From Eledone cirrhosa (lineage: Eukaryota): 64,000 bases of DNA. The stretch is from assembly GCA_964016885.1 (NCBI GenBank), contig OZ024764.1, forward strand, positions 7,874,001 through 7,938,000. The letters run 5' to 3'. A model generated the notes under the pieces. It did not search any database, had not been told where the DNA came from, and saw nothing but the letters and a program-made list of their open reading frames with translations. Made by a program: the position numbers and the translations under genes. This document shows positions 1 to 64,000 of this stretch, one piece after another. Within the stretch, counting starts at the first letter, position 1; each line of letters begins with the position of its first letter.

Positions 1-1237
1 CTGGAGCAATGTGAAATAAAGTGTCTTGCTCAAGGATACAGTGGACTGGAGCAATGTGAAATAAAGTGTCTTGCTTAAGGACACAGTGGACTGGAGCAAT
101 GTGAAATAAAGTGTCTTGCTCAAGGACACAGTGGACTGGAGCAATGTGAAATAAAGTGTCTTGCTCAAGGACACAGTGGACTGGAGCAATGTGAAATAAA
201 GTGTCTTGCTCAAGGATACAGTGGACTGGAGCAATGTGAAATAAAGTGTCTTGCTTAAGGACACAGTGGACTGGAGCAATGTGAAATAAAGTGTCTTGCT
301 CAAGGACACAGTGGACTGGAGCAATGTGAAATAAAGTGTCTTGCTCAAGGATACAGTGGACTGGAGCAATGTGAAATAAAGTGTCTTGCTTAAGGACACA
401 GTGGACTGGAGCAATGTGAAATAAAGTGTCTTGCTTAAGGACACAGTGGACTGGAGCAATGTGAAATAAAGTGTCTTGCTCAAGGACACAGTGGACTGGA
501 GCAATGTGAAATAAAGTGTCTTGCTCAAGGATACAGTGGACTGGAGCAATGTGAAATAAAGTGTCTTGCTCAAGGATACAGTGGACTGGAGCAATGTGAA
601 ATAAAGTGTCTTGCTCAAGGATACAGTGGACTGGAGCAATGTGAAATAAAGTGTCTTGCTCAAGGATACAGTGGACTGGAGCAATGTGAAATAAAGTGTC
701 TTGCTCAAGGACACAGTGGACTGGAGCAATGTGAAATAAAGTGTCTTGCTTAAGGACACAGTGGACTGGAGTAATGTGAAATAAAGTGTCTTGCTCAAGG
801 ACACAGTGGACTGGAGCAATGTGAAATAAAGTGTCTTGCTCAAGGATACAGTGGACTGGAGCAATGTGAAATAAAGTGTCTTGCTCAAGGATACAGTGGA
901 CTGGAGCAATGTGAAATAAAGTGTCTTGCTCAAGGATACAGTGGACTGGAGCAACGTGAAATAAAGTGTCTTGCTCAAGGATACAGTGGACTGGAGCAAT
1001 GTGAAATAAAGTGTCTTGCTGAAGGATGTAATGGACTGGAGCAACATGAAACAATGTATCTTGCTCAAGGATACAGTGGACTGGATCAATGTGAAATAAA
1101 GTGTCTTGCTCAAGGACACTGAACTGGAGTAATGTGAAATAAAGTCTCTTGCTTAAGGTTACAGTGGACTGGAGTAATGTGAGATAAAGTGTCTTGCTCA
1201 AGGTCACAGTGGAATGGAGCAATGTGAGATAAAGTAT
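1..1237. repeat. 45-bp tandem minisatellite (~27 copies), SINE-derived
   Basis: Unit ctggagcaatgtgaaataaagtgtcttgctcaagga(t/c)acagtgga; its core is the reverse complement of the SINE segment at ~13465-13505. Confidence 0.95.
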
Positions 1238-1341
1238 TTTACTCAGAGTACAACATACTGTGGTAAATGAACTCAGAACTGTACCCTAACCACAAAGCCA
1301 TATACATACTTGTTCTTACCTCTCTCTTCTGTATTTTCCAG

Positions 1342-1404
1342 CCAGACAGTGAAGAAAACAATGAGATGGTATTTTGTGATGGATGTGATATCTGTGTACA
1401 CCAG
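1342..1404 (+). CDS. JADE: Jade/rhinoceros PHD finger protein, exon (PHD1 N-part); earlier exons lie outside the window
   Basis: ag|PDSEENNEMVFCDGCDICVHQ|gt, phase 0/0; matches Jade PHD1. Confidence 0.93.
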
Positions 1405-1424
1405 GTAATTAATTTTTCTTCTTC

Positions 1425-2030
1425 TCCACCCACCAATTCCTGAGAGTGTCGTGGTGGCAGTCCTCAAATGGGTCCTGTCAGAAGCAACCATCTCCAACTG
1501 ATCCAGCTGGATCCCCAAGAGAGACCAGCCAAGCTCATGGATGTTATCCAGCCATCTTGCTCTGGGTCTCCTACCGGTTGGTTTCGCCCATAAAATCTAT
1601 CCAGCAATTCTTTCCTGAGACATTCTAACCACACGTCTGTAGTATCAGAGCTGTGATCTCTTAATTCAGAGATTCTTTCCTGAGACATTCTAACCACATG
1701 TCTGTAGTATCAGAGCTGTGATCTCTCAATTCGGAGATTCTTTCTTGAGACATTCTAACCACATGTCTGTAGTATCAGAGCTGTGATCTCTTAATTCAGA
1801 GATTCTTTCCTGAGACATTCTAACCACATGTCTGTAGTATCAGAGCTGTGATCTCTCAATTCGGAGATTCTTTCTTGAGACATTCTAACCCCATGTCTGT
1901 AGTATCAGAGCTGTGATCTCTCAATCCAGAGGTTCTTTCCCAAGACATTCTAACCTCATACCCATAGCTGTGAGCTCCAGGTAGAGCCACTACTTCTCCG
2001 AATTGTGAGATCACAGCCCCGATACTATGG
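1425..2030 (-). mobile_element. RTE-like LINE 3' fragment with ~5 copies of a 65-bp internal repeat
   Basis: Same 65-bp unit and flank as 10418-12810; minus frame IERSQL*YYRHVVRMSQERI resembles the RTE C-terminus. Confidence 0.65.
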
Positions 2031-2289
2031 GTAATTATTTAATTAATTCGTTAATTGCTAATTACTTTCACAACTTATTGCTAACTAGCTGGCCTCATGC
2101 CATCAAAAATAACGGCTAATTGTAATATCTATACATAATATAAAAAGGAGATGGTTTGTTGGTGGTCAACGTTATCACCCCTTCCTTCCTCATTCATCTC
2201 TACTGCATTATGGACAAATACACAAGGCTAATATATTAGTAGAATACATTTTTAATTTGATCTCGTTACCTTTCTTTGTCTTCTTGTTC

Positions 2290-5200
2290 TCTCATTGTCC
2301 CCTATAATTAAAACATACAGGAAACCTCCCATGAGATACAATATTGTATGAGACCCACTAAACCTACATAGGTGTTAGCTGTAACAACATGATAGGGGTC
2401 CCTATCATTTAACACCTGATAGGAGACCAGCTAAACCTACTTAAATATTAGCTTAACAACAATATGATAGAACTGGGGTTCTATTATGAGAGCCCTGTTT
2501 GTAGGGGGGCCAGCTAAACCTACATAGGAGTGGATTCCCTATCATTAAACACCTTGTAGGAGACCAGCTAGACCTACATAGGACTGGGGTCCCCAAAATG
2601 AAACACCTTGTAGGAGACCAGCTAAACCTATATAGGACTGGGGTCCCTAAAATTAAACACCTTGTAGGAGACCAGCTAAACCTACATAGGACTGGGGTCC
2701 CCCAAATGAAACACCTTGTAGGAGACCAGCTAAACCTACATAGATATGAGCTGTAACAAGATAGGGCTTGGGTCCCTATCATTAAACGTCTTACAGGAGA
2801 CCAGCTAAACTTACATAGATATTAGCTTAACAACAACATGATAGAACCGGGGTCCTTATTATTAAAGCACTGTTTGTAGGGGGCCAGCTAAACCTGCATA
2901 GGTGTGAGCTGTAACAACAACATGATAGGATTGGGGTCCCTATCATTAAAACACAGTAGAAAACCCCTATGAGATACAACCTTGTAGGAGGCCAGCTAAA
3001 CCTACATAGGTGTGAGCTGTAACAACATGATAGGATTGGGGTCCCTATCATTAAACATCTTATAGGACACTAGCTTAACAACATGATAGGATTGGGGTCC
3101 CTATCATTAAACACCTGATAGGAGACTAGCTTAACAACATGATAGGATTGGGGTCCCTATCATTTAACACCTGATAGGAGACTAGCTAACAACATGATAG
3201 GATTGGGGTCCCTATCATTTAACACCTGATAGGACACTAGCTTAACAACTTGATAGGATTGGGGTCCCTATCATTTAACATCTTATAGGACACTAGCTTA
3301 ACAACATGATAGGATTGGGGTCCCTATCATTAAACACCTGATAGGAGACTAGCTTAACAACATGATAGGATTGGGGTCCCTATCATTTAACATCTTATAG
3401 GACACTAGCTTAACAACATGATAGGATTGGGGTCCCTATCATTAAACACCTGATAGGAGACTAGCTTAACAACATGATAGGATTGGGGTCCCTATCATTA
3501 AACATCTTATAGGAGACTAGCTTAACAACATGATAGCATTGGGGTCCCTATCATTTAACACCTGATAGGAGACTAGCTTAACAACATGATAGCATTGGGG
3601 TCCCTATCATTTAACACCTGATAGGACACTAGCTTAACAACATGATAGCATTGGGGTCCCTATCATTTAACACCTGATAGGAGACTAGCTTAACAACATG
3701 ATAGGATTGGGGTCCCTATCATTTAACACCTGATAGGAGACTAGCTTAACATGATAGGATTGGGGTCCCTATCATTAAACACCTGATAGGAGACTAGCTT
3801 AACAACATGATAGGATTGGGGTCCCTATCATTTAACACCTGATAGGAGACTAGCTTAACAACATGATAGGATTGGGGTCCCTATCATTTAACACCTGATA
3901 GGAGACTAGCTTAACAACATGATAGGATTGGGGTCCCTATCATTTAACACCTGATAGGAGACTAGCTTAACAACATGATAGGATTGGGGTCCCTATCATT
4001 TAACACCTGATAGGAGACTAGCTTAACAACATGATAGGATTGGGGTCCCTATCATTAAACATCTTATAGGAGACTAGCTTAACAACATGATAGGATTGGG
4101 GTCCCTATCATTTAACATCTTATAGGAGACTAGCTTAACAACATGATAGGATTGGGGTCCCTATCATTAAACATCTTATAGGAGACTAGCTTAACAACAT
4201 GATAGGATTGGGGTCCCTATCATTTAACACCTGATAGGACACTAGCTTAACAACATGATAGGATTGGGGTCCCTATCATTTAACACCTGATAGGAGACTA
4301 GCTTAACAACATGATAGGATTGGGGTCCCTATCATTTAACACCTGATAGGACACTAGCTTAACAACATGATAGGATTGGGGTCCCTATCATTTAACACCT
4401 GATAGGACACTAGCTTAACAACATGATAGGATTGGGGTCCCTATCATTTAACACCTTATAGGACACTAGCTTAACAACATGATAGGATTGGGGTCCCTAT
4501 CATTTAACACCTGATAGGAGACTAGCTTAACAACATGATAGGATTGGGGTCCCTATCATTTAACACCTGATAGGAGACTAGCTTAACAACATGATAGGAT
4601 TGGGGTCCCTATCATTTAACACCTGATAGGACACTAGCTTAACAACATGATAGGATTGGGGTCCCTATCATTTAACACCTGATAGGACACTAGCTTAACA
4701 ACATGATAGGATTGGGGTCCCTATCATTTAACACCTGATAGGAGACTAGCTTAACAACATGATAGGATTGGGGTCCCTATCATTTAACATCTTATAGGAC
4801 ACTAGCTTAACAACATGATAGGATTGGGGTCCCTATCATTTAACATCTTATAGGACACTAGCTTAACAACATGATAGGATTGGGGTCCCTATCATTTAAC
4901 ATCTGATAGGACACTAGCTTAACAACATGATAGGATTGGGGTCCCTATCATTTAACATCTTATAGGACACTAGCTTAACAACATGATAGGATTGGGGTCC
5001 CTATCATTTAACATCTTATAGGACACTAGCTTAACAACATGATAGGATTGGGGTCCCTATCATTAAACACCTGATAGGACACTAGCTTAACAACATGATA
5101 GGATTGGGGTCCCTATCATTTAACACCTGATAGGAGACTAGTTTAACAACATGATAGGATTGGGGTCCCTATCATTAAACATCTTATAGGACACTAGCTT

Positions 5201-6920
5201 AACAACATGATAGGATTGGGGTCCCTATCATTTAACACCTTATAGGACACTAGCTTAACAACATGATAGGATTGGGGTCCCTATCATTTAACACCTTATA
5301 GGACACTAGCTTAACAACATGATAGGATTGGGGTCCCTATCATTAAACATCTTATAGGACACTAGCTTAACAACATGATAGGATTGGGGTCCCTATCATT
5401 TAACACCTTATAGGACACTAGCTTAACAACATGATAGGATTGGGGTCCCTATCATTTAACACCTGATAGGACACTAGCTTAACAACATGATAGGATTGGG
5501 GTCCCTATCATTAAACACCTGATAGGACACTAGCTTAACAACATGATAGGATTGGGGTCCCTATCATTTAACATCTTATAGGACACTAGCTTAACAACAT
5601 GATAGGATTGGGGTCCCTATCATTTAACATCTTATAGGACACTAGCTTAACAACATGATAGGATTGGGGTCCCTGTCATTAAACACCTGATAGGAGACTA
5701 GCTTAACATGATAGGATTGGGGTCCCTATCATTAAACACCTGATAGGAGTGGGGTCCCTATCATTTAACACCTGATAGGACACTAGCTTAACAACATGAT
5801 AGGATTGGGGTCCCTATCATTAAACACCTGATAGGACACTAGCTTAACAACATGATAGGATTGGGGTCCCTATCATTTAACATCTTATAGGACACTAGCT
5901 TAACAACATGATAGGATTGGGGTCCCTATCATTTAACACCTGATAGGAGACTAGCTTAACAACATGATAGGATTGGGGTCCCTATCATTTAACACCTGAT
6001 AGGACACTAGCTTAACAACATGATAGGATTGGGGTCCCTATCATTTAACACTTGATAGGAGATTAGCTTAACAACATGATAGGATTGGGGTCCCTATCAT
6101 TAAACATCTGATAGGACACTAGCTTAACAACATGATAGGATTGGGGTCCCTATCATTTAACACCTGATAGGACACTAGCTTAACAACATGATAGGATTGG
6201 GGTCCCTATCATTTAACACCTGATAGGACACTAGCTTAACAACATGATAGGATTGGGGTCCCTATCATTAAACATCTTATAGGAGACTAGCTTAACAACA
6301 TGATAGGATTGGGGTCCCTATCATTTAACACCTTATAGGAGACTAGCTTAACAACATGATAGGATTGGGGTCCCTATCATTTAACACCTGATAGGACACT
6401 AGCTTAACAACATGATAGGATTGGGGTCCCTATCATTAAACATCTTATAGGACACTAGCTTAACAACATGATAGGATTGGGGTCCCTATCATTTAACACC
6501 TGATAGGACACTAGCTTAACAACATGATAGGATTGGGGTCCCTATCATTTAACACCTGATAGGACACTAGCTTAACAACATGATAGGATTGGGGTCCCTA
6601 TCATTAAACATCTGATAGGACACTAGCTTAACAACATGATAGGATTGGGGTCCCTATCATTAAACATCTTATAGGACACTAGCTTAACAACATGATAGGA
6701 TTGGGGTCCCTATCATTAAACATCTTATAGGACACTAGCTTAACAACATGATAGGATTGGGGTCCCTATCATTTAACACCTGATAGGAGACTAGCTTAAC
6801 AACATGATAGGATTGGGGTCCCTATCATTAAACACCTGATAGGAGACTAGCTTAACAACATGATAGGATTAGGGTCCCTATTATTAAACATCTAAAGCAC
6901 TGTTTGTAGGGGGCCAGCTA
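2290..6920. repeat. Dispersed repeat expanded into a 56-bp hairpin-containing satellite (~3020-6890, ~69 copies)
   Basis: Unit atgataggattggggtccctatcatttaacacctgataggagactagcttaacaac; related single-copy sequence inverted at ~15800-15965. Confidence 0.95.
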
Positions 6921-6969
6921 AACATAGGTATTAGCTAAAAATTTAAATACATATTTTCTCATTTTTCAG

Positions 6970-7088
6970 GCCTGTTATGGCATTCAAGCCATTCCTGAGG
7001 GGAGTTGGCTCTGTCGTCCATGTTCCCTGGGGGTGAAACCTGTCTGTATTCTATGTCCAAATACTAATGGGGCCATGAAAAGTACGCG
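6970..7088 (+). CDS. JADE: Jade exon (PHD1 C-part, Zn knuckle)
   Basis: ag|[39 protein letters not shown](R)|gtaagt, phase 0/2. Confidence 0.95.
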
Positions 7089-7099
7089 GTAAGTGGCAT

Positions 7100-9660
7100 T
7101 GTTATTATTGGTGTTGGTGGAGGTTGTTGTGGTGGTGGTGTTGGTAGTGGTGGTGGTGGTGTTGGTAGTGGTGGTGGTGGTGTTGGTAGTGGTGGTGTCG
7201 GTGGTGATTATTGTGAAGGTCTTGGTTGTGTGTTGGTGGTGTTGGTGGTATTGGTAGTGGTGTTGTCGGTGGTGGTATTGGTAGTGGTGGTAGTGGTGTT
7301 GTCGGTGGTGGTTGTGTGATGGTGGTATTGGTAGTGGTGTTGTCGGTGGTGGTTGTGTAATGGTGGTCTTGGTGGTGGTAATGGTAGTGGTGTTGTCGGT
7401 GGTGGTTGTGTGATGGTGGTCTTGGTGGTGGTGTTGTCAGTGGTGGTGGTGTGATGGTGGTCTTGGTGGTGGTGTTGTCAGTGGTGGTTGTGTGATGGTG
7501 GTCTTGGTGGTGGTGTTGTCAGTGGTGGTTGTGTGATGGTGGTCTTGGTGGTGGTGTTGTCAGTGGTGGTTGTGTGATGGTGGTCTTGGTGGTGGTGTTG
7601 TCAGTGGTGGTTGTGTGATGGTGGTCTTGGTGGTATTGGTAGTGGTGTTGTCGGTGGTGGTTGTGTGATGGTGGTCTTGGTGGTGGTAATGGTAGTGGTG
7701 TTGTCGGTGGTGGTCTTGGTGGTGGTGTTGTCGGTGGTGGTTGTGTGATGGTGGTATTGGTAGTGGTGTTGTCGGTGGTGGTCTTGGTGGTGGTAATGGT
7801 AGTGGTGTTGTCGGTGGTGGTTGTGTCTTGGTGGTGGTTGTGTGATGGTGGTCTTGGTGGTGGTGTTGTCGGTGGTGGTTGTGTGATGGTGGTCTTGGTG
7901 GTGGTAATGGTAGTGGTGTTGTCGGTGGTGGTGGTAATGGTGGTGGTGTTGTCGGTGGTGGTTGTGTGATGGTGGTAATGGTGGTGGTATTGTCGGTGGT
8001 GGTCTTGGTGGTATTGGTAGTGGTGTTGTCGGTGGTGGTTGTGTGATGGTGGTCTTGGTGGTGGTAATGGTAGTGGTATTGTCGGTGGTGGTTGTGTGAT
8101 GGTGGTAATGGTGGTGGTGTTGTCGGTGGTGGTTGTGTGATGGTGGTCTTGGTGGTATTGGTGGTGGTATTGTCGGTGGTGGTTGTGTGATGGTGATCTT
8201 GGTGGTATTGGTAGTGGTATTGTCGGTGGTGGTTGTGTGATGGTGGTCTTGGTGGTAATGGTGGTGGTGTTGTCGGTGGTGGTTGTGTGATGGTAATGGT
8301 AGTGGTATTGTCGGTGGTGGTTGTGTGATGGTGGTCTTGGTGGTATTGGTAGTGGTATTGTCGGTGGTGGTTGTGTGATGGTGGTCTTGGTGGTGGTATT
8401 GTCGGTGGTGGTTGTGTGATGGTAATGGCAGTGGTATTGTCGGTGGTGGTTGTGTGATGGTGGTCTTGGTGGTATTGGTAGTGGTATTGTCGGTGGTGGT
8501 TGTGTGATGGTGGTCTTGGTGGTGGTAATGGTAGTGGTATTGTCGGTGGTGGTTGTGTGATGGTAATGGTAGTGGTATTGTCGGTGGTGGTTGTGTGATG
8601 GTGGTCTTGGTGGTATTGGTAGTGGTGTTGTCGGTGGTGGTTGTGTGATGGTGGTCTTGGTGGTATTGGTAGTGGTATTGTCGGTGGTGGTTGTGTGATG
8701 GTGGTCTTGGTGGTATTGGTAGTGGTGTTGTCGGTGGTGGTTGTGTGATGGTGGTCTTGGTGGTGGTATTGTCGGTGGTGGTTGTGTGATGGTAATGGTA
8801 GTGGTATTGTCGGTGGTGGTTGTGTGATGGTGGTCTTGGTGGTATTGGTAGTGGTGTTGTCGGTGGTGGTTGTGTGATGGTAATGGTAGTGGTATTGTCG
8901 GTGGTGGTTGTGTGATGGTAATGGTAGTGGTATTGTCGGTGGTGGTTGTGTGATGGTGGTCTTGGTGGTGGTATTGTCGATGGTGGTTGTGTGATGGTAA
9001 TGGTAGTGGTATTGTCGGTGGTGGTTGTGTGATGGTAATGGTAGTGGTATTGTCGGTGGTGGTTGTGTGATGGTGGTCTTGGTGGTATTGGTAGTGGTGT
9101 TGTCGGTGGTGGTTGTGTGATGGTGGTCTTGGTGGTGGTAATGGTAGTGGTATTGTCGGTGGTGGTTGTGTGATGGTAATGGTAGTGGTATTGTCGGTGG
9201 TGGTTGTGTAATGGTGGTCTTGGTGGTATTGGTAGTGGTGTTGTCGGTGGTGGTTGTGTGATGGTGGTCTTGGTGGTATTGGTAGTGGTGTTGTCGGTGG
9301 TGGTTGTGTGATGGTGGTCTTGGTGGTGGTATTGTCGGTGGTTGTTGTGTGATGGTGGTCTTGTGGTATTGGTAGTGGTGTTGTCGGTGGTGGTGGTAAT
9401 GGTAGTGGTATTGTCGGTGGTGGTTGTGTGATGGTGGTCTTGGTGGTGGTAATGGTAGTGGTGTTGTCGGTGGTGGTCTTGGTGGTGGTGTTGTCGGTGG
9501 TGGTTGTGTGATGGTGGTATTGGTAGTGGTGTTGTCGGTGGTGGTCTTGGTGCTGGTAATGGTAGTGGTGTTGTCGGTGGTGGTAATGGCAGTGCTGTTG
9601 GTATTGGAGGTGGTGGTTGTAGTGGAGGTGTTGGTGGTGGTCCTGTTCATAGTGTGATAG
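7100..9660. repeat. GGT-based compound low-complexity repeat
   Basis: Mosaic of ggt/ggttgtgtgat/ggtctt/gtcggt modules inside an intron. Confidence 0.95.
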
Positions 9661-9708
9661 TGGTAGTAGGAATGGTGTTGTCGTGGCAACACCTTCCATA
9701 ATACACCC

Positions 9709-10228
9709 GTTTATAGTATCTTTACTGGGGGAGAGATTGTTGTGAACATTTACAGTATTACAGTAAAGACTTTAATATTTAATGTGATGTAGTCATAGTG
9801 TTGTTTTGTACTAAATGTTTATAGTATCTTTACTGGTGGACAGATTGTTGTGAAAATTTACAGTATTACAGTAAAGACTTTAATATTTAATGTGATGTAG
9901 TCATAGTGTTGTTTTGTACTAAATGTTTATAGTATCTTTACTGGTGGACAGATTGTTGTGAAAATTTACAGTATTACAGTAAAGACTTTAATATTTAATG
10001 TGATGTAGTCATAGTGTTGTTTTGTACTAAATGTTTATAGTATCTTTACTGGTAGACAGATTGTTGTGAAAATTTACAGTATTACAGTAAAGACTTTAAT
10101 ATTTAATGTGATGTAGTCATAGTGTTGTTTTGTACTAAATGTTTATAGTATCTTTACTGGTAGACAGATTGTTGTGAAAATTTACAGTATTACAGTAAAG
10201 ACTTTAATATTTAATGTGATGTAGTCAT
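9709..10228. repeat. 108-bp tandem repeat (~5 copies)
   Basis: gtttatagtatctttact recurs at 9709, 9817, 9925, 10033, 10141; inverted array at ~31220-31615. Confidence 0.92.
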
Positions 10229-10279
10229 CTGGTACAGTAATATTATAATACTGTCATATATCTGTATTTATTACTATAG

Positions 10280-10385
10280 CAGTGGTACTAAGTGGGCCCA
10301 CGTGAGCTGTTCTCTATGGATTCCGGAGGTTAGCATTGGCTGCGTTGAACGCATGGAACCTATTACCAAAATTTCACAGATTCCT
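10280..10385 (+). CDS. JADE: Jade exon
   Basis: ag|(R)[35 protein letters not shown]|gtgag, phase 2/0. Confidence 0.95.
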
Positions 10386-10417
10386 GTGAGTATATATATA
10401 TATATATATATATATAT

Positions 10418-12810
10418 CTTCTTCTTCGTCCACTATTCCGGAGAGGGTCGTTGGGGTAGAGTCCTTAACACTCCCTCCAGCAGGTCCTATTAGAAGCAAC
10501 TGTGTCCAACTGATCCGGCTGGACCCCCAAGCGTGATTATTCAAGCTCATGGATGTTATCCAACCAAGGGTCTACTCCTGGGTCTCATACCAGTTGGTTT
10601 TGCCCGTAAAATTTGTCCAGAGATTCTTTACTGAGATATTCTAACCACATGTCTGTAGTATCAGAGCTGTGATCTCTCAATTCAAAGATTCTTTCCTGAG
10701 ACATTCTAACCACATGTCTGTAGTGTCAGAGCTGTGATCTCTCAATTCAGAGATTCTTTCCTCAGACATTCTAACCACATGTCTGTAGTATCAGAGCTGT
10801 GATCTCTCAATTCAGAGATTCTTTCCTGAGACATTCTAACCACATGTCTGTAGTATCAGAGCTGTGGTCTCTCAATTCAGAGATTATTTCCTGAGACATT
10901 CTAACCCCACGTCTGTAGTATGAGAGCTGTGATCTCTCAATTCAGAGATTATTTCCTGAGACATTCTAACCACATGTCTGTAGTATCAGAGCTGTGATCT
11001 CTCAATCCAGAGATTCTTTCCTCAGACATTCTAACCACATGTCTGTAGTATCAGAGCTGTGGTCTCTCAATCCAGAGATTCTTTCCTCAGACATTCTAAC
11101 CACATGTCTGTAGTATCAGAGCTGTGATCTCTCAATCCAGAGATTCTTTCCTCAGACATTCTAACCACATGTCTGTAGTATCAGAGCTGTGGTCTCACAA
11201 TTCAGTGATTCTTTCTTGAGACATTCTAACCACATATCTGTAGTATCAGAGCTGTGATCTCTCAATTCAAAGATTCTTTACTGAGACATTCTAACCACAT
11301 GTCTGTAGTATCAGAGCTGTGGTCTCTCAATCCAGAGATTCTTTCCTCAGACATTCTAACCACATATCTGTAGTATCAGAGCTGTGATCTCTCAATTCAA
11401 AGATTCTTTACTGAGACATTCTAACCACATGTCTGTAGTATCAGAGCTGTGATCTCTCAATTCAGAGATTCTTTCCTCAGACATTCTAACCACAGATCTG
11501 TAGTATCAGAGCTGTGATCTCTCAATCCAGAGATTCTTTCCTCAGACATTCTAACCACATGTCTGTAGTATCAGAGCTGTGATCTCTCAATCCAGAGATT
11601 CTTTCCTCAGACATTCTAACCACATATCTGTAGTATCAGAGCTGTGATCTCTCAATTCAAAGATTCTTTACTGAGACATTCTAACCACATGTCTGTAGTA
11701 TCAGAGCTGTGATCTCTCAATTCAGAGATTCTTTCCTCAGACATTCTAACCACATATCTGTAGTATCAGAGCTGTGATCTCTCAATCCAGAGATTTTTTC
11801 CTGAGACATTCTAACCACATGTCTGTAGTATCAGAGCTGTGATCTCTCAATTCAGAGATTCTTTCCTGAGACATTCTAACCACATGTCTGTAGTATCAGA
11901 GCTGTGATCTCTCAATTCAGAGATTCTTTCCTGAGACATTCTAACCACATGTCTGTAGTATCAGAGCTGTGGTCTCTCAATTCAGAGATTCTTTCCTGAG
12001 ACATTCTAACCACATGTCTGTAGTATCAGAGCTGTGATCTCTCAATTCAGAGATTCTTTCCTGAGACATTCTAACCACGTGTCTGTAGTATCAGAGCTGT
12101 GATCTCTCAATTCAGAGATTCTTTCCTGAGACATTCTAACCACATGTCTGTAGTATCAGAGCTGTGATCTCTCAATTCAGAGATTCTTTCCTGAGACATT
12201 CTAACCTCATGTCTGTAGTATCATAACTGAGATCTCTCAATTCAGAGATTCTTTCCTGAGACATTCTAACCACATGTCTGTAGTATCAGAGCTGTGATCT
12301 CTCAATTCAGAGATTCTTTCCTCAGACATTCTAACCACATGTCTGTAGTATCAGAGCTGTGATCTCTCAATTCAGAGATTCTTTCCTGAGACATTCTAAC
12401 CTCATGTCTGTAGTATCAGAGCTGTGATCTCTCAATTCAGAGATTCTTTCCTGAGACATTCTAACCACATGTCTCTAGTATCAGAGCTGTGATCTCTCAA
12501 TTCAGAGATTCTTTCCTCAGACATTCTAACCACATGTCTTTAGTATCAGAGCTGTGATCTCTCAATTCAGAGATTCTTTCCTGAGACATTCTAACCACAT
12601 GTCTGTAGTATCAGAGCTGTGATCTCTCAATTCAGAGATTCTTTCCTCAGACATTCTAACCACATGTCTGTAGTATCAGAGCTGTGATCTCTCAATTCAG
12701 AGATTCTTTCCTGAGACATTCTAACCACATGTCTGTAGTATCAGAGCTGTGATCTCTCAATTCAGAAAAGTAGCGGCTCTACCTGGAGTGACTCTGATCT
12801 CTGAGCTACG
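10418..12810 (-). mobile_element. RTE-like LINE 3' fragment containing a 65-bp satellite (~10620-12765, ~33 copies)
   Basis: Minus frame ..VEPLLF / IERSQL*YYRHVVRMSQERISGQILRAKPTGMRPRSRP..; the repeated unit is the RWxGHVxRM region. Confidence 0.75.
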
Positions 12811-13398
12811 CACTTTATTGGGTAACGTTACTCCAATGGCCCTTTGGAGGAATCCCATTTCGGCCGCTTGTATTCGCGATGATACTCTTTTGGTCATTAC
12901 CCAAGATTCATGACCATAGGTAAGAGTTGGCATGAAAATTGAATTGAAGATAGGAATAAGCCGACCAGAACCATGTTGCTACAATAAAACAACATCGATA
13001 TATACAAACAAAGTTTGTGTGTGTGTGTATATCTGTATTTGCGCTTGTTTGTATATATATATCTGTATATTTGTGTGTTTCATCATCATCGTTTAACGTC
13101 TATCTTCTACGCTAGCATGGGTTTAGATGGGAATTGTCCTACTTGAGGCAAGATTGGTCGGGTGACCATGTCTCTCTCGTATAGGGCTGTCTGTCAGGTT
13201 TTCTACGACTGGATGCCTTTCCTAACACCAACCACGTTTACAGTGTGGAACTGAGAGGTTTTTACGGCCACATTACAGCCTGGACTGTGTGTTTTTGTCA
13301 TGACACCTACCCGACCATTTATTTTGGACTGGATTGTGTATGTATATATATATGCGTGTGTGCTTGTTTGTATGTATATCTGTATTTGTGTATATATA

Positions 13399-13720
13399 TG
13401 GCTTAGTGGTTAGAGCATTGGGCTTGCAATCGAAAGGTGAGTTCAATTCTCAGACCGGGTGATGTTGTTTCCTTGAGCAAGACACTTTATTTCACATTGC
13501 TCCAGTTTACTCAGCTGTAGAAATGAGATGATAGGGACTGAGGTCCCTATCATTCCACTGCAAAGTGGTCGTGGAGGTGCCACGGCAAAAAAGCACCCAG
13601 CACTCACTGTAAATGAGGTTGGTGTTAGGAAGGGCATCCAGCTGTAGAAATCAAGCCAGAATCAGTTCCCGTCCCACCCTTGCAAGCAGGGAAAAGGGGA
13701 CGTAAAATGACGATGATGAT
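13399..13720 (+). mobile_element. tRNA-derived SINE
   Basis: A-box tggcttagtgg, B-box-like gagttcaatt, (gat)n tail; reverse partial copies at ~25540-25860 and ~36415-36620. Confidence 0.75.
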
Positions 13721-13757
13721 ATATGTGTGTGTGCGTGTTTGTATGTATATCTGTATT

Positions 13758-13788
<31 letters not shown>

Positions 13789-13854
13789 GTTTGTGTGTGT
13801 ATGTACATCTGTATTTGTATATATATATATATATATATATCACAGTATTATTAA

Positions 13855-13960
13855 TTCCCGCCGAAGTTAACTTTGCCTTTCATCCTTACGGGGTCGATAA
13901 AATAAAGTACCAGTAATGCACTGGGTAATTGCTGGCCTTGTGCCTAAAGTAGAAACAATT
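13855..13960 (+). mobile_element. Second SINE family fragment (Deu/Nin-domain-like core)
   Basis: gcctttcatccttacggggtcgataaaataaagtaccag core; also at ~21575-21725, 36160-36280, 37615-37800 (-), 37995-38165. Confidence 0.7.
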
Positions 13961-13989
13961 ATAAATTTTTTTTTTTTTTTCTGTTGTAG

Positions 13990-14163
13990 CCAAGTCGTTG
14001 GGCGTTAGTATGCTGTTTGTGCAAAGAACGCGTTGGAGCCTGTATCCAGTGCTCAGTGAAGACGTGTAAGACAGCATTCCATGTTACTTGTGCTTTCGAC
14101 AACAACTTGGAGATGAGGACGATCTTGGATGAATCTGATGTGGAAAGTGGCGTCAAATTAAGG
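13990..14163 (+). CDS. JADE: Jade exon (PHD2)
   Basis: ag|[42 protein letters not shown]|gt, phase 0/0. Confidence 0.95.
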
Positions 14164-14218
14164 GTACGTACATAGGTACATTAGTCTTTCATTCTGCTTT
14201 TGACTGGTCGAAACTGGC

Positions 14219-14838
14219 TTAACCCTTTAGCATTTACATTACTCTATATTTACTATTGTATTTTCACAGTAAAGGCTTTACCTCACATAATATCTCACAT
14301 AACATTTACATTACTCTATATATACTATTATATTATCACAGTAAAGGCTTTACCTTACATAATACCTCACACAACATTTATATTACTCTATATATACTAT
14401 TGTATTTTCACAGTAAAGTCTTTACCTCTCATAATAACTCACATAACATTTACATTACTCTATATATAATATTGTATTTTCACAGTAAAGGCTTTACCTC
14501 ACATAATATCTCACATAACATTTACATTACTCTATATATACTATTGTATTTTCACAGTAAAGGCTTTACCTCATAATATCTCACATAGCATTTACATTAC
14601 TCTATATATACTATTGTATTTTCACAGTAAAGGCTTTACCTCTCATAATAACTCACATAACATTTACATTACTCTATATATACTATCGTATTTTCACAGT
14701 AAAGGCTTTATCTCACATTATATCTCACATAACATTTACATTACTCTATATATACTATTGTATTGTCACAGTAAAGGCTTTACCTCACATAATATCTCAC
14801 ACAACATTTACATTACTCTATATATACTATTGTATATA
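14219..14838. repeat. 72-bp tandem repeat grown from the left end of a TTAA-CCCT MITE
   Basis: Starts ttaaccctttagcattt; same unit as 18140-18830. Confidence 0.9.
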
Positions 14839-15368
14839 TAGAGAAATAGGCAAAATTCCAAACCTTGTTTATAGATCGAGGCAACAGATTTAGATGGTGT
14901 CATCATCATCATTATCGTTTAGTGTTTATCTCCCATGCTAGCATGGGTTAGATGGGTATTGTCCCACTCGAGGCAAGATTGATTGGGCGACTGTGTCTTG
15001 CTTGTATAGGACTGTATTTGGCAGGTTTTCTACGGCTGGCTGCCCTTCCTAACATTAACCACATTTACAGTGTGAACTGGGAGCCTTTTTATCATGTCTC
15101 TTACACGACCACATTACAGCGGGGACTGGGTGCTTTTCTGTCATGAAACCTACACAACCATTTTACTGAGAAAGGGTGGTGTTGGTGGGAGTTGGAGGAT
15201 GGAGTAGGGGTAGTGGGTTGGGGTGTATATTTGGTTAAGAGGTGCCAACTGACTGTAGGTTTAACTTTGTACCTAAGGGAAGATGGTTCTTCCATATTAC
15301 TGTGTAGCACTAAAGATCTCAATCCAGTGACATTATCTTAGAGAGGTGTAAGTGAGCAAGGTCAGTTT

Positions 15369-15655
15369 TTATCCCCTTGTCCTAGGTTTTTCTTGATCTA
15401 CCCAATCCACACCTTCCAATACTTTTGATCGCCCTGTACTTTTTTTATACAGCTGTTGTCTTTCATATGCATCACATGTCCATACCAATGCAGTCTCCTC
15501 TCCAGAACACAACATTTGATACCTCTTATGCTTAGTCTCCCTCTCAATTCGTTTATGCTTTGCCATTCACGTACATTACTATTACACATCCACCGGAGCC
15601 TGCAAGCTTCATTTCTTTCTAATCTACGCAAGTCTTTCATGCGCATCACATGACC
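15369..15655 (-). mobile_element. RTE-type LINE C-terminal fragment
   Basis: ..LRRLERNEACRLRWMC..RRLHWYGHVMHM.. RTE motif. Confidence 0.75.
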
Positions 15656-15954
15656 TTACCAACATAATCTTCTCTCAAGTAAACAACATCTGATCCCCGT
15701 ACACCAATCTCCCATCATACCATTGATTTCTTTTGTTCTCATTGTTCTTAGCTTATATTTGAGTATATACAATGTTGTGTTTCATGGGAAGTTTCTTGTG
15801 ATTTCTAATGATAGGGGGCCCCAGTCCTATCATGTTGTTACAACTCACACCTATATAGGTTTAGCTGGCCTCCTACACGGTTTCTCAGATGTTTTAAACA
15901 TAGGGATCTCAAGACTATCATGTATCTCATAGGAGGTTTCCTGGGAGTTTTAAT

Positions 15955-17853
15955 TATAGGGACCACAGTCCTTCCATGTCATTGTATATATTTGAGTGTC
16001 TCCAATGTTGTATCTCCCGGCTAACAACTGATATAGGTAGATATGCTTCAGCTTTATTTATAGCGACCACAGTCCTTCCATGTCATTGTATATATTTGAG
16101 TGTATACAATGTTGTATCTCCTGGCTAACAACTGATATAGGTAGATATGCTTCAGCTTTATTTATAGGGACCACAGTCCTTCCATGTCATTGTATATATT
16201 TGAGTGTCTCCAATGTTGTATCTCCTGGCTAACAACTGATATAGGTAGATATGCTTCAGCTTTATTTATAGGGACCACAGTCCTTCCATGTCATTGTATA
16301 TATTTGAGTGTATACAATGTTGTATCTCCTGGCTAACAACTGATATAGGTAGATATGCTTCAGCTTTATTTATAGGGACCACAGTCCTTCCATGTCATTG
16401 TATATATTTGAGTGTCTCCAATGTTGTATCTCCCGGCTAACAACTGATATAGGTAGATATGCTTCAGTTTTATTTAAAGGGACCACAGTCTTTCCATGTC
16501 ATTGTATATATTTGAGTGTCTCCAATGTTGTATCTCCTGGCTAACAACTGATATAGGTAGATATGCTTTAGCTTCAGCTTTATTTATAGGGACCACAGTC
16601 CTTCCATGTCATTGTATATATTTGAGTGTCTCCAATGTTGTATCTCCCGGCTAACAACTGATATAGGTAGATATGCTTCAGCTTTATTTATAGGGACCAC
16701 AGTCCTTCCATGTCATTGTATATATTTGAGTGTCTCCAATGTTGTATCTCCTGGCTAACAACTGATATAGGTAGATATGCTTCAGCTTTATTTATAGGGA
16801 CCACAGTCCTTCCATGTCATTGTATATATTTGAGTGTATACAATGTTGTATCTCCTGGCTAACAACTGATATAGGTAGATATGCTTCAGCTTCAGCTTTA
16901 TTTATAGGGACCACAGTCCTTCCATGTCATTGTATATATTTGAGTGTCCAATGTTGTATCTCCCGGCTAACAACTGATATAGGTAGATATGCTTCAGCTT
17001 TATTTATAGGGACCACAGTCCTTCCATGTCGTTGTATATATTTGAGTGTCTCCAATGTTGTATCTCCTGGCTAACAACTGTTATAGGTAGATATGCTTCA
17101 GCTTCAGCTTTATTTAAAGGGACCACAGTCCTTCCATGTCATTGTATATATTTGAGTGTATACAATGTTGTATCTCCTGGCTAACAACTGATATAGGTAG
17201 ATATGCTTCAGCTTTATTTATAGGGACCACAGTCCTTCCATGTCGTTGTATATATTTGAGTGTATACAATGTTGTATCTCCCGGCTAACAACTGATATAG
17301 GTAGATATGCTTCAGCTTTATTTATAGGGACCACAGTCCTTCCATGTCGTTGTATGTATTTGAGTGTCTCCAATGTTGTATCTCCCGGCTAACAACTGAT
17401 ATAGGTAGATATGCTTCAGCTTCAGCTTTATTTATAGGGGCCACAGTCCTTCCATGTCATTGTATGTATTTGAGTGTATACAATGTTGTATCTCCTGGCT
17501 AACAACTGATATAGGTAGATATGCTTCAGCTTCAGCTTTATTTATAGGGACCACAGTCCTTCCATGTCATTGTATATATTTGAGTGTATACAATGTTGTA
17601 TCTCCCGGCTAACAACTGATATAGGTAGATATGCTTCAGCTTTATTTATAGGGACCACAGTCCTTCCATGTCATTGTATATATTTGAGTGTCTCCAATGT
17701 TGTATCTCCTGGCTAACAACTGATATAGGTAGATATGCTTCAGCTTTATTTATAGGGACCACAGTCCTTCCATGTCATTGTATGTATTTGAGTGTATACA
17801 ATGTTGTATCTCCCGGCTAACAACTGATATAGGTAGATATACTTCAGCTTCAG
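15955..17853. repeat. 104-110-bp tandem repeat (~18 copies)
   Basis: Unit gggaccacagtccttccatgtcattgtatatatttgagtg..gcttcagctttatttata. Confidence 0.95.
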
Positions 17854-17942
17854 CCTGTGCCCTTGGGAAGATGGGTCTTCTTATTGCATACCATCAGACA
17901 TCTTGGTCACTCGTATCACACACACTGTCCCTTTCTCTACAG

Positions 17943-18076
17943 GCTTACTGCCCTAAACATAGCAAAAAGCGTGAACGCAGCCAGGCCGATTCCGAATGTG
18001 ATTCTCCGAGGAAGGAGATCATTAATAGCCGAAAGGAACTCTCTGTAGAAGAGAAGGCTAACATGAGAGCTTCAAG
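17943..18076 (+). CDS. JADE: Jade exon (end of PHD2)
   Basis: ag|AYCPKHSKKRER..NMRAS(R)|gtaagt, phase 0/2. Confidence 0.93.
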
Positions 18077-18139
18077 GTAAGTGTTTTACTGTTGTTTTTA
18101 TTGCTGTTATTGTGATTATTGATACCATCTATATATAAA

Positions 18140-18830
18140 TTTAACCCTTTAGCATTCACATTACTCTATATATACTATTGTATTGTCACAGTAAAGGCTT
18201 TACCTCACATAATATCTCACATAACATTTACATTACTCTATATATACTATTGTATTGTCACAGTAAAGGCTTTACCTCACATAATATCTCACATAACATT
18301 TACATTACTCTATATATACTATTGTATTTTCACAGTAAAGGCTTTACCTCACATAATATCTCACATAACATTTACATTGCTCTATATATACTATTGTATT
18401 GTCACAATAAAGACTTTACCTCACATAATATCTCACATAACATTTACATTACTCTATATATACTATAGTATTGTCACAGTAAAGGCTTTACCTCACATAA
18501 TATCTCACATAACATTTACATTACTCTATATATACTATTGTATTTTCACAGTAAAGACTTTACCTCACATAATATCTCACATAATATTTACATTACTCTA
18601 TATATACTATTGTATTGTCACAGTAAAGGCTTTACCTCACATAATATCTCACATAACATTTACATTACTCTATATATACTATTGTATTGTCACAGTAAAG
18701 ACTTTACCTCACATAATATCTCACATAATATTTACATTACTCTATATATACTATTGTATTGTCACAGTAAAGGCTTTACCTCACATAATATCTCACATAA
18801 CATTTACATTACTCTATATATACTATATAC
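18140..18830. repeat. 72-bp tandem repeat (~9 copies), MITE-derived
   Basis: Begins ttaaccctttagcatt; 24-aa periodicity in the spurious ORF. Confidence 0.92.
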
Positions 18831-18949
18831 ATTACAGCGTGGACTCTGTGTTTTTTTATGCTTTTTTTTTGTCGTGACACCTACATTTATTTAGGACTGG
18901 ATGTTGTGGTACCAACATAACAATATTTGCAGTTTTTCACTCCTCGTGG

Positions 18950-20705
18950 GTGTTCTAGGAACAATTCTACCCATCTTGCTATATGGAAGTGAAACATGGA
19001 CGCTTTCATCCAAACTATAAAAAGCACCTTGATGGCACCTACACTACTGCTACTACCACTACTACCTTGATGACACCTACACTACTGCTACTACCACTAC
19101 TACCTTGATGACACCTACACTACTACTACTACTACTACTACCTTGATGACACCTACACTACTGCTACTACCACTACTACCTTGATGACACCTACACTACT
19201 GCTACTACCACTACTACCTTGATGACACCTACACTACTACTACTACTACTACCTTGATGACACCTACACTACTGCTACTACCACTACTACCTTGATGACA
19301 CCTACACTACTACCACTACTACCTTGATGACACCTACACTTGCCTACTTAGACACATTCAGAACATAAGCTTGTTACATTTGACTTTCAGAGAGATATAT
19401 GCCGGCCTCCCACTTATATCTGTCGTTGAACGTAAAAGGAGAGTAAGATTCGTGCCACCTCTGAGGCTGTGACCCCTTTAGTGCTTTGGAAACAACAAGC
19501 AGTCACTAATAACAGGGAGCACAAGCTCTCCTATCCCGATTTGCTGGCCACTGCCATCGTGCCACCTCTGAAGCTGTGACCCCTTTAGTGCTTTGGAAAC
19601 AACAAGCAGTCACTAATAACAGGGGCCACAAGCTCTCCTATCCCAATTTGCTGGCCACTGCCATCGTGCCACCTCTGAGGCTGTGTCCCCTTTAGTGCTT
19701 TGGAAACAACAAGCAGTCACTAATAACAGGGGCCACAAGCTCTCCTATCCCGATTTGCTGGCCACTGCCATCGTGCCACCTCTGAGGCTGTGTCCCCTTT
19801 AGTGCTTTGGAAACAACAAGCAGTCACTAATAACAGGGGCCACAAGCTCTCCTATCCCGATTTGCTGGCCACTGCCATCGTGCCACCTCTGAGGCTGTGT
19901 CCCCTTTAGTGCTTTGGAAACAACAAGCAGTCACTAATAACAGGGGCCACAAGCTCTCCTATCCCGATTTGCTGGCCACTGCCATCGTGCCACCTCTGAG
20001 GCTGTGTCCCCATTAGTGCTATAGAAACCACAAACAGTCACTAATAACAGGGGCCACAAGCTCTCCTATCCCAATTTGCTGACCACTGCCATCGTGCCAC
20101 CTCTGAGGCTGTGTCCCCATTACTGCTATAGAAACCACAAGCAGTCATTAATAACAGGGGCCACAAGCTCTCCTATCCCAATTTGCTGGCCACTGCCATC
20201 GTGCCACCTCTGAGGCTGTGACCCCTTTAGTGCTTTGGAAATGACAAGCAGTCATTAATAACAGGGGCCACAAGCTCTCCTATCCCGATTTGCTGGCCAC
20301 TGCCATCGTGCCACCTCTGAGGCTGTGTCCCCATTAGTGCTATAGAAACCACAAATAGTTACTAATAACAGGGGGCACAAGCTCTCCTATCCCAATTTGC
20401 TGGCTACTGCCATCGTGCCACCTCTGAGGCTGTGTCCCCATTAGTGCTCTAGAAACTACAAGCAGTCACTAATAACAGGGGCCACAAGCTCTCCTATCCC
20501 AATTTGCTGGCCACTGCCATCGTGCCACCTACGAGGCTGTGTCGTCATTAGTGTCACTAATAACAGGGGCCACAAGCTCCCCTCTCCCAATGTCATCTCC
20601 AGAGATTCTGGTATTGAAATCCAGGACTTGGCAACGGCAATGAACGACAGACCCACGTGGAGATCAATTGTTGAGACTATTTCAGCTGAGGGTGATGATG
20701 ATGAT
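18950..20705 (+). mobile_element. RTE LINE 3' fragment with two internal expansions (~38 bp at 19030-19340; 107 bp at 19450-20580)
   Basis: ILLYGSETWTL..LDGTYT..RVRFAGHCHR..SYPNVISRDSG..AMNDRPTWRSIV, ending in (gat)n. Confidence 0.85.
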
Positions 20706-20878
20706 AAGGAACATAATCCCCATGAATTCTGGGGGAGAACTGTAGTACTAATATTGGTTTTTAATTTAGGCACAAGGCCAGCAATTTAGTGTCGTTGACG
20801 GCATTTAGTTGTTTTAACAGCTCTTCTTGTGTTGAGATTTTCTCATTATTCTATGAATTGTTGTTGTTGTTGTTGTAG

Positions 20879-21125
20879 ACTAACTCAGCTTGATGAGGAA
20901 TTCTACACCTTGGTCAACGAAAAGGAGGTCGCCACCAAGTTCAACATTGACTTCGATATCGTGGACTTGGTCTACGTCTACTGGAAGTTGAAGCGAAAGG
21001 CCAACTACGACAGACCCCTGTTGACCCCTAAACGAGATGAGGCAAGTCTCCTGGAGAGACAACAAGAAGACAGTCTTGCAGCTCGCATGAAGATGTTTGT
21101 CCACCTTCGGCAGGATCTTGAAAGG
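20879..21125 (+). CDS. JADE: Jade exon (EPC-like region)
   Basis: ag|(R)LTQLDEEFY..YWKLKRKAN..MFVHLRQDLER|gt, phase 2/0. Confidence 0.95.
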
Positions 21126-21887
21126 GTCAGTTCTTCTTTCTTACTTTTTTTTTTTTCTTTTTTACTTTAGTGTAGAGGTTCTCAAACTTTTGGGGTCACT
21201 GTCCCCTCCTGGCCATGAAATACTCTCTGCGCCTGCCAACCCTATTTCCAGAGTCACCTGCCTACAACACAAATTGTAAATGATATACTTGGTGTGGCAA
21301 TAAAGTCTTTGGAATAACCCTTTAAATGAAAAAGCACAACATATTGAAACTAAAATTTATTAATTCTGCAAAACATAATCTCCATTGAATGTAATAACAT
21401 CTTTACAGTCCTTATGCAAAGCATTTAACTCTTTCTGGAACCATTTCTTTTGGAAATTGTTGAAACCAACACAACAATTCATCTACCACCTCTTCTAATG
21501 AAGCGAAAACAAATTTTCAACAATGTTGCTTTAACCCTTTAGCATTTACATTACTCTATATTGTGGTGGATAGGCAGTATCGCTACAGAGTCGGACACCC
21601 TTTATGGTCTGAGTTCAAATCCCGCCGAGGTTAACTTTGCCTTTCACCCTTACGGGGTCGATAAAATAAAGCACCAGTAATACACTGGGATAATTGCTGG
21701 CCTTGTGCCAAAAGTAGAAACAATTATTTCATTTTAAATCTTTTAAAATTATTTATATTTAAAAATTTTATTTCATATATTTTTTTAAATTTATATTTTA
21801 TTTTAAATATTTAAAAAAAAATTTTTTTGTTTTTTTTTTTTTGTTTTATTCAATATTTAATTAAATATTTTTAAATTTCACTTTTAG

Positions 21888-23807
21888 GTTCGCAACCTGT
21901 GCTACATGGTGAGTCGTCGGGAGAAGATGAAGCGACATTATTACCGTGTAAAGGAGAGCTTGTTTCAGGCACAGGTGGAGCTACTGACCAGCGACAAACA
22001 GCTGATGACCTCTCGGGAGGTGAACAAGATCCTTGCCAAGTACGAAGACAACAGCCTGTACAACGTGTTCCTGAAGCAGGACCACGACCCCGACACCACT
22101 GTGTTGTCGGACTGGGGTGTGTCGAGGGTTGGCTACGAGGACTTCATCAAACGTCACCTGTCGTTTGGGAGTCCACAGGCCGGGTCTGACGGTGGCAGCA
22201 AGCACCATCAGTCGGTGTATCGTAGCCCGCAGCGAACCCCGATGTCCGTGAAGGGTTGTGTACGGAAAAAGGCCCGCCAATCTCCGGCGATGGAGAACAG
22301 CAAACAGCACCAGGAGAGGGCAGCGACGCCCAAGTACGCCATCAAGAAGCTTATCCCGCACAAGAACAAGGAAAACGCGGCGAGGAAATCTTACGTTGAC
22401 GTTGACGATGGCGACGACGATGATGATGATGACGACGACGAAAGCCAGGTTTCCGACGATGGTAATTACGATGCGGTCGAGAACTTTCTGCCAAAAGGGC
22501 AGCTGACTGGCGACAAGAAGAAAAAGAAGAAGAAGAAAATGATGATGATGAAGCGGCGGAAGAAGAGGAGGAGAAAAACTATCGCAGGGGGACCCTGTCG
22601 GAATATTCTGAAGGACCGCAAGTGCTCCTCACTGTTGCTAGCGACGACTGTGCCGCCCTCTAACAAGGCAACAGCGAATAACAGCAACAGTGGAAGCAGT
22701 AAGAAGAGCAAGTTGAAAAGTATTATCAAAGTCCACAAGCTAAGGTTCGAACGGAACGCCCTTAAAAGGAAGCTGACGGAGAAGTTCAGCCACGGCCAAC
22801 ACCATCATCAGCACCACCTCTCCCGGGGTTACTCGAAGTTCCGGGTCAGCGGCTACCCAATGTCGGATGAGAAATGCAGTAAGGCGGTGGGCAATGAAAA
22901 TCAGGACAAATCCAACCTTTTGGATGCCCACGTCCACCACAAACAGAAGGGTTATAATGGTGGCGCGAGAGGGTCCAACGCGAGCAACCCTGCTGTTGTG
23001 TCTCTCAAGAAGAAACAGCGTGGCGGCAGCGGTGGTGTTGGTGGTGGTAGTAGGGGCGGAGGAACGGGTGGTGGTGGTGGTGGTGGTGGTGGTGGTGGTG
23101 TCGGTGGTAACGCAGAAGGGGGCTTCAGGCACCACCACCACCACCATCATCACAAGGTAAAGCGTGAACAGACGGGGGGTGGCTTCCCGCGCGGCCGTGA
23201 CTCCGACAGGGACGAAGAAGAAGACGACGGCGGCGGCCTCGATGGAGATGGCGACGACGAGCTGGCTCGTTACTCTGTGGTGGCCACCCCACTGTCGGCC
23301 GCGCAGTCGGCTCTGAAGGGCGGAGCTGGCGCGGGCCACATCTCCGAGCGACTCAAGGTGGAGCTTCATGGCCTGCTGGAGAAGTCGAAGCTGTTCGTGC
23401 CGGAGAAGCTGCGCGAGAGGCTGCAGGACAAGCTGCTGGAGTCGAAGAACATCCGTTGCTTCATGAGCGGCCTTCGGGACACCCGGCAACCGCCTCCGCT
23501 GGTCTTCAACTCCTACTGGAGGCTGTCGAAGGCTTCCCGGTCGCGCCTCGCCGAGCCCGGCCGTCAGCAAGACCGCGACTGTCGCCCCGTTGCCGCCGCC
23601 GCCGACGACGACGACGACGACCGTCCACCACCGGAGCTTGAGATTCAGGACATTGGCAGGAGACGGAGGCGGAGAAGCTCTTCTTCCATATTTAGTCATC
23701 ACATAGCGTCTTCGGACTTCTTCAACAACAAGCTCGACCATGAGGAATGGTATGAAAGCCACAACGCCAGCGGGGATGACGGCCACTACAAGGTCCATAC
23801 TAGCCGA

Positions 23808-23851
<44 letters not shown>

Positions 23852-24566
23852 TAATAATAATAATCGGCATGACACGTCTGACAGCAAGCAGTCACATCTT
23901 GTTGGCGATGAACAACAACAACAACAACAACAACCACAACCACCACAACCACCACAGAAGCATGTGAAGTTGGAGGGTTCCGGTCAGGATCATCACATCA
24001 ATAACAACAGCAACAGCAACAGCAACAGCAGGATCTGCACGAGGCCTCCCCTCGAGCGTAGGGTTCGACGGAAGCTCAGCCAAGACCTGGAGGCTTGCCG
24101 GACAGCGGGCGAGCCTTTGGCAGGCGACACTGCTCCGCTGGCGCGAGAGAAGCAAGCATCATCGTCATCATCAGTAGCTTCCACTGTGGAAAGTCGAGCA
24201 GACTCTGTAAGCGATTCTGGCAACAATAATGATGCAGATGATGATGATGATGATGATAGTACCAACAACAACAACAACAGCAGCAGTGGTAACACTAATT
24301 CTTCGAAGGGAAATTCATTGAAGGAGTCTGGGTCGTCGAAATGTGGCGCAGCCACCGAAGAGGGGCCTGAGAACAACACTACTACTACTACGAGTCAAAG
24401 CCAGGAGAAGTACATTGATACGTTCAGACGCCTGTCTGCGATCCCACGTCGGATAACGCGCAGCCTCACCACCGAATGGAGCGGGGAAGAGGGAAGCGAT
24501 GCCAGCCACAAGCCTTCGCCCGTGTCATCTTCGTCATCAAAACAATCCCTTAAGTCTACAACGTGA
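21888..24566 (+). CDS. JADE: Jade/rhinoceros terminal coding exon with long low-complexity tail
   Basis: ag|VRNLCYMVSRREKMKR continues the Jade motif RQDLERVRNL; open to TGA at 24566. Confidence 0.9.
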
Positions 24567-24619
24567 TGTGCATATATATCTATATATGTATATACTTATA
24601 TATATATATCTATATATAA

Positions 24620-24824
24620 TAAAAAAACGGAAGTTTCGTTCATGGTTTTATTGAGTATAAATCTGTTACATGTGTTTCACAGATGGTCAGCTCAAGGTCA
24701 CCTATGGAAGCTATGAACCTAACACCAGCATTTATCAGCTTGTCAGTCAGACTTGTGATTCAACAAAAGTTAAAATATTTGGTACCACCACCACCAGTAA
24801 TTCACTGAATCACCTAAACTATAT

Positions 24825-24864
<40 letters not shown>

Positions 24865-25200
24865 CTATAAGAAAAAAAACGAAACCTGTTTTTATTGAAT
24901 ATCAAGACGTTACATGTGTTTCACAGATGGTCGGCTCAACGTCACCGAACACCAGCATCAATCTGCTCATCAGTCAGACTGGTGATTCAGAAAGTTAATG
25001 TTTTTAATACCACCACCAGTAATTCATTGAATCGCCAACCCATACACCCCCACACACACATATAAAAGAAAAAAAAAAACAAGTTTCGTTTACACGTTTT
25101 TATTGAATATCAATGTTATACGCGTTTCATAGACGATCGGCTCAACGTCAAACTTAACACCAGCATTGATCTGCTCATCAGTCTACTGACTCAACAAAGA
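24620..25200. repeat. Three diverged copies of a ~200-250-bp unit downstream of the Jade stop
   Basis: ttttattga..tgtttcacagatggtc..aacaccagcat..gtcagact recurs near 24640, 24890, 25095. Confidence 0.7.
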
Positions 25201-25317
25201 ATAACTTAAAGAAACATTGGTTCCTCAAAAATTGAGACGAGCCGTGAATGTATTTGAAATTTGAAATTCATGGAAATAGTGTTTATATATATATATATTT
25301 ATATATATAATCGACCA

Positions 25318-26163
25318 TAACCCTTTAACATCCACATTACTCTATATATACTATTGCATTTTCACGGTAAAGGCTTTACCTCACATACTCTTTTACCTGT
25401 TTCAGCCATCCGGCTGAGGCCATGCTGGGGCACCGCCCTTAATATCAAATCCACAAAATTTTGATGTTAATTATTTTGAGAAAAATACCTTAACATCAGT
25501 ATGAACGGCTAGTTAGAGCTGGTTTGAACAGGAGGTCATCATCATCATCATCATCACCGTTTTACGTCCGTTCTTCCACGCTAGCATGGGCTAGACGGGT
25601 TGTCCTGTTGTGGGCAGTGTCTGGTCGGTTGACCATGCCTTGCTCATACAGGAACTGATCTGGCTTGATTTCTACAGCTGGATGCCCTTCCTAACACCAA
25701 CCTCATTTACAGTGAGTGCTGGGTGCTTTTTCATGGCGCCTACACGTCCACTTTACAGTGTGGGCTGGGTGCTTTTTCGTGGGGCCTACACGTCCACTTT
25801 ACAGTGTGGGCTGGGTGCTTTTTTGCCGTGGCACCTCCACGTCCACTTTACAGTGGGAGGGTGTGGGGGCATATTGCCTATATGCTTCAGCTTGTACCCA
25901 TGGGAGGTCGGGTACTCTGTATTACTGCGTGACGACAGAGGTGGCGAGAGAATTCTGGACATCCACAATGTTCCAGTGTATGATGACATTTAGAAGACTT
26001 AACCTTACAGTAAACGCTTTACTTCACATAATATCAAATCTATGAGACTTTGATATGTATATATTGAGAACATCAGTATGAGTGGCTGGTTACAGCCGGT
26101 TTGAACAGATGAAGGTGAGAGAATTCCGGCCAGATATGGCCGGTTTAAATGCTAAAGGGTTAA
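25318..26163. mobile_element. piggyBac-like non-autonomous MITE with nested SINE pieces
   Basis: Left (t)taaccctttaacat, right atgctaaagggttaa: TTAA plus CCCTTTAGCAT terminal inverted repeat; compact copy at ~29945-30148. Confidence 0.6.
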
Positions 26164-26529
26164 AGAACTGAAACAATGTAACAATGTATCTTGAGCATAT
26201 ATATATATATATATATAGGAAAAGAGTCAAGACCCCGACGGCTGAGCTCTGGCCGTTTCGACAGCTAGATCCAAACTAAACCATATATATATATATCATC
26301 ATCATCATCATCATCAGCATCGTCGTCGATTAACGTCTATCTTCCTCGCTAGTATGGGTTAGACGGGAGTTGTCCCCCTTGAGGCAAGATTGGTTGGGTG
26401 ACCGTGTCTCGCTCGTATAGGACTGTATCTGGCAGGTTGTCTATGGCTGGATGAAAACCCGCCAGACAGTTCTATCGTCATCATCATCAGTTGTGCTCAT
26501 ATATACTGGTTGGATGCCCTTCCTAACAC

Positions 26530-27690
26530 CAACACCACTTTACAGCATGGACTGGGTGCTTTTATTCGTGCCACCAACACTAAAGAGGTTGTTAACGGGA
26601 CTCAGAGGCCCTCTTTACCCCTACACTTTACAGCATGGACTGGGGGCTTTTATTCGTGCCACCAACACTAGAGAGGTTGTGTACTGGACTCAGGAGCCTT
26701 CTTTACCCCTACACTTTACAGCATGGACTGGGTGCTTTTATTCGTGCCACCAACACTAGAGAGGTTGTGTACTGGACTCAGGGGCCCTCTTTACCCCTAC
26801 ACTTTACAGCATGGACTGGGTGCTTTTATTCGTGCCACCAACACTAGAGAGGTTGTGTACTGGACTCAGGAGCCTTCTTTACCCCTACACTTTACAGCAT
26901 GGACTGGGTGCTTTTATTCGTGCCACCAACACTAGAGAGGTTGTGTACTGGACTCAGGGGCCCTCTTTACCCCTACACTTTACAGCATGGACTGGGTGCT
27001 TTTATTCGTGCCACCAACACTAGAGAGGTTGTGTACTGGACTCAGGAGCCTTCTTTACCCCTACACTTTACAGCATGGACTGGGTGCTTTTATTCGTGCC
27101 ACCAACACTAGAGAGGTTGTGTACTGGACTCAGAGGCCCTCTTTACCCCTACACTTTACAGCATGGACTGGGTGCTTTTATTCGTGCCACCAACACTAGA
27201 GAGGTTGTGTACTGGACTCAGGAGCCTTCTTTACCCCTACACTTTACAGCATGGACTGGGTGCTTTTATTCGTGCCACCAACACTAGAGAGGTTGTGTAC
27301 TGGACTCAGAGGCCCTCTTTACCCCTACACTTTACAGCATGGACTGGGTGCTTTTATTCGTGCCACCAACACTAGAGAGGTTGTGTACTGGACTCAGGAG
27401 CCTTCTTTACCCCTACACTTTACAGCATGGACTGGGTGCTTTTATTCGTGCCACCAACACTAGAGAGGTTGTGTACTGGACTCAGGGGCCCTCTTTACCC
27501 CTACACTTTACAGCATGGACTGGGTGCTTTTATTCGTGCCACCAACACTAGAGAGGTTGTGTACTGGACTCAGGGGCCCTCTTTACCCCTACACTTTACA
27601 GCATGGACTGGGTGCTTTTATTCGTGCCACCAACACTAAAGAGGTTGTTTACTGGACTCAGGGGCCCTCTCTACCCCTCCATTTTACAGC
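26530..27690. repeat. 88-bp tandem repeat (~13 copies)
   Basis: ORF starts recur every 88 nt; the unit begins with the SINE-like actttacagcatggactgggtgctttt. Confidence 0.95.
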
Positions 27691-28383
27691 ATATATATAT
27701 ATATATATATATATAGAAGGTATGTTTAGAAAGCGGCAAGTCGTGATTGAAAATTGAATTCAAAGATTTTACCAGAACTTTGACTAAATAAGAAACTGAT
27801 AATAATTGTGTAGAAACCCACTGAAAAGGAAAAGATGGACATCAGCACACACACACACACATATATACATACATACACACACACGTATCTTGATGCAGGG
27901 TCTTGAAATCACTCACGGAGGAGGAACCCCTCCTTGGACTCCTTCCACTGACTTCTGTCCCTTGCCAGTCTTTGCCATGAGGGTCCCAGGTGGCTGGTGA
28001 GGTCGTCTCACCATCTTGTCCTTGGATGTCCTTTTAATCTCGTCCATTTTCTTGGTGTCCACTCTGTCACTTGATCATCCATCTGTTGTCATATATATAC
28101 ACACACACACACACACACATATGTATATATATATACTATGGGCATTAGCACATACCTATAAACATAGATACCTGTTTTACGTCTTAATATGTACTGGCAT
28201 GAATCATACCAACCTTAATTTACCAAAACCATAGTGATTTCCAGAGGCTGATTGATGAGATGGGACTGTCCATTTTTCCATTTTCTTTGTCCTGTGTGTT
28301 CCATATTTTGAATATATATATATATATATATATGTATTATGAAAGTAAAACAAAGAAGCCTTCAATACATCAAAAGTCTTTAT

Positions 28384-28428
28384 TAGCCAACAATGTTTCG
28401 TCCTATTAAGGACTCATCAGGGCAATTA
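28384..28428 (-). ncRNA. Candidate minimal hammerhead ribozyme (Penelope-type)
   Basis: Minus: TTGCC-CTGATGA-GTCC ttaata GGAC-GAAA-CATTGTT-GGCTAA; intact core and stem II. Confidence 0.55.
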
Positions 28429-29098
28429 AAACAACAAGAAGTATTATCGGCCAATACAAGCCGAAAACTCCGAAGAATATGGAGTGTACATACACTAAAG
28501 TATTGCAAGATTATGGGTAAAAATATATAATAAAAATCACTAAGGAGGTGTATAACATTTAGAACCATATTACAAATATATATATATGTATGTATTCATA
28601 GAATAACAGGAGGAAATCAACGGAAAGAACCTCTCCTCAGCTTTTAGACCGCCCATGGTTTCGACAATTTAACTAAAAGGATATTCCGAGAACTTTATAT
28701 ATATATGTAAATATGATAATAAGGGCGCTGCGGAGTTGCAAATGGGTTACATATGAAAAAAGTTTGTCCTTCATCAGTGATCTTCCAACTATCATAGGCA
28801 TTTCATATATATATATACATGTATGTATGTATGTATTCATAGAATAACAGGAAGAACTCAACGCAGGGAAGCTGTTAAAACTGCAAGATGCCATCACATG
28901 ACGGCGTCAGGTAAAATTTACCATAAAGGATAGAAACCAGCGGCTAGAAGTGTTGACACAGAAGTGATAGGAAGAAAGTAAAACAGGAAAAAATGGATGA
29001 AAAATGGTCACAAACGTTTAAATACTCTCATCTGCTTTTAGATCGCCTGTGGTTTCGATTTAACTAAAAGGATATTCTCAAGAACTTTGTTTATATAT

Positions 29099-29129
<31 letters not shown>

Positions 29130-30489
29130 CACGTGTATCATCATGTATTCAGAGAAGATGCAGTATATTGTAGATATATATATACTAGGTACATACTACA
29201 AAGAAGAATATGTACTCAAGATGGAATCATTATATATATGTATATCTAAAACCAAAATGGGTAGAATGTAAAGGAAATAAAGGCGGATTTAAGGGTAAGC
29301 AGTTGGACCCCTTGAGTGGTTAAATGAAAGGTGAACCCATAAACTACAGAAGTTTGTTTTGAATTTCTTCATGCCAGATGTGGCATGGAATTTGCACAGA
29401 AGGACCCCTAACAGAGGCTGCATACCTGTTTGTTAAACTAAAATGGATTCTCAGTCGAGTACTGACTGTATTTACTTTTAATACATGGAGACCAGTTGTG
29501 CTCAAGTGCGGTTTATGGAATTATGTGGTTTTAAGGGGTTTTTCTCTCGGGTTTTTGACACCCACCACCACAGAGCTTTTGAAAAAAAAGCAACACTTTC
29601 AGACAACTCCATTGACAGCAGCCCTGCCACTGCTGCCTTGGTGGTAGCTAGAATCATTCATCATCATCTCCGTTTAGTGTCAATTCTTCCAAGCTTGCAT
29701 GGGTTAGATGGGTCGTCCATGGTGGGAGGGAAGTCTGGCTGTGTTGCTCTTTGCTCCGATGAGGACTATAAATTTGGCTGGGTATTTTACAGCTGGATGC
29801 TCCTCCTAACACCAACCACATTTACAGTGTGAGCAACAATAATGATTTCTCTTTTTCTTTTGGCTGGGTACTCCCTATCAAAGAATGGCTTTACCCAGAG
29901 AGACGGGGAAACTTTAGGTGGACTTTTGAAACCACAAAAATGCTTTAACCCGTTGGCATTTACATTACTCTATATATACTATTATATTTTCATGGTAAAA
30001 GCTTTATCTCATATAATATTGAATCTATGAGATTTTGAAAGTATTTATTTTGAGAACAATACCTTAACATCAGTTTGAGCGACTGGTTACAGCCAGTTTG
30101 AAAAGAAAGAAGTAGAGAATTTTGACCGGTTTGAACATTAAAGGATTATAGGAAAAAAAGTGAAAATAATTCAGCAAATCACTCCTCCTATGATTAATCA
30201 AGAAGGAGCTGGCCTGAGGCTGTAAAGTCATTCCCTGGGACAAACTCTTCTTTGAATATAAAACTGGATGGTCACTTGGAATGAGACTACCCTAATAGCC
30301 GACATAGCTGCTGAGGCACCAGTCAACATTGGATCGAAAATGGTTGGGTTGTAAATACACATACATGTGTGTGTTAGTCAGATGTGTAACTACAGTTACA
30401 GGCAGTGTGACTTTTGAAGCACTCAATGCTGTTACAAGGTATGTCACGTGTTGGGTTGTATTCCACTTCTCCGAATATGAACCTGAACG

Positions 30490-31050
30490 GTCACTTGGAA
30501 TAAGATGGCCCCAACTTGAGCCCTCCAAATTCACCACCTCAAAAGGAAAAATGGTAAAAGGATCACTTGGAATAAGATGGCCCCAACTTGAGCCCTCCAA
30601 ATTCACCACCTCAAAAGGAAAAATGTAAAAGGATCACTTGGAATAAGACGGCCCTAACTTGAGCCCTCCAAATTCACCACCTCAAAAGGAAAAATGGTAA
30701 AAGGATCACTTGGAATAAGACGGCCCCAACTTGAGCCCTCCAAATTCACCACCTCAAAAGGAAAAATGTAAAAGGATCACTTGGAATAAGACGGCCCCAA
30801 CTTGAGCCCTCCAAATTCACCACCTCAAAAGGAAAAATGTAAAAGGATCACTTGGAATAAGATGGCCCCAACTTGAGCCCTCCAAATTCACCACCTCAAA
30901 AGGAAAAATGTAAAAGGATCACTTGGAATAAGACGGCCCTAACTTGAGCCCTCCAAATTCACCACCTCAAAAGGAAAAATGTAAAAGGATCACTTGGAAT
31001 AAGACGGCCCCAACTTGAGCCCTCCAAATTCACCACCTCAAAAGGATCAA
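30490..31050. repeat. 69-70-bp tandem repeat (8 copies)
   Basis: Unit ggatcacttggaataagacggccccaacttgagccctccaaattcaccacctcaaaaggaaaaatgtaaaa. Confidence 0.93.
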
Positions 31051-31219
31051 ATCTGTTTTGTCATGGTTCGCAAGACTAGCCCTTTGGAAGTGTGGTTAGG
31101 CCACATACAACATCAATGTTGGCGGGGTCACTTCTGTGTGTAAACAAGTAGAACAGCACTGATCAACCGTGGCTGGTTGATTTACAGAACTATGTGAGGT
31201 TGAAGGTTTTGTCCAACTA

Positions 31220-31615
31220 CAAAACAACACTATGACTACATCACATCAAATATTAAAGTCTTTACTGTAATACTGTAAATTTTCACAACAGTCTGTCCAC
31301 CAGTAAAGATACTATAAACATTTAGTACAAAACAACACTGACTACATCACATTAAATATTAAAGTCTTTACTGTAATACTGTAAATTTTCACAACAATCT
31401 GTCCACTAGTAAAGATACTATAAACATTTAGTACAAAACAACACTGACTACATCACATTAAATATTAAAGTCTTTACTGTAATACTGTAAATTTTCACAA
31501 CAATCTGTCCACTAGTAAAGATACTATAAACATTTAGTACAAAACAACACTATGACTACATCACATTAAATATTAAAGTCTTTACTGTAATACTGTAAAT
31601 TTTCACAACAATCTG
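31220..31615. repeat. 106-108-bp tandem repeat, inverse of 9709-10228
   Basis: Reverse-complement match to the 108-bp unit. Confidence 0.9.
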
Positions 31616-31639
31616 ATACTCCCACCACACTTCTGACAC

Positions 31640-32030
31640 GGGTCCTGTTAGAAGCAACTGATCCCCAAGTGTGACCAACCAAGCTGGATGTCACTGAACC
31701 ATCTTGCTTGTGTTCAACCCCTTGGTCTCCTACCTATTGGTTTCGTCTGTAAGATCTCTCCAGCGATTCTTTCCTGAGACATTCTAACCCCATGCCCATA
31801 ATATGAGAGCTGTGATTTCTCAATTCGGAGAATTAGCGGCTCTACCTGGAGTGACTTTCCTGAGACATTCTAACCCCATGCCCATAATATGAGAGCTGTG
31901 ATTTCTCAATTCGGAGAATTAGCGGCTCTACCTGGAGTGACTTTCCTGAGACATTCTAACCCCATGCCCATAATATCGAGAGCCGTGGTCTGTCGATTCG
32001 GAGAAGTAGCAGCTCTACCTGGAATGACTT
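31640..32030 (-). mobile_element. RTE fragment with ~3 copies of an 88-bp internal unit
   Basis: Homologous to 10490-12790. Confidence 0.65.
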
Positions 32031-32504
32031 TCAATTCTGCAAATTTTTTACAACAATCTGTTCACCAGTAAAGATATTATAAACATTTGAATTAACAAGA
32101 CATTCTCTGCTGGATTTTGAAATGAGTCTGATGGAAAAACAGAACTAATGAAGGTTTTACCTCATGTTTCTGGCTTGTATTTTTTCATGGTTCATATAGC
32201 TGGCCCTTGGAAATGTGGTTAGGCCATGTACAACGCTGGCGCTGGTGGGAGCACTGCAGATTCCTCTCTCTATTGCATGGAAACTCAAAAGCGTGTTGCT
32301 ATCGGGTAATGTCTTACATTTGTCATTTGGTGAGCAATCTCATTTTTCTCAAAGTATGCATTATTGGAGTAGGGATGACTAGCGTGGAAACAACAACAAG
32401 TCATCGTATTTGTCTGAGCCATTTGAATTGTGTAGGCTCCGTGGTTCCTTCTATACATGTGTGTGTGTGTATATATATATATATACACATATATATACAC
32501 ACAT

Positions 32505-35130
32505 ATATTGACTAGGTATCTATGCATATTTGTATGAAATGTGTATATATGAAAGATATGTATGTATATATTGACTAGGTATCTATGCATATGTGTATAT
32601 ATATGAAAGATATGTATGTATGTATATATTGACTAGGTATCTATGCATATTTGTATATATATGAAAGATATGTATGTATGTATATATTGACTAGGTATCT
32701 ATGCATATTTGTATGAAATGTGTGTATATATGAAAGATATGTATGTATGTATATATTGACTAGGTATCTATGCATATGTGTATGAAATGTGTATATATGA
32801 AAGATATGTATGTATATATTGACTAGGTATCTATGCATATTTGTATGAAATGTGTATATATGAAAGATATGTATGTATATATTGACTAGGTATCTATGCA
32901 TATTTGTATGAAATGTGTGTATATATGAAAGATATGTATGTATGTATATATTGACTAGGTATCTATGCATATGTGTATATATATGAAAGATAATGTATGT
33001 ATGTATATATTGACTAGGTATCTATGCATATTTGTATGAAATGTGTATATATGAAAGCTATGTATGTATATATTGACTAGGTATCTATGCATATTTGTAT
33101 GAAATGATGTGTGTATATATGAAAGATAATGTATGTATGTATATATATATTGACTAGGTATCTATGCATATTTGTATGAAATGTGTATATATTATATATA
33201 TGTATGTATGTATATATTGACTAGGTATCTATGCATATTTGTATGAAATGTGTATATATATGAAAGATGTATGTATGTATGTATATATTGACTAGGTATC
33301 TATGCATATTTGTATGAAATGTGTATATATATGAAAGCTATGTATGTATGTATTGACTAGGTATCTATGCATATATGTATGAAATATGTGTATATATATG
33401 AAAGATATGTATGTATGTATATATTGACTAGGTATCTATGCATATATGTATGAAATGTGTATATATATGAAAGCTATGTATGTATGTATATATTGACTAG
33501 GTATCTATGCATATTTGTATGAAATGTGTATATATGAAAGATATGTATGTATATATTGACTAGGTATCTATGCATATTTGTATGAAATGTGTATATATGA
33601 AAGATATGTATGTATATATATTGACTAGGTATCTATGCATATTTGTATGAAATGTGTATATATGAAAGTTATGTATGTATGTATGTATATATTGACTAGG
33701 TATCTATGCATATTTGTATGAAATGTGTGTATATATATGAAAGATATGTATGCATGTATATATTGACTAGGTATCTATGCATATGTTTATATATATGAAA
33801 GATAATGTATGTATGTATATATTGACTAGGTATCTATGCATATTTGTATGAAATATGTGTATATATATGAAAGATATGTATGTATATATTGACTAGGTAT
33901 CTATGCATATTTGTATGAAATGTGTATATATGAAAGATATGTATGTATATATTGACTAGGTATCTATGCATATTTGTTTGTATGAAATGTGTATATATAT
34001 GAAAGATATGTATGTATATATATATTGACTAGGTATCTATGCATATTTGTATGAAATGTGTATATATGAAAGATATGTATGTGTGTATATATATATTGAC
34101 TAGGTATCTATGCATATTTGTATGAAATGTGTATATATATGAAAGATATGTATGTATGTATGTATGTATGTATATATTGACTAGGTATCTATGCATATTT
34201 GTATGAAATGTGTATATATGAAAGATATGTATGTATATATATATTGACTAGGTATCTATGCATATTTGTTTGTATGAAATGTGTATATATATGAAAGATA
34301 TGTATGTATATATATATTGACTAGGTATCTATGCATATTTGTATGAAATGTGTATATATGAAAGATATGTATGTGTGTATATATATATTGACTAGGTATC
34401 TATGCATATTTGTATGAAATGTGTATATATATGAAAGATATGTATGTATGTATATATTGACTAGGTATCTATGCATATTTGTATGAAATGTGTATATATA
34501 TGAAAGATATGTATGTATGTATGTATGTATGTATATATTGACTAGGTATCTATGCATATTTGTATGAAACGATGTGTGTATATATGAAAGATAATGTATG
34601 TATGTATATATATATATATAGTATATATATGACAAGGTATCTATGCATATTTGTATGAAATGATGTGTGTATATATGAAAGATGTGTATATATATATATA
34701 TTATATATATGACTACGTATCTATGCATATTTGTATGAAATATATGTATGTATATATATATATGTGATGTGTAAATATATATATATATATATATATATAG
34801 GGTATTTCCAGTCCAGTCTTCTGTTGTTTTAAATAATATATATTAAGCTTATATGAAAAAATTCTGTATAAATGTATGAAATGATATATATATATATATC
34901 TAATTGTAAATATATATATATATATAACTGTAAATATATATATCTAACTGTAAATATGTATATATAAATGAAATGATACATATGTATATATATTTGTTAT
35001 TGTTTGATGTTCCTATTTGTTGGTGTGGCCCATGCTGTCATCTTTGTGTCCCATGAGGGGATCATTGCCTTTTTACCATGATCTTGAGTGTGTGTGAGTG
35101 TGTGTATATATATATATTTATATATAAATT

Positions 35131-35168
<38 letters not shown>

Positions 35169-35229
35169 CGAAAGGCAAACAACACATTACAATGAAGAAA
35201 TATTAGTTTTACGCTAATGTGTGTGTGTG

Positions 35230-35292
<63 letters not shown>

Positions 35293-35890
35293 GTGTGTGT
35301 GTGTGTGTGTATATATATGTATGTGTATATATGTACATATATATATATATATATGTGTATGTATATATATGTACATATATGTGTATGTATATATATGTAT
35401 TTGTGTATGTATGTGTATATATATATGTGTGTGTGTGTGTGTATATATGTACATATGTATATATATATATATGTGTGTGTGTGTATGTATATATATGTAT
35501 GTGTATATATGTACATATATATATATGTGTATGTATATATATGTATGTGTGTATATATATATATATGTGTGTGTCTGTGTGTATATATATATACACACAC
35601 ACACTGTTGATGTAGTCATGGCTACTCTGTTTTTGGTGTGTTTTTTTGTTATTTTTCTAATGATTGAGCCAGTCCCAGGTTCAATCTCTGATACCGGTGG
35701 CATCCTGGGGGATGGGGGTAAGGAGAGGTTTCATTTCATATTATATTATATATACTGTGTTTACCAGGTGTATAATACATTGTACCCAAATGTGTGTATA
35801 TATTATATATATATGTGTGTGTGTGTGTATGTACATGTATATAAACGTGTATGTACGTATGTATGTAAATGTATATATGTGTGTGCGTGG
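32505..35890. repeat. ~60-75-bp AT-rich satellite (32505-34740) followed by (TA)/(TG) microsatellite field
   Basis: ttgactaggtatctatgcatatttgtatgaaatg anchor with variable TA/TATG runs. Confidence 0.93.
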
Positions 35891-36619
35891 CATATCATAA
35901 AATGGAGTGAGCAGATGTTTAGGGAGGATTTCCTGTGTGTTTGACTTGGTAGTAATATAAGTGTAGGCTGCATCTAAGTCTCCTCCTGAATATATAGTAA
36001 CTTTGGGAGGTTTGAAAGATTCTTGAGTGAAAATGTCAAATTCTTTAGGGGTTTTGCTCCATGTAAATTCAATCTTTTCCTTGCCTGTCGGTGTTACAGC
36101 CCAAATACAGGAGCGTTTCAAGGTAGGCATTATAGGACTAAGAGATTTGAAGTCAACCTCGGTGAGTTCAAATCCCGCCGAGGTTGACTTTGCCTTTCAT
36201 CCTTATGGGGTCGATAAAATAAAGTACCAGTAATGCATTGGGTAATTGATGGCCTTGTGCCTAAAGTAGAAACAATTATAGGACTAAGGGATGATATAAG
36301 GAATGTAAGAATTGTAAGTGTATGTATGTATATATATATATATATATATGTGTGTGTATAACAGATACAAAGCATTCAACAGTAAAATATTTATCTGGAG
36401 TATTCTTCATTCATTATCATCATTTTATTTTACGTCCACTTTTCCCTGCTTGCAAGGGTGGGACGGGAACTGATTCTTGCTTGATCTCTACAGCTGGATG
36501 CCCTTCCTAACACCAACCTCATTTACAGTGAGTGCTGGGTGCTTTTTTGCCGTGGCACCTCCACGACCACTTTGCAGTGGAATGATAGGGACCCCAGTCC
36601 CTATCATTTCATTTCTGCA

Positions 36620-37380
36620 GCGTGAATGCGGTCAAGTTGAGCTAGATAAACGTCGCTGTTGATATTTAATTGCCACGTTTTTGTCCAGAAACCGCCACTG
36701 TTGACGCTCATCGTCGTCATGCAACCAATAACAAATCCTGTTTGAGATGATTTCCCAGTGAATGATTCCGCTTCTGTCCCACCAAACACACCACATTGCC
36801 TTCTTGCACTGGATACCTTTGGGTGAAACACCTGGCGAAACGCAAACCTTCTTTCTTTTGATGTTTTTGAAGAGAAGCCATGATTCATCCCCAGTGACGA
36901 GATTCTTCAGGAACGGAGTTTGCTCATTTCGCTGCAGCAAATCGGTAAAAATTCGGACACGTTCGGCTTTGTTGTTATCGGAGAGTTTGTGGGGGACCCA
37001 CCCAGCCAATTTCCATACTTTTCCGAGCTTTTTGAGACGACGAACGATGGTTGAATGGTCCACATTGAAGTCTTTGGCCAACGTTCTTGTTGTCAAGCTT
37101 TCGTCATCTTCCACGGCTGCCAAAAGTGCCTGGTTGTTGAAATTTGATGGTCAACCTCTTCCTTCTTCATCTGCGAGGTTTGTATCGCCCGATTTGAACT
37201 TCCTGAACCATCTTTCAACTTGGCTTTTGCTGGTTGTTCCTTCACCAAAACATTCATTGAGATCGCGAAATGACTGAGGCTGCATTCCAACCTTTCTTGA
37301 AGCGGTAGAGCATAATATGACGAATGTGGATATGATTTTTGATACACATTCTGAAAAGAGAAAAACCCGACCGCCATTTA
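36620..37380 (-). pseudogene. mariner transposase, N-terminal two-thirds, frameshifted
   Basis: HIRHIMLYRFKKG HTH, WVPHKL, LVTGDESW motifs. Confidence 0.9.
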
Positions 37381-38216
37381 AAGATGTTTTTGTTAAATAT
37401 TGTTATTGTTTTTGTTAAATAAAATTTGTTGAAAAATAGCCTCAATAAATATGCACCAACCTTTACAATTGAGTTGGTGATTTTAGTTTTCATTGATGGG
37501 CAAAGGGGGATAACATACTTAGAATTGAAAACGAAAGTATTTAAACATAAGTAAATAAACAAGGGGGAGATAATTTAGATTATTTATATGAGTTAAGTTT
37601 ATTAAATATTATAATAATTGTTTCTACTTTAGGCACAAGGCCTGCACATACCCCGGTGTATTACTGGTACTTTAATTTTATCGACCCCGTAAGGATGAAA
37701 GGCAAAGTTAACCTCGGCAGGATTTGAACTCAGAATGGCAAGGGCCGTAACTGTATGCGTCAAAGCATGGCGTCTGACCCTCTACCGATACTGCCAATCC
37801 ATTATAATAATGTGTGGCGCCCACACACATTATTAGCTATTTGAAAAGAGGGATGGATTTCGCAACTGACTGCACCAGGGTTCCTGTTCCCTAGGGAACC
37901 ACACTATATGGGCGACAGGGAATTCTGGGGCATGAGAGTGAGATCCATCATCTCGTCGGTAGTCGAAGAATGATGATGATGATGATGATAATAATGGCAG
38001 TATCGGTAAAGGGTCGGATGCCCTGCTTTGCAGCAAAGAGTTAAGGCTCTATTTGATCTGAGTTCAAATCCCACCGAGGTTAACTCTGCCTCTCATCTTT
38101 ACGGGGTCGATAAAATAAAGTACTGGGATAATTGCTGGCTGGCCTTGTGCCAAAAGTAGAAACCATTATTTGTATTGATATTAGTGGAATGATTATCCTT
38201 ATATTCTAATTCTATT

Positions 38217-38882
38217 CTAAGGCGGGTAAAATTCCCGAGATCCATGGACGAGTTCTCTCCAGCGGTCTCTGTCCCTCATTATCGCTGCCATGTCCTGCGT
38301 CTCCAACAGACCAGTGTCTGTCCTTAGGGCATCAACATACGTTAACCTTGCTCTTCCTCTTCTAGTGTGTCCATGTAGGGGCTCCCAAAGGAGCGCTGAG
38401 TGCAATGTCAACTCTGGATGTCGGTGAGCATGTCCAGCTAACCTCAGTCTCCTCTGTGTCACTTTTGAGCTGACTTTTGGGAGGCTCCCGTACAGCTCTG
38501 AGTTCTTCATCCTCAGTGTATGTTGATTAATGTTCAGAGCCATCCTCAGTATTCTCGTGTATCACCCATCCACCATCTGAGTGAGTTTCTTGGTCAGTGT
38601 CCAAATCTCAGACCCGTACAGCAGCACAGACTCTATATATCTAAGGCGGGTAAAATTCCCGAGATCCATGGACGAGTTCTCTCCAGCGGTCTCTGTCCCT
38701 CATTATCGCTGCCATGTCCTGCGTCTCCAACAGACCAGTGTCTGTCCTTAGGGCATCAACATACGTTAACCTCGGTCTTCCTCTTCTAGTGTGTCCAAAG
38801 GAGCACTGAGTGCAGTGTCAACTCTGGATGTCGGTGAGCATGTCCAGCTAACCTCAGTCTCCTCTGTCACTTTTGAGCTGAC
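38217..38882 (-). mobile_element. RTE LINE 3' fragment plus partial tandem duplicate
   Basis: RRLRLAGHAHRH..LLWEP..GRARLTYVD..DRDRWR; repeated from 38641. Confidence 0.85.
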
Positions 38883-38999
38883 ACATATCCTTATATGAGT
38901 GGGTATAAATATTTTTATCTATGTGTGTATATTTTTGTTTGAGTTGGGGAGTACTTACTGTGATCCCTAAGGGTTCTAGTGATTTATTTTTTTTCATTT

Positions 39000-39795
39000 C
39001 ATGTCCACACGTGGTTTGTTGGCGAAAATCAGATAATCTTTGTTAAAGTAATTTTATGTTGAAGCTGGTACTAATAGTCAGGAACAGCGAAAGTATTTGT
39101 AATAATCAATAATGTAATCTATCTGGCATTTATTAAAAGGGCAGCTTTCGGTGATAATATTATATTTAGTTTGGGGAGCCGTGGTCATACGTCCTTCCTT
39201 GTCGCCATCTTGTAAATTCTATCAGAGTAACCTGCGCTGTTTAATACATTGTTATAATAGTTGGCCTTATTGTCAAAAATATCTTTATTGGCAGAGAGTC
39301 TAGAGATTCTAAGCAGAACACTTGTTAAGTATAGACCTCTTGACGTTTTTAGTGTGGTTGGAATAGTAATTAACATAATTGAGGATTTAATTTAATTTAT
39401 GGTAATAAAGGCCAAATTTAAGATTTAATATTATGCCTACGAAATTGACTATTTTGTTATTTTCAATTTCAAGTTTAAGGCCATAATTATTAAAAAAAGG
39501 TCAATTATAATTTTCTTTTTTCTATTAAGGTCACTATTACTATGGTTATTTACTATAACAAGTGCATTGTCACGATATAAACCTCCAGCAATTTCCTATG
39601 TATAGAGTTATGGTTGAAAAACCAACGAGGTCAGTAACTTTATCTGAGTCCATGGACCCCACGGTAATATCAAAATTTAAAGGTCTGTCAGCTCTGGTCC
39701 AGAGATCACCGTTATATTCTATAAGGTTTTTTCTTGCTGTCAAGATGATGTTTATTTCGTAGCTTGATAGATCTGTGTTTTGTTGGATAAGATAA
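39000..39795 (-). mobile_element. Penelope-like RT fragment, degraded
   Basis: NFDITVGSMD..VTDLVG, Y(R)DNAL; homologous to 61110-63140. Confidence 0.75.
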
Positions 39796-40364
39796 ATTTC
39801 TTTATTATCCACAAGGGCGCAAAAGAATTTATAACAATGATAAATTAAACAATCGAAATCCCCAATAGTGGGGAGGCGTTAAACGGGTTGTACAACCCTC
39901 ATCTCCAGGAACATGAAGAGTAAGCGCTCCCTTCCTCTCTTCTTCCTCCACCTACAGGCCTATATAGAGAGAAGGCCCAGCCACTCGGGCCAGCCTTGCC
40001 ACATTCACCCACCTTTCAGAAAATTTGCTGGGGTGCAGCACCTCTCTCTCCACTCTGGTTCTTCTTCTAAAATGATATTTGAAGAAGCGAACCAGTTGTT
40101 TGCTGGAGAGAAAGGTGTCTGACCCCAGCCCTTTCAGCCTCGTCCACCATATAGTCTCTTTCACCATAGCTATTACACAGAGGAAAACCGCCTCCTCTTC
40201 GTTTTTGAAGGAAGGTGGCGGTTTGATCGTAATAATGGACTCGGTGGTCAACCGGATTTGTCCCACCCGTGACAGTAGTCGTTCTGCATAGCTCCACAGG
40301 TCGGTAACGCCCGGGCAGTGTACGAATGCGTGCGCGACGGTTTCCTCGTCCTGCATCTCAGACA
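39796..40364 (-). mobile_element. Tx1/L1-like LINE 3' end (~570 bp)
   Basis: ETVAHAFVHC zinc-binding motif; 3' end gcgcccttgtgg..AATAAAG shared with the copy ending at 46167. Confidence 0.8.
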
Positions 40365-40444
40365 TTTTTTTTTTTTTTATTTCAGAAAAAAGTTACAATG
40401 ATAAATTTCCTTTTCGGAATTACTATTTATATAAACAAAGACTT

Positions 40445-40850
40445 TCAGTATTCAGGAGAGTTGTTTAATGGTGTAGGTGAAGGTGAATTTCTGTGAGAAT
40501 CCATTAATTTTGCGTATTTTCGCCATCTGCATTCATTTGGTCTGTTTTCTTTTTCATCGGACTCTTCGTCTTCTGATTCGGGCACGACGACGGTGTCCCC
40601 GCTTCTAGGAGGAGACGGAGACCGAAGTCTACGTCGTCTTTCTCTATCATTTTCTCTTTCACATTTTTCTCGTTCGAGTCTGTTGTACTCGTCTAAAACA
40701 TGAGCGAGATTTTCATCAGACGACGAGCTATCTTCATGTGCTAAATTGAAGAAGCAATGTTCATAGAAAAGCTCATTCCAAATAAATGGATTTAATTTTT
40801 TTTTTACATACTGCAGGACAGGTGCTTTGGCTTTAAACAAGAATTCAGTA
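40445..40850 (-). pseudogene. Parvovirus-like NS1 C-terminus (variant B)
   Basis: YTEFLFKAKAP..KKKLNPFIWNELFYEHCF parallels YTEFLFTCSP..KKKLNPFIWNILFYEHCF of ORF 41332-42702; followed by an AT-rich UTR and an A14 run (40378-40365). Confidence 0.85.
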
Positions 40851-41235
40851 TACGTGGTCGGGTCAATAATCTCTAATACTCCGTATGAAAAGAAAAAGCT
40901 AGAACATTCAAACGAATTTTATTTGAAAATACATTCAATACTAGTAAAGAAAACATTAATAAAGTTATTTTTCAATGTAACCTCCATTGTTTACAACCAT
41001 CTTTCGCCATCTTAACAGTAATTCTTCAAACGCCGCTTTGAAAAATGAATCATCCAAAGAGTTCAAATATTCATTAACAAAACTTTTGAGTTCCTCTCCA
41101 GTTGCAAAGTGATTACCACTGAGCTCTTTCTTAAGCAGTCTGAAGAAAAAGAAGTCACTTGGAGCAATGTCCGGACTATAAGGAGGGTGAACGAGTTGAT
41201 GAAAGCCACGTTTTTCAATGCATTCTTGTGCAAGT
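40851..41235 (-). mobile_element. mariner 3' fragment inserted in NS1
   Basis: HPPYSPDIAPSDFFFF..RWRKMVVNNGGYIEK*; right end terminates at a TA (40851-52). Confidence 0.88.
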
Positions 41236-41460
41236 TTTGGTAATGAATGCTACTTTTTCTGCTAAAGGAGCATTCTGGTCGAATTTGTTGTTGCTGGTGA
41301 TGATGAGTGGAGTTCTATTTACTAGTTGGTCTTATTTGAATTTAACAGTCACTTCCGTGTCAACTCCTTCTGCCAACTTTTTAAATGTTTGTAACGTTTC
41401 TAATGTGAAGTTAGGTTCTTTGATTAAACCTATCTCGACGTTAATTAAATTCTGGAACTC
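41236..41460 (-). pseudogene. Parvovirus-like NS1 helicase segment (variant B)
   Basis: FQNLINVEIGLIKEPNF..KFK*DQLVNRTPLIITSNNKFDQNAPLAEKVAFITK; diverged duplicate of Walker B to motif C. Confidence 0.85.
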
Positions 41461-42898
41461 GTCTAGAATGTGACATAGGTTATCATCTGACGAATTGCTG
41501 TCTTCATTTATCATGTTACTGAAGCAATGTTCGTAAAACAAAATATTCCATATGAATGGATTAAGCTTCTTTTTTATGTACTTTAAGAAAGGCGAACATG
41601 TGAAAAGGAATTCCGTGTATCTGGTTATGAATGCAATTTTTTCTGATAAAGGAGCGTTCTGATCGAACTTGTTATTACTTGTAATGATTAATGGTGTCCT
41701 ATGAACTATTTGGTCCTGCTTAAACTTTATGGCTACTTCTGTGTCTATTCCTTCTGCCAATTTTTTAAAGGTTTGTAGAGTTTCTAATGTAAAATTTGGT
41801 TCTTCTATCAAACCAATTTCTACGTTTATGAGATTTTGAAATGGGAAACTACTTGTACCCTGAATTGTGGAGACATGTGTAAACATGTCAGCAATGCTTC
41901 TTGCAACCATAGATTTACCGGTGTTAGGTATACCTCTTAATACTAAGAGATTTCTTTTCGTTTTTTTTTTAGTTAGTAGTTCCCATACCGTATTTACAAA
42001 TGTGGCTTCTGGCAGATCTTGTGTGAGTATAATCGATTTCAAAATTTTGAGTGAAACGTCTCTGTCCATATAGTTCTTATTATTGTCAAAGAATTCCCAG
42101 TTCATTGATTCGAATTTATCTTTGAATGACATATTTAGTGTTTTAAGTTTTTCACATTCTAATACTTTCTTCATGACGCTGTCGTACATTGGGTGTGAAA
42201 TTGCTCTCGTGAAGTCGTTGTTAGTTCTATGTAGCCAGTGTGATTTCATATCTTGTTCGCTTCTAAACTTTTTTGAGGTAAAGATGTAAGATAAGTAATT
42301 GAATAATATTAACGTAGTGCCCGATTTCGATTTAAATGATGGTTCTTCTTGTGCTGTAACTGGTAATTTGCTGGTTGATGCTTTTGGTTGTACGTTTGGT
42401 TTTTGTCTATATTCCTGTTCACACCATTCAGAAAATGTTTCGTTGATTTCGTCAATGCCTTGTATCAACAGATATCTTGGAGGTTGACAAAAGTAGTTTG
42501 CCATACTACTGGAAAATTTGATTCTTTGACATTCTGGTATGTAGCGTACCAACTTGGTTGCTTTTTTGTACAAACTTCTTATATATTTTAGCCGTTGGTT
42601 TTCGCCCGGTCTTTGTAAACTGTGCCATATAATATGGAAGTGGTTGAAGGCGTCCCATTCCTTTTTCGCGCATAAAGTATTGTTCTTTGGATGATAAATC
42701 ACTGTTGCTCCCTCAATGAACGAAATCTTTTATCTTGTAGTTGCTGCTAATTTGGTATGTATCCTTACGTGTTTCGTCATCGTTATGTTCGTTAATGTTG
42801 AGTTCAAAATGTTTAATTGGTCCAGCTCCTTGGTGCCAGTAAAAGTCGTTTGTTTCTATCCAAGGATAGATACACATGTATAACTTATAACCTGAGTT
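41461..42898 (-). pseudogene. NS1: Parvovirus-like NS1 (HUH endonuclease + SF3 helicase), variant A; one frameshift near 42720
   Basis: HFHIIW (HUH), GIPNTGKS (Walker A), IGLIEE (Walker B), FKKLAEG (B'), PLIITSN (C); ORF 42713-42961 supplies the N-terminal part in another frame. Confidence 0.9.
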
Positions 42899-42932
42899 CT
42901 GAAATGGAAAATGGTTACATTGTAATATTACT

Positions 42933-44285
42933 TTAACGATGTGCTTGGCGAGTTTTACCAACTCTCGTTATTTCATAATTACGTAAACCTTGTGGCCATT
43001 TACATAGGTTAGTTTTAGCTGAATTCATTATTGTTGCGTTAGCTGTACCCCAAGCCATCCACCCCATTGTTTGAGGACTGCCAGATATATATTCGAAATC
43101 TACTTCTGAATAATAAGTAATTGTTATCGTGAATGATATTTTTGAAGGGTTATTTTGAGAGTCTAATATAGGTACTGAATCTAATGTTGCTATTGGTGGA
43201 GGATTTGATGGATTAACCGGAAATTGCGTTAAATGTGACCGACCCGTATTTTCTTCTTCTTCAGTTTTATCTACTGCTAAATCTTTGCTCCATGTTCCGT
43301 CTTTAATCGGTGCCCATTGCGATTTTTTAGCTCCTGAATATGTATTTATTTCACATGGTAGACCGTTAGTTAATTTAATTGTTGGTGGTTCGAAAGTTGT
43401 GTTGAATGCGTAGTACCCCATAAGCGAAAACCAACTAGGTGTTCTGTTAACCCATGTGTATGTTGCTGTATCCCCTGCATATAAGAATTGGAAGTCCCCT
43501 GTATTTAGGTATGATAGTATTTCTTCTGCTGGCATTTCTTGATCCGTAGCGGTTGCTGCTTTTATATCTTGCCATAACCACCAGTCTTTTCTAATTAATC
43601 TGTAGCTTTCTATTGGTGCTAGTTTCCCTTCGTCCCTAGTTAGTGGTATGTTATGTGTCCAGTTATGATTTAAGTGAGCTATATTCCATGTTTGGTTTGG
43701 AAATAATGCATATTTATTATCTACATAATGTATCATCCATGGTCTTGTGTTAAATGTTGTGTTGGTTGTAGTAGTGTTTTGTAACGTTCCTAATTCGTCT
43801 GTAAGTGGTATTATGTTCGATATTTTGTAACCGCATGATTTAACTCTGAAGTTGCTACATGGTGTTAAGTATGTTTTTAGTTCTGCTATCGTCATACTCG
43901 CTTTTAACTCTGTGTAAGGAATTAAAGCTGCTCTATGTTTAATCATTAATTCTATATATTCTGCATCGTGTTGTTTGTAATATGCTTTATCTATCGGATT
44001 TTCTGAACAATTTATGTAATGTATGAATGTTCTTGAGAATTTTTTTGAGACTATTGGATTTATGTCCCCTATTACTGGTGGTTGATCCCCTTGTGCTAAC
44101 GCTTCTGACCCTCCTGGTGATGGTCCTACGTGTGGATCCCCCATTGTTGGTGTTTCTACTATGCCACTATCTTGTGATGTTGCCGCGTTTACTAGATCTT
44201 GATCTGATATTTCGCAACCGTCTTGATTTTTATGTGATTGTTCTTGTTCTTGTTCTATTCTCCTCTTTTTCTCAGTCGGTGGCAT
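42933..44285 (-). CDS. VP: Parvovirus/densovirus-like major capsid protein, uninterrupted 450-aa ORF
   Basis: KKRR NLS-like start, Gly/Pro-rich N-arm, LIPYTELKASMTIAEL..FRVKSCGYKI motif typical of parvoviral VP; in frame with upstream PLA2 and adjacent to NS1. Confidence 0.75.
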   Translation of the reverse strand: MPPTEKKRRIEQEQEQSHKNQDGCEISDQDLVNAATSQDSGIVETPTMGDPHVGPSPGGSEALAQGDQPPVIGDINPIVSKKFSRTFIHYINCSENPIDKAYYKQHDAEYIELMIKHRAALIPYTELKASMTIAELKTYLTPCSNFRVKSCGYKISNIIPLTDELGTLQNTTTTNTTFNTRPWMIHYVDNKYALFPNQTWNIAHLNHNWTHNIPLTRDEGKLAPIESYRLIRKDWWLWQDIKAATATDQEMPAEEILSYLNTGDFQFLYAGDTATYTWVNRTPSWFSLMGYYAFNTTFEPPTIKLTNGLPCEINTYSGAKKSQWAPIKDGTWSKDLAVDKTEEEENTGRSHLTQFPVNPSNPPPIATLDSVPILDSQNNPSKISFTITITYYSEVDFEYISGSPQTMGWMAWGTANATIMNSAKTNLCKWPQGLRNYEITRVGKTRQAHR

Positions 44286-44507
44286 TACAAAGTTTTTTCC
44301 TCTTATAATATTCCTTACTAAGAACGCCGATACTCCGCTACTTTTTTTACTTCACTCGATTAGTTTGTTGTCAGCTTCTAATATAGTTATATCTGTTCTG
44401 TCTAAATCGTGTTCTCTGCAGCACTTGTCTAATTCATTCAAAGGTTTGTTGTTGTAATTGTTTGTGTATGGTCCACAGTAATTATAATATGGTAAATGTA
44501 AAGGGAT
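44286..44507 (-). pseudogene. VP1-unique PLA2 domain, variant A (ATG>ATC, in-frame TGA)
   Basis: IPLHLPYYNYCGPYTNN..NELDKCCREHDL..KLIE*SKK..NFV reads in frame into MPPTEKK; TGA at 44354-44352. Confidence 0.85.
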
Positions 44508-44517
44508 GATTACTTAT

Positions 44518-44571
44518 CGCGAGTTCTGCCAACATTGTTGCATCTCGTAGCTTTAAATCTTCGTAACTCAT
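44518..44571 (-). CDS. 18-codon leader exon candidate, variant A (donor reads ATAAGT)
   Basis: MSYEDLKLRDATMLAELA; homologous to 45320-45373. Confidence 0.55.
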
Positions 44572-44644
44572 CTTGAGTAGTAGCGAAGTATCGACGTTCT
44601 TCTTTTGGCGTGTATTTCTGTTGTGCTAATTTGAAATGCGCGCC

Positions 44645-44700
44645 TTGATATTTATACTGTTTTTAATGCTGACTATGCTTTTAATTTTGCCTACGTGTTT
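44645..44700 (-). promoter_or_regulatory. Viral promoter candidate A
   Basis: TATAAA at 44656-44651, 80 nt upstream of the leader ATG; ACGTAGGCAAAA upstream, as in copy B. Confidence 0.5.
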
Positions 44701-44842
44701 GTATTTGAATTATTGCTGTCGCAGCATTAATATTCCCGCTGTAATTGATATCTTCAATGTGATTGGATAAGCTGCCTGCTCTCTGCACTGCCCTTTTGGA
44801 AAGGGAGACAAGCCGGTCGGGAGGGAGGTGGAGGAATCCTAA

Positions 44843-45312
44843 GTATTTTGCTTACTATCGGATTTCTATCTCCATTCGACGGTGGCTGATCTCCTGTAGC
44901 CATCGAAGCTGCACCTCCTGGTGCTGGCCCAACATGAGGATCTCCCATGTTTTGAGATTCGTTTATTCCGCTGTCTTGTGATGCAACTGCGTCAATCAAA
45001 TCTTGATCCGAAATGTCGCAACTATCTTCTTGATATTTTTCGATTCTTCTTGTTCGATTCTTCTTTTTTTAGGAAAGACAGGAGGCATTAGTATATTTTT
45101 TGCCTTAATTATATTCCTAAGAACGATGATACCCCACTAATTTCCTTACTACAGTCTATTAATTTTTTATCTGCGTCTTCTGTTAATATATCTTGTTTAT
45201 CATAATGTAAGTCATGTTGTCTGCAGCAGTTATCTAATTCGTTAATCGGTTTCTCTTGAAAGTTATTAGTGTAAGGCCCACAGTAATTATAAAATGGTAA
45301 ATGTAATGGCAT
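44843..45312 (-). pseudogene. PLA2 + capsid N-terminus, variant B, frameshifted and truncated
   Basis: MPLHLPFYNYCGPYT..NELDNCCRQHDLHY; then MPPVFPKKRRIE..SQDSGI..MGDPHVGPAPGG..NPIVSK. Confidence 0.88.
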
Positions 45313-45319
45313 GACTTAC

Positions 45320-45373
45320 CGATAGTTCGTTCAACATTGTGCTATCTCTTGCTTTTAAATCTTCGTAATTCAT
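45320..45373 (-). CDS. 18-codon leader exon candidate, variant B, with consensus donor
   Basis: MNYEDLKARDSTMLNELS|GTAAGT (45319-45314); the PLA2 ATG follows at 45312. Confidence 0.6.
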
Positions 45374-45454
45374 TATTGTTGGTTTTATGTTTCAGTGGAG
45401 TATCGTTGTTCTTTTCAGCGCGGGCCCTTCTGCCTCTGTGACAGATTTTTCCGC

Positions 45455-45505
45455 GCAATGGTATTTATATGCTATTGTTTTTGTTTTATTTTTGCCACGT
45501 TTCAT
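45455..45505 (-). promoter_or_regulatory. Viral promoter candidate B
   Basis: TATAAA at 45469-45464; ACGTGGCAAAA upstream. Confidence 0.5.
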
Positions 45506-45564
45506 TTAGTCAGCATATTTTAATATCCAATCAGAATTAATCTTAGTCAGCAAAATATTTCCCG

Positions 45565-46150
45565 CCACATAGTAATGAATATTTTAGCTATTCGTTCTGG
45601 CCTCATTTGGACCAGAACTTCCAGGCTAGTACCATTAAATATGCCCCTGGGGGACTTTCCTATTGAAATTAATGTGTCTTCATCGAAGTTGATGAAGCCA
45701 CATAAAATCCACCAAATATTTACGTTTGGTTGGATGCACGACACTCTTATTTTCTGTGTCCTTTTTCCCGTGTATGGGGGGGAAAAAGATGAAAGGGGGG
45801 GGGGGGGGACACAATTGGCGACACAGAATATTTTTGTGGCGTCAATTGGTCTTTCATGAGGACCGAAATGCTGCCAAAAAGTTTACCTTTTTGTATGAAG
45901 GTAATGTCCTTGATTGAGTCTTTTAACACCAGTTCAATTTCATTATGAGTCAATTGAACTGGTTTTCTTGTGGCATTAGATATTGTTCTAAAAACTAATG
46001 TTCTAAAAACATTTTCTCTGCTTAACTGTTGGGGTGAAGTAATGCTGAAGGTAACATTCTCCCCAAAAGTCACGTGTTGTTTTGCATCTTCCAGTAACTC
46101 TCTAGCATTAGTGATGTCGGTTTGCGTGTAAATTTCCGTTTTTTTTTACT
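45565..46150 (-). mobile_element. LINE ORF1 fragment
   Basis: FRTLVFRTISN..GSISVLMKD..PNVNIWWILCGF; homologous to 50250-50690 and 52200-52680. Confidence 0.7.
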
Positions 46151-46166
46151 GTTTGCAGATAGTTAT

Positions 46167-49100
46167 ATTTCTTTATTAGCCACAAGGGCGCACAAGAAAA
46201 GGGGACAATATAAAGACACATGGCGGGGATTTTACATACAATCGTGTAAAAAAATATAAAACAAGCAATTATAACAATCGAAATCCCTAATAGGGGGGAG
46301 GCACCACAAATGGGTTGTTTAATACCCCGTCGATAGAACAACCCTCAACTTCAGGAGCGTGTTGTGCAAGTGCTCTCTTCCTCAACCTACAGGTTTATAT
46401 ACAGAGAAGGCCCAATCACTCGGGCCATTTTTGCCACAATCACCCACCTTTCAGTAAATTTACTGGGGTGCAGTGCCTCTCTCTCCACTGATTCTCCTTC
46501 TAAAGTGGTACCTAAAGAAGGGAATGAGTTGTCCAGAGAGAAAGGCATCTGTCCTCAGTCCTCTCAACCTCGTCCACCATATAACTTCTTTCACCATAGC
46601 CACCGTACAGAAGAAAACCGCCTCTCTTTCGTTTTTGAAAGAGGCTGGCGGTTTGATCCTTATTATGGGCTCGGCAGTCAACTGGATTTGTCCCATACGT
46701 GACAGCAGTTCCGCGTAGTTCCACAGGTCGGTTACGCGCGGGTAGTGTACAGTTGCGTGCAGGACGGTTTCAATTCCCTGCATGCATCTTGGACACGTTC
46801 TCTTGGAAGGATCCCTGCCGGGGCATCTATGCCTGTAGATCTTGTCTCGAACTGGTAGAGCTCCTCGGTAGCACTGACAGGCCAGGGACCTCTGGAAGTT
46901 GCCTATGGGTCCCGGCTGGAAAGTTCTACCAAACAGACTGGTGAGTTCGTCCCCCTTGTGACGTACTAACCCTCTATAGAATGTCGAAGTGGAATTTCCA
47001 CTGATTGCCGTGCCCGCTTGACAGAGGACTGTGAGCGCCTGAGCGCATTCAATGTGCCAGGCGCCCATCTTCTTCGGTCTTCGCTTGACCCAGGACGGCA
47101 GCTCCGTCAGCGAGACAAGTTGCCGGAAGTCCTGTCTCACAAACGGTGTCCACACTGGTTGGGGGTTGGTGAGGAATACCTGTAGGTGCCGTAACCTCAG
47201 TGCATCATCAGCCACGGCATTCCCAGCCCTCCGTTGGAAGGGTGGTGACAGCAGACGGATCTCCTCACCAGTGGAGCCTGCTTCTTTCAAAGGAACTGAA
47301 AGAGCATGCAATCCATCTTGGTGAGGTGTTCACGGGGCCAAGGCACGACAGTCAAGCGGTAGTAGATGACGGACGCTATGAAAGTGTTCACCACCTCTGC
47401 CCGACCTTTCAAGGATAGTTTGCACTCTGCCCATTTCTGGGTGAGCGCAAATACCTTGGCCGTGACCTCGTTCCAGTTTTTCTCCATCTGGTGGCCGGAC
47501 CGAACCAGACCCTGAGCAATTTCCCCGGTCCGTCCGTCCAGCGTCCAACGACGCTGTCGGACGGCATCGGTTTGCCTCTCCACGTTCCGAGTTGCAAACC
47601 GACAGACTTGTCTGGGTTCAGTTTTGCTCCTGTGAGCCTTTCATATTCCTGCAGTAAGTTGCCGATCTCCCTGATTTCAGAGGCTTCCGACACAATTACC
47701 GTCACGTCGTCGACATAAGCCGATGCCGCTTTCCGCGGTCCCTGTTCCAACGGGATGCCCTGCAACAACCCCAGTGGCTCTAGAGTCAGTACGTACAGAA
47801 TGGAGGAGAGAGGGCCTCCCTGTCGGATGGAACGCGTGATTGCGAACGGCTCCGATAGGTAGCCGTTCACCTTGACCATCGAGCAGATATTGGTGTGCAT
47901 TGCGGCGATCCAGCCTCTGAAGACGGGTCCGAAACCGGGCACCTTGAGAACCGCTTCCAAGTATCGATGGTCAACCTTATCGAACGCCTTAGACTCATCT
48001 AAATTGATCAGAGCCCCACCAAATCCGGGTTTACACCCCACACTCTCTATGATGTATCGCATGAGGTGGAGGTTGTCGTGTATGGACCTGGTCGGGATTG
48101 CACAGATTTGCGCTTTCCCTACCAGGTTCTCGACGACAAGTGCCAACCTCTTTGCCAACACCTTGGCCAAAATCTTTAATTCTGTTGAGCAGAGTTATGG
48201 GCCTAAAGTTGCGTAGTTCGTCCCCCTTTTTCTCGTCTTTCCTTAGCGTTAATACGCCCTTGCCTGCAGAACTGGGAATTCTCCCGTTCTGCTGCCAGTT
48301 GCAGTAGACGGCCTCGAGGACGCCAGAGAGCAAGTCCGGCATGCCTATGTAAAACTCATACGGTAGACCATCTAGACCGGGTGATTTGCGTTTCCCGCAG
48401 CGGCCCAGAGCGTCCCGTATTTCAGTGGCTGTGATCGGTCTTTTGCAGAACTCGGCGTCCATGCTCGAGAGACGCAGCAGGCCATCGAGGTATGAACCGA
48501 AGTCCATTGCCCCGTTCGATGCACCGCCACTCTGCCCGAACAGTGCCGCTGAAAAGCCGCGCACATCCGCTTGGGGTCAAGTAGTACGCGTCGGTTTTGG
48601 TCTTTCAAAGACCGAATCGTGGAATTGTTGCCACTCAGGCCCAGCTAACAGCTAGCACTCTAGCTACGTTGCCACTCCTAAGCACCTCCTCTACCTTGGC
48701 TACTAGTTCCGATTCTCTTTTGTTGCTCTCTAAGGCTAACTCTCTGCTAAAGTCTATCGTCTCTACTCTAATTGCTTTCTTGAGGGAGTACCACCATCTG
48801 TTTTTGATGATGGCTCCCATCAATTGTTGCTTAACTAATCTACTTATCTGCTAACTGTAGGCTTTACGTGTCGGTAGCGACACTTTCAGCTTCCAGTATC
48901 CAGGTCTTTGTCTATGTATTCTATCTACTGGAAGCTGAACGTGTCGCTACCGACACGTTCAGCTTCCAGTAGATAGAATACATAGACAAAGACCTGGATA
49001 CTGGAAGCTGAACGTGTCGGTAGCGACACGTTCAGCTTCCAGTAGATAGAATACATAGACAAAGACCTGGATACTGGAAGCTGAAAGTGTCGCTACCGAC

Positions 49101-50880
49101 ACGTTCAGCTTCCAGTAGATAGAATACATAGACAAAGACCTGGATACTGGAAGCTGAAAGTGTCGGTAGCGACACTTTCAGCTTCCAGTATCCAGGTCTT
49201 TGTCTATGTATTCTATCTACTGGAAGCTGAACGTGTCGCTACCGACACGTTCAGCTTCCAGTATCCGGGTCTTTGTCTATGTATTCTATCTACTGGAAGC
49301 TGAACGTGTCGCTACCGACACGTTCAGCTTCCAGTATCCGGGTCTTTGTCTATGTATTCTATCACGGTTGACTATGCAGAGGACTAGTTTGTGTCTGAAT
49401 AGGCAACCATGTGCATTTGTGGACAGCTTAACATCTTCTTGTCCTTCTCTCTAATGAAGAACCTATCTAAATACGATCTAGATGTCCCGCTGCAGTTTGC
49501 CCACGTCCACTGTGGTGCAGTCGGGAAATCTAGTCGATATCTATCGGCCAGTTGGAATTGGCCGATTAGATTTTTGAGGCTGTTGCACCCCCCTCTACTG
49601 AGACATGATCCCACATAGTCCCATCGTGCATCTAGGATACCATTCCAGTCCCCCACTGTTCGTCTGTGAGTTTTCTTTTTTGTGTTTGTGTTGGTATTTG
49701 TTTGGTTGGTAGGGGGAGGTTTGGTTGTGGTGCTGTTTGTGTCTGTGTCTGTGGTTGTGTGTTGGTGTTGGTGATTTGAGTTTTGGGGGTTTTGTGGTAT
49801 CTCTTTTTTTGTTTTTTTTTATTTCCGAGGCTCTCCTTCATCACTTAAAGAAGCAGCAGCCTCATCTGTTGATGGATAATCATTATCAGGTGGGGTAGGG
49901 GTATGTTGTATGGTGGTGGTGTTTCGGTGTTTGAGGTAGTGTGGGATGGGATGGGGCTGTGTTCTTCAGGAGTGTTGTCTGTGTTTTTTCTGTTGTTGGT
50001 TGAGTGGTTGTTTGTTTTGGTGTGTTTGCTTGTTTCGTGTGTTGTGGTGGTAGTTGTTTTGGTGTTGGTAACAGTGTTTTCTTTTGTAATGTTTTGGTTG
50101 AGCCTGTTTGTAAAGGGCAGGAGGCCTTTAGGTGTGTGGTGCTATTGCAACGAAAGCAATGTGGTTTTCGTCCCTCAACCAAAATGCATATGTGGCTGTT
50201 GTTATCCACTAGCAGTTTTTCTGGTATTCTGGAGATTCTTTCCAGGCTCATTTGTACCAGACCAGGTCTGTCTGGTTGACTTTTTGATGGAGAGAATGGT
50301 GTCTTTTCTCTCCTCCAAAAATCCTGCCAATATCCACCAAATATTAATATTTGGTGGTATGTTTGTAATTCTGATCTTTTGTGTCTCTTTTGTTAGGTAT
50401 GTAGGGAAAAAGGTGTATTTTTTTTGACAGTATTGGCGTCACTGAGTATCTTTGTGCAAGGGCCTCGCTTTTGAGGAGTACCGAAATACTCCTGTACTGT
50501 TTGGCCCTCTGCATAAAGTCAATGTCTGGCAATATCTTTATTAAAGTTGCCTCAATTTCCCCTTGACTGAGGAATGCTGTTTTTTTTGTTTCATTTGAAA
50601 TAGTTCTGAAGGTAATTGTCCTTCGAAATGTTTCCAGACGAATTTTTGGGGGTGAGTTTATCTGAAATCACCCGTTTTCACCGAAAGTGATAAACTCCTT
50701 TGCTTCAGTTGTCGGTTTTTCCGTTTGTAGTTGTGTCTATTGTTTCATTTTTTGTGGTTTTTGATGTCTTGCAAGTTGCATTTTTAGGCTTCTTGGCAAA
50801 ACAAAACTTTGTTGTCACTATTTGTCTCCATAGTGACGCCTATGTAGGCAGAAGTTGCAGTAACATTACTCTCTGCATTT
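46167..50880 (-). mobile_element. Degenerate Tx1/L1-like non-LTR retrotransposon (ORF1, partial APE endonuclease, RT, C-terminal Zn motif, 3' end)
   Basis: CFRCNSTTHLKASC knuckle; GDWN, SYLDRF, GYWKLNVSL; KSPGLDGLP, FRPITLLN, KAFDKVDH, RQGGPLS, YVDDV; CPRC..ETVLH. Confidence 0.92.
48867..49363. repeat. 73-bp dumbbell (double-hairpin) tandem array with independently inverted loops
   Basis: 21-nt stem, 27-nt loop, reverse stem, 4-nt loop, ~6.7 units; both loops occur in both orientations. Confidence 0.92.
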
Positions 50881-50959
50881 TTCTCTCTACTTTCTTGTGT
50901 CAGCGTTCGGTAGCGTTGCTTCTACTAAGCCAGCCATTATCAATAGCAAAAATGTTAAA

Positions 50960-51200
50960 TTTACAAAAGGGTTGAACGCACCTCCGAGAAAATGTGCAAC
51001 CCTCCTCTCCAGGAGCATGAAGAGCGAGTGCTCCCTTTCTCTCTTCCTCAACCTACAGGCTTATATAGAGAAAAGGCCCAATCACTCGGGCCATCCTTGC
51101 CGCATACACCCACCTTTCGTAAAATTTGCTGGGGTGCAGCACCTCTCTCTCCACTCTGATTCTTCTTCTAAAATGATATTTAAAGAAGCGAACCAGTTGG
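50960..51200 (-). mobile_element. Third Tx1-like 3' fragment
   Basis: Near match to 39895-40097. Confidence 0.8.
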
Positions 51201-51303
51201 GCCTCGTCCGTTGTGGTGTCTGTGTGATTGGGGAGCTGTTGTGCTTGTGTGGGTGTTTTGGGAGTTGTTTTAGGTGGGGAGGGGTTGGGTGGAACTGTGT
51301 TTT

Positions 51304-51652
51304 ACGGTTTGGTTTGTTTTTGTGTGTTGTGGTGGTCGTGTTCTAATTAAACTATTAAAAGCATCACATACCGTTTACACTGTAGGTTATAAGAATTCTG
51401 CTTTTGTGTTCAGACTGATACGGCGTGGTTGTATAAATTAGCTCTGTAAAATTAAATCTAATCTATCAAACTTTTTGTTTGCGGTTTGGTTTGTTTTTGT
51501 GTGTTGTGGTGGTCGTGTTCTAATTAAACTATTAAAAGCATCACATACCGTTTACACTGTAGGTTATAAGAATTCTGCTTTTGTGTTCAGACTGATACGG
51601 TGTGGTTGTGTAAATTAGCTCTGTAAAATTAAATCTAATCTATCAAACTTTT
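51304..51652. repeat. ~178-bp direct tandem duplication
   Basis: cggtttggtttgtttttgtg..ctatcaaactttt occurs twice. Confidence 0.85.
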
Positions 51653-51989
51653 GAAGAAAAACTCACGCACCTTTTACACCAGTTTGTGAGAAAAATTCCT
51701 GCATTATGACAGATATGGCATGGTAAACTGGACATATACTTCCCCGAAATTTACAGACGCCCTTGACCTCATAAGTCAATGCGCGCTTGCGTGCACAAGT
51801 CTCGTCTGCATTCTCACATGCTTTTATTTTTGTGAAGCTCCGAAACGCGCGTATGTGAAAATGCACTCAATCAATGCGTCAACACATGAATTTTATAAAC
51901 CGATGGCAAGATCACTAAAACGTACAGCTCATCAAAATTTTGAGCAAAGCGTACAGTTTTGTACGAACGTACAGTCATCGGCAGCACTG

Positions 51990-53030
51990 GTGTCTGTATG
52001 TGTTTTTGCAGTGGTTTTAGGTGGAGTGGGACTGTTTGTTTTGGTTATTTTTGTGTGTTGGTGTAGTGGTGGTGGTGGTGATTGTGTTATTCTGATGGGT
52101 GTCGGCAGAAGAGTCTTTTTTTTTTTATTCATTAATTGAGGACAGGAAGCCCTCAGGTGACCCCCTACTAAAGCAGTGGCAACATGAAGGCAGCCTACCC
52201 TCAACCGAAAAGTTTATGTAGGTGAATCCGTCCAGGAGTACATGTTGTGGAGTCCTAGCTATTCATTCTGGGCTCATTTGCACCAGAACTTCAACGCTAG
52301 TCCCATTAAATACATCTCTGGGGGACTTTCCTACTGAAAGTATTCTGTCTTCATCAAAATTGATGAAGCCGCACAGTATCCACCATATGTTTACCTTTGG
52401 GGTGACACTCGTGATTTTAATCTTTTCTGTCCTTTTTCCCATGCATGTGGTGAAAAAGGTATACAGGTTGGATACAATTGGCAACACAGAGTAATTTTGG
52501 GCCGTCAATTGATCCTTCATGAGTACTGAAATACTCCCAAAGTGTTTGCCACTTTGAATGAATGAAATATCATTCATTAAATTTTTGAAAACCAGTTCAA
52601 CCATTTTGAGGGCAGTTTCCTTAGGAATTTCTACAGGGGACTTGATGCTGAAAGCACCATTCTTTTCAAAAGTAACATATCTCCTAGCGTCCTTTAGAAG
52701 TTGTTCGGCATTTGATGTCGAGATATGTTAATTCCTCCTTTTTCTGAACTATCTGTGCAAAGGAGATTTTTGGTTTCTTTGTGGAATTGTCCGTGTTGGT
52801 GGTGTTGTCATTATTGTTGTTGTTCTTCTTGTTGTCACATGTTGTTGATATTGTTTGTATTTTCCTTGGTGTTGGTGTTGTTGTTGTCTTTGATGCTGGT
52901 ATTATTGGTGTTGTTATTTTTGTTGTCATTGTACTGTTTGGTGACATTTGTGTCATTATTATTTTTGTTTGGATTTAAATCAGCTTTTACGATTTTATTT
53001 CTTCTTTCCATCTCCAAAGTATCTATGGAG
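51990..53030 (-). mobile_element. LINE ORF1 fragment
   Basis: FGSISVLMKD..PKVNIWWILCGF..GHLRASCP; Thr/Asn-rich N-terminus. Confidence 0.7.
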
Positions 53031-53618
53031 AAGGAAAGGGAAGAGTAAGACGTTGACTGCAAGCTATGTAGTCTTACTGACTCTCCACTCCCATTATTGC
53101 CAAACACAGCGTTCATAGCGTAACCAAACTTCTTAACGATTTTTTTCAAAGTTCAATAGAGAAAAATTTTTTCAAACAAATATTTCGCCCCTGGGAGTTG
53201 ACCCAATGCCTGAAGGTCCAGATGGGGGGTCAAGTTACACAACAATATAAAATTTAAATGAAAACTCCCGGTTTTTCCTACATAAATTTACAGAAACCTC
53301 TCCGCGAAGTTTCACGTTTATTTTTGCACATATGCTCCATCTAGGTCAATACACATCTGTAAGAGTTGATACCAGCCTTTAAGTCTATCTTTGTAAAACT
53401 GGGGGCCATGTGATTTAAACCATATCAAAGCAGCTTTTTTTTACACCTTCAACTGGGGATCATCTTCAACTTCATCTCTTCCACTTCTAAAACACAAAGA
53501 ACAGGTCCAAGCAGATGACCCTGTTGGACCCCTGAGGGCAGATAGAATTAAATGGTTGGTCACCGAAGGAGAGGTAGGAGGCTCAAGTTAGGTTTGCCAA
53601 GGAAATTGATAAAGCTGC

Positions 53619-53652
<34 letters not shown>

Positions 53653-53713
53653 GGAAAACCGTAGCTATGAGGTCATGTCATTCCTTTGGTTTTTTATTTA
53701 GAAATAATTTGTT

Positions 53714-54621
53714 TCATATTTCTGGAAACATATGACGAATATGTTCCAATAATGTTTGGAATATGTCATCGTTAACTTCATAGCGCCACATGAATTCAAT
53801 TAGATGGGATTGAAGCAAATTCCTGGCTGTTCCATTTTCTCTTTTATTCCGATTCTTTACATGTTTCCACAAGCATTCTATGTGGTTAGTTGTGGCAAAT
53901 GTTACAGGAACAGCAAAATTGATGGAATGGTTTACAGTCAAATGTTGATAGCCTAGCTGATTGATCGTATTATAGGAGCGCCAGAGGTCAGAAATTATTG
54001 TCGTACCAGGCAATATACAATCTTGTATAACTGCTAAAAGTGTGTCTGCTGTCCGGTCTTCCACTGCCACTAAAAAACATTTTCTGGTATCTCTTTCAAA
54101 GCACCAAAGACCCACTGTGTTTTAACCTGATGGCCAACATTGTATTTCCTTCTGACGAAGGCGCTTTCGTCAGTCTCAACAGTTCGGATTGGCCCACCAA
54201 GCTTAATGTTTTGTGCCACATAATATTCTGCAAATACATCACGGCAAAAATTTCGCCAATCTGCTACGGCTACATTCGCGATACGAGATTCCTGTGAAAT
54301 CCCCTTGGCTAAATCTTCTTTTGCCCAATAATACAATATGTCAATTATTTGTTGACACTTCAATTTTCTAATTTCTAGAAATGTTCCTTTTCTAATAGAT
54401 ACCATTTTTCTACATGGCCTTCCACATGACCAGATAATTCCATCTGACACATTTTTTTTCACTCCATCCATACGTTCACCACATGAAGGGCAGACCTTTT
54501 CAGTATTCAGAAGTCCATGTTGTTTCAGACAATTAATGCTATCTGCAGTAGTAGCGGTAGCGATGGAAATATCGCGATGATTAATTCCATTTATGTAGAA
54601 TTCATATTTTTCAAGTTGCAA
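53714..54621 (-). pseudogene. Merlin/IS1016(IS1595)-like DDE transposase, frameshifted
   Basis: CPSC..WSC zinc ribbon, VETDES, RKYNVG, WVFG, IISDLWRSY, VNHS, TNHIECLW. Confidence 0.9.
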
Positions 54622-54889
54622 ATCCGTGTATTATCGCAAAGGGAAAAACCTAGGTTTGCATCAACGTGGTGATTTCAGAGAGAGAAACCTTGAATGATTT
54701 ATTTACACGTGGTGGTGGTGGTGGTGCTGGTCCCCTAAGGGCAGATAGAATGAAATGGTTGGTCACCGAAAGAGAGGTAGGAGGGTCCCAGTTAGGTTTG
54801 CCAAGGAAAGTGATAAAGCTGCAGTTTTCTTTTTTCATGGAAAACCCTAGCTATGAGGTTATGTCATTCCTTTGGTTTTTTTATTTAGA

Positions 54890-56706
54890 AATAATTCGTT
54901 TGATATTTCTGTCCAGTTTTAGTTGCATGTTAATCTGATGAAGATATCTGACTGACCAAATTTTCTGACATAGGCCATTGCATCTTGTGTATGTTCATAC
55001 ATGTAACGTGGTCTTCCCGAGAAGCTTGATGGCAGTATGACTGGGTGGTCAATATTTCTGGGGTGACCATCAGAATTTATGGCAGTATGACTGTGTGGTC
55101 AATATTTCTTGGGTCACCATCAGAACTAATGGTTGTATGACTGGGTGGCCAATATTTCTGGGGTCACCATCAGAATTAATAGTAGTATGACTGGGTGGCC
55201 AATATTTCTGGGGTCACCATCAGAACTGATGGTTGTATGACTGGGTGGCCAATATTTCTGGGGTCACCATCAGAATTTATGGCAGTATGACTGGGTGGCC
55301 AATATTTCTTGGGTCACCATCAGAATTTATGGCAGTATGACTGTTTGGTCAATATTTTTTGGGTCACCATCAGAATTTATGGCAGTATGACTGTGTGGTC
55401 AATATTTTTTGGGTCACCATCAGAATTTATGGCAGTATGACTGGGTGGCCAATATTCCTAGGGTCACCATCAGAACTGATGGTTGTATGACTGGGTGGCC
55501 AATATTTCTGGGGTCACCAGCAGCACTAATGGTTGTATGACTGGGTGGCCAATATTTCTGGGGTCACCTTCAGAACTGATGGTTGTATGACTGGGTGGCC
55601 AATATTTCTGGGGTCACCATCAGAACTAATGGTTGTATGACTGAGTGGCCAATATTTCTGGGGTCACCATGAGAACTAATGGTTGTATGACTGGGTGGCC
55701 AATATTTCTGGGGTCACCATGAGAACTAATGGTTGTATGACTGGGTGGCCAATATTTCTGGGGTCACCATGAGAACTAATGGTAGTATGACTGGGTGGCC
55801 AATATTTCTAGGGTCACCATGAGAACTAATGGTTGTATGACTGGGTGGCCAATATTTCTGGGGTCACCATGAGAACTAATGGTTGTATGACTGAGTGGCC
55901 AATATTTCTGGGGTCACCATGAGAACTAATGGTTGTATGACTGAGTGGCCAATATTTCTGGGGTCACCATGAGAACTAATGGTTGTATGACTGGGTGGCC
56001 AATATTTCTGGGGTCACCATCAGAACTAATGGTTGTATGACTGGGTGGCCAATATTTCTGGGGTCACCATCAGAACTAATGGTTGTATGACTGGGTGGCC
56101 AATATTCCTAGGGTCACCATCAGAGCTAATGGTTGTATGACTGGGTGGCCAATATTTCTGGGGTCACCATCAGAATTTATGGCAGTATGACTGGGTGGCC
56201 AATATTTCTTGGGTCACCATGAGAACTAATGGTTGTATGACTGGGTGGCCAATATTTCTTGGGTCACCATGAGAACTAATGGTTGTATGACTGGGTGGCC
56301 AATATTTCTTGGGTCACCATGAGAACTAATGGTTGTATGACTGGGTGGCCAATATATCTGGGGTCAGCATCAGAACTAAGGACATCTTTAAGGTGGATGT
56401 TGCTCTCTGCCCTCAACTTAGTTTGATTCCTTCGCAAGAAAGCCAATTTCTCTGTTTCAATTTTGCATACTTGTCCACCATGAACTGGCTGGTTACTTGT
56501 TTGAATTGCAGAAGTTGGTTGAAGTGATCTCGTACCATGAAATGATAAGCAGCTAATTGATGAGTCATGTTCTAGTCCTGTTCCTGGGTTGATCTGCTGC
56601 AACTGAAAATGATATCCATCTTGACCATTCCAGAAGATGAGCAGATATTGGAGTGAGTCATAGGCCCCGTGAGTTTCACATATTTGCCCCAACTGTCCGC
56701 ATTTGA
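54890..56706 (-). mobile_element. Helitron Rep fragment interrupted by a 50-bp satellite (~55030-56380, ~27 copies)
   Basis: YDSLQYLLIFWNGQDGYH, KIETEKLAFLRRNQTKLR, VILPSSFSGRPRYM..QDAMAYVRKFG..IFIRLTCN. Confidence 0.88.
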
Positions 56707-56924
56707 AAAATGACCAATGTCAATATTTAAAATAGTCTTCTACACATGGAGTATCGCAGGTTTTTTTCACTCGTATTTAAAGAAACAACCCTCGTTATGG
56801 TATAACGTTGTTCAAAAGAGATGCCCCACCCCACAGCTACCATCAGCTATAATCTATAATCGCTCTGTACCTTTCTATGAAGCTGTCATCCTTTTCTAAA
56901 TGATTTTAGGATTTTATGAATGCA

Positions 56925-57600
56925 GGAAATAGTTAGTTGTTGTTTTTTATTTAGTACATGGCTGTGATGCTTGTTACTGCTACCTATTTTGGCTATCAAG
57001 ATGTCTGCTGAATCAACTTCCGTGAGTGAAGCTCCAATGCCTTCTTTGGCCGAAGATGCAGGGTCATTGGCTATGGGGTGGGGATAAGGAAATAGTTAGT
57101 TGCTGTTTTGTATTTAGTACATAGTGATGCTTGTTACTGCTACCTATTTCGGCTATCAAGATGACTGCTGAATCAACTTCCGTGTGTGAAGCTCGAATGC
57201 CTTCTTTGGCCGAAGATGCAGGGTCATTGGCTATGGGGTGGGGATAAGGAAATAGTTAGTTGCTGTTTTGTATTTAGTACATAGTGATGCTTGTTACTGC
57301 TACCTATTTCGGCTATCAAGATGACTGCTGAATCAACTTCCGTGTGTGAAGCTCGAATGCCTTCTTTGGCCGAAGATGCAGGGTCATTGGCTATGGGGTG
57401 GGGATAAGGAAATAGTTAGTTGTTGTTTTTTATTTAGTACATGGCAGTGATGCTTGTTACTGCTACCTATTTCGGCTATCAAGATGTCTGCTGAATCAAC
57501 TTCCGTGAGTGAAGCTCCAATGCCTTCTTTGGCCGAAGATGCAGGGTCATTAGCTATGGGGCGAGGGGGTGGGGGGGGGGGGGGGGGAATAATTAGTTCT
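56925..57600. repeat. ~163-bp tandem repeat (4 copies) at the end of a Penelope GIY-YIG fragment
   Basis: ggaaatagttagttg..gccgaagatgcagggtcatt recurs. Confidence 0.85.
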
Positions 57601-57937
57601 TGTTTTTTATTTAGTAAATTATCCTTAAATTTCATGATTTGGAACAGTTTCTGTGAACACAATTGGCACTCCCTTCTTTCCCGTTCATATGACTTAGTTC
57701 CCTTCAGGACACTCCATTTTAGGTTGTAGGCTATATTTTTCATTTAAAATTTAACAGTTTTGGCTAGTGAGGTGGTATTAGCTAATTTAAGATTTTTATA
57801 GGAATGAGTGTGAGAATAAAATCTTCTCTTAAATGAATTGGAGGTTGCACCTACTTAGGATTGTGGAGTGTCTTTAGTAATGACCTTACATTTATATACA
57901 ATACTGCTAATTAAGCAATTGCCATTAAGGGGGCAGT
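57600..57937 (-). mobile_element. Penelope-like GIY-YIG endonuclease fragment
   Basis: CPLNGNCL..IVYKC..*VGATSNSFKRRFYSH..KWSVLK..CQLC. Confidence 0.8.
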
Positions 57938-58095
57938 GTGAAATGATAAGCAGCTAATTGATGAGTCAGGTTCTTGTCCTTTTCCTGGGTTTATCTGCTG
58001 CAGCTGAAAATGATATCCATCTTGACCATTCCAGAAGATGATTGGAGTGAGACATAGGCCCCGTGAGTTTCACATATTTGCCCCAACTGTCTACA
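57938..58095 (-). mobile_element. Helitron Rep fragment (third copy)
   Basis: Similar to 56538-56706. Confidence 0.75.
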
Positions 58096-58727
58096 TTTAA
58101 AAATGACCAATATCAATATTGAAAGTAGTCCTCTACCCGAGCAGTATTACAGATTTTATTTTCATTTGTATTTAAACAAACAACCTTCATTATAGTATAG
58201 CATTGTTCAAAGGAAATGTTGCAGGGGAGACAGTTGAAAAAAATGGTTTAAGTTATGACGTTTATTTTTCAACGTATGCTCCATCTAGGTCAATACACAT
58301 CTGTAAGAGTTGATACCAGCCTTTAAGTCTATCTTTGTAAAACTGGGGTCCATGTGATTTAAACCATATCAAAGCAGCTTTTTTTTACATCTTCAACTGG
58401 GGATCATCTTCAACCTCATCTCTTCCACGACACTACAACGTAATTTGCTATCAGAAGTGAATGTAGAAAAATGTGACGTCATTCGTCAACCTTCGTTTAT
58501 TTCCATATCACCACGCTGGTGCAAATGTAAAATTTATTATCAAGTTTTTCAAGTTAAGTTAAGTTTAAAAATAAATATATTTTCATAGTCATGGTTATCA
58601 AATTAGAAAGCAAATGAAGTTAAATTTATAAATAAATATATGTTCCTTTTTTTCACCAACCTTATACATTTATGAAGAATATGTATCTGTTCCAATAATA
58701 TGTTTCAATAATATTTCAAAAGCATGG

Positions 58728-59623
58728 CTACATATGACGAATATGTTCCAATAATGTTTGGAATATTTCATCGTTAACTTCATAGCGCCACATGAATTCA
58801 ATTAGATGGGATTGAAGCAAATTTCTGGCTGTTCCATTTTCTCTTTTATTCCGATTCTTTACATGTTTCCACAAGCATTCTATGTGGTTAGTTGTGGCAA
58901 ATGTTACAGGAACAGCAAAATTGATGGAATGGTTTACAGTCAAATGTTGATAGCCTAGCTGATTGATCGTATTATAGGAGCGCCAGAGGTCGGAAATTAT
59001 TGTCGTACCAGGCAATATACGATCTTGTATAACTGCTAAAAGTGTGTCTGCTGTCCGGTCTTCCACTGCCATTAAAAAACATTTTCTGGTATCTCTTTCA
59101 AAGCACCAAAGACCCACTGTGTTTTAACCTGATGGCCAACATTGTATTTCCTTCTGACGAAGGCGCTTTCGTCAGTCTCAACAGTTCGGATTGGCCCGTC
59201 AAGCTTAATGTTTTGTGCCACATAATATTCTGCAAATACATCACGGCAAAAATTTCGCCAATCTGCTACGGCTACATTCACGATACGAGATTCCTGTGAA
59301 ATCCCCTTGGCTAAATCTTCTTTTGCCCAATAATACAATATGTCAATTATTTGTTGACACTTCAATTTTCTAATTTCTAGAAATGTTCCTTTTCTAATAG
59401 ACACCATTTTTCTACATGGCCTTCCACATGACCAGATAATTCCATCTGACACATTTTTTTTCACTACATCCATACGTTCACCACATGAAGGGCAGACCTT
59501 TTCAGTATTCAGAAGTCCATGTTGTTTCAGACAATTAATGCTATCTGCAGTAGTAGCGGTAGCGATGGAAATATCGCGATGATTAATTCCATTTATGTAG
59601 AATTCATATTTTTCAAGTTGCAA
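58728..59623 (-). pseudogene. Merlin-like transposase, second near-identical copy
   Basis: Same motifs and same frameshift as 53714-54621; offset 5002 nt. Confidence 0.9.
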
Positions 59624-59891
59624 ATCCGTGTATTATCGCAAAGGGAAAAACCTAGGTTTGCATCAACGTGGTGATTTCAGAGAGAGAAACCTTGAATGAT
59701 TTATTTACACGTGGTGGTGGTGGTGGTGCTGGTCCCCTAAGGGCAGATAGAATGAAATGGTTGGTCACCGAAAGAGAGGTAGGAGGGTCCCAGTTAGGTT
59801 TGCCAAGGAAAGTGATAAAGCTGCAGTTTTCTTTTTTCATGGAAAACCCTAGCTATGAGGTTATGTCATTCCTTTGGTTTTTTTATTTAGA

Positions 59892-61112
59892 AATAATTCG
59901 TTTGATATTTCTGTCCAGTTTTAGTTGCATGTTAATCTGATGAAGATATCTGACTGACCAAATTTTCTGACATAGGCCATTGCATCTTGTGTATGTTCAT
60001 ACATGTAACGTGGTCTTCCCGAGAAGCTTGATGGCAGTATGACTGGGTGGTCAATATTTCTGGGGTGACCATCAGAACTGATGGTTGTATGACTGGGTGG
60101 TCAATATTTCTGGGGTCACCATCAGAATTTATGGCAGTATGACTGGGTGGCCAATATTTCTGGGGTCACCATCAGAATTTATGGTTGTATGACTGGGTGG
60201 CCAATATTCTGGGGTCACCATCAGAACTAATGGTTGTATGACTGGGTGGCCAATATTTCTGGGGTCACCATCAGAATTTATGGTTGTATGACTGGGTGGC
60301 CAATATTTCTGGGGTCACCATCAGAACTAATGGTTGTATGACTGGGTGGCCAATATTTCTGGGGTCACCATCAGAATTAATAGTAGTATGACTGGGTGGC
60401 CAATATTTCTGGAGTCACCATCAGAATTAATAGTAGTATGACTGGGTGGCCAATATTTCTTAGGTCACCATCAGAACTAATGGTTGTATGACTGGGTGGC
60501 CAATATTTCTGGGGTCACCATGAGAACTAATGGTTGTATGACTGGGTGGCCAATATATCTGGGGTCACCATCAGAATTGATGGTTGTATGACTGAGTGGC
60601 CAATATTTCTGGGGTCACCATGAGAACTAATGGTTGTATGACTGGGTGGCCAATATTTCTGGGGTCACCATCAGAATTGATGGCAGTATGACTGAGTGGC
60701 CAATATTTCTGGGGTCACCATGAGAACTAATGGTTGTATGACTGGGTGGTCAATATTTCTGGGGTCACAATTAGAACTAAGGACATCTCTAAGGTGGATG
60801 TTTGTTATTCTCTGCCCTCAACTTAGTTTGATTCCTTCGCAAGAAAGCCAATTTCTCTGTTTCAATTTTGGCATACTTGTCCACCATGAACTGGCTGGTT
60901 ACTTGTTTGAATTGCAGAAGTTGGTTGAAGTGATCTCGTACCATGAAATGATAAGCAGCTAATTGACGAGTCAGCTTCTTGTCCTGTTCCTGGGTTGATC
61001 TGCTGCAGCTGAAAATGATATCCATCTTGACCATTCCAGAAGATGAGCAGATATTGGAGTGAGTCATAGGCCCCGTGAGTTTCACATATTTGCCCCAACT
61101 GTCCGCATTTGA
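59892..61112 (-). mobile_element. Helitron Rep fragment with 50-bp satellite (~60030-60780, ~15 copies)
   Basis: Duplicate of 54890-56706; QFMVDKYAKIETEKL. Confidence 0.88.
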
Positions 61113-61975
61113 AGGTTTCCTGGCTATCTGACAGAGAAGAAATCCTACGGGATACGCTATTTACTATGGCCCTCTTGACTGACCCGGGATGATTGGAGTT
61201 GGCATTTACGTACTTGAGGCACTCGTTCGGCTTGTGGTATGGGTAGTAGAGGCCAGATTCTAGATTGAGGGTAACATCCAGGAAGTTGACTACCTTTCTA
61301 TTATTTTTTATGTTTATGCTGAGGCCCAGGTTTTTGAAAAATCTAATTAAGCTCTTTCTCATCCTATTTATCATGCTGTTTCTGTGGTCGAGTAACGTGA
61401 ACAACGTATCGTTGCGGTATATTCCACCACCTAACGATGGGATCTCGCCTTTCAGGTTCTTGAGGATGTAGAGGCCCACCAGGTCAGTAACCTGTGCCAA
61501 GTCGCTCAATCCCATTGTGATGTCAAAATTGTCCGGCCACTCTCTCCTAGTCCAGAGCTCACCATCGAAACCTATCATTGTCTTCCTGGCAGTATGAATG
61601 ATGTTAATTTCATCTCGGGTTAAATCTGTATGGCTGCGTGCAAACATAAGTGCCTTGTTAAGCACCACCGGGGAGATAGATGCTTAATAATTACATATAT
61701 CTAGCTGTATAAAATTAGACCTACCTTTGCACTGCAGAGCGTTAAGCCACTCTATCACTTCCCTCCGTTCTGGACCATTGCTGTAATTGGATCTTTTTTT
61801 AAGCGTTGGTATGATTCTGTCCAGTATTCTTTTGCTTATACTCCCGATGTCAGACCTTGATGGCACTATGTCTGACTGGGAGTTCAGTTCCGATGTTCGG
61901 TTTGTGATCCTTCAGCAAAATACAGGGTTCTCTGAGTTGGAAAGATCCGGTCCTATCCGCAATGCTGAGTTTATT
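61113..61975 (-). mobile_element. Penelope-like RT fragment
   Basis: FIQLDICNY, NFDITMG, IYRND, VNFLDVTL, YHKPN..SNHP. Confidence 0.85.
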
Positions 61976-61977
61976 TA

Positions 61978-63140
61978 CTATTCTATTAGTCCGCTCGTTA
62001 ATGTCGTCAGGTCGTAATTTAAAAAAAATTCTATAATTGTTTTCTTTACCCTATTTAGTTCACTATTGCTATGTTTAACTGCAGTAAACAATATATCATC
62101 TCTATATAAACCACCGGTAATCTCCGGCAGTTTTCTATTTATCATATTAAGGATAAAAATTCCCAGAAGATCGGTAACCTGTGCAGAATCCGACAATCCC
62201 ATGGTAATGTCGAAATTTTTTTGCCTATCAGAACGAGACCAAAAATCATTATTAAAATTAATCAAGGTTCGTCTAGCCGTTCACTAGATAAATCAGTATG
62301 TTTATATGCGTAAGATAAAGCCTTATTCAAAAGATTAGGTGTTATAGATGAGTAGTAACTGGCTATGTCCATTTGAATAAATTTATGATTTTTCTTATTT
62401 TCAATGTTCCTAAACCAATCTATTACTTCACTAGTGTCCTTCCATAAGATAAGCTTTGACTTCAATTTTAATGTTGGCAAAATTCTATCTATAATATTTT
62501 TACTAATTATTCCAATGTCCGACTTAGAAGGTGCTATAAGTCTAACCAGAAAGTCCTCTTCGAAATATCCTTTGTGGTCTTCAAAATTTATCCGCGTTTG
62601 CCTTCGTATGAAAGGTTCGGTCTTTCTTTCAATTCCGAGTTTGCCGATTATTTCAAACGTATCATTATTGATATCTACTAGATCCTCCTTTCTGTAATTC
62701 TTTCTCAATTCTTTTATAATTAAGTCCTTATATTCTGTTTTTGCTATCCCATATAAGTTGTTGGTTTTGTCTGACTTCACTAATATTTTATTGACTTTTT
62801 TTTATATCAATAATTTTTTTCTCTCAGACTTCTAAGGTATTCCTGGCTTTTATATGGGTTTGTTTTTCTTAAATTTTATCCTCCTTAATATATTAAAAAT
62901 TTCACATTCAAAATCTTCCAGGAGTTTGTTGTATGAAGGATTTTTCCTGGATTTGAAGATGTTTTCAAAATTACTGTTGTTGTTTTTCCTGTTTGTTTCT
63001 TTATTCTTGAAATGAAAAGCACGCCACCTCAATCTTCTTATGAAGGAGTTTGTTTGCCCAATAAGCTTCTTCATGTATTCCTCATTAGATGGTAAAGGTA
63101 TATCTTTGAAAGATGTAGAGAACCTAAAGAGTTCCATCAT
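61978..63140 (-). mobile_element. Penelope-like element, N-terminus and RT (second diverged copy)
   Basis: FIRRLRWRA, KSDKTNNLY, RLIAPSKSDIG, QMDIASYYSSI, FDITMG, LYRDD. Confidence 0.85.
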
Positions 63141-63337
63141 TTATTAATTGATAATCTATTGTAGAATAAGCGCTCTACCTACAGGGAGCTAAATATGACC
63201 AAAAGTTTAACAAGGTTCATTGATTAATCAATGAATATAGTTTTGCAATAGATTAGAAGCACTCAACAGAGGGGTTTCTGGAGTTATTAATATTACTTCA
63301 AAATATTAATAAATATAGACATTCATGTGATCAAATA

Positions 63338-63384
63338 TATTTTATTATATATATTTCATCAGTACGTCCTCATCAGATAAAATA
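63338..63384 (-). ncRNA. Degenerate minimal hammerhead ribozyme upstream of the Penelope ORF
   Basis: TATTTTAT-CTGATGA-N12-GAA-ATATATAT-A-ATAAAATA: 8-bp stem I and palindromic stem III; stem II poorly paired. Confidence 0.45.
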
Positions 63385-63835
63385 AGTTGATGTCTGACAT
63401 ACCTCAATTGTGCTGATGGTTCAAATCCAGTCTTGGCAGTGATTAGTTATGACAAAACTCAATATTTATATACCATAGGTAGTAACATGACAAACTACAT
63501 ATAATTGAGAGGGTACGTAGGAAAACGTGTATAAAATAATACAATAAGTATATATATTCTTGTGATGAAGGACTAGCGTCCAAAACGTTAAGACCCTCTT
63601 CCTGCTATATCAAGCATTAACCTAATATATCCCTTCCATATACTGTACCGATTGTGTTGTTATTTCTGTTTACCTACATACACATATATATATACACATA
63701 CATATATATATATATAATAGTGAACACATTAATAAACATGGTATATAATATGAATGACATTCAGAGTTACCCCACATCCCCACTCCCCATTGTTGGTGGG
63801 GGAGTATTTTTCTTCCCCTCTGAATTATATATATT

Positions 63836-63911
<76 letters not shown>

Positions 63912-64000
63912 CACACGCATGTATATGCAATTTATTTATTGTTTTTTTTAATGAAATTTGAAAAAATAAACTAACAAGCCATGTATAAAAGATGTGCATA

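Follow-up and report, generated by a model that had tools for sequence, protein, structure and literature searches.

The window analysed here, a 64,000-nucleotide stretch of Eledone cirrhosa DNA, contains a dense run of transposable element (TE) and parvovirus fragments behind a Jade-like gene, all read on one strand, and the question raised by this locus is whether the run serves as a source of piRNAs. From the sequence, the 38-63 kb block is probably a unistrand piRNA source, with a plus-strand precursor that would arise when Jade transcription runs on beyond the 3′ end of the gene.

Layout of the minus-strand block

Using a tblastn library partly derived from virus and block loci, and with block edges set after the data had been seen, all 17 coding elements at 36,635-63,137 were found on the minus strand; they belonged to seven families and gave 75% cover, compared to 16 plus and 24 minus elements and 11% cover in the 237 kb of flanks (Fisher p = 0.0012). 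The Penelope-like fragment at 39215..39830 was merged with the neighbouring LINE in this count. The strand-uniform layout of about 27 kb described in the first-pass annotation was thus confirmed, as was its remark that some fragments are local duplicates, since collapsing these left 14 events, all minus. For a one-strand run of 14 events p is 1.2e-4, uncorrected for the choice of region, and with each family counted once the p-value of the strand bias is 0.016. Capsid and NS1 lie natively on the same strand in this parvovirus and were therefore counted as a single event.

The proposed comparison with the genome background showed long runs to be uncommon. In 20 control windows of 30 kb at fixed positions, 43 plus and 46 minus elements were found, with at most four families, a mean cover of 15% (maximum 41%) and a longest one-strand run of 5, so that 0/20 exceeded this length; four of the controls had no detected coding TE, two of these being wholly masked as tandem repeat. 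Pfam matches followed the same strand. The 89 minus-strand ORFs of at least 55 aa yielded mariner, Parvo_NS1, parvoviral PLA2, RVT_1, IS1595/Merlin (two copies) and Helitron (three), and the 91 plus-strand ORFs gave no credible Pfam match, their sole row being a sub-cut-off DUF (E = 0.009). The labels RTE, Tx1 and Penelope are putative, coming from Pfam domain sets and known motifs, not from repeat-database calls.

Table 1. Positions in the window of the features in and around the block, and locations of four further blocks in the genome
Feature	Position	Strand	Evidence or remark
Jade-like PHD gene, last coding exon	21888..24566	+	PHD/zf-HC5HC2H exons; matches C-terminal region of P0030/P0031
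Boundary zone	36163..38176	.	Four high-copy SINE segments, both orientations
Mariner 5′ part with terminal inverted repeat	36616..37461	-	HTH_48, Transposase_1; up to 95% identity to genomic copies, which share its start base and also have the inverted end
LINE 3′ end (putatively RTE), internal partial duplicate	38216..38882	-	tblastn
Penelope-like RT fragment	39215..39830	-	65% DNA match to Penelope-like stretches at other loci
Tx1/L1-type LINE 3′ end	39842..40366	-	tblastn
NS1 3′ part and 3′ UTR	40380..41457	-	Variant, 78% identity to adjacent copy over the overlap; ends with AATAAA and an A run
Young mariner 3′ part	40849..41239	-	Nested in NS1; 98% identity to other copies; terminal inverted repeat ends at TA
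Parvovirus copy: promoter region, PLA2-bearing capsid gene, then NS1	41458..44845	-	Parvo_NS1; capsid-like features; open frames of 472 and 465 aa, co-linear with other genomic copies
Capsid-gene 5′ part, third viral variant	44846..45581	-	Phospholip_A2_4; 71% identity to adjacent copy
Tx1/L1-type stack	45581..53100	-	RVT_1; ORF1 parts, one long ORF1-ORF2-3′UTR copy, further 3′ end; holds 73-bp array and 177-bp duplicate
Merlin transposase copy 1	53703..54729	-	DDE_Tnp_IS1595
Helitron fragment	54900..56823	-	Helitron_like_N; contains 50-bp minisatellite
Penelope-like C-terminal piece and short Helitron piece	57594..58218	-	tblastn
Merlin copy 2 with 3′ terminal inverted repeat, plus Helitron	58428..61113	-	58,694-60,780 is a 96% local duplicate of 53,703-55,779
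Two diverged Penelope-like RT fragments	61111..63208	-	tblastn
Further block on C2	345.36-345.42 Mb		
Further block on C12	8.965-9.10 Mb		
Further block on C25	0.58 to beyond 0.64 Mb		
Further block on C18	15.035-15.088 Mb		

The start had been placed at 36,620. The first mariner there is indeed on the minus strand, but it sits among SINEs of both orientations, and the block proper begins at about 38.2 kb. The minus run itself reaches beyond the block (23 elements, from 1.5 to 90 kb). Fragments in the Jade introns had been said to occur in both orientations, which held for the SINEs (mixed in three of four types) but not fully for the coding fragments, which lean to minus (5 minus, 2 plus). 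The plus strand of the block is 34.5% T, compared to 29% in the flanks; this excess stems from the A-rich coding strands and is no independent evidence. DNA contigs X1-X3 from one sample, possibly the assembly source, span the junctions at about 40,366, 41,239 and 41,457, X1 and X2 without differences, which argues against a mis-join, though the contigs are not independent of the assembly.

The absence of SINEs and (TA)n runs reported for the interior of the block was borne out. No high-copy segment was present at 38,176-64,861, which amounts to 22.2 kb unmasked and is the longest of 116 gaps in 264 kb (next-longest 7.2 kb unmasked, median 0.3 kb), and TRF found almost no microsatellite at 36-60 kb. 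The SINE copies around the block are 96% alike, as is the block's own local duplicate, which indicates that SINEs were active during the life of the block, yet none inserted in these 22 kb.

Further blocks and upstream host genes

Four of 22 other parvovirus-bearing loci were found to lie in blocks of the same anatomy (Table 1), the one on C18 being detected with a library not made from C18. Blocks at 4/22 virus loci against 0/20 controls give a one-sided p of 0.065. The remaining 18 loci showed no clear block, and with the block loci removed co-orientation was not significant (31/26 and 19/13). The 30-kb survey left outside it the virus loci C998, C14, C10, C841, C5:102.8, C3:37.5, C4:377.9, C1:373.5 and C2:180.5 Mb. 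Over all five blocks, 106 of the 112 events pointed one way, and for DNA transposons the figure was 24/26 (p = 1e-5). Viral pieces lay on the block strand in 17 of 18 cases in the four other blocks and in every case in the Jade block. DNA, Helitron and LTR families made up 38/92 non-viral block events, against 7/89 control elements (p = 1e-7); the viral enrichment of the blocks is not independent, because the other blocks were located through viral pieces. Only 3/112 events were LTR elements. Segmental duplication between blocks was rejected, as no junctions were in common and the matches were only at family level (65-90%; C18 outside the comparison).

The Jade-like gene, whose homologues carry EPL1 and PHD domains (one is named Jade-1-like), starts outside the window, its first exon lying about 15 kb beyond the left edge. 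Between the Jade stop, in the last exon, and the start of the block lie 12-14 kb, and the block runs antisense to the gene. Similarly, FAN1 ends upstream of the C18 block and antisense to it, with its stop about 2.4 kb away, and an FKBP-type TPR exon lies about 19 kb from the C25 block, upstream and antisense. A 20-kb search turned up no gene upstream of the C12 block. A set of 111 ORFs, drawn from the stretches upstream of the C12 and C27 blocks and from further upstream stretches, contained none for either block. The nearest host-like ORF to the C2 block is 27 kb off, beyond oppositely oriented elements.

A plus-strand precursor fits with the upstream Jade gene. As its source, read-through from Jade is somewhat favoured over a separate promoter near 36-38 kb, and the gene to which the last Jade exon belongs is a candidate driver. 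Depletion of poly(A) signals was considered as support for read-through and rejected: the Jade-to-block gap holds seven AATAAA on the plus strand with no depletion (7 vs 7), and the blocks are inconsistent. Most mosquito core clusters, in the accessible part of that report, begin directly at the gene end (Qu et al., 10.1101/2022.08.22.504762), and the Jade gap of 12-14 kb counts against read-through.

Origin of the single orientation

Under the piRNA reading, elements would insert in either orientation behind Jade, and the plus-strand precursor would be processed to piRNAs able to silence the corresponding families, and perhaps the virus too. Antisense insertions would then be kept through their piRNA output, and sense insertions and SINEs would be lost. 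Piwi-domain exons, of the Piwi or the Ago clade, were found at four genomic loci.

The block might instead lie inside a long plus-strand transcript (an extended 3′ UTR or lncRNA) from which sense insertions were purged for causing termination or mis-splicing, no piRNAs being made. The minus lean of the Jade introns and the continuation of the minus run to 90 kb agree with this, as do the few plus-strand AATAAA within the block (7 vs 34), but that depletion is weak or absent in other blocks (C12 80/87, C18 34/32). Moreover, purging alone only lowers density, yet the block has 75% cover against 11-15% elsewhere, and rare families and virus are enriched in the blocks. This explanation is considered unlikely.

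There is a slimmer chance that the block is a functionless young insertion hot spot, shaped by nesting, deletion and local duplication and one-stranded by chance or local orientation preference. Its fragments are young by nearest-copy identity (mariner 98%, Merlin up to 93%, capsid 89-92%), local duplicates are present, like adjoins like (the three viral variants, the Tx1 stack, the Penelope-like pairs), and same-strand pairs are slightly in excess in the controls (55%). Against it stand the recurrence of the pattern in five blocks, cut-and-paste elements included, and the SINEs that were active but did not enter.

The ends of the elements bear on how they arrived. The first mariner has its 5′ inverted repeat and the second its 3′ repeat at TA in NS1; one Merlin of the Jade block keeps its 3′ repeat and a Merlin in the C2 block keeps both. 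Insertion at the DNA level is thereby shown for at least the mariners and Merlin. Paired inverted repeats surround only two DNA-transposon fragments inside blocks, both Merlins, so most such fragments are truncated. In the viral copies, promoter and terminal sequence is present ahead of the TATA box, and other copies show the AATAAA with its A-rich tract to be templated; a retroposed viral mRNA was therefore rejected. RNA copies chained together through template jumping of a reverse transcriptase (Tx1 or Penelope-like), or a single composite element moved as a whole, could have fixed the orientation and would suit pieces that abut with little spacer and the A run after the viral AATAAA immediately ahead of a LINE 3′ piece, yet with these element ends, this viral DNA and no junctions common to the blocks compared, it is very improbable, and for the DNA transposons largely refuted already. 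That DNA transposons are co-oriented, some with intact ends, points to selection rather than RNA chaining.

The NS1 of the parvovirus copy at 41458..44845 has 73% identity to an Octopus vulgaris ‘nonstructural’ protein. No capsid homologue was found among the 2,877 candidates searched, and the literature yielded nothing relevant on a capsid-before-NS1 parvoviral gene order. Viral pieces are stacked, with three variants in 5 kb at the Jade block and four in 13 kb on C12. Potentially, successive strains of a parvovirus with its capsid gene first are integrated as DNA, head-to-tail beside earlier pieces, forming a heritable, ordered octopod archive in read-through piRNA loci, with acquisition targeted (homology- or NS1-guided) and not by random insertion and selection; this is rather unlikely.

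Comparison with known systems

The five blocks provide candidate master piRNA loci with coordinates in a cephalopod. In the freely readable main texts found, neither a cephalopod piRNA cluster nor an octopus parvoviral element was described. With their co-oriented cut-and-paste elements, the loci would allow the trap-and-select model to be tested on every TE class and on a DNA virus, beyond gypsy, and they pose the question of whether read-through from ordinary genes (Jade, FAN1, FKBP-type) is a molluscan route to clusters.

The block had been put forward as a candidate flamenco-like unistrand cluster. In genomic anatomy it does match a unistrand cluster, no control having a run above five, but strict flamenco is not supported, since no LTR/gypsy element was detected in the block and no LTR-type domain among its 180 ORFs or tblastn matches. 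Unistrand clusters are further characterised by a long single-stranded precursor antisense to their fragments and by phased, 1U-biased, PIWI-bound reads of 25-32 nt from one strand, and flamenco by env-bearing gypsy elements and expression in ovarian somatic follicle cells. The following comparisons draw on the accessible parts of the cited reports. Flamenco-like loci, whose syntenic clusters span 227-1,085 kb, owe their bias exclusively to gypsy LTR elements (van Lopik et al., PMC10643416). Drosophila flamenco and flam-like loci resemble the Jade block as strand-biased TE blocks predictable from the genome alone, whereas the bias of the 25-kb Jade block spans LINEs, Penelope-like elements, DNA transposons, Helitrons and virus.

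For parvoviral DNA, the shrimp IHHNV clusters of endogenous viral elements (EVEs; PMC9357335) and a psyllid densovirus EVE (PMC7527727) are, like the Jade block, cases of clustered invertebrate parvoviral sequence, with piRNAs proposed or shown. The shrimp fragments are scrambled in order and direction (PMC9357335), whereas all viral pieces of the Jade block, and all but one in the other four blocks, follow the block strand. EVE-derived piRNAs are not necessarily antiviral (PMC7527727).

Mosquito read-through clusters trap antisense viral elements (Qu et al.). Their core clusters share with the Jade block an intergenic position downstream of an ordinary gene, antisense viral fragments and several loci per genome; they differ in holding non-retroviral EVEs and in having RNA evidence, whereas the Jade block holds a DNA parvovirus and six TE groups, lies behind a gap of 12-14 kb and is described from sequence. 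In slugs, most clusters are uni-stranded and densely packed with antisense TE fragments (Konstantinidou et al., PMC11615739; Deroceras, PMC12506671). Mammalian piC-DoG and slug clusters, like the Jade block, show such fragments downstream of genes, and the top molluscan clusters are uni-stranded, as is the Jade layout; those clusters were defined by small RNA (PMC11615739; PMC12506671), the Jade block by its genomic layout. In the accessible text on slugs, neither viral content nor read-through came up. On the best reading, the Jade block is not flamenco proper and is closer to the read-through clusters of mosquitoes and mammals and the uni-stranded clusters of slugs, adding a candidate to an already known cluster type.

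One-strand composition of the block and the genome background

The Pfam scan of 36–64 kb covered 89 minus-strand and 91 plus-strand ORFs, and every credible match was on the minus strand. A protein library was compiled from Pfam-checked ORFs of the retrieved loci and some ORFs named by their motifs; the scan took in 330 of 547 cluster representatives and 43 further ORFs, and the library was applied equally to all regions while favouring its own source loci. In this search, all 17 elements of the block of TE and parvovirus fragments were on the minus strand, with seven families and 75% coding cover, compared to 16 plus and 24 minus elements and 11% cover in 237 kb of flank. The strand uniformity described in the first-pass annotation was therefore borne out, as was its remark that some fragments are local duplicates, since collapsing these left 14 events.

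High-copy SINE segments were absent from 22.2 unmasked kb of the block, the longest of 116 gaps within 264 kb. This agrees with the SINE absence proposed for ~38.9–63.1 kb; the proposed start at 36.6 kb was not retained, since the first mariner sits among SINEs and the block proper begins at ~38.2 kb. Microsatellite was nearly missing, and the AT skew was −0.09 to −0.22. Minisatellites derived from TE coding sequence were also present, and a 73-bp array showed an internal flip of orientation.

As controls, twenty 30-kb regions were taken at fixed fractions of eight chromosomes. They contained 43 plus and 46 minus elements, with a longest one-strand run of five, at most four families and a mean cover of 15%; four of the 20 lacked coding TE, two of these being wholly tandem repeat. 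Long one-strand runs are therefore not the rule in this small, 600-kb sample, and against the genome background, a comparison the annotation had called for, the orientation bias of the block stands out. The block is a real, non-random feature.

Coordinates of the block's neighbours, its minisatellites and related features elsewhere in the same genome (C, chromosome or contig; L, retrieved segment)
Feature	Location	Strand	Details
Jade-like gene	start ~15 kb left of window; last coding exon 21,888–24,566	+	
TE-derived minisatellites	48,866–49,363; 55,035–56,379; 60,037–60,780		
F420-oxidoreductase/ferric-reductase ORF	L015:7770–9371, ~48 kb right of block	−	single ORF, 534 aa; next host-like gene found rightward
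BRF1-like gene	L019:2158–4617	−	single ORF, 820 aa
Endogenous parvovirus, capsid gene before NS1	window 41,335–45,581; L006–L010; C2:163.46 Mb		
C2 block	C2:345,363,000–345,446,000 region (L040–L044, L146–L150)	+ run	~52 kb
C12 block	C12:8,965,000–9,105,000		~140 kb, largest seen
Helitron in C12 block	C12:9,056,856–9,063,240		6.4 kb
C25:0.58 Mb block	C25:0.58 Mb		>57 kb; one-way, microsatellite-poor
C18 block	C18:15,035,000–15,091,000 (L171–L176)		~53 kb; one-way, 17 elements
C27 run, sparser	C27		non-viral elements 7/7 one way
Helitron ORF near C27 virus copy	L057:2356–8757		intronless, 2,134 aa
Repetitive ORFs beside C27 virus copy	L204:8508–9998; L205:2–1594	block strand	two, ~500 aa; DUF6806 matches

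Host genes and the parvovirus

The genome holding the window is 3.0 Gb. An octopod host is probable, going by a 73% identity between NS1 and an Octopus vulgaris protein and by homologues of the Jade-like gene, among them ones from Argonauta and a chiton. The gap between it and the block is long, with seven AATAAA motifs on the plus strand, which counts against a precursor reading through from Jade. To the right, the F420-oxidoreductase/ferric-reductase ORF, which we take to be STEAP-like, and the BRF1-like gene span 48–83 kb from the block.

The viral part of the block is a head-to-tail stack of three variants, 71% and 78% alike in their overlaps. Among the long copies compared, the PLA2-bearing capsid gene comes ahead of NS1 and shares its strand, whereas monosense parvoviruses usually have the opposite order; the literature searched gave no instance of this arrangement. 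Homology search returned no sequence homologue of the capsid, despite which capsid-like features were present. Genome-wide, 43 capsid and 29 NS1 matches were obtained. The viral copies included CAAT/TATA-like and terminal sequence, with a hairpin read by eye in one. Capsid copies at C14:8.498–8.502 Mb, C10:49.486–49.493 Mb and C998 (L007–L010) were all 77% identical to the query over an identical span and had an inverted-repeat layout at unlinked places, a pattern suggestive of fold-back replication forms having integrated recently, or of transport within another element.

Virus-bearing loci elsewhere

Approximately 30 kb was analysed around each of 13 other capsid-bearing loci and nine held-out NS1 loci. 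Non-viral neighbours were on the virus strand in 71 cases and opposite in 29 for the former, and in 37 and 19 for the latter. The signal was bimodal: four loci lay in long, microsatellite-poor one-way blocks, a sparser run was seen on C27, and the remainder were unbiased (31/26 and 19/13). Pooled over five blocks, whose edges were set after the data were seen, 106 of 112 events ran one way; relative to the controls, virus loci showed an excess of blocks at only p = 0.065. No junctions were shared between the window block and the three other blocks compared.

An FKBP-type TPR exon (plus strand) lies upstream of the C25:0.58 Mb block. The C18 block starts ~2.4 kb past the FAN1 stop, antisense to FAN1; its own strand also has long, unexplained ORFs and others bearing C2H2. 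A search of 20 kb for a gene upstream of the C12 block found none. Viral pieces in this block number nine or more, and it also contains a gypsy-like element, a tandem Penelope-like array and a Helitron related to the 2,134-aa C27 ORF. In C2, a zinc-finger ORF is 27 kb off, and the plus run turns at ~345.42 Mb into a short minus run of Helitron, LTR, Penelope-like and Tx1 elements, the layout expected of a bidirectional cluster whose promoter lies at its centre.

Retention of the fragments and comparison with known piRNA clusters

The 5′ inverted repeat marks the start of mariner 1. Mariner 2, which shares 98% identity with other copies, ends with its 3′ repeat at a TA inside NS1, and Merlin retains its 3′ repeat. 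The mariners, Merlin and the viral copies are DNA-level insertions, whose orientation is not set by an RNA chain. Cut-and-paste transposons insert in near-random orientation, yet 24 of 26 DNA-transposon events in the five blocks followed the block strand; an orientation filter acting after insertion is therefore the simplest reading. A purely negative filter fails on the five- to seven-fold higher density and on the way rare families take the place of common LINEs (38/92 versus 7/89). Positive retention of antisense pieces within a piRNA precursor would account for both.

The block is thus a good candidate for a unistrand piRNA source, an assignment we consider rather probable for a class that rests on two RNA features, the block having been read from DNA. 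Of the cluster originally proposed, the one-strand anatomy stands; the flamenco-like label was dropped, as the block falls outside the gypsy criterion of flamenco. Unistrand sources are a known kind, apparently undescribed so far for cephalopods. In passages from three mollusc small-RNA papers (PMC6128900, PMC12479628, PMC11067994), no cephalopod cluster appears; Octopus bimaculoides small RNA was sequenced in PMC12479628 and may bear on this. In Drosophila, antisense insertions within host 3′ UTRs are enough to start piRNA production (PMC13226689). An antiviral role of piRNAs from endogenous viral elements is not obligatory (PMC7527727). At the DNA level, the block can be likened to the read-through core clusters of mosquitoes, the piC-DoGs of mammals and the uni-stranded clusters of slugs.

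What the first reader, a model, noticed from the sequence alone, without database searches (positions are those of the whole stretch)
40365..45505. Parvovirus-like element whose capsid gene appears nested inside an intron of NS1
Seen: on the - strand the order is TATA, an 18-codon leader, PLA2-VP, then NS1. The leader is conserved in two diverged copies (MSYEDLKLRDATMLAELA / MNYEDLKARDSTMLNELS). In copy B it ends at a consensus phase-0 donor TCG|GTAAGT, and the VP1 ATG starts 7 nt into the putative intron. About 35 nt after the VP stop there is a branch-like TGTAAC and a pyrimidine tract CCATTTTCCATTTCAG| (AG at 42900-42899). This acceptor opens phase 0 into the NS1 N-terminal frame (NSGYKLYMCIYPW..). 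No promoter or hairpin lies between VP and NS1, which argues against a head-to-tail concatemer. Established: monosense Parvoviridae place NS upstream of VP, and ambisense densoviruses use opposite strands. Inference: one promoter gives a spliced mRNA for NS1 (1.6-kb intron removed) and an intron-retaining mRNA for VP1/VP2, so splicing would act as the early/late switch. I do not know a described parvovirus with this layout. Caveat: the intact donor is in copy B; copy A reads ATAAGT.
Basis: partly seen in the sequence, partly recalled or inferred. Interest (0 to 1): 0.92.

Follow-up and report, generated by a model that had tools for sequence, protein, structure and literature searches.

The report
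Parvovirus with capsid inside an intron
An animal genome, probably an octopus, carries many fossil copies of a small parvovirus-like virus whose capsid gene lies in front of the replication gene, inside an intron of it, which reverses the usual parvovirus layout and makes host splicing decide which of the two proteins is made.

Summary
Observation confirmed and extended. The window holds two broken, nested copies of a parvovirus-like element. Its genome holds 25 same-strand VP-end to NS1-start junctions and no same-family NS-to-VP junction. Terminal hairpin sequences lie before the leader and after NS1 in single copies of about 4 kb, so this is not a concatemer artefact. The donor is GT[AG]AGT in 11 of 12 distinct leaders, and a phase-0 YAG acceptor stands in 9 of 9 copies. 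Leader and first NS1 codons are under purifying selection. Contigs of 2 of 4 public runs join exactly this donor and acceptor (1,618 nt skipped, GT..AG); a presumed DNA run does not. VP folds as a parvoviral jelly roll and carries PLA2. A second lineage (25% NS1 identity) also has VP before NS1, but with its own start codon. Not shown: a free virus, use of the viral promoter, that the runs are RNA, or an early/late switch. Ten literature searches found no such layout. New variant of a known kind; interest 0.86.

The parts
45374..45581 (-). Copy B upstream/promoter region, TATAAA at 45469-45464
   Evidence: 87% to L046 and 96.7% to L053 over 44846-45581; TATA
45320..45373 (-). Copy B 18-codon leader exon (MNYEDLK...ELS)
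   Evidence: pN/pS 0.36 over 11 leaders
45314..45319 (-). Copy B splice donor GTAAGT
44846..45312 (-). Copy B VP1 5' part with PLA2 domain; stop near 45111, truncated at 44846
   Evidence: PF08398 E 4.8e-14 on 45112-45312
44784..44851 (-). Remnant (inner arm) of the left terminal palindrome of copy A; does not fold on its own
   Evidence: 95.6% over 68 nt to L046 hairpin; L046 hairpin z -10.8; window remnant z 0.56
44572..44783 (-). Copy A promoter region, TATAAA at 44656-44651
44518..44571 (-). Copy A 18-codon leader exon (MSYEDLK...ELA)
42899..44517 (-). Copy A intron equivalent (1,619 nt) holding the whole VP gene; donor non-canonical in this copy
   Evidence: the homologous 1,618-nt intron of L036 is skipped in contigs of runs X18 and X9
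42933..44507 (-). Copy A capsid gene: PLA2-type VP1 part (start codon lost, stop at 44354-44352), open 44351-42933, VP2-type Met at 44285
   Evidence: fold of 42936-44144 pLDDT 70.9, parvovirus capsids Z up to 18.7
42899..42932 (-). Spacer: conserved GTAATATTAC-type motif, pyrimidine tract, acceptor AG 42900-42899
41458..42898 (-). Copy A NS1 exon 2: HFH (HUH-type) motif near 42640, Walker A GIPNTGKS 41934-41911, SF3 helicase; frameshift and stop near 42730-42715
   Evidence: PF01057 E 1.3e-16, PF00519 E 7.2e-11
41238..41457 (-). Diverged second NS1 helicase piece
   Evidence: 77.7% to 41622-41841
40967..41240 (-). Inserted transposase fragment, mariner-like by a recalled motif (PPYSPDIAP)
   Evidence: only weak PF13333 E 0.0078; label recalled
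40445..40823 (-). NS1 C-terminal tail (acidic, R/S/P-rich) of a second variant
   Evidence: 76% to L046 over 40398-40823
40365..40381 (-). AATAAA running into an A-run; end of the element, no right hairpin kept here

Best explanation
These are endogenous copies of an undescribed, about 4-kb, monosense parvovirus-like lineage laid out as hairpin - TATA - 18-codon leader - PLA2/VP - NS1 - AATAAA - hairpin. SHOWN in DNA: order, termini, splice signals, coding constraint. SHOWN in contigs of two runs: removal of the 1.6-kb VP-containing intron joins the leader in frame to NS1, and intron-retaining contigs stand in the same runs. INFERRED: the spliced mRNA gives NS1 (about 570 aa). The unspliced mRNA gives VP: the leader frame then runs 11-12 codons past the donor and stops, overlapping the VP1 ATG out of frame, so VP1 needs leaky scanning and the major VP starts at a later Met by scanning or re-initiation, which would give little VP1 and much VP2. 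INFERRED and weakest: the spliced/unspliced ratio shifts during infection and sets early NS1 against late capsid. The window itself is a dead mosaic: the 5' end of one variant (B), a near-complete second variant (A) with a non-canonical donor, and further NS1 pieces.
For: Order: 25 VP-end to NS-start junctions in the window plus 53 loci (18 lineage 1, of which 5 are near-identical; 7 lineage 2); NS-end to VP-start at 2 places only, both between elements of different lineages, 465-1005 nt apart. Termini: left hairpin before the leader (L046 z -10.8, L036 z -3.5), fold-back after NS1 (L036 z -23.3, the centre of a tail-to-tail inversion), right-end remnant in L046 (z -3.4), shared CCGGGAGG-type motif at both ends. 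Donor GT[AG]AGT in 11 of 12 distinct leaders of 56-98% identity; acceptor YAG in phase 0 in 9 of 9, with spacers of 36, 37, 41 and 42 nt, so length changes before the AG ignore frame. A deep copy (L059, VP about 39% identical) has an 18-codon leader of unrelated sequence followed by GTAAGT and the VP ATG at +8. pN/pS 0.36 in the leader frame (0.72 and 1.29 shifted) and 0.27 over the first 7 NS1-exon codons, upstream of the invariant Met. Joint 6172-7791 of L036, 1,618 nt skipped, ends CT..AC, in X18 (depth 18.1) and X9 (16.3; other organism label and study, diverged contig), 0 in X15. All 7 near-identical leader copies in the assembly run on into the intron, so no intronless DNA copy of that variant was found. 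Lineage 2 NS1 has 19 residues in one piece where lineage 1 has the 18-codon leader.
Against: No listed run is on record as RNA: X9 is 'RNA?' by guess, X18 is '?', and X15 is DNA only by my inference from its size. The joint is not among the 15 joints shown for X1 (14 more were not shown). Contigs cover DNA upstream of both TATA boxes, and in X1 and X9 the leader contig runs on into unrelated flanking sequence, so the transcripts may be read-through of endogenous copies and not products of the viral promoter. Intron-retaining contigs could be pre-mRNA or DNA. An in-frame Met at codon 8 of the NS1 exon (codon 6 too in 4 of 9) allows an internal start. Donor non-canonical in window copy A and L079, no AG at the expected place in L060, AAG in L059. 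No free virus was found: three scans of viral contigs gave nothing.
Confidence: 0.8

Rival explanations
1. VP-before-NS1 order is real, but NS1 is made mainly from an internal Met under a second promoter in the 3' end of VP; the splice is a minor route, or is seen only because host read-through transcripts cross endogenous copies.
For: Invariant Met at codon 8 of the NS1 exon; TATA-like hexamer at window 43091 inside VP; lineage 2 uses its own Met, with a TATA between VP stop and NS ATG in L052 and L076; contigs in X1 and X9 extend into flanking sequence upstream of the leader.
Against: Purifying selection on the leader and on codons upstream of that Met; donor kept in 11 of 12 leaders, and after an unrelated leader in L059; L036 has no TATAWA inside VP; the exact joint is present in two runs.
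Confidence: 0.12
2. The element is no longer a free virus but a parvovirus-derived mobile element or persistent germline agent of the host; the nested layout arose or is maintained there.
For: Copies at 98-100% identity on four contigs (C998, C10, C14, C5) with open frames, ragged ends and inverted junctions; no match in viral contigs.
Against: Capsid with PLA2 is kept across variants 60-86% identical; hairpin ends and fold-back junctions fit integrated replication intermediates (inference); a VP (P0026) and an NS1 (P0009) homologue each lie on an ENA contig of 4,017 nt, the size of one unit (same contig and order not checked). This rival leaves the splice mechanism standing.
Confidence: 0.06
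3. The order is a by-product of head-to-tail concatemers or circles of an ordinary NS-then-VP genome that lost their termini before integration.
For: Concatemers and inversions do occur here (L036, L039, L042), and head-to-tail densovirus concatemers are described in tapeworms (PMC6880638, passage).
Against: Terminal palindromes lie before the leader and after NS1; the VP-NS1 spacer is 36-42 nt with no terminal sequence and is alike in copies down to about 40% protein identity; 0 same-lineage NS-to-VP junctions against 25 VP-to-NS.
Confidence: 0.02

Closest known systems
Monosense Parvoviridae in general (ICTV layout)
   Same: SF3 NS1, jelly-roll VP, PLA2 in VP1, terminal palindromes, about 4 kb, use of splicing (PMC13426907 section 3).
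   Different: PMC11357303 (passage) states that all parvoviruses have NS on the left and VP on the right, on the same or the opposite strand. Here VP is upstream on the same strand and inside the NS1 intron.
Penaeus monodon metallodensovirus (Metalloincertoparvovirus) and Penaeus stylirostris densovirus/IHHNV
   Same: Best sequence matches to the capsid core among solved structures: 6WH3 E 2.8e-12, 9NEK E 3.8e-6, 3N7X E 0.0018; weak PF16530 hits in VP relatives; marine invertebrate hosts, genome about 4 kb. IHHNV NS1 having a short spliced leader is recalled, not from a call.
   Different: Both lack PLA2 (PMC11357303, passage); PLA2 is present here. By fold they rank below vertebrate parvovirus and chapparvovirus capsids (Z 13-14 against 17-18.7). 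The PmMDV paper was not held, so its transcription map was not seen.
Swazi bat-associated megaparvovirus lineage (PMC13426907 section 17)
   Same: A PLA2-containing ORF lies upstream of NS1 and has a predicted splice donor.
   Different: There the capsid ORF is still downstream of NS1, lacks PLA2, and the coding region is about 6.4 kb; here the whole PLA2-VP gene is upstream and intronic.
Single-promoter parvoviruses (B19V, Aleutian mink disease virus, bocaviruses) and retroviruses (recalled)
   Same: One pre-mRNA is processed into non-structural and structural messages.
   Different: As recalled, those parvoviruses splice NS out to reach VP; here VP is spliced out to reach NS1, which is closer to the retroviral logic of structural protein from unspliced RNA. 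Recalled comparison, not tested.
Mollusc parvovirus-related sequences (PMC5013282, passages) and Octopus database proteins
   Same: That paper reports mollusc sequences outside known genera; 'capsid [Octopus vulgaris]' (40% to window VP), 'nonstructural [Octopus vulgaris]' and an O. bimaculoides SF3 protein are relatives.
   Different: No gene order or splicing in the passages seen; 'octop' does not occur in its main text; its supplements were not read.

Membership tests
Parvoviridae | NS1 with SF3 helicase | tested here: met
   PF01057 above cut-off in window, L036 and L051; AAV Rep and NS1 chains E 1e-14 to 1e-11
Parvoviridae | HUH endonuclease domain in NS1 | tested here: inconclusive
   HFH motif conserved in both lineages; no profile hit to the N-terminal part; not folded
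Parvoviridae | Single jelly-roll capsid protein of parvoviral type | tested here: met
   Model pLDDT 70.9; the 20 chains with Z >= 8 are all parvovirus capsids, best Z 18.7, rmsd 4.3, 268 aligned; next family Z 7.5; Foldseek agrees
Parvoviridae | PLA2 in VP1 (most members) | tested here: met
   PF08398 E 4.8e-14 (window B) and 1.3e-13 (L036)
Parvoviridae | About 4-6 kb unit flanked by palindromic termini | tested here: met
   Unit about 3.9-4.0 kb between hairpin sequences in L036 and L046; 2 of 5 folds are inversion centres, 1 of 5 (L034) and 3 of 4 did not fold beyond chance
Parvoviridae | Linear ssDNA in T=1 particles | not testable with these tools
   Only integrated copies and run contigs were seen
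Parvoviridae | Separate NS and VP cassettes, NS left and VP right (PMC10267136 abstract; PMC11357303) | tested here: not met
   VP upstream of NS1 and inside its intron. Hence filed as Parvoviridae-like and unassigned, not as a member of a described taxon
Metallovirinae / Penbrevirinae / Hepanvirinae / Hamavirinae | VP without PLA2 | tested here: not met
   PLA2 present; absence in those groups from PMC11357303 and PMC6631224 passages
Any described subfamily | Placement in an SF3 tree with reference viruses | not tested
Ambisense Densovirinae | NS and VP on opposite strands | tested here: not met
   Same strand in all 25 junctions

The most novel reading that the evidence does not exclude
A subfamily-level parvovirus lineage of octopods, still circulating, in which cassette order was first reversed (lineage 2, NS1 with its own start, in some copies its own TATA) and the capsid gene then became nested in an NS1 intron (lineage 1). 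A single promoter and one regulated intron-retention decision then run the whole life cycle, retrovirus-fashion: spliced RNA for early NS1, unspliced RNA for late capsid.
Probability: 0.4. Interest if true: 0.94.

Novelty: new variant of a known kind. Interest (0 to 1): 0.86.

Why it matters
NS-left/VP-right order is stated as universal for parvoviruses in a 2024 review (PMC11357303). This lineage breaks it twice over: reversed order in two deep lineages and, in one, a complete capsid gene nested in the intron of the replication gene. It shows that rolling-hairpin viruses tolerate a swap of cassettes, gives a natural case in which one intron-retention choice separates replication from packaging, and provides cephalopod parvovirus fossils, some with copies over 99% identical, that are transcribed and spliced in run contigs. 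It also warns annotators: gene callers start this NS1 at an internal Met (P0005 starts at MCIYPW), and VP-then-NS contigs may be dismissed as misassembled or circularly permuted.

Tried and rejected
Viral contigs: three scans gave no relative. Metagenome contigs: 2 loci of 366 pattern matches, both about 27% identical; L065 has its long ORFs on opposite strands and is a distant ambisense-type genome; L066 was not read. X18 lacks cover at 4200-4471 and nearly so at 8144-8260, while X15 covers all 30 bins; contigs cannot show transcript ends, so this is not counted as evidence. First fold of full VP from 8 sequences failed (pLDDT 43.7) and was not searched. Looked for an intronless DNA copy: none among 29 NS1 N-terminal matches; L114 looked like one but is a degraded copy with an internal deletion that keeps the acceptor. 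Looked for a conserved poly(A) signal right after the VP stop: none (AATAAA at L036:6164 is not kept in the window). A second splice into VP1 was considered; none is among the 15 joints shown, 14 were not shown. Window, L053, L033 and L034 terminal stretches did not fold beyond shuffles. Earlier scan notes: nothing for this genome or sequence; two unrelated notes. Literature: ten searches found no parvovirus with VP upstream of NS on one strand; figures are not held, no supplement was read (those of PMC5013282 and the genome maps of PMC9896142 may bear), and the PmMDV paper was not held. L124 and L125 were fetched and not analysed.


Full report
OBSERVATION. On the minus strand the order is TATA, 18-codon leader, PLA2-type VP, a 37-nt spacer ending in AG at 42900-42899, then NS1. 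The 41332-42729 frame is a parvoviral NS1 (PF01057 E 1.3e-16), and the N-terminal VP frame of copy B is a PLA2 (PF08398 E 4.8e-14). The window is a mosaic. Copy B runs from 45581 to 44846 and stops inside VP. It abuts a 68-nt remnant of the left terminal palindrome of copy A (44851-44784), and copy A then continues through leader, VP and NS1 to about 41458. Copy A is dead: non-canonical donor, no VP1 start codon, a stop in the VP1 part, and a frameshift and stop in NS1. A diverged second NS1 piece, a mariner-like fragment (label recalled) and an NS1 tail follow, ending in AATAAA and an A-run at 40365.

HOST AND COPY NUMBER. The window is G000:C25:7874001-7938000 in a 3.0-Gb assembly of 1,796 contigs. 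The NS1 helicase has 58 matches there, the VP core 42, the lineage-2 VP 24 (lower bounds, not copy numbers). The closest named proteins are from Octopus vulgaris and O. bimaculoides, so the host is probably an octopod (inference).

GENE ORDER. I fetched 20 + 14 + 20 stretches, chosen first by NS1 hits (with more flank upstream than downstream) and then by VP hits. Over the window and 53 of these loci (L086 left out as overlapping), 30 rows collapse to 25 distinct places where a VP C-terminus is followed on the same strand by an NS1 N-terminus: 18 of lineage 1, five of them near-identical, and 7 of lineage 2. L051, where the two frames overlap, fell outside the filter. The reverse junction appeared in 5 rows at 2 places, both between elements of different lineages in one cluster, 465-1005 nt apart. 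Some loci are scrambled (L049, L060, L064, L073, L076), with internal fragments in other orders.

TERMINI. Upstream of the leader lies an imperfect palindrome (L046 z -10.8; L036 z -3.5). Downstream of the NS1 stop and an AATAAA lies a second terminal sequence (centre of a tail-to-tail inversion in L036, z -23.3; remnant in L046, z -3.4). Both ends share a GGGA-repeat motif. L034, L033, L053 and the window remnant did not fold beyond shuffles. The unit is about 3.9-4.0 kb. The VP-NS1 spacer contains no terminal sequence. This rules out a permuted or concatemeric NS-then-VP genome.

SPLICE SIGNALS. Seventeen leader copies reduce to 12 distinct 54-nt sequences (56-98% identical); 11 of 12 are followed by GT[AG]AGT, the exception being window copy A. 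The hexamer occurs once per element. The leader frame stops at codon 29 or 30 if the intron is kept, and the VP1 ATG, where present, follows after 7 or 10 nt, the same out-of-frame position. Of six further VP starts, four have GTAAGT (one without a recognisable leader), one has a broken donor and one is truncated. L059, whose VP is about 39% identical, has an 18-codon leader of unrelated sequence, then GTAAGT and the VP ATG at +8. In 9 of 9 copies examined, a pyrimidine tract and YAG precede the NS1 frame in phase 0, at 36, 37, 41 or 42 nt from the VP stop. Eight more copies show YAG by eye; L059 has AAG and L060 no AG. pN/pS is 0.36 for the leader frame (11 leaders; 0.72 and 1.29 in shifted frames) and 0.27 for the first seven NS1-exon codons (9 copies; 1.26 and 2.64 shifted), which lie before the invariant Met at codon 8 (pairs are not independent). 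In the alignment, lineage-2 NS1 has 19 residues from its Met to the position where lineage-1 exon 2 begins, matching the 18-codon leader.

TRANSCRIPT EVIDENCE. Eighteen runs were listed for L036:4300-8240, none on record as RNA; four were laid. A joint from 6172 to 7791, skipping 1,618 nt with ends CT..AC on the plus strand (GT..AG in gene sense), stands in X18 (kind unknown, 88 million letters, depth 18.1) and in X9 (RNA by guess; another organism label and study; a diverged contig, depth 16.3). These are exactly the predicted donor and acceptor. Contigs that keep the intron occur in X18, X9 and X1. The assembly holds no intronless copy of this variant: all 7 near-identical leaders run into the intron, and none of 29 NS1 N-terminal matches is joined to a leader. 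Limits: contigs give no strand, start or level; cover extends upstream of the TATA boxes; in X1 and X9 the leader contig continues into unrelated flank and the NS1 contig breaks off at 4896, which points to read-through of a truncated endogenous copy. So the host spliceosome's use of these sites is supported; use of the viral promoter is not shown.

PROTEINS. The window VP core, folded with 60 aligned sequences, gave pLDDT 70.9. All 20 chains with Z of 8 or more are parvovirus capsids (best Z 18.7, rmsd 4.3, 268 aligned); Foldseek ranks a chapparvovirus capsid first among solved structures and unclassified Parvoviridae proteins first in BFVD. By sequence profile the best core match is the PmMDV capsid (E 2.8e-12). 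NS1 has an HFH motif, Walker A and an SF3 domain. In the helicase tree, lineage 1 with its database relatives (21 rows) and lineage 2 (8 rows) are separate, well-supported groups; no named reference virus was included, and rows with frameshifts gave long branches.

MECHANISM. Shown: layout, signals, constraint, and the joined form in two runs. Inferred: a promoter near the left end makes one pre-mRNA; splicing gives leader plus NS1; retention leaves a 29-30 codon upstream frame that overlaps the VP1 start, so VP1 is rare and a downstream Met gives the major capsid protein. No conserved poly(A) signal follows the VP stop, so the VP message would carry NS1 as a long 3' untranslated region. A timed shift from spliced to unspliced RNA is plausible by analogy with retroviruses and single-promoter parvoviruses (recalled) but has no evidence here. 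Confidence: about 0.95 for the order being the element's true layout, 0.8 for splicing as the main route to NS1, 0.4-0.5 for a temporal switch.

COMPARISON WITH WHAT IS KNOWN. PMC11357303 (passages) states that all parvoviruses have NS on the left and VP on the right. PMC13426907 (passages, and sections 3 and 17 whole) describes a lineage with a PLA2 ORF upstream of NS1 but VP still downstream. Passages of PMC6631224, PMC9896142 (also section 14), PMC12297876, PMC5013282, PMC10267136, PMC6880638, PMC12287923, PMC11125579 and PMC11822035 showed no VP-then-NS monosense genome. Ten searches of the held library found none either, nor a paper on octopus parvoviruses. The library lacks most subscription papers and all figures, no supplements were read, and the PmMDV paper was not held, so an unnoticed database genome with this order is not excluded. 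The element works like a parvovirus in its proteins and termini but fails the cassette-order feature, so I file it as Parvoviridae-like and unassigned.

VERDICT. Real, conserved, and supported by run contigs; a new genome architecture within a known kind of virus. Interest 0.86. What is missing is a free virus, stranded RNA data and a tree with reference taxa.

Noticed in passing
L051:961-4407; L052, L053, L055, L067, L068, L076, L031:6872: A second parvovirus-like lineage (NS1 25% identical to lineage 1) also has PLA2-type VP upstream of NS1 on one strand, but VP and NS1 each have their own Met; L052 and L076 have a TATA between VP stop and NS ATG. No leader or conserved acceptor was seen.
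   Followed up: partly
G000:C12:9069500-9092900 (L033, L034, L051, L086): At least four parvoviral copies of both lineages lie in a row on the same strand within about 20 kb, with more near C12:8.97-9.00 Mb; this may be a piRNA-cluster-like trap (guess).
   Followed up: no
L036:3580-5003, L039:3180-3870, L042: Near-identical copies (98-100%) on four contigs show head-to-head and tail-to-tail fold-back junctions centred on the termini, as from integrated replication intermediates; X15 and X18 hold this variant.
   Followed up: partly
window 42932-42920 and most copies: A palindromic GTAATATTAC-type motif directly after the VP stop is conserved although non-coding; branch point or protein-binding site.
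   Followed up: partly
window 40365-40381: AATAAA runs straight into 14 A at the element's end; could be a retrotransposed poly(A) end or a natural A-rich tract.
   Followed up: no
window 46248-46771 and 39821-40344; 47409-48194: The element sits between two 75.6%-alike LINE-type 3' ends; an RT domain (PF00078 E 8.7e-20) lies upstream.
   Followed up: no
window 40967-41240: Mariner-like transposase fragment inside the NS1 tail region (label recalled; weak Pfam support).
   Followed up: partly
L040:6012-7051: A tandem expansion of about 80 nt inside the VP gene of one copy.
   Followed up: no
P0027 cluster; P0026, P0009, P0028, P0046-P0056: Six VP pieces on one 1.14-Mb ENA contig suggest tandem copies in another assembly; 535 proteins match the VP profile, among them a group of 560-615 aa PLA2-bearing capsids on 3-4 kb contigs whose gene order is unknown.
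   Followed up: no
window 2907-6900, 48854-49363, 21888-24566: A 56-nt tandem array of at least 69 copies; nested inverted repeats of about 190 nt; an 892-codon open frame with only a weak C2H2 zinc-finger hit.
   Followed up: no
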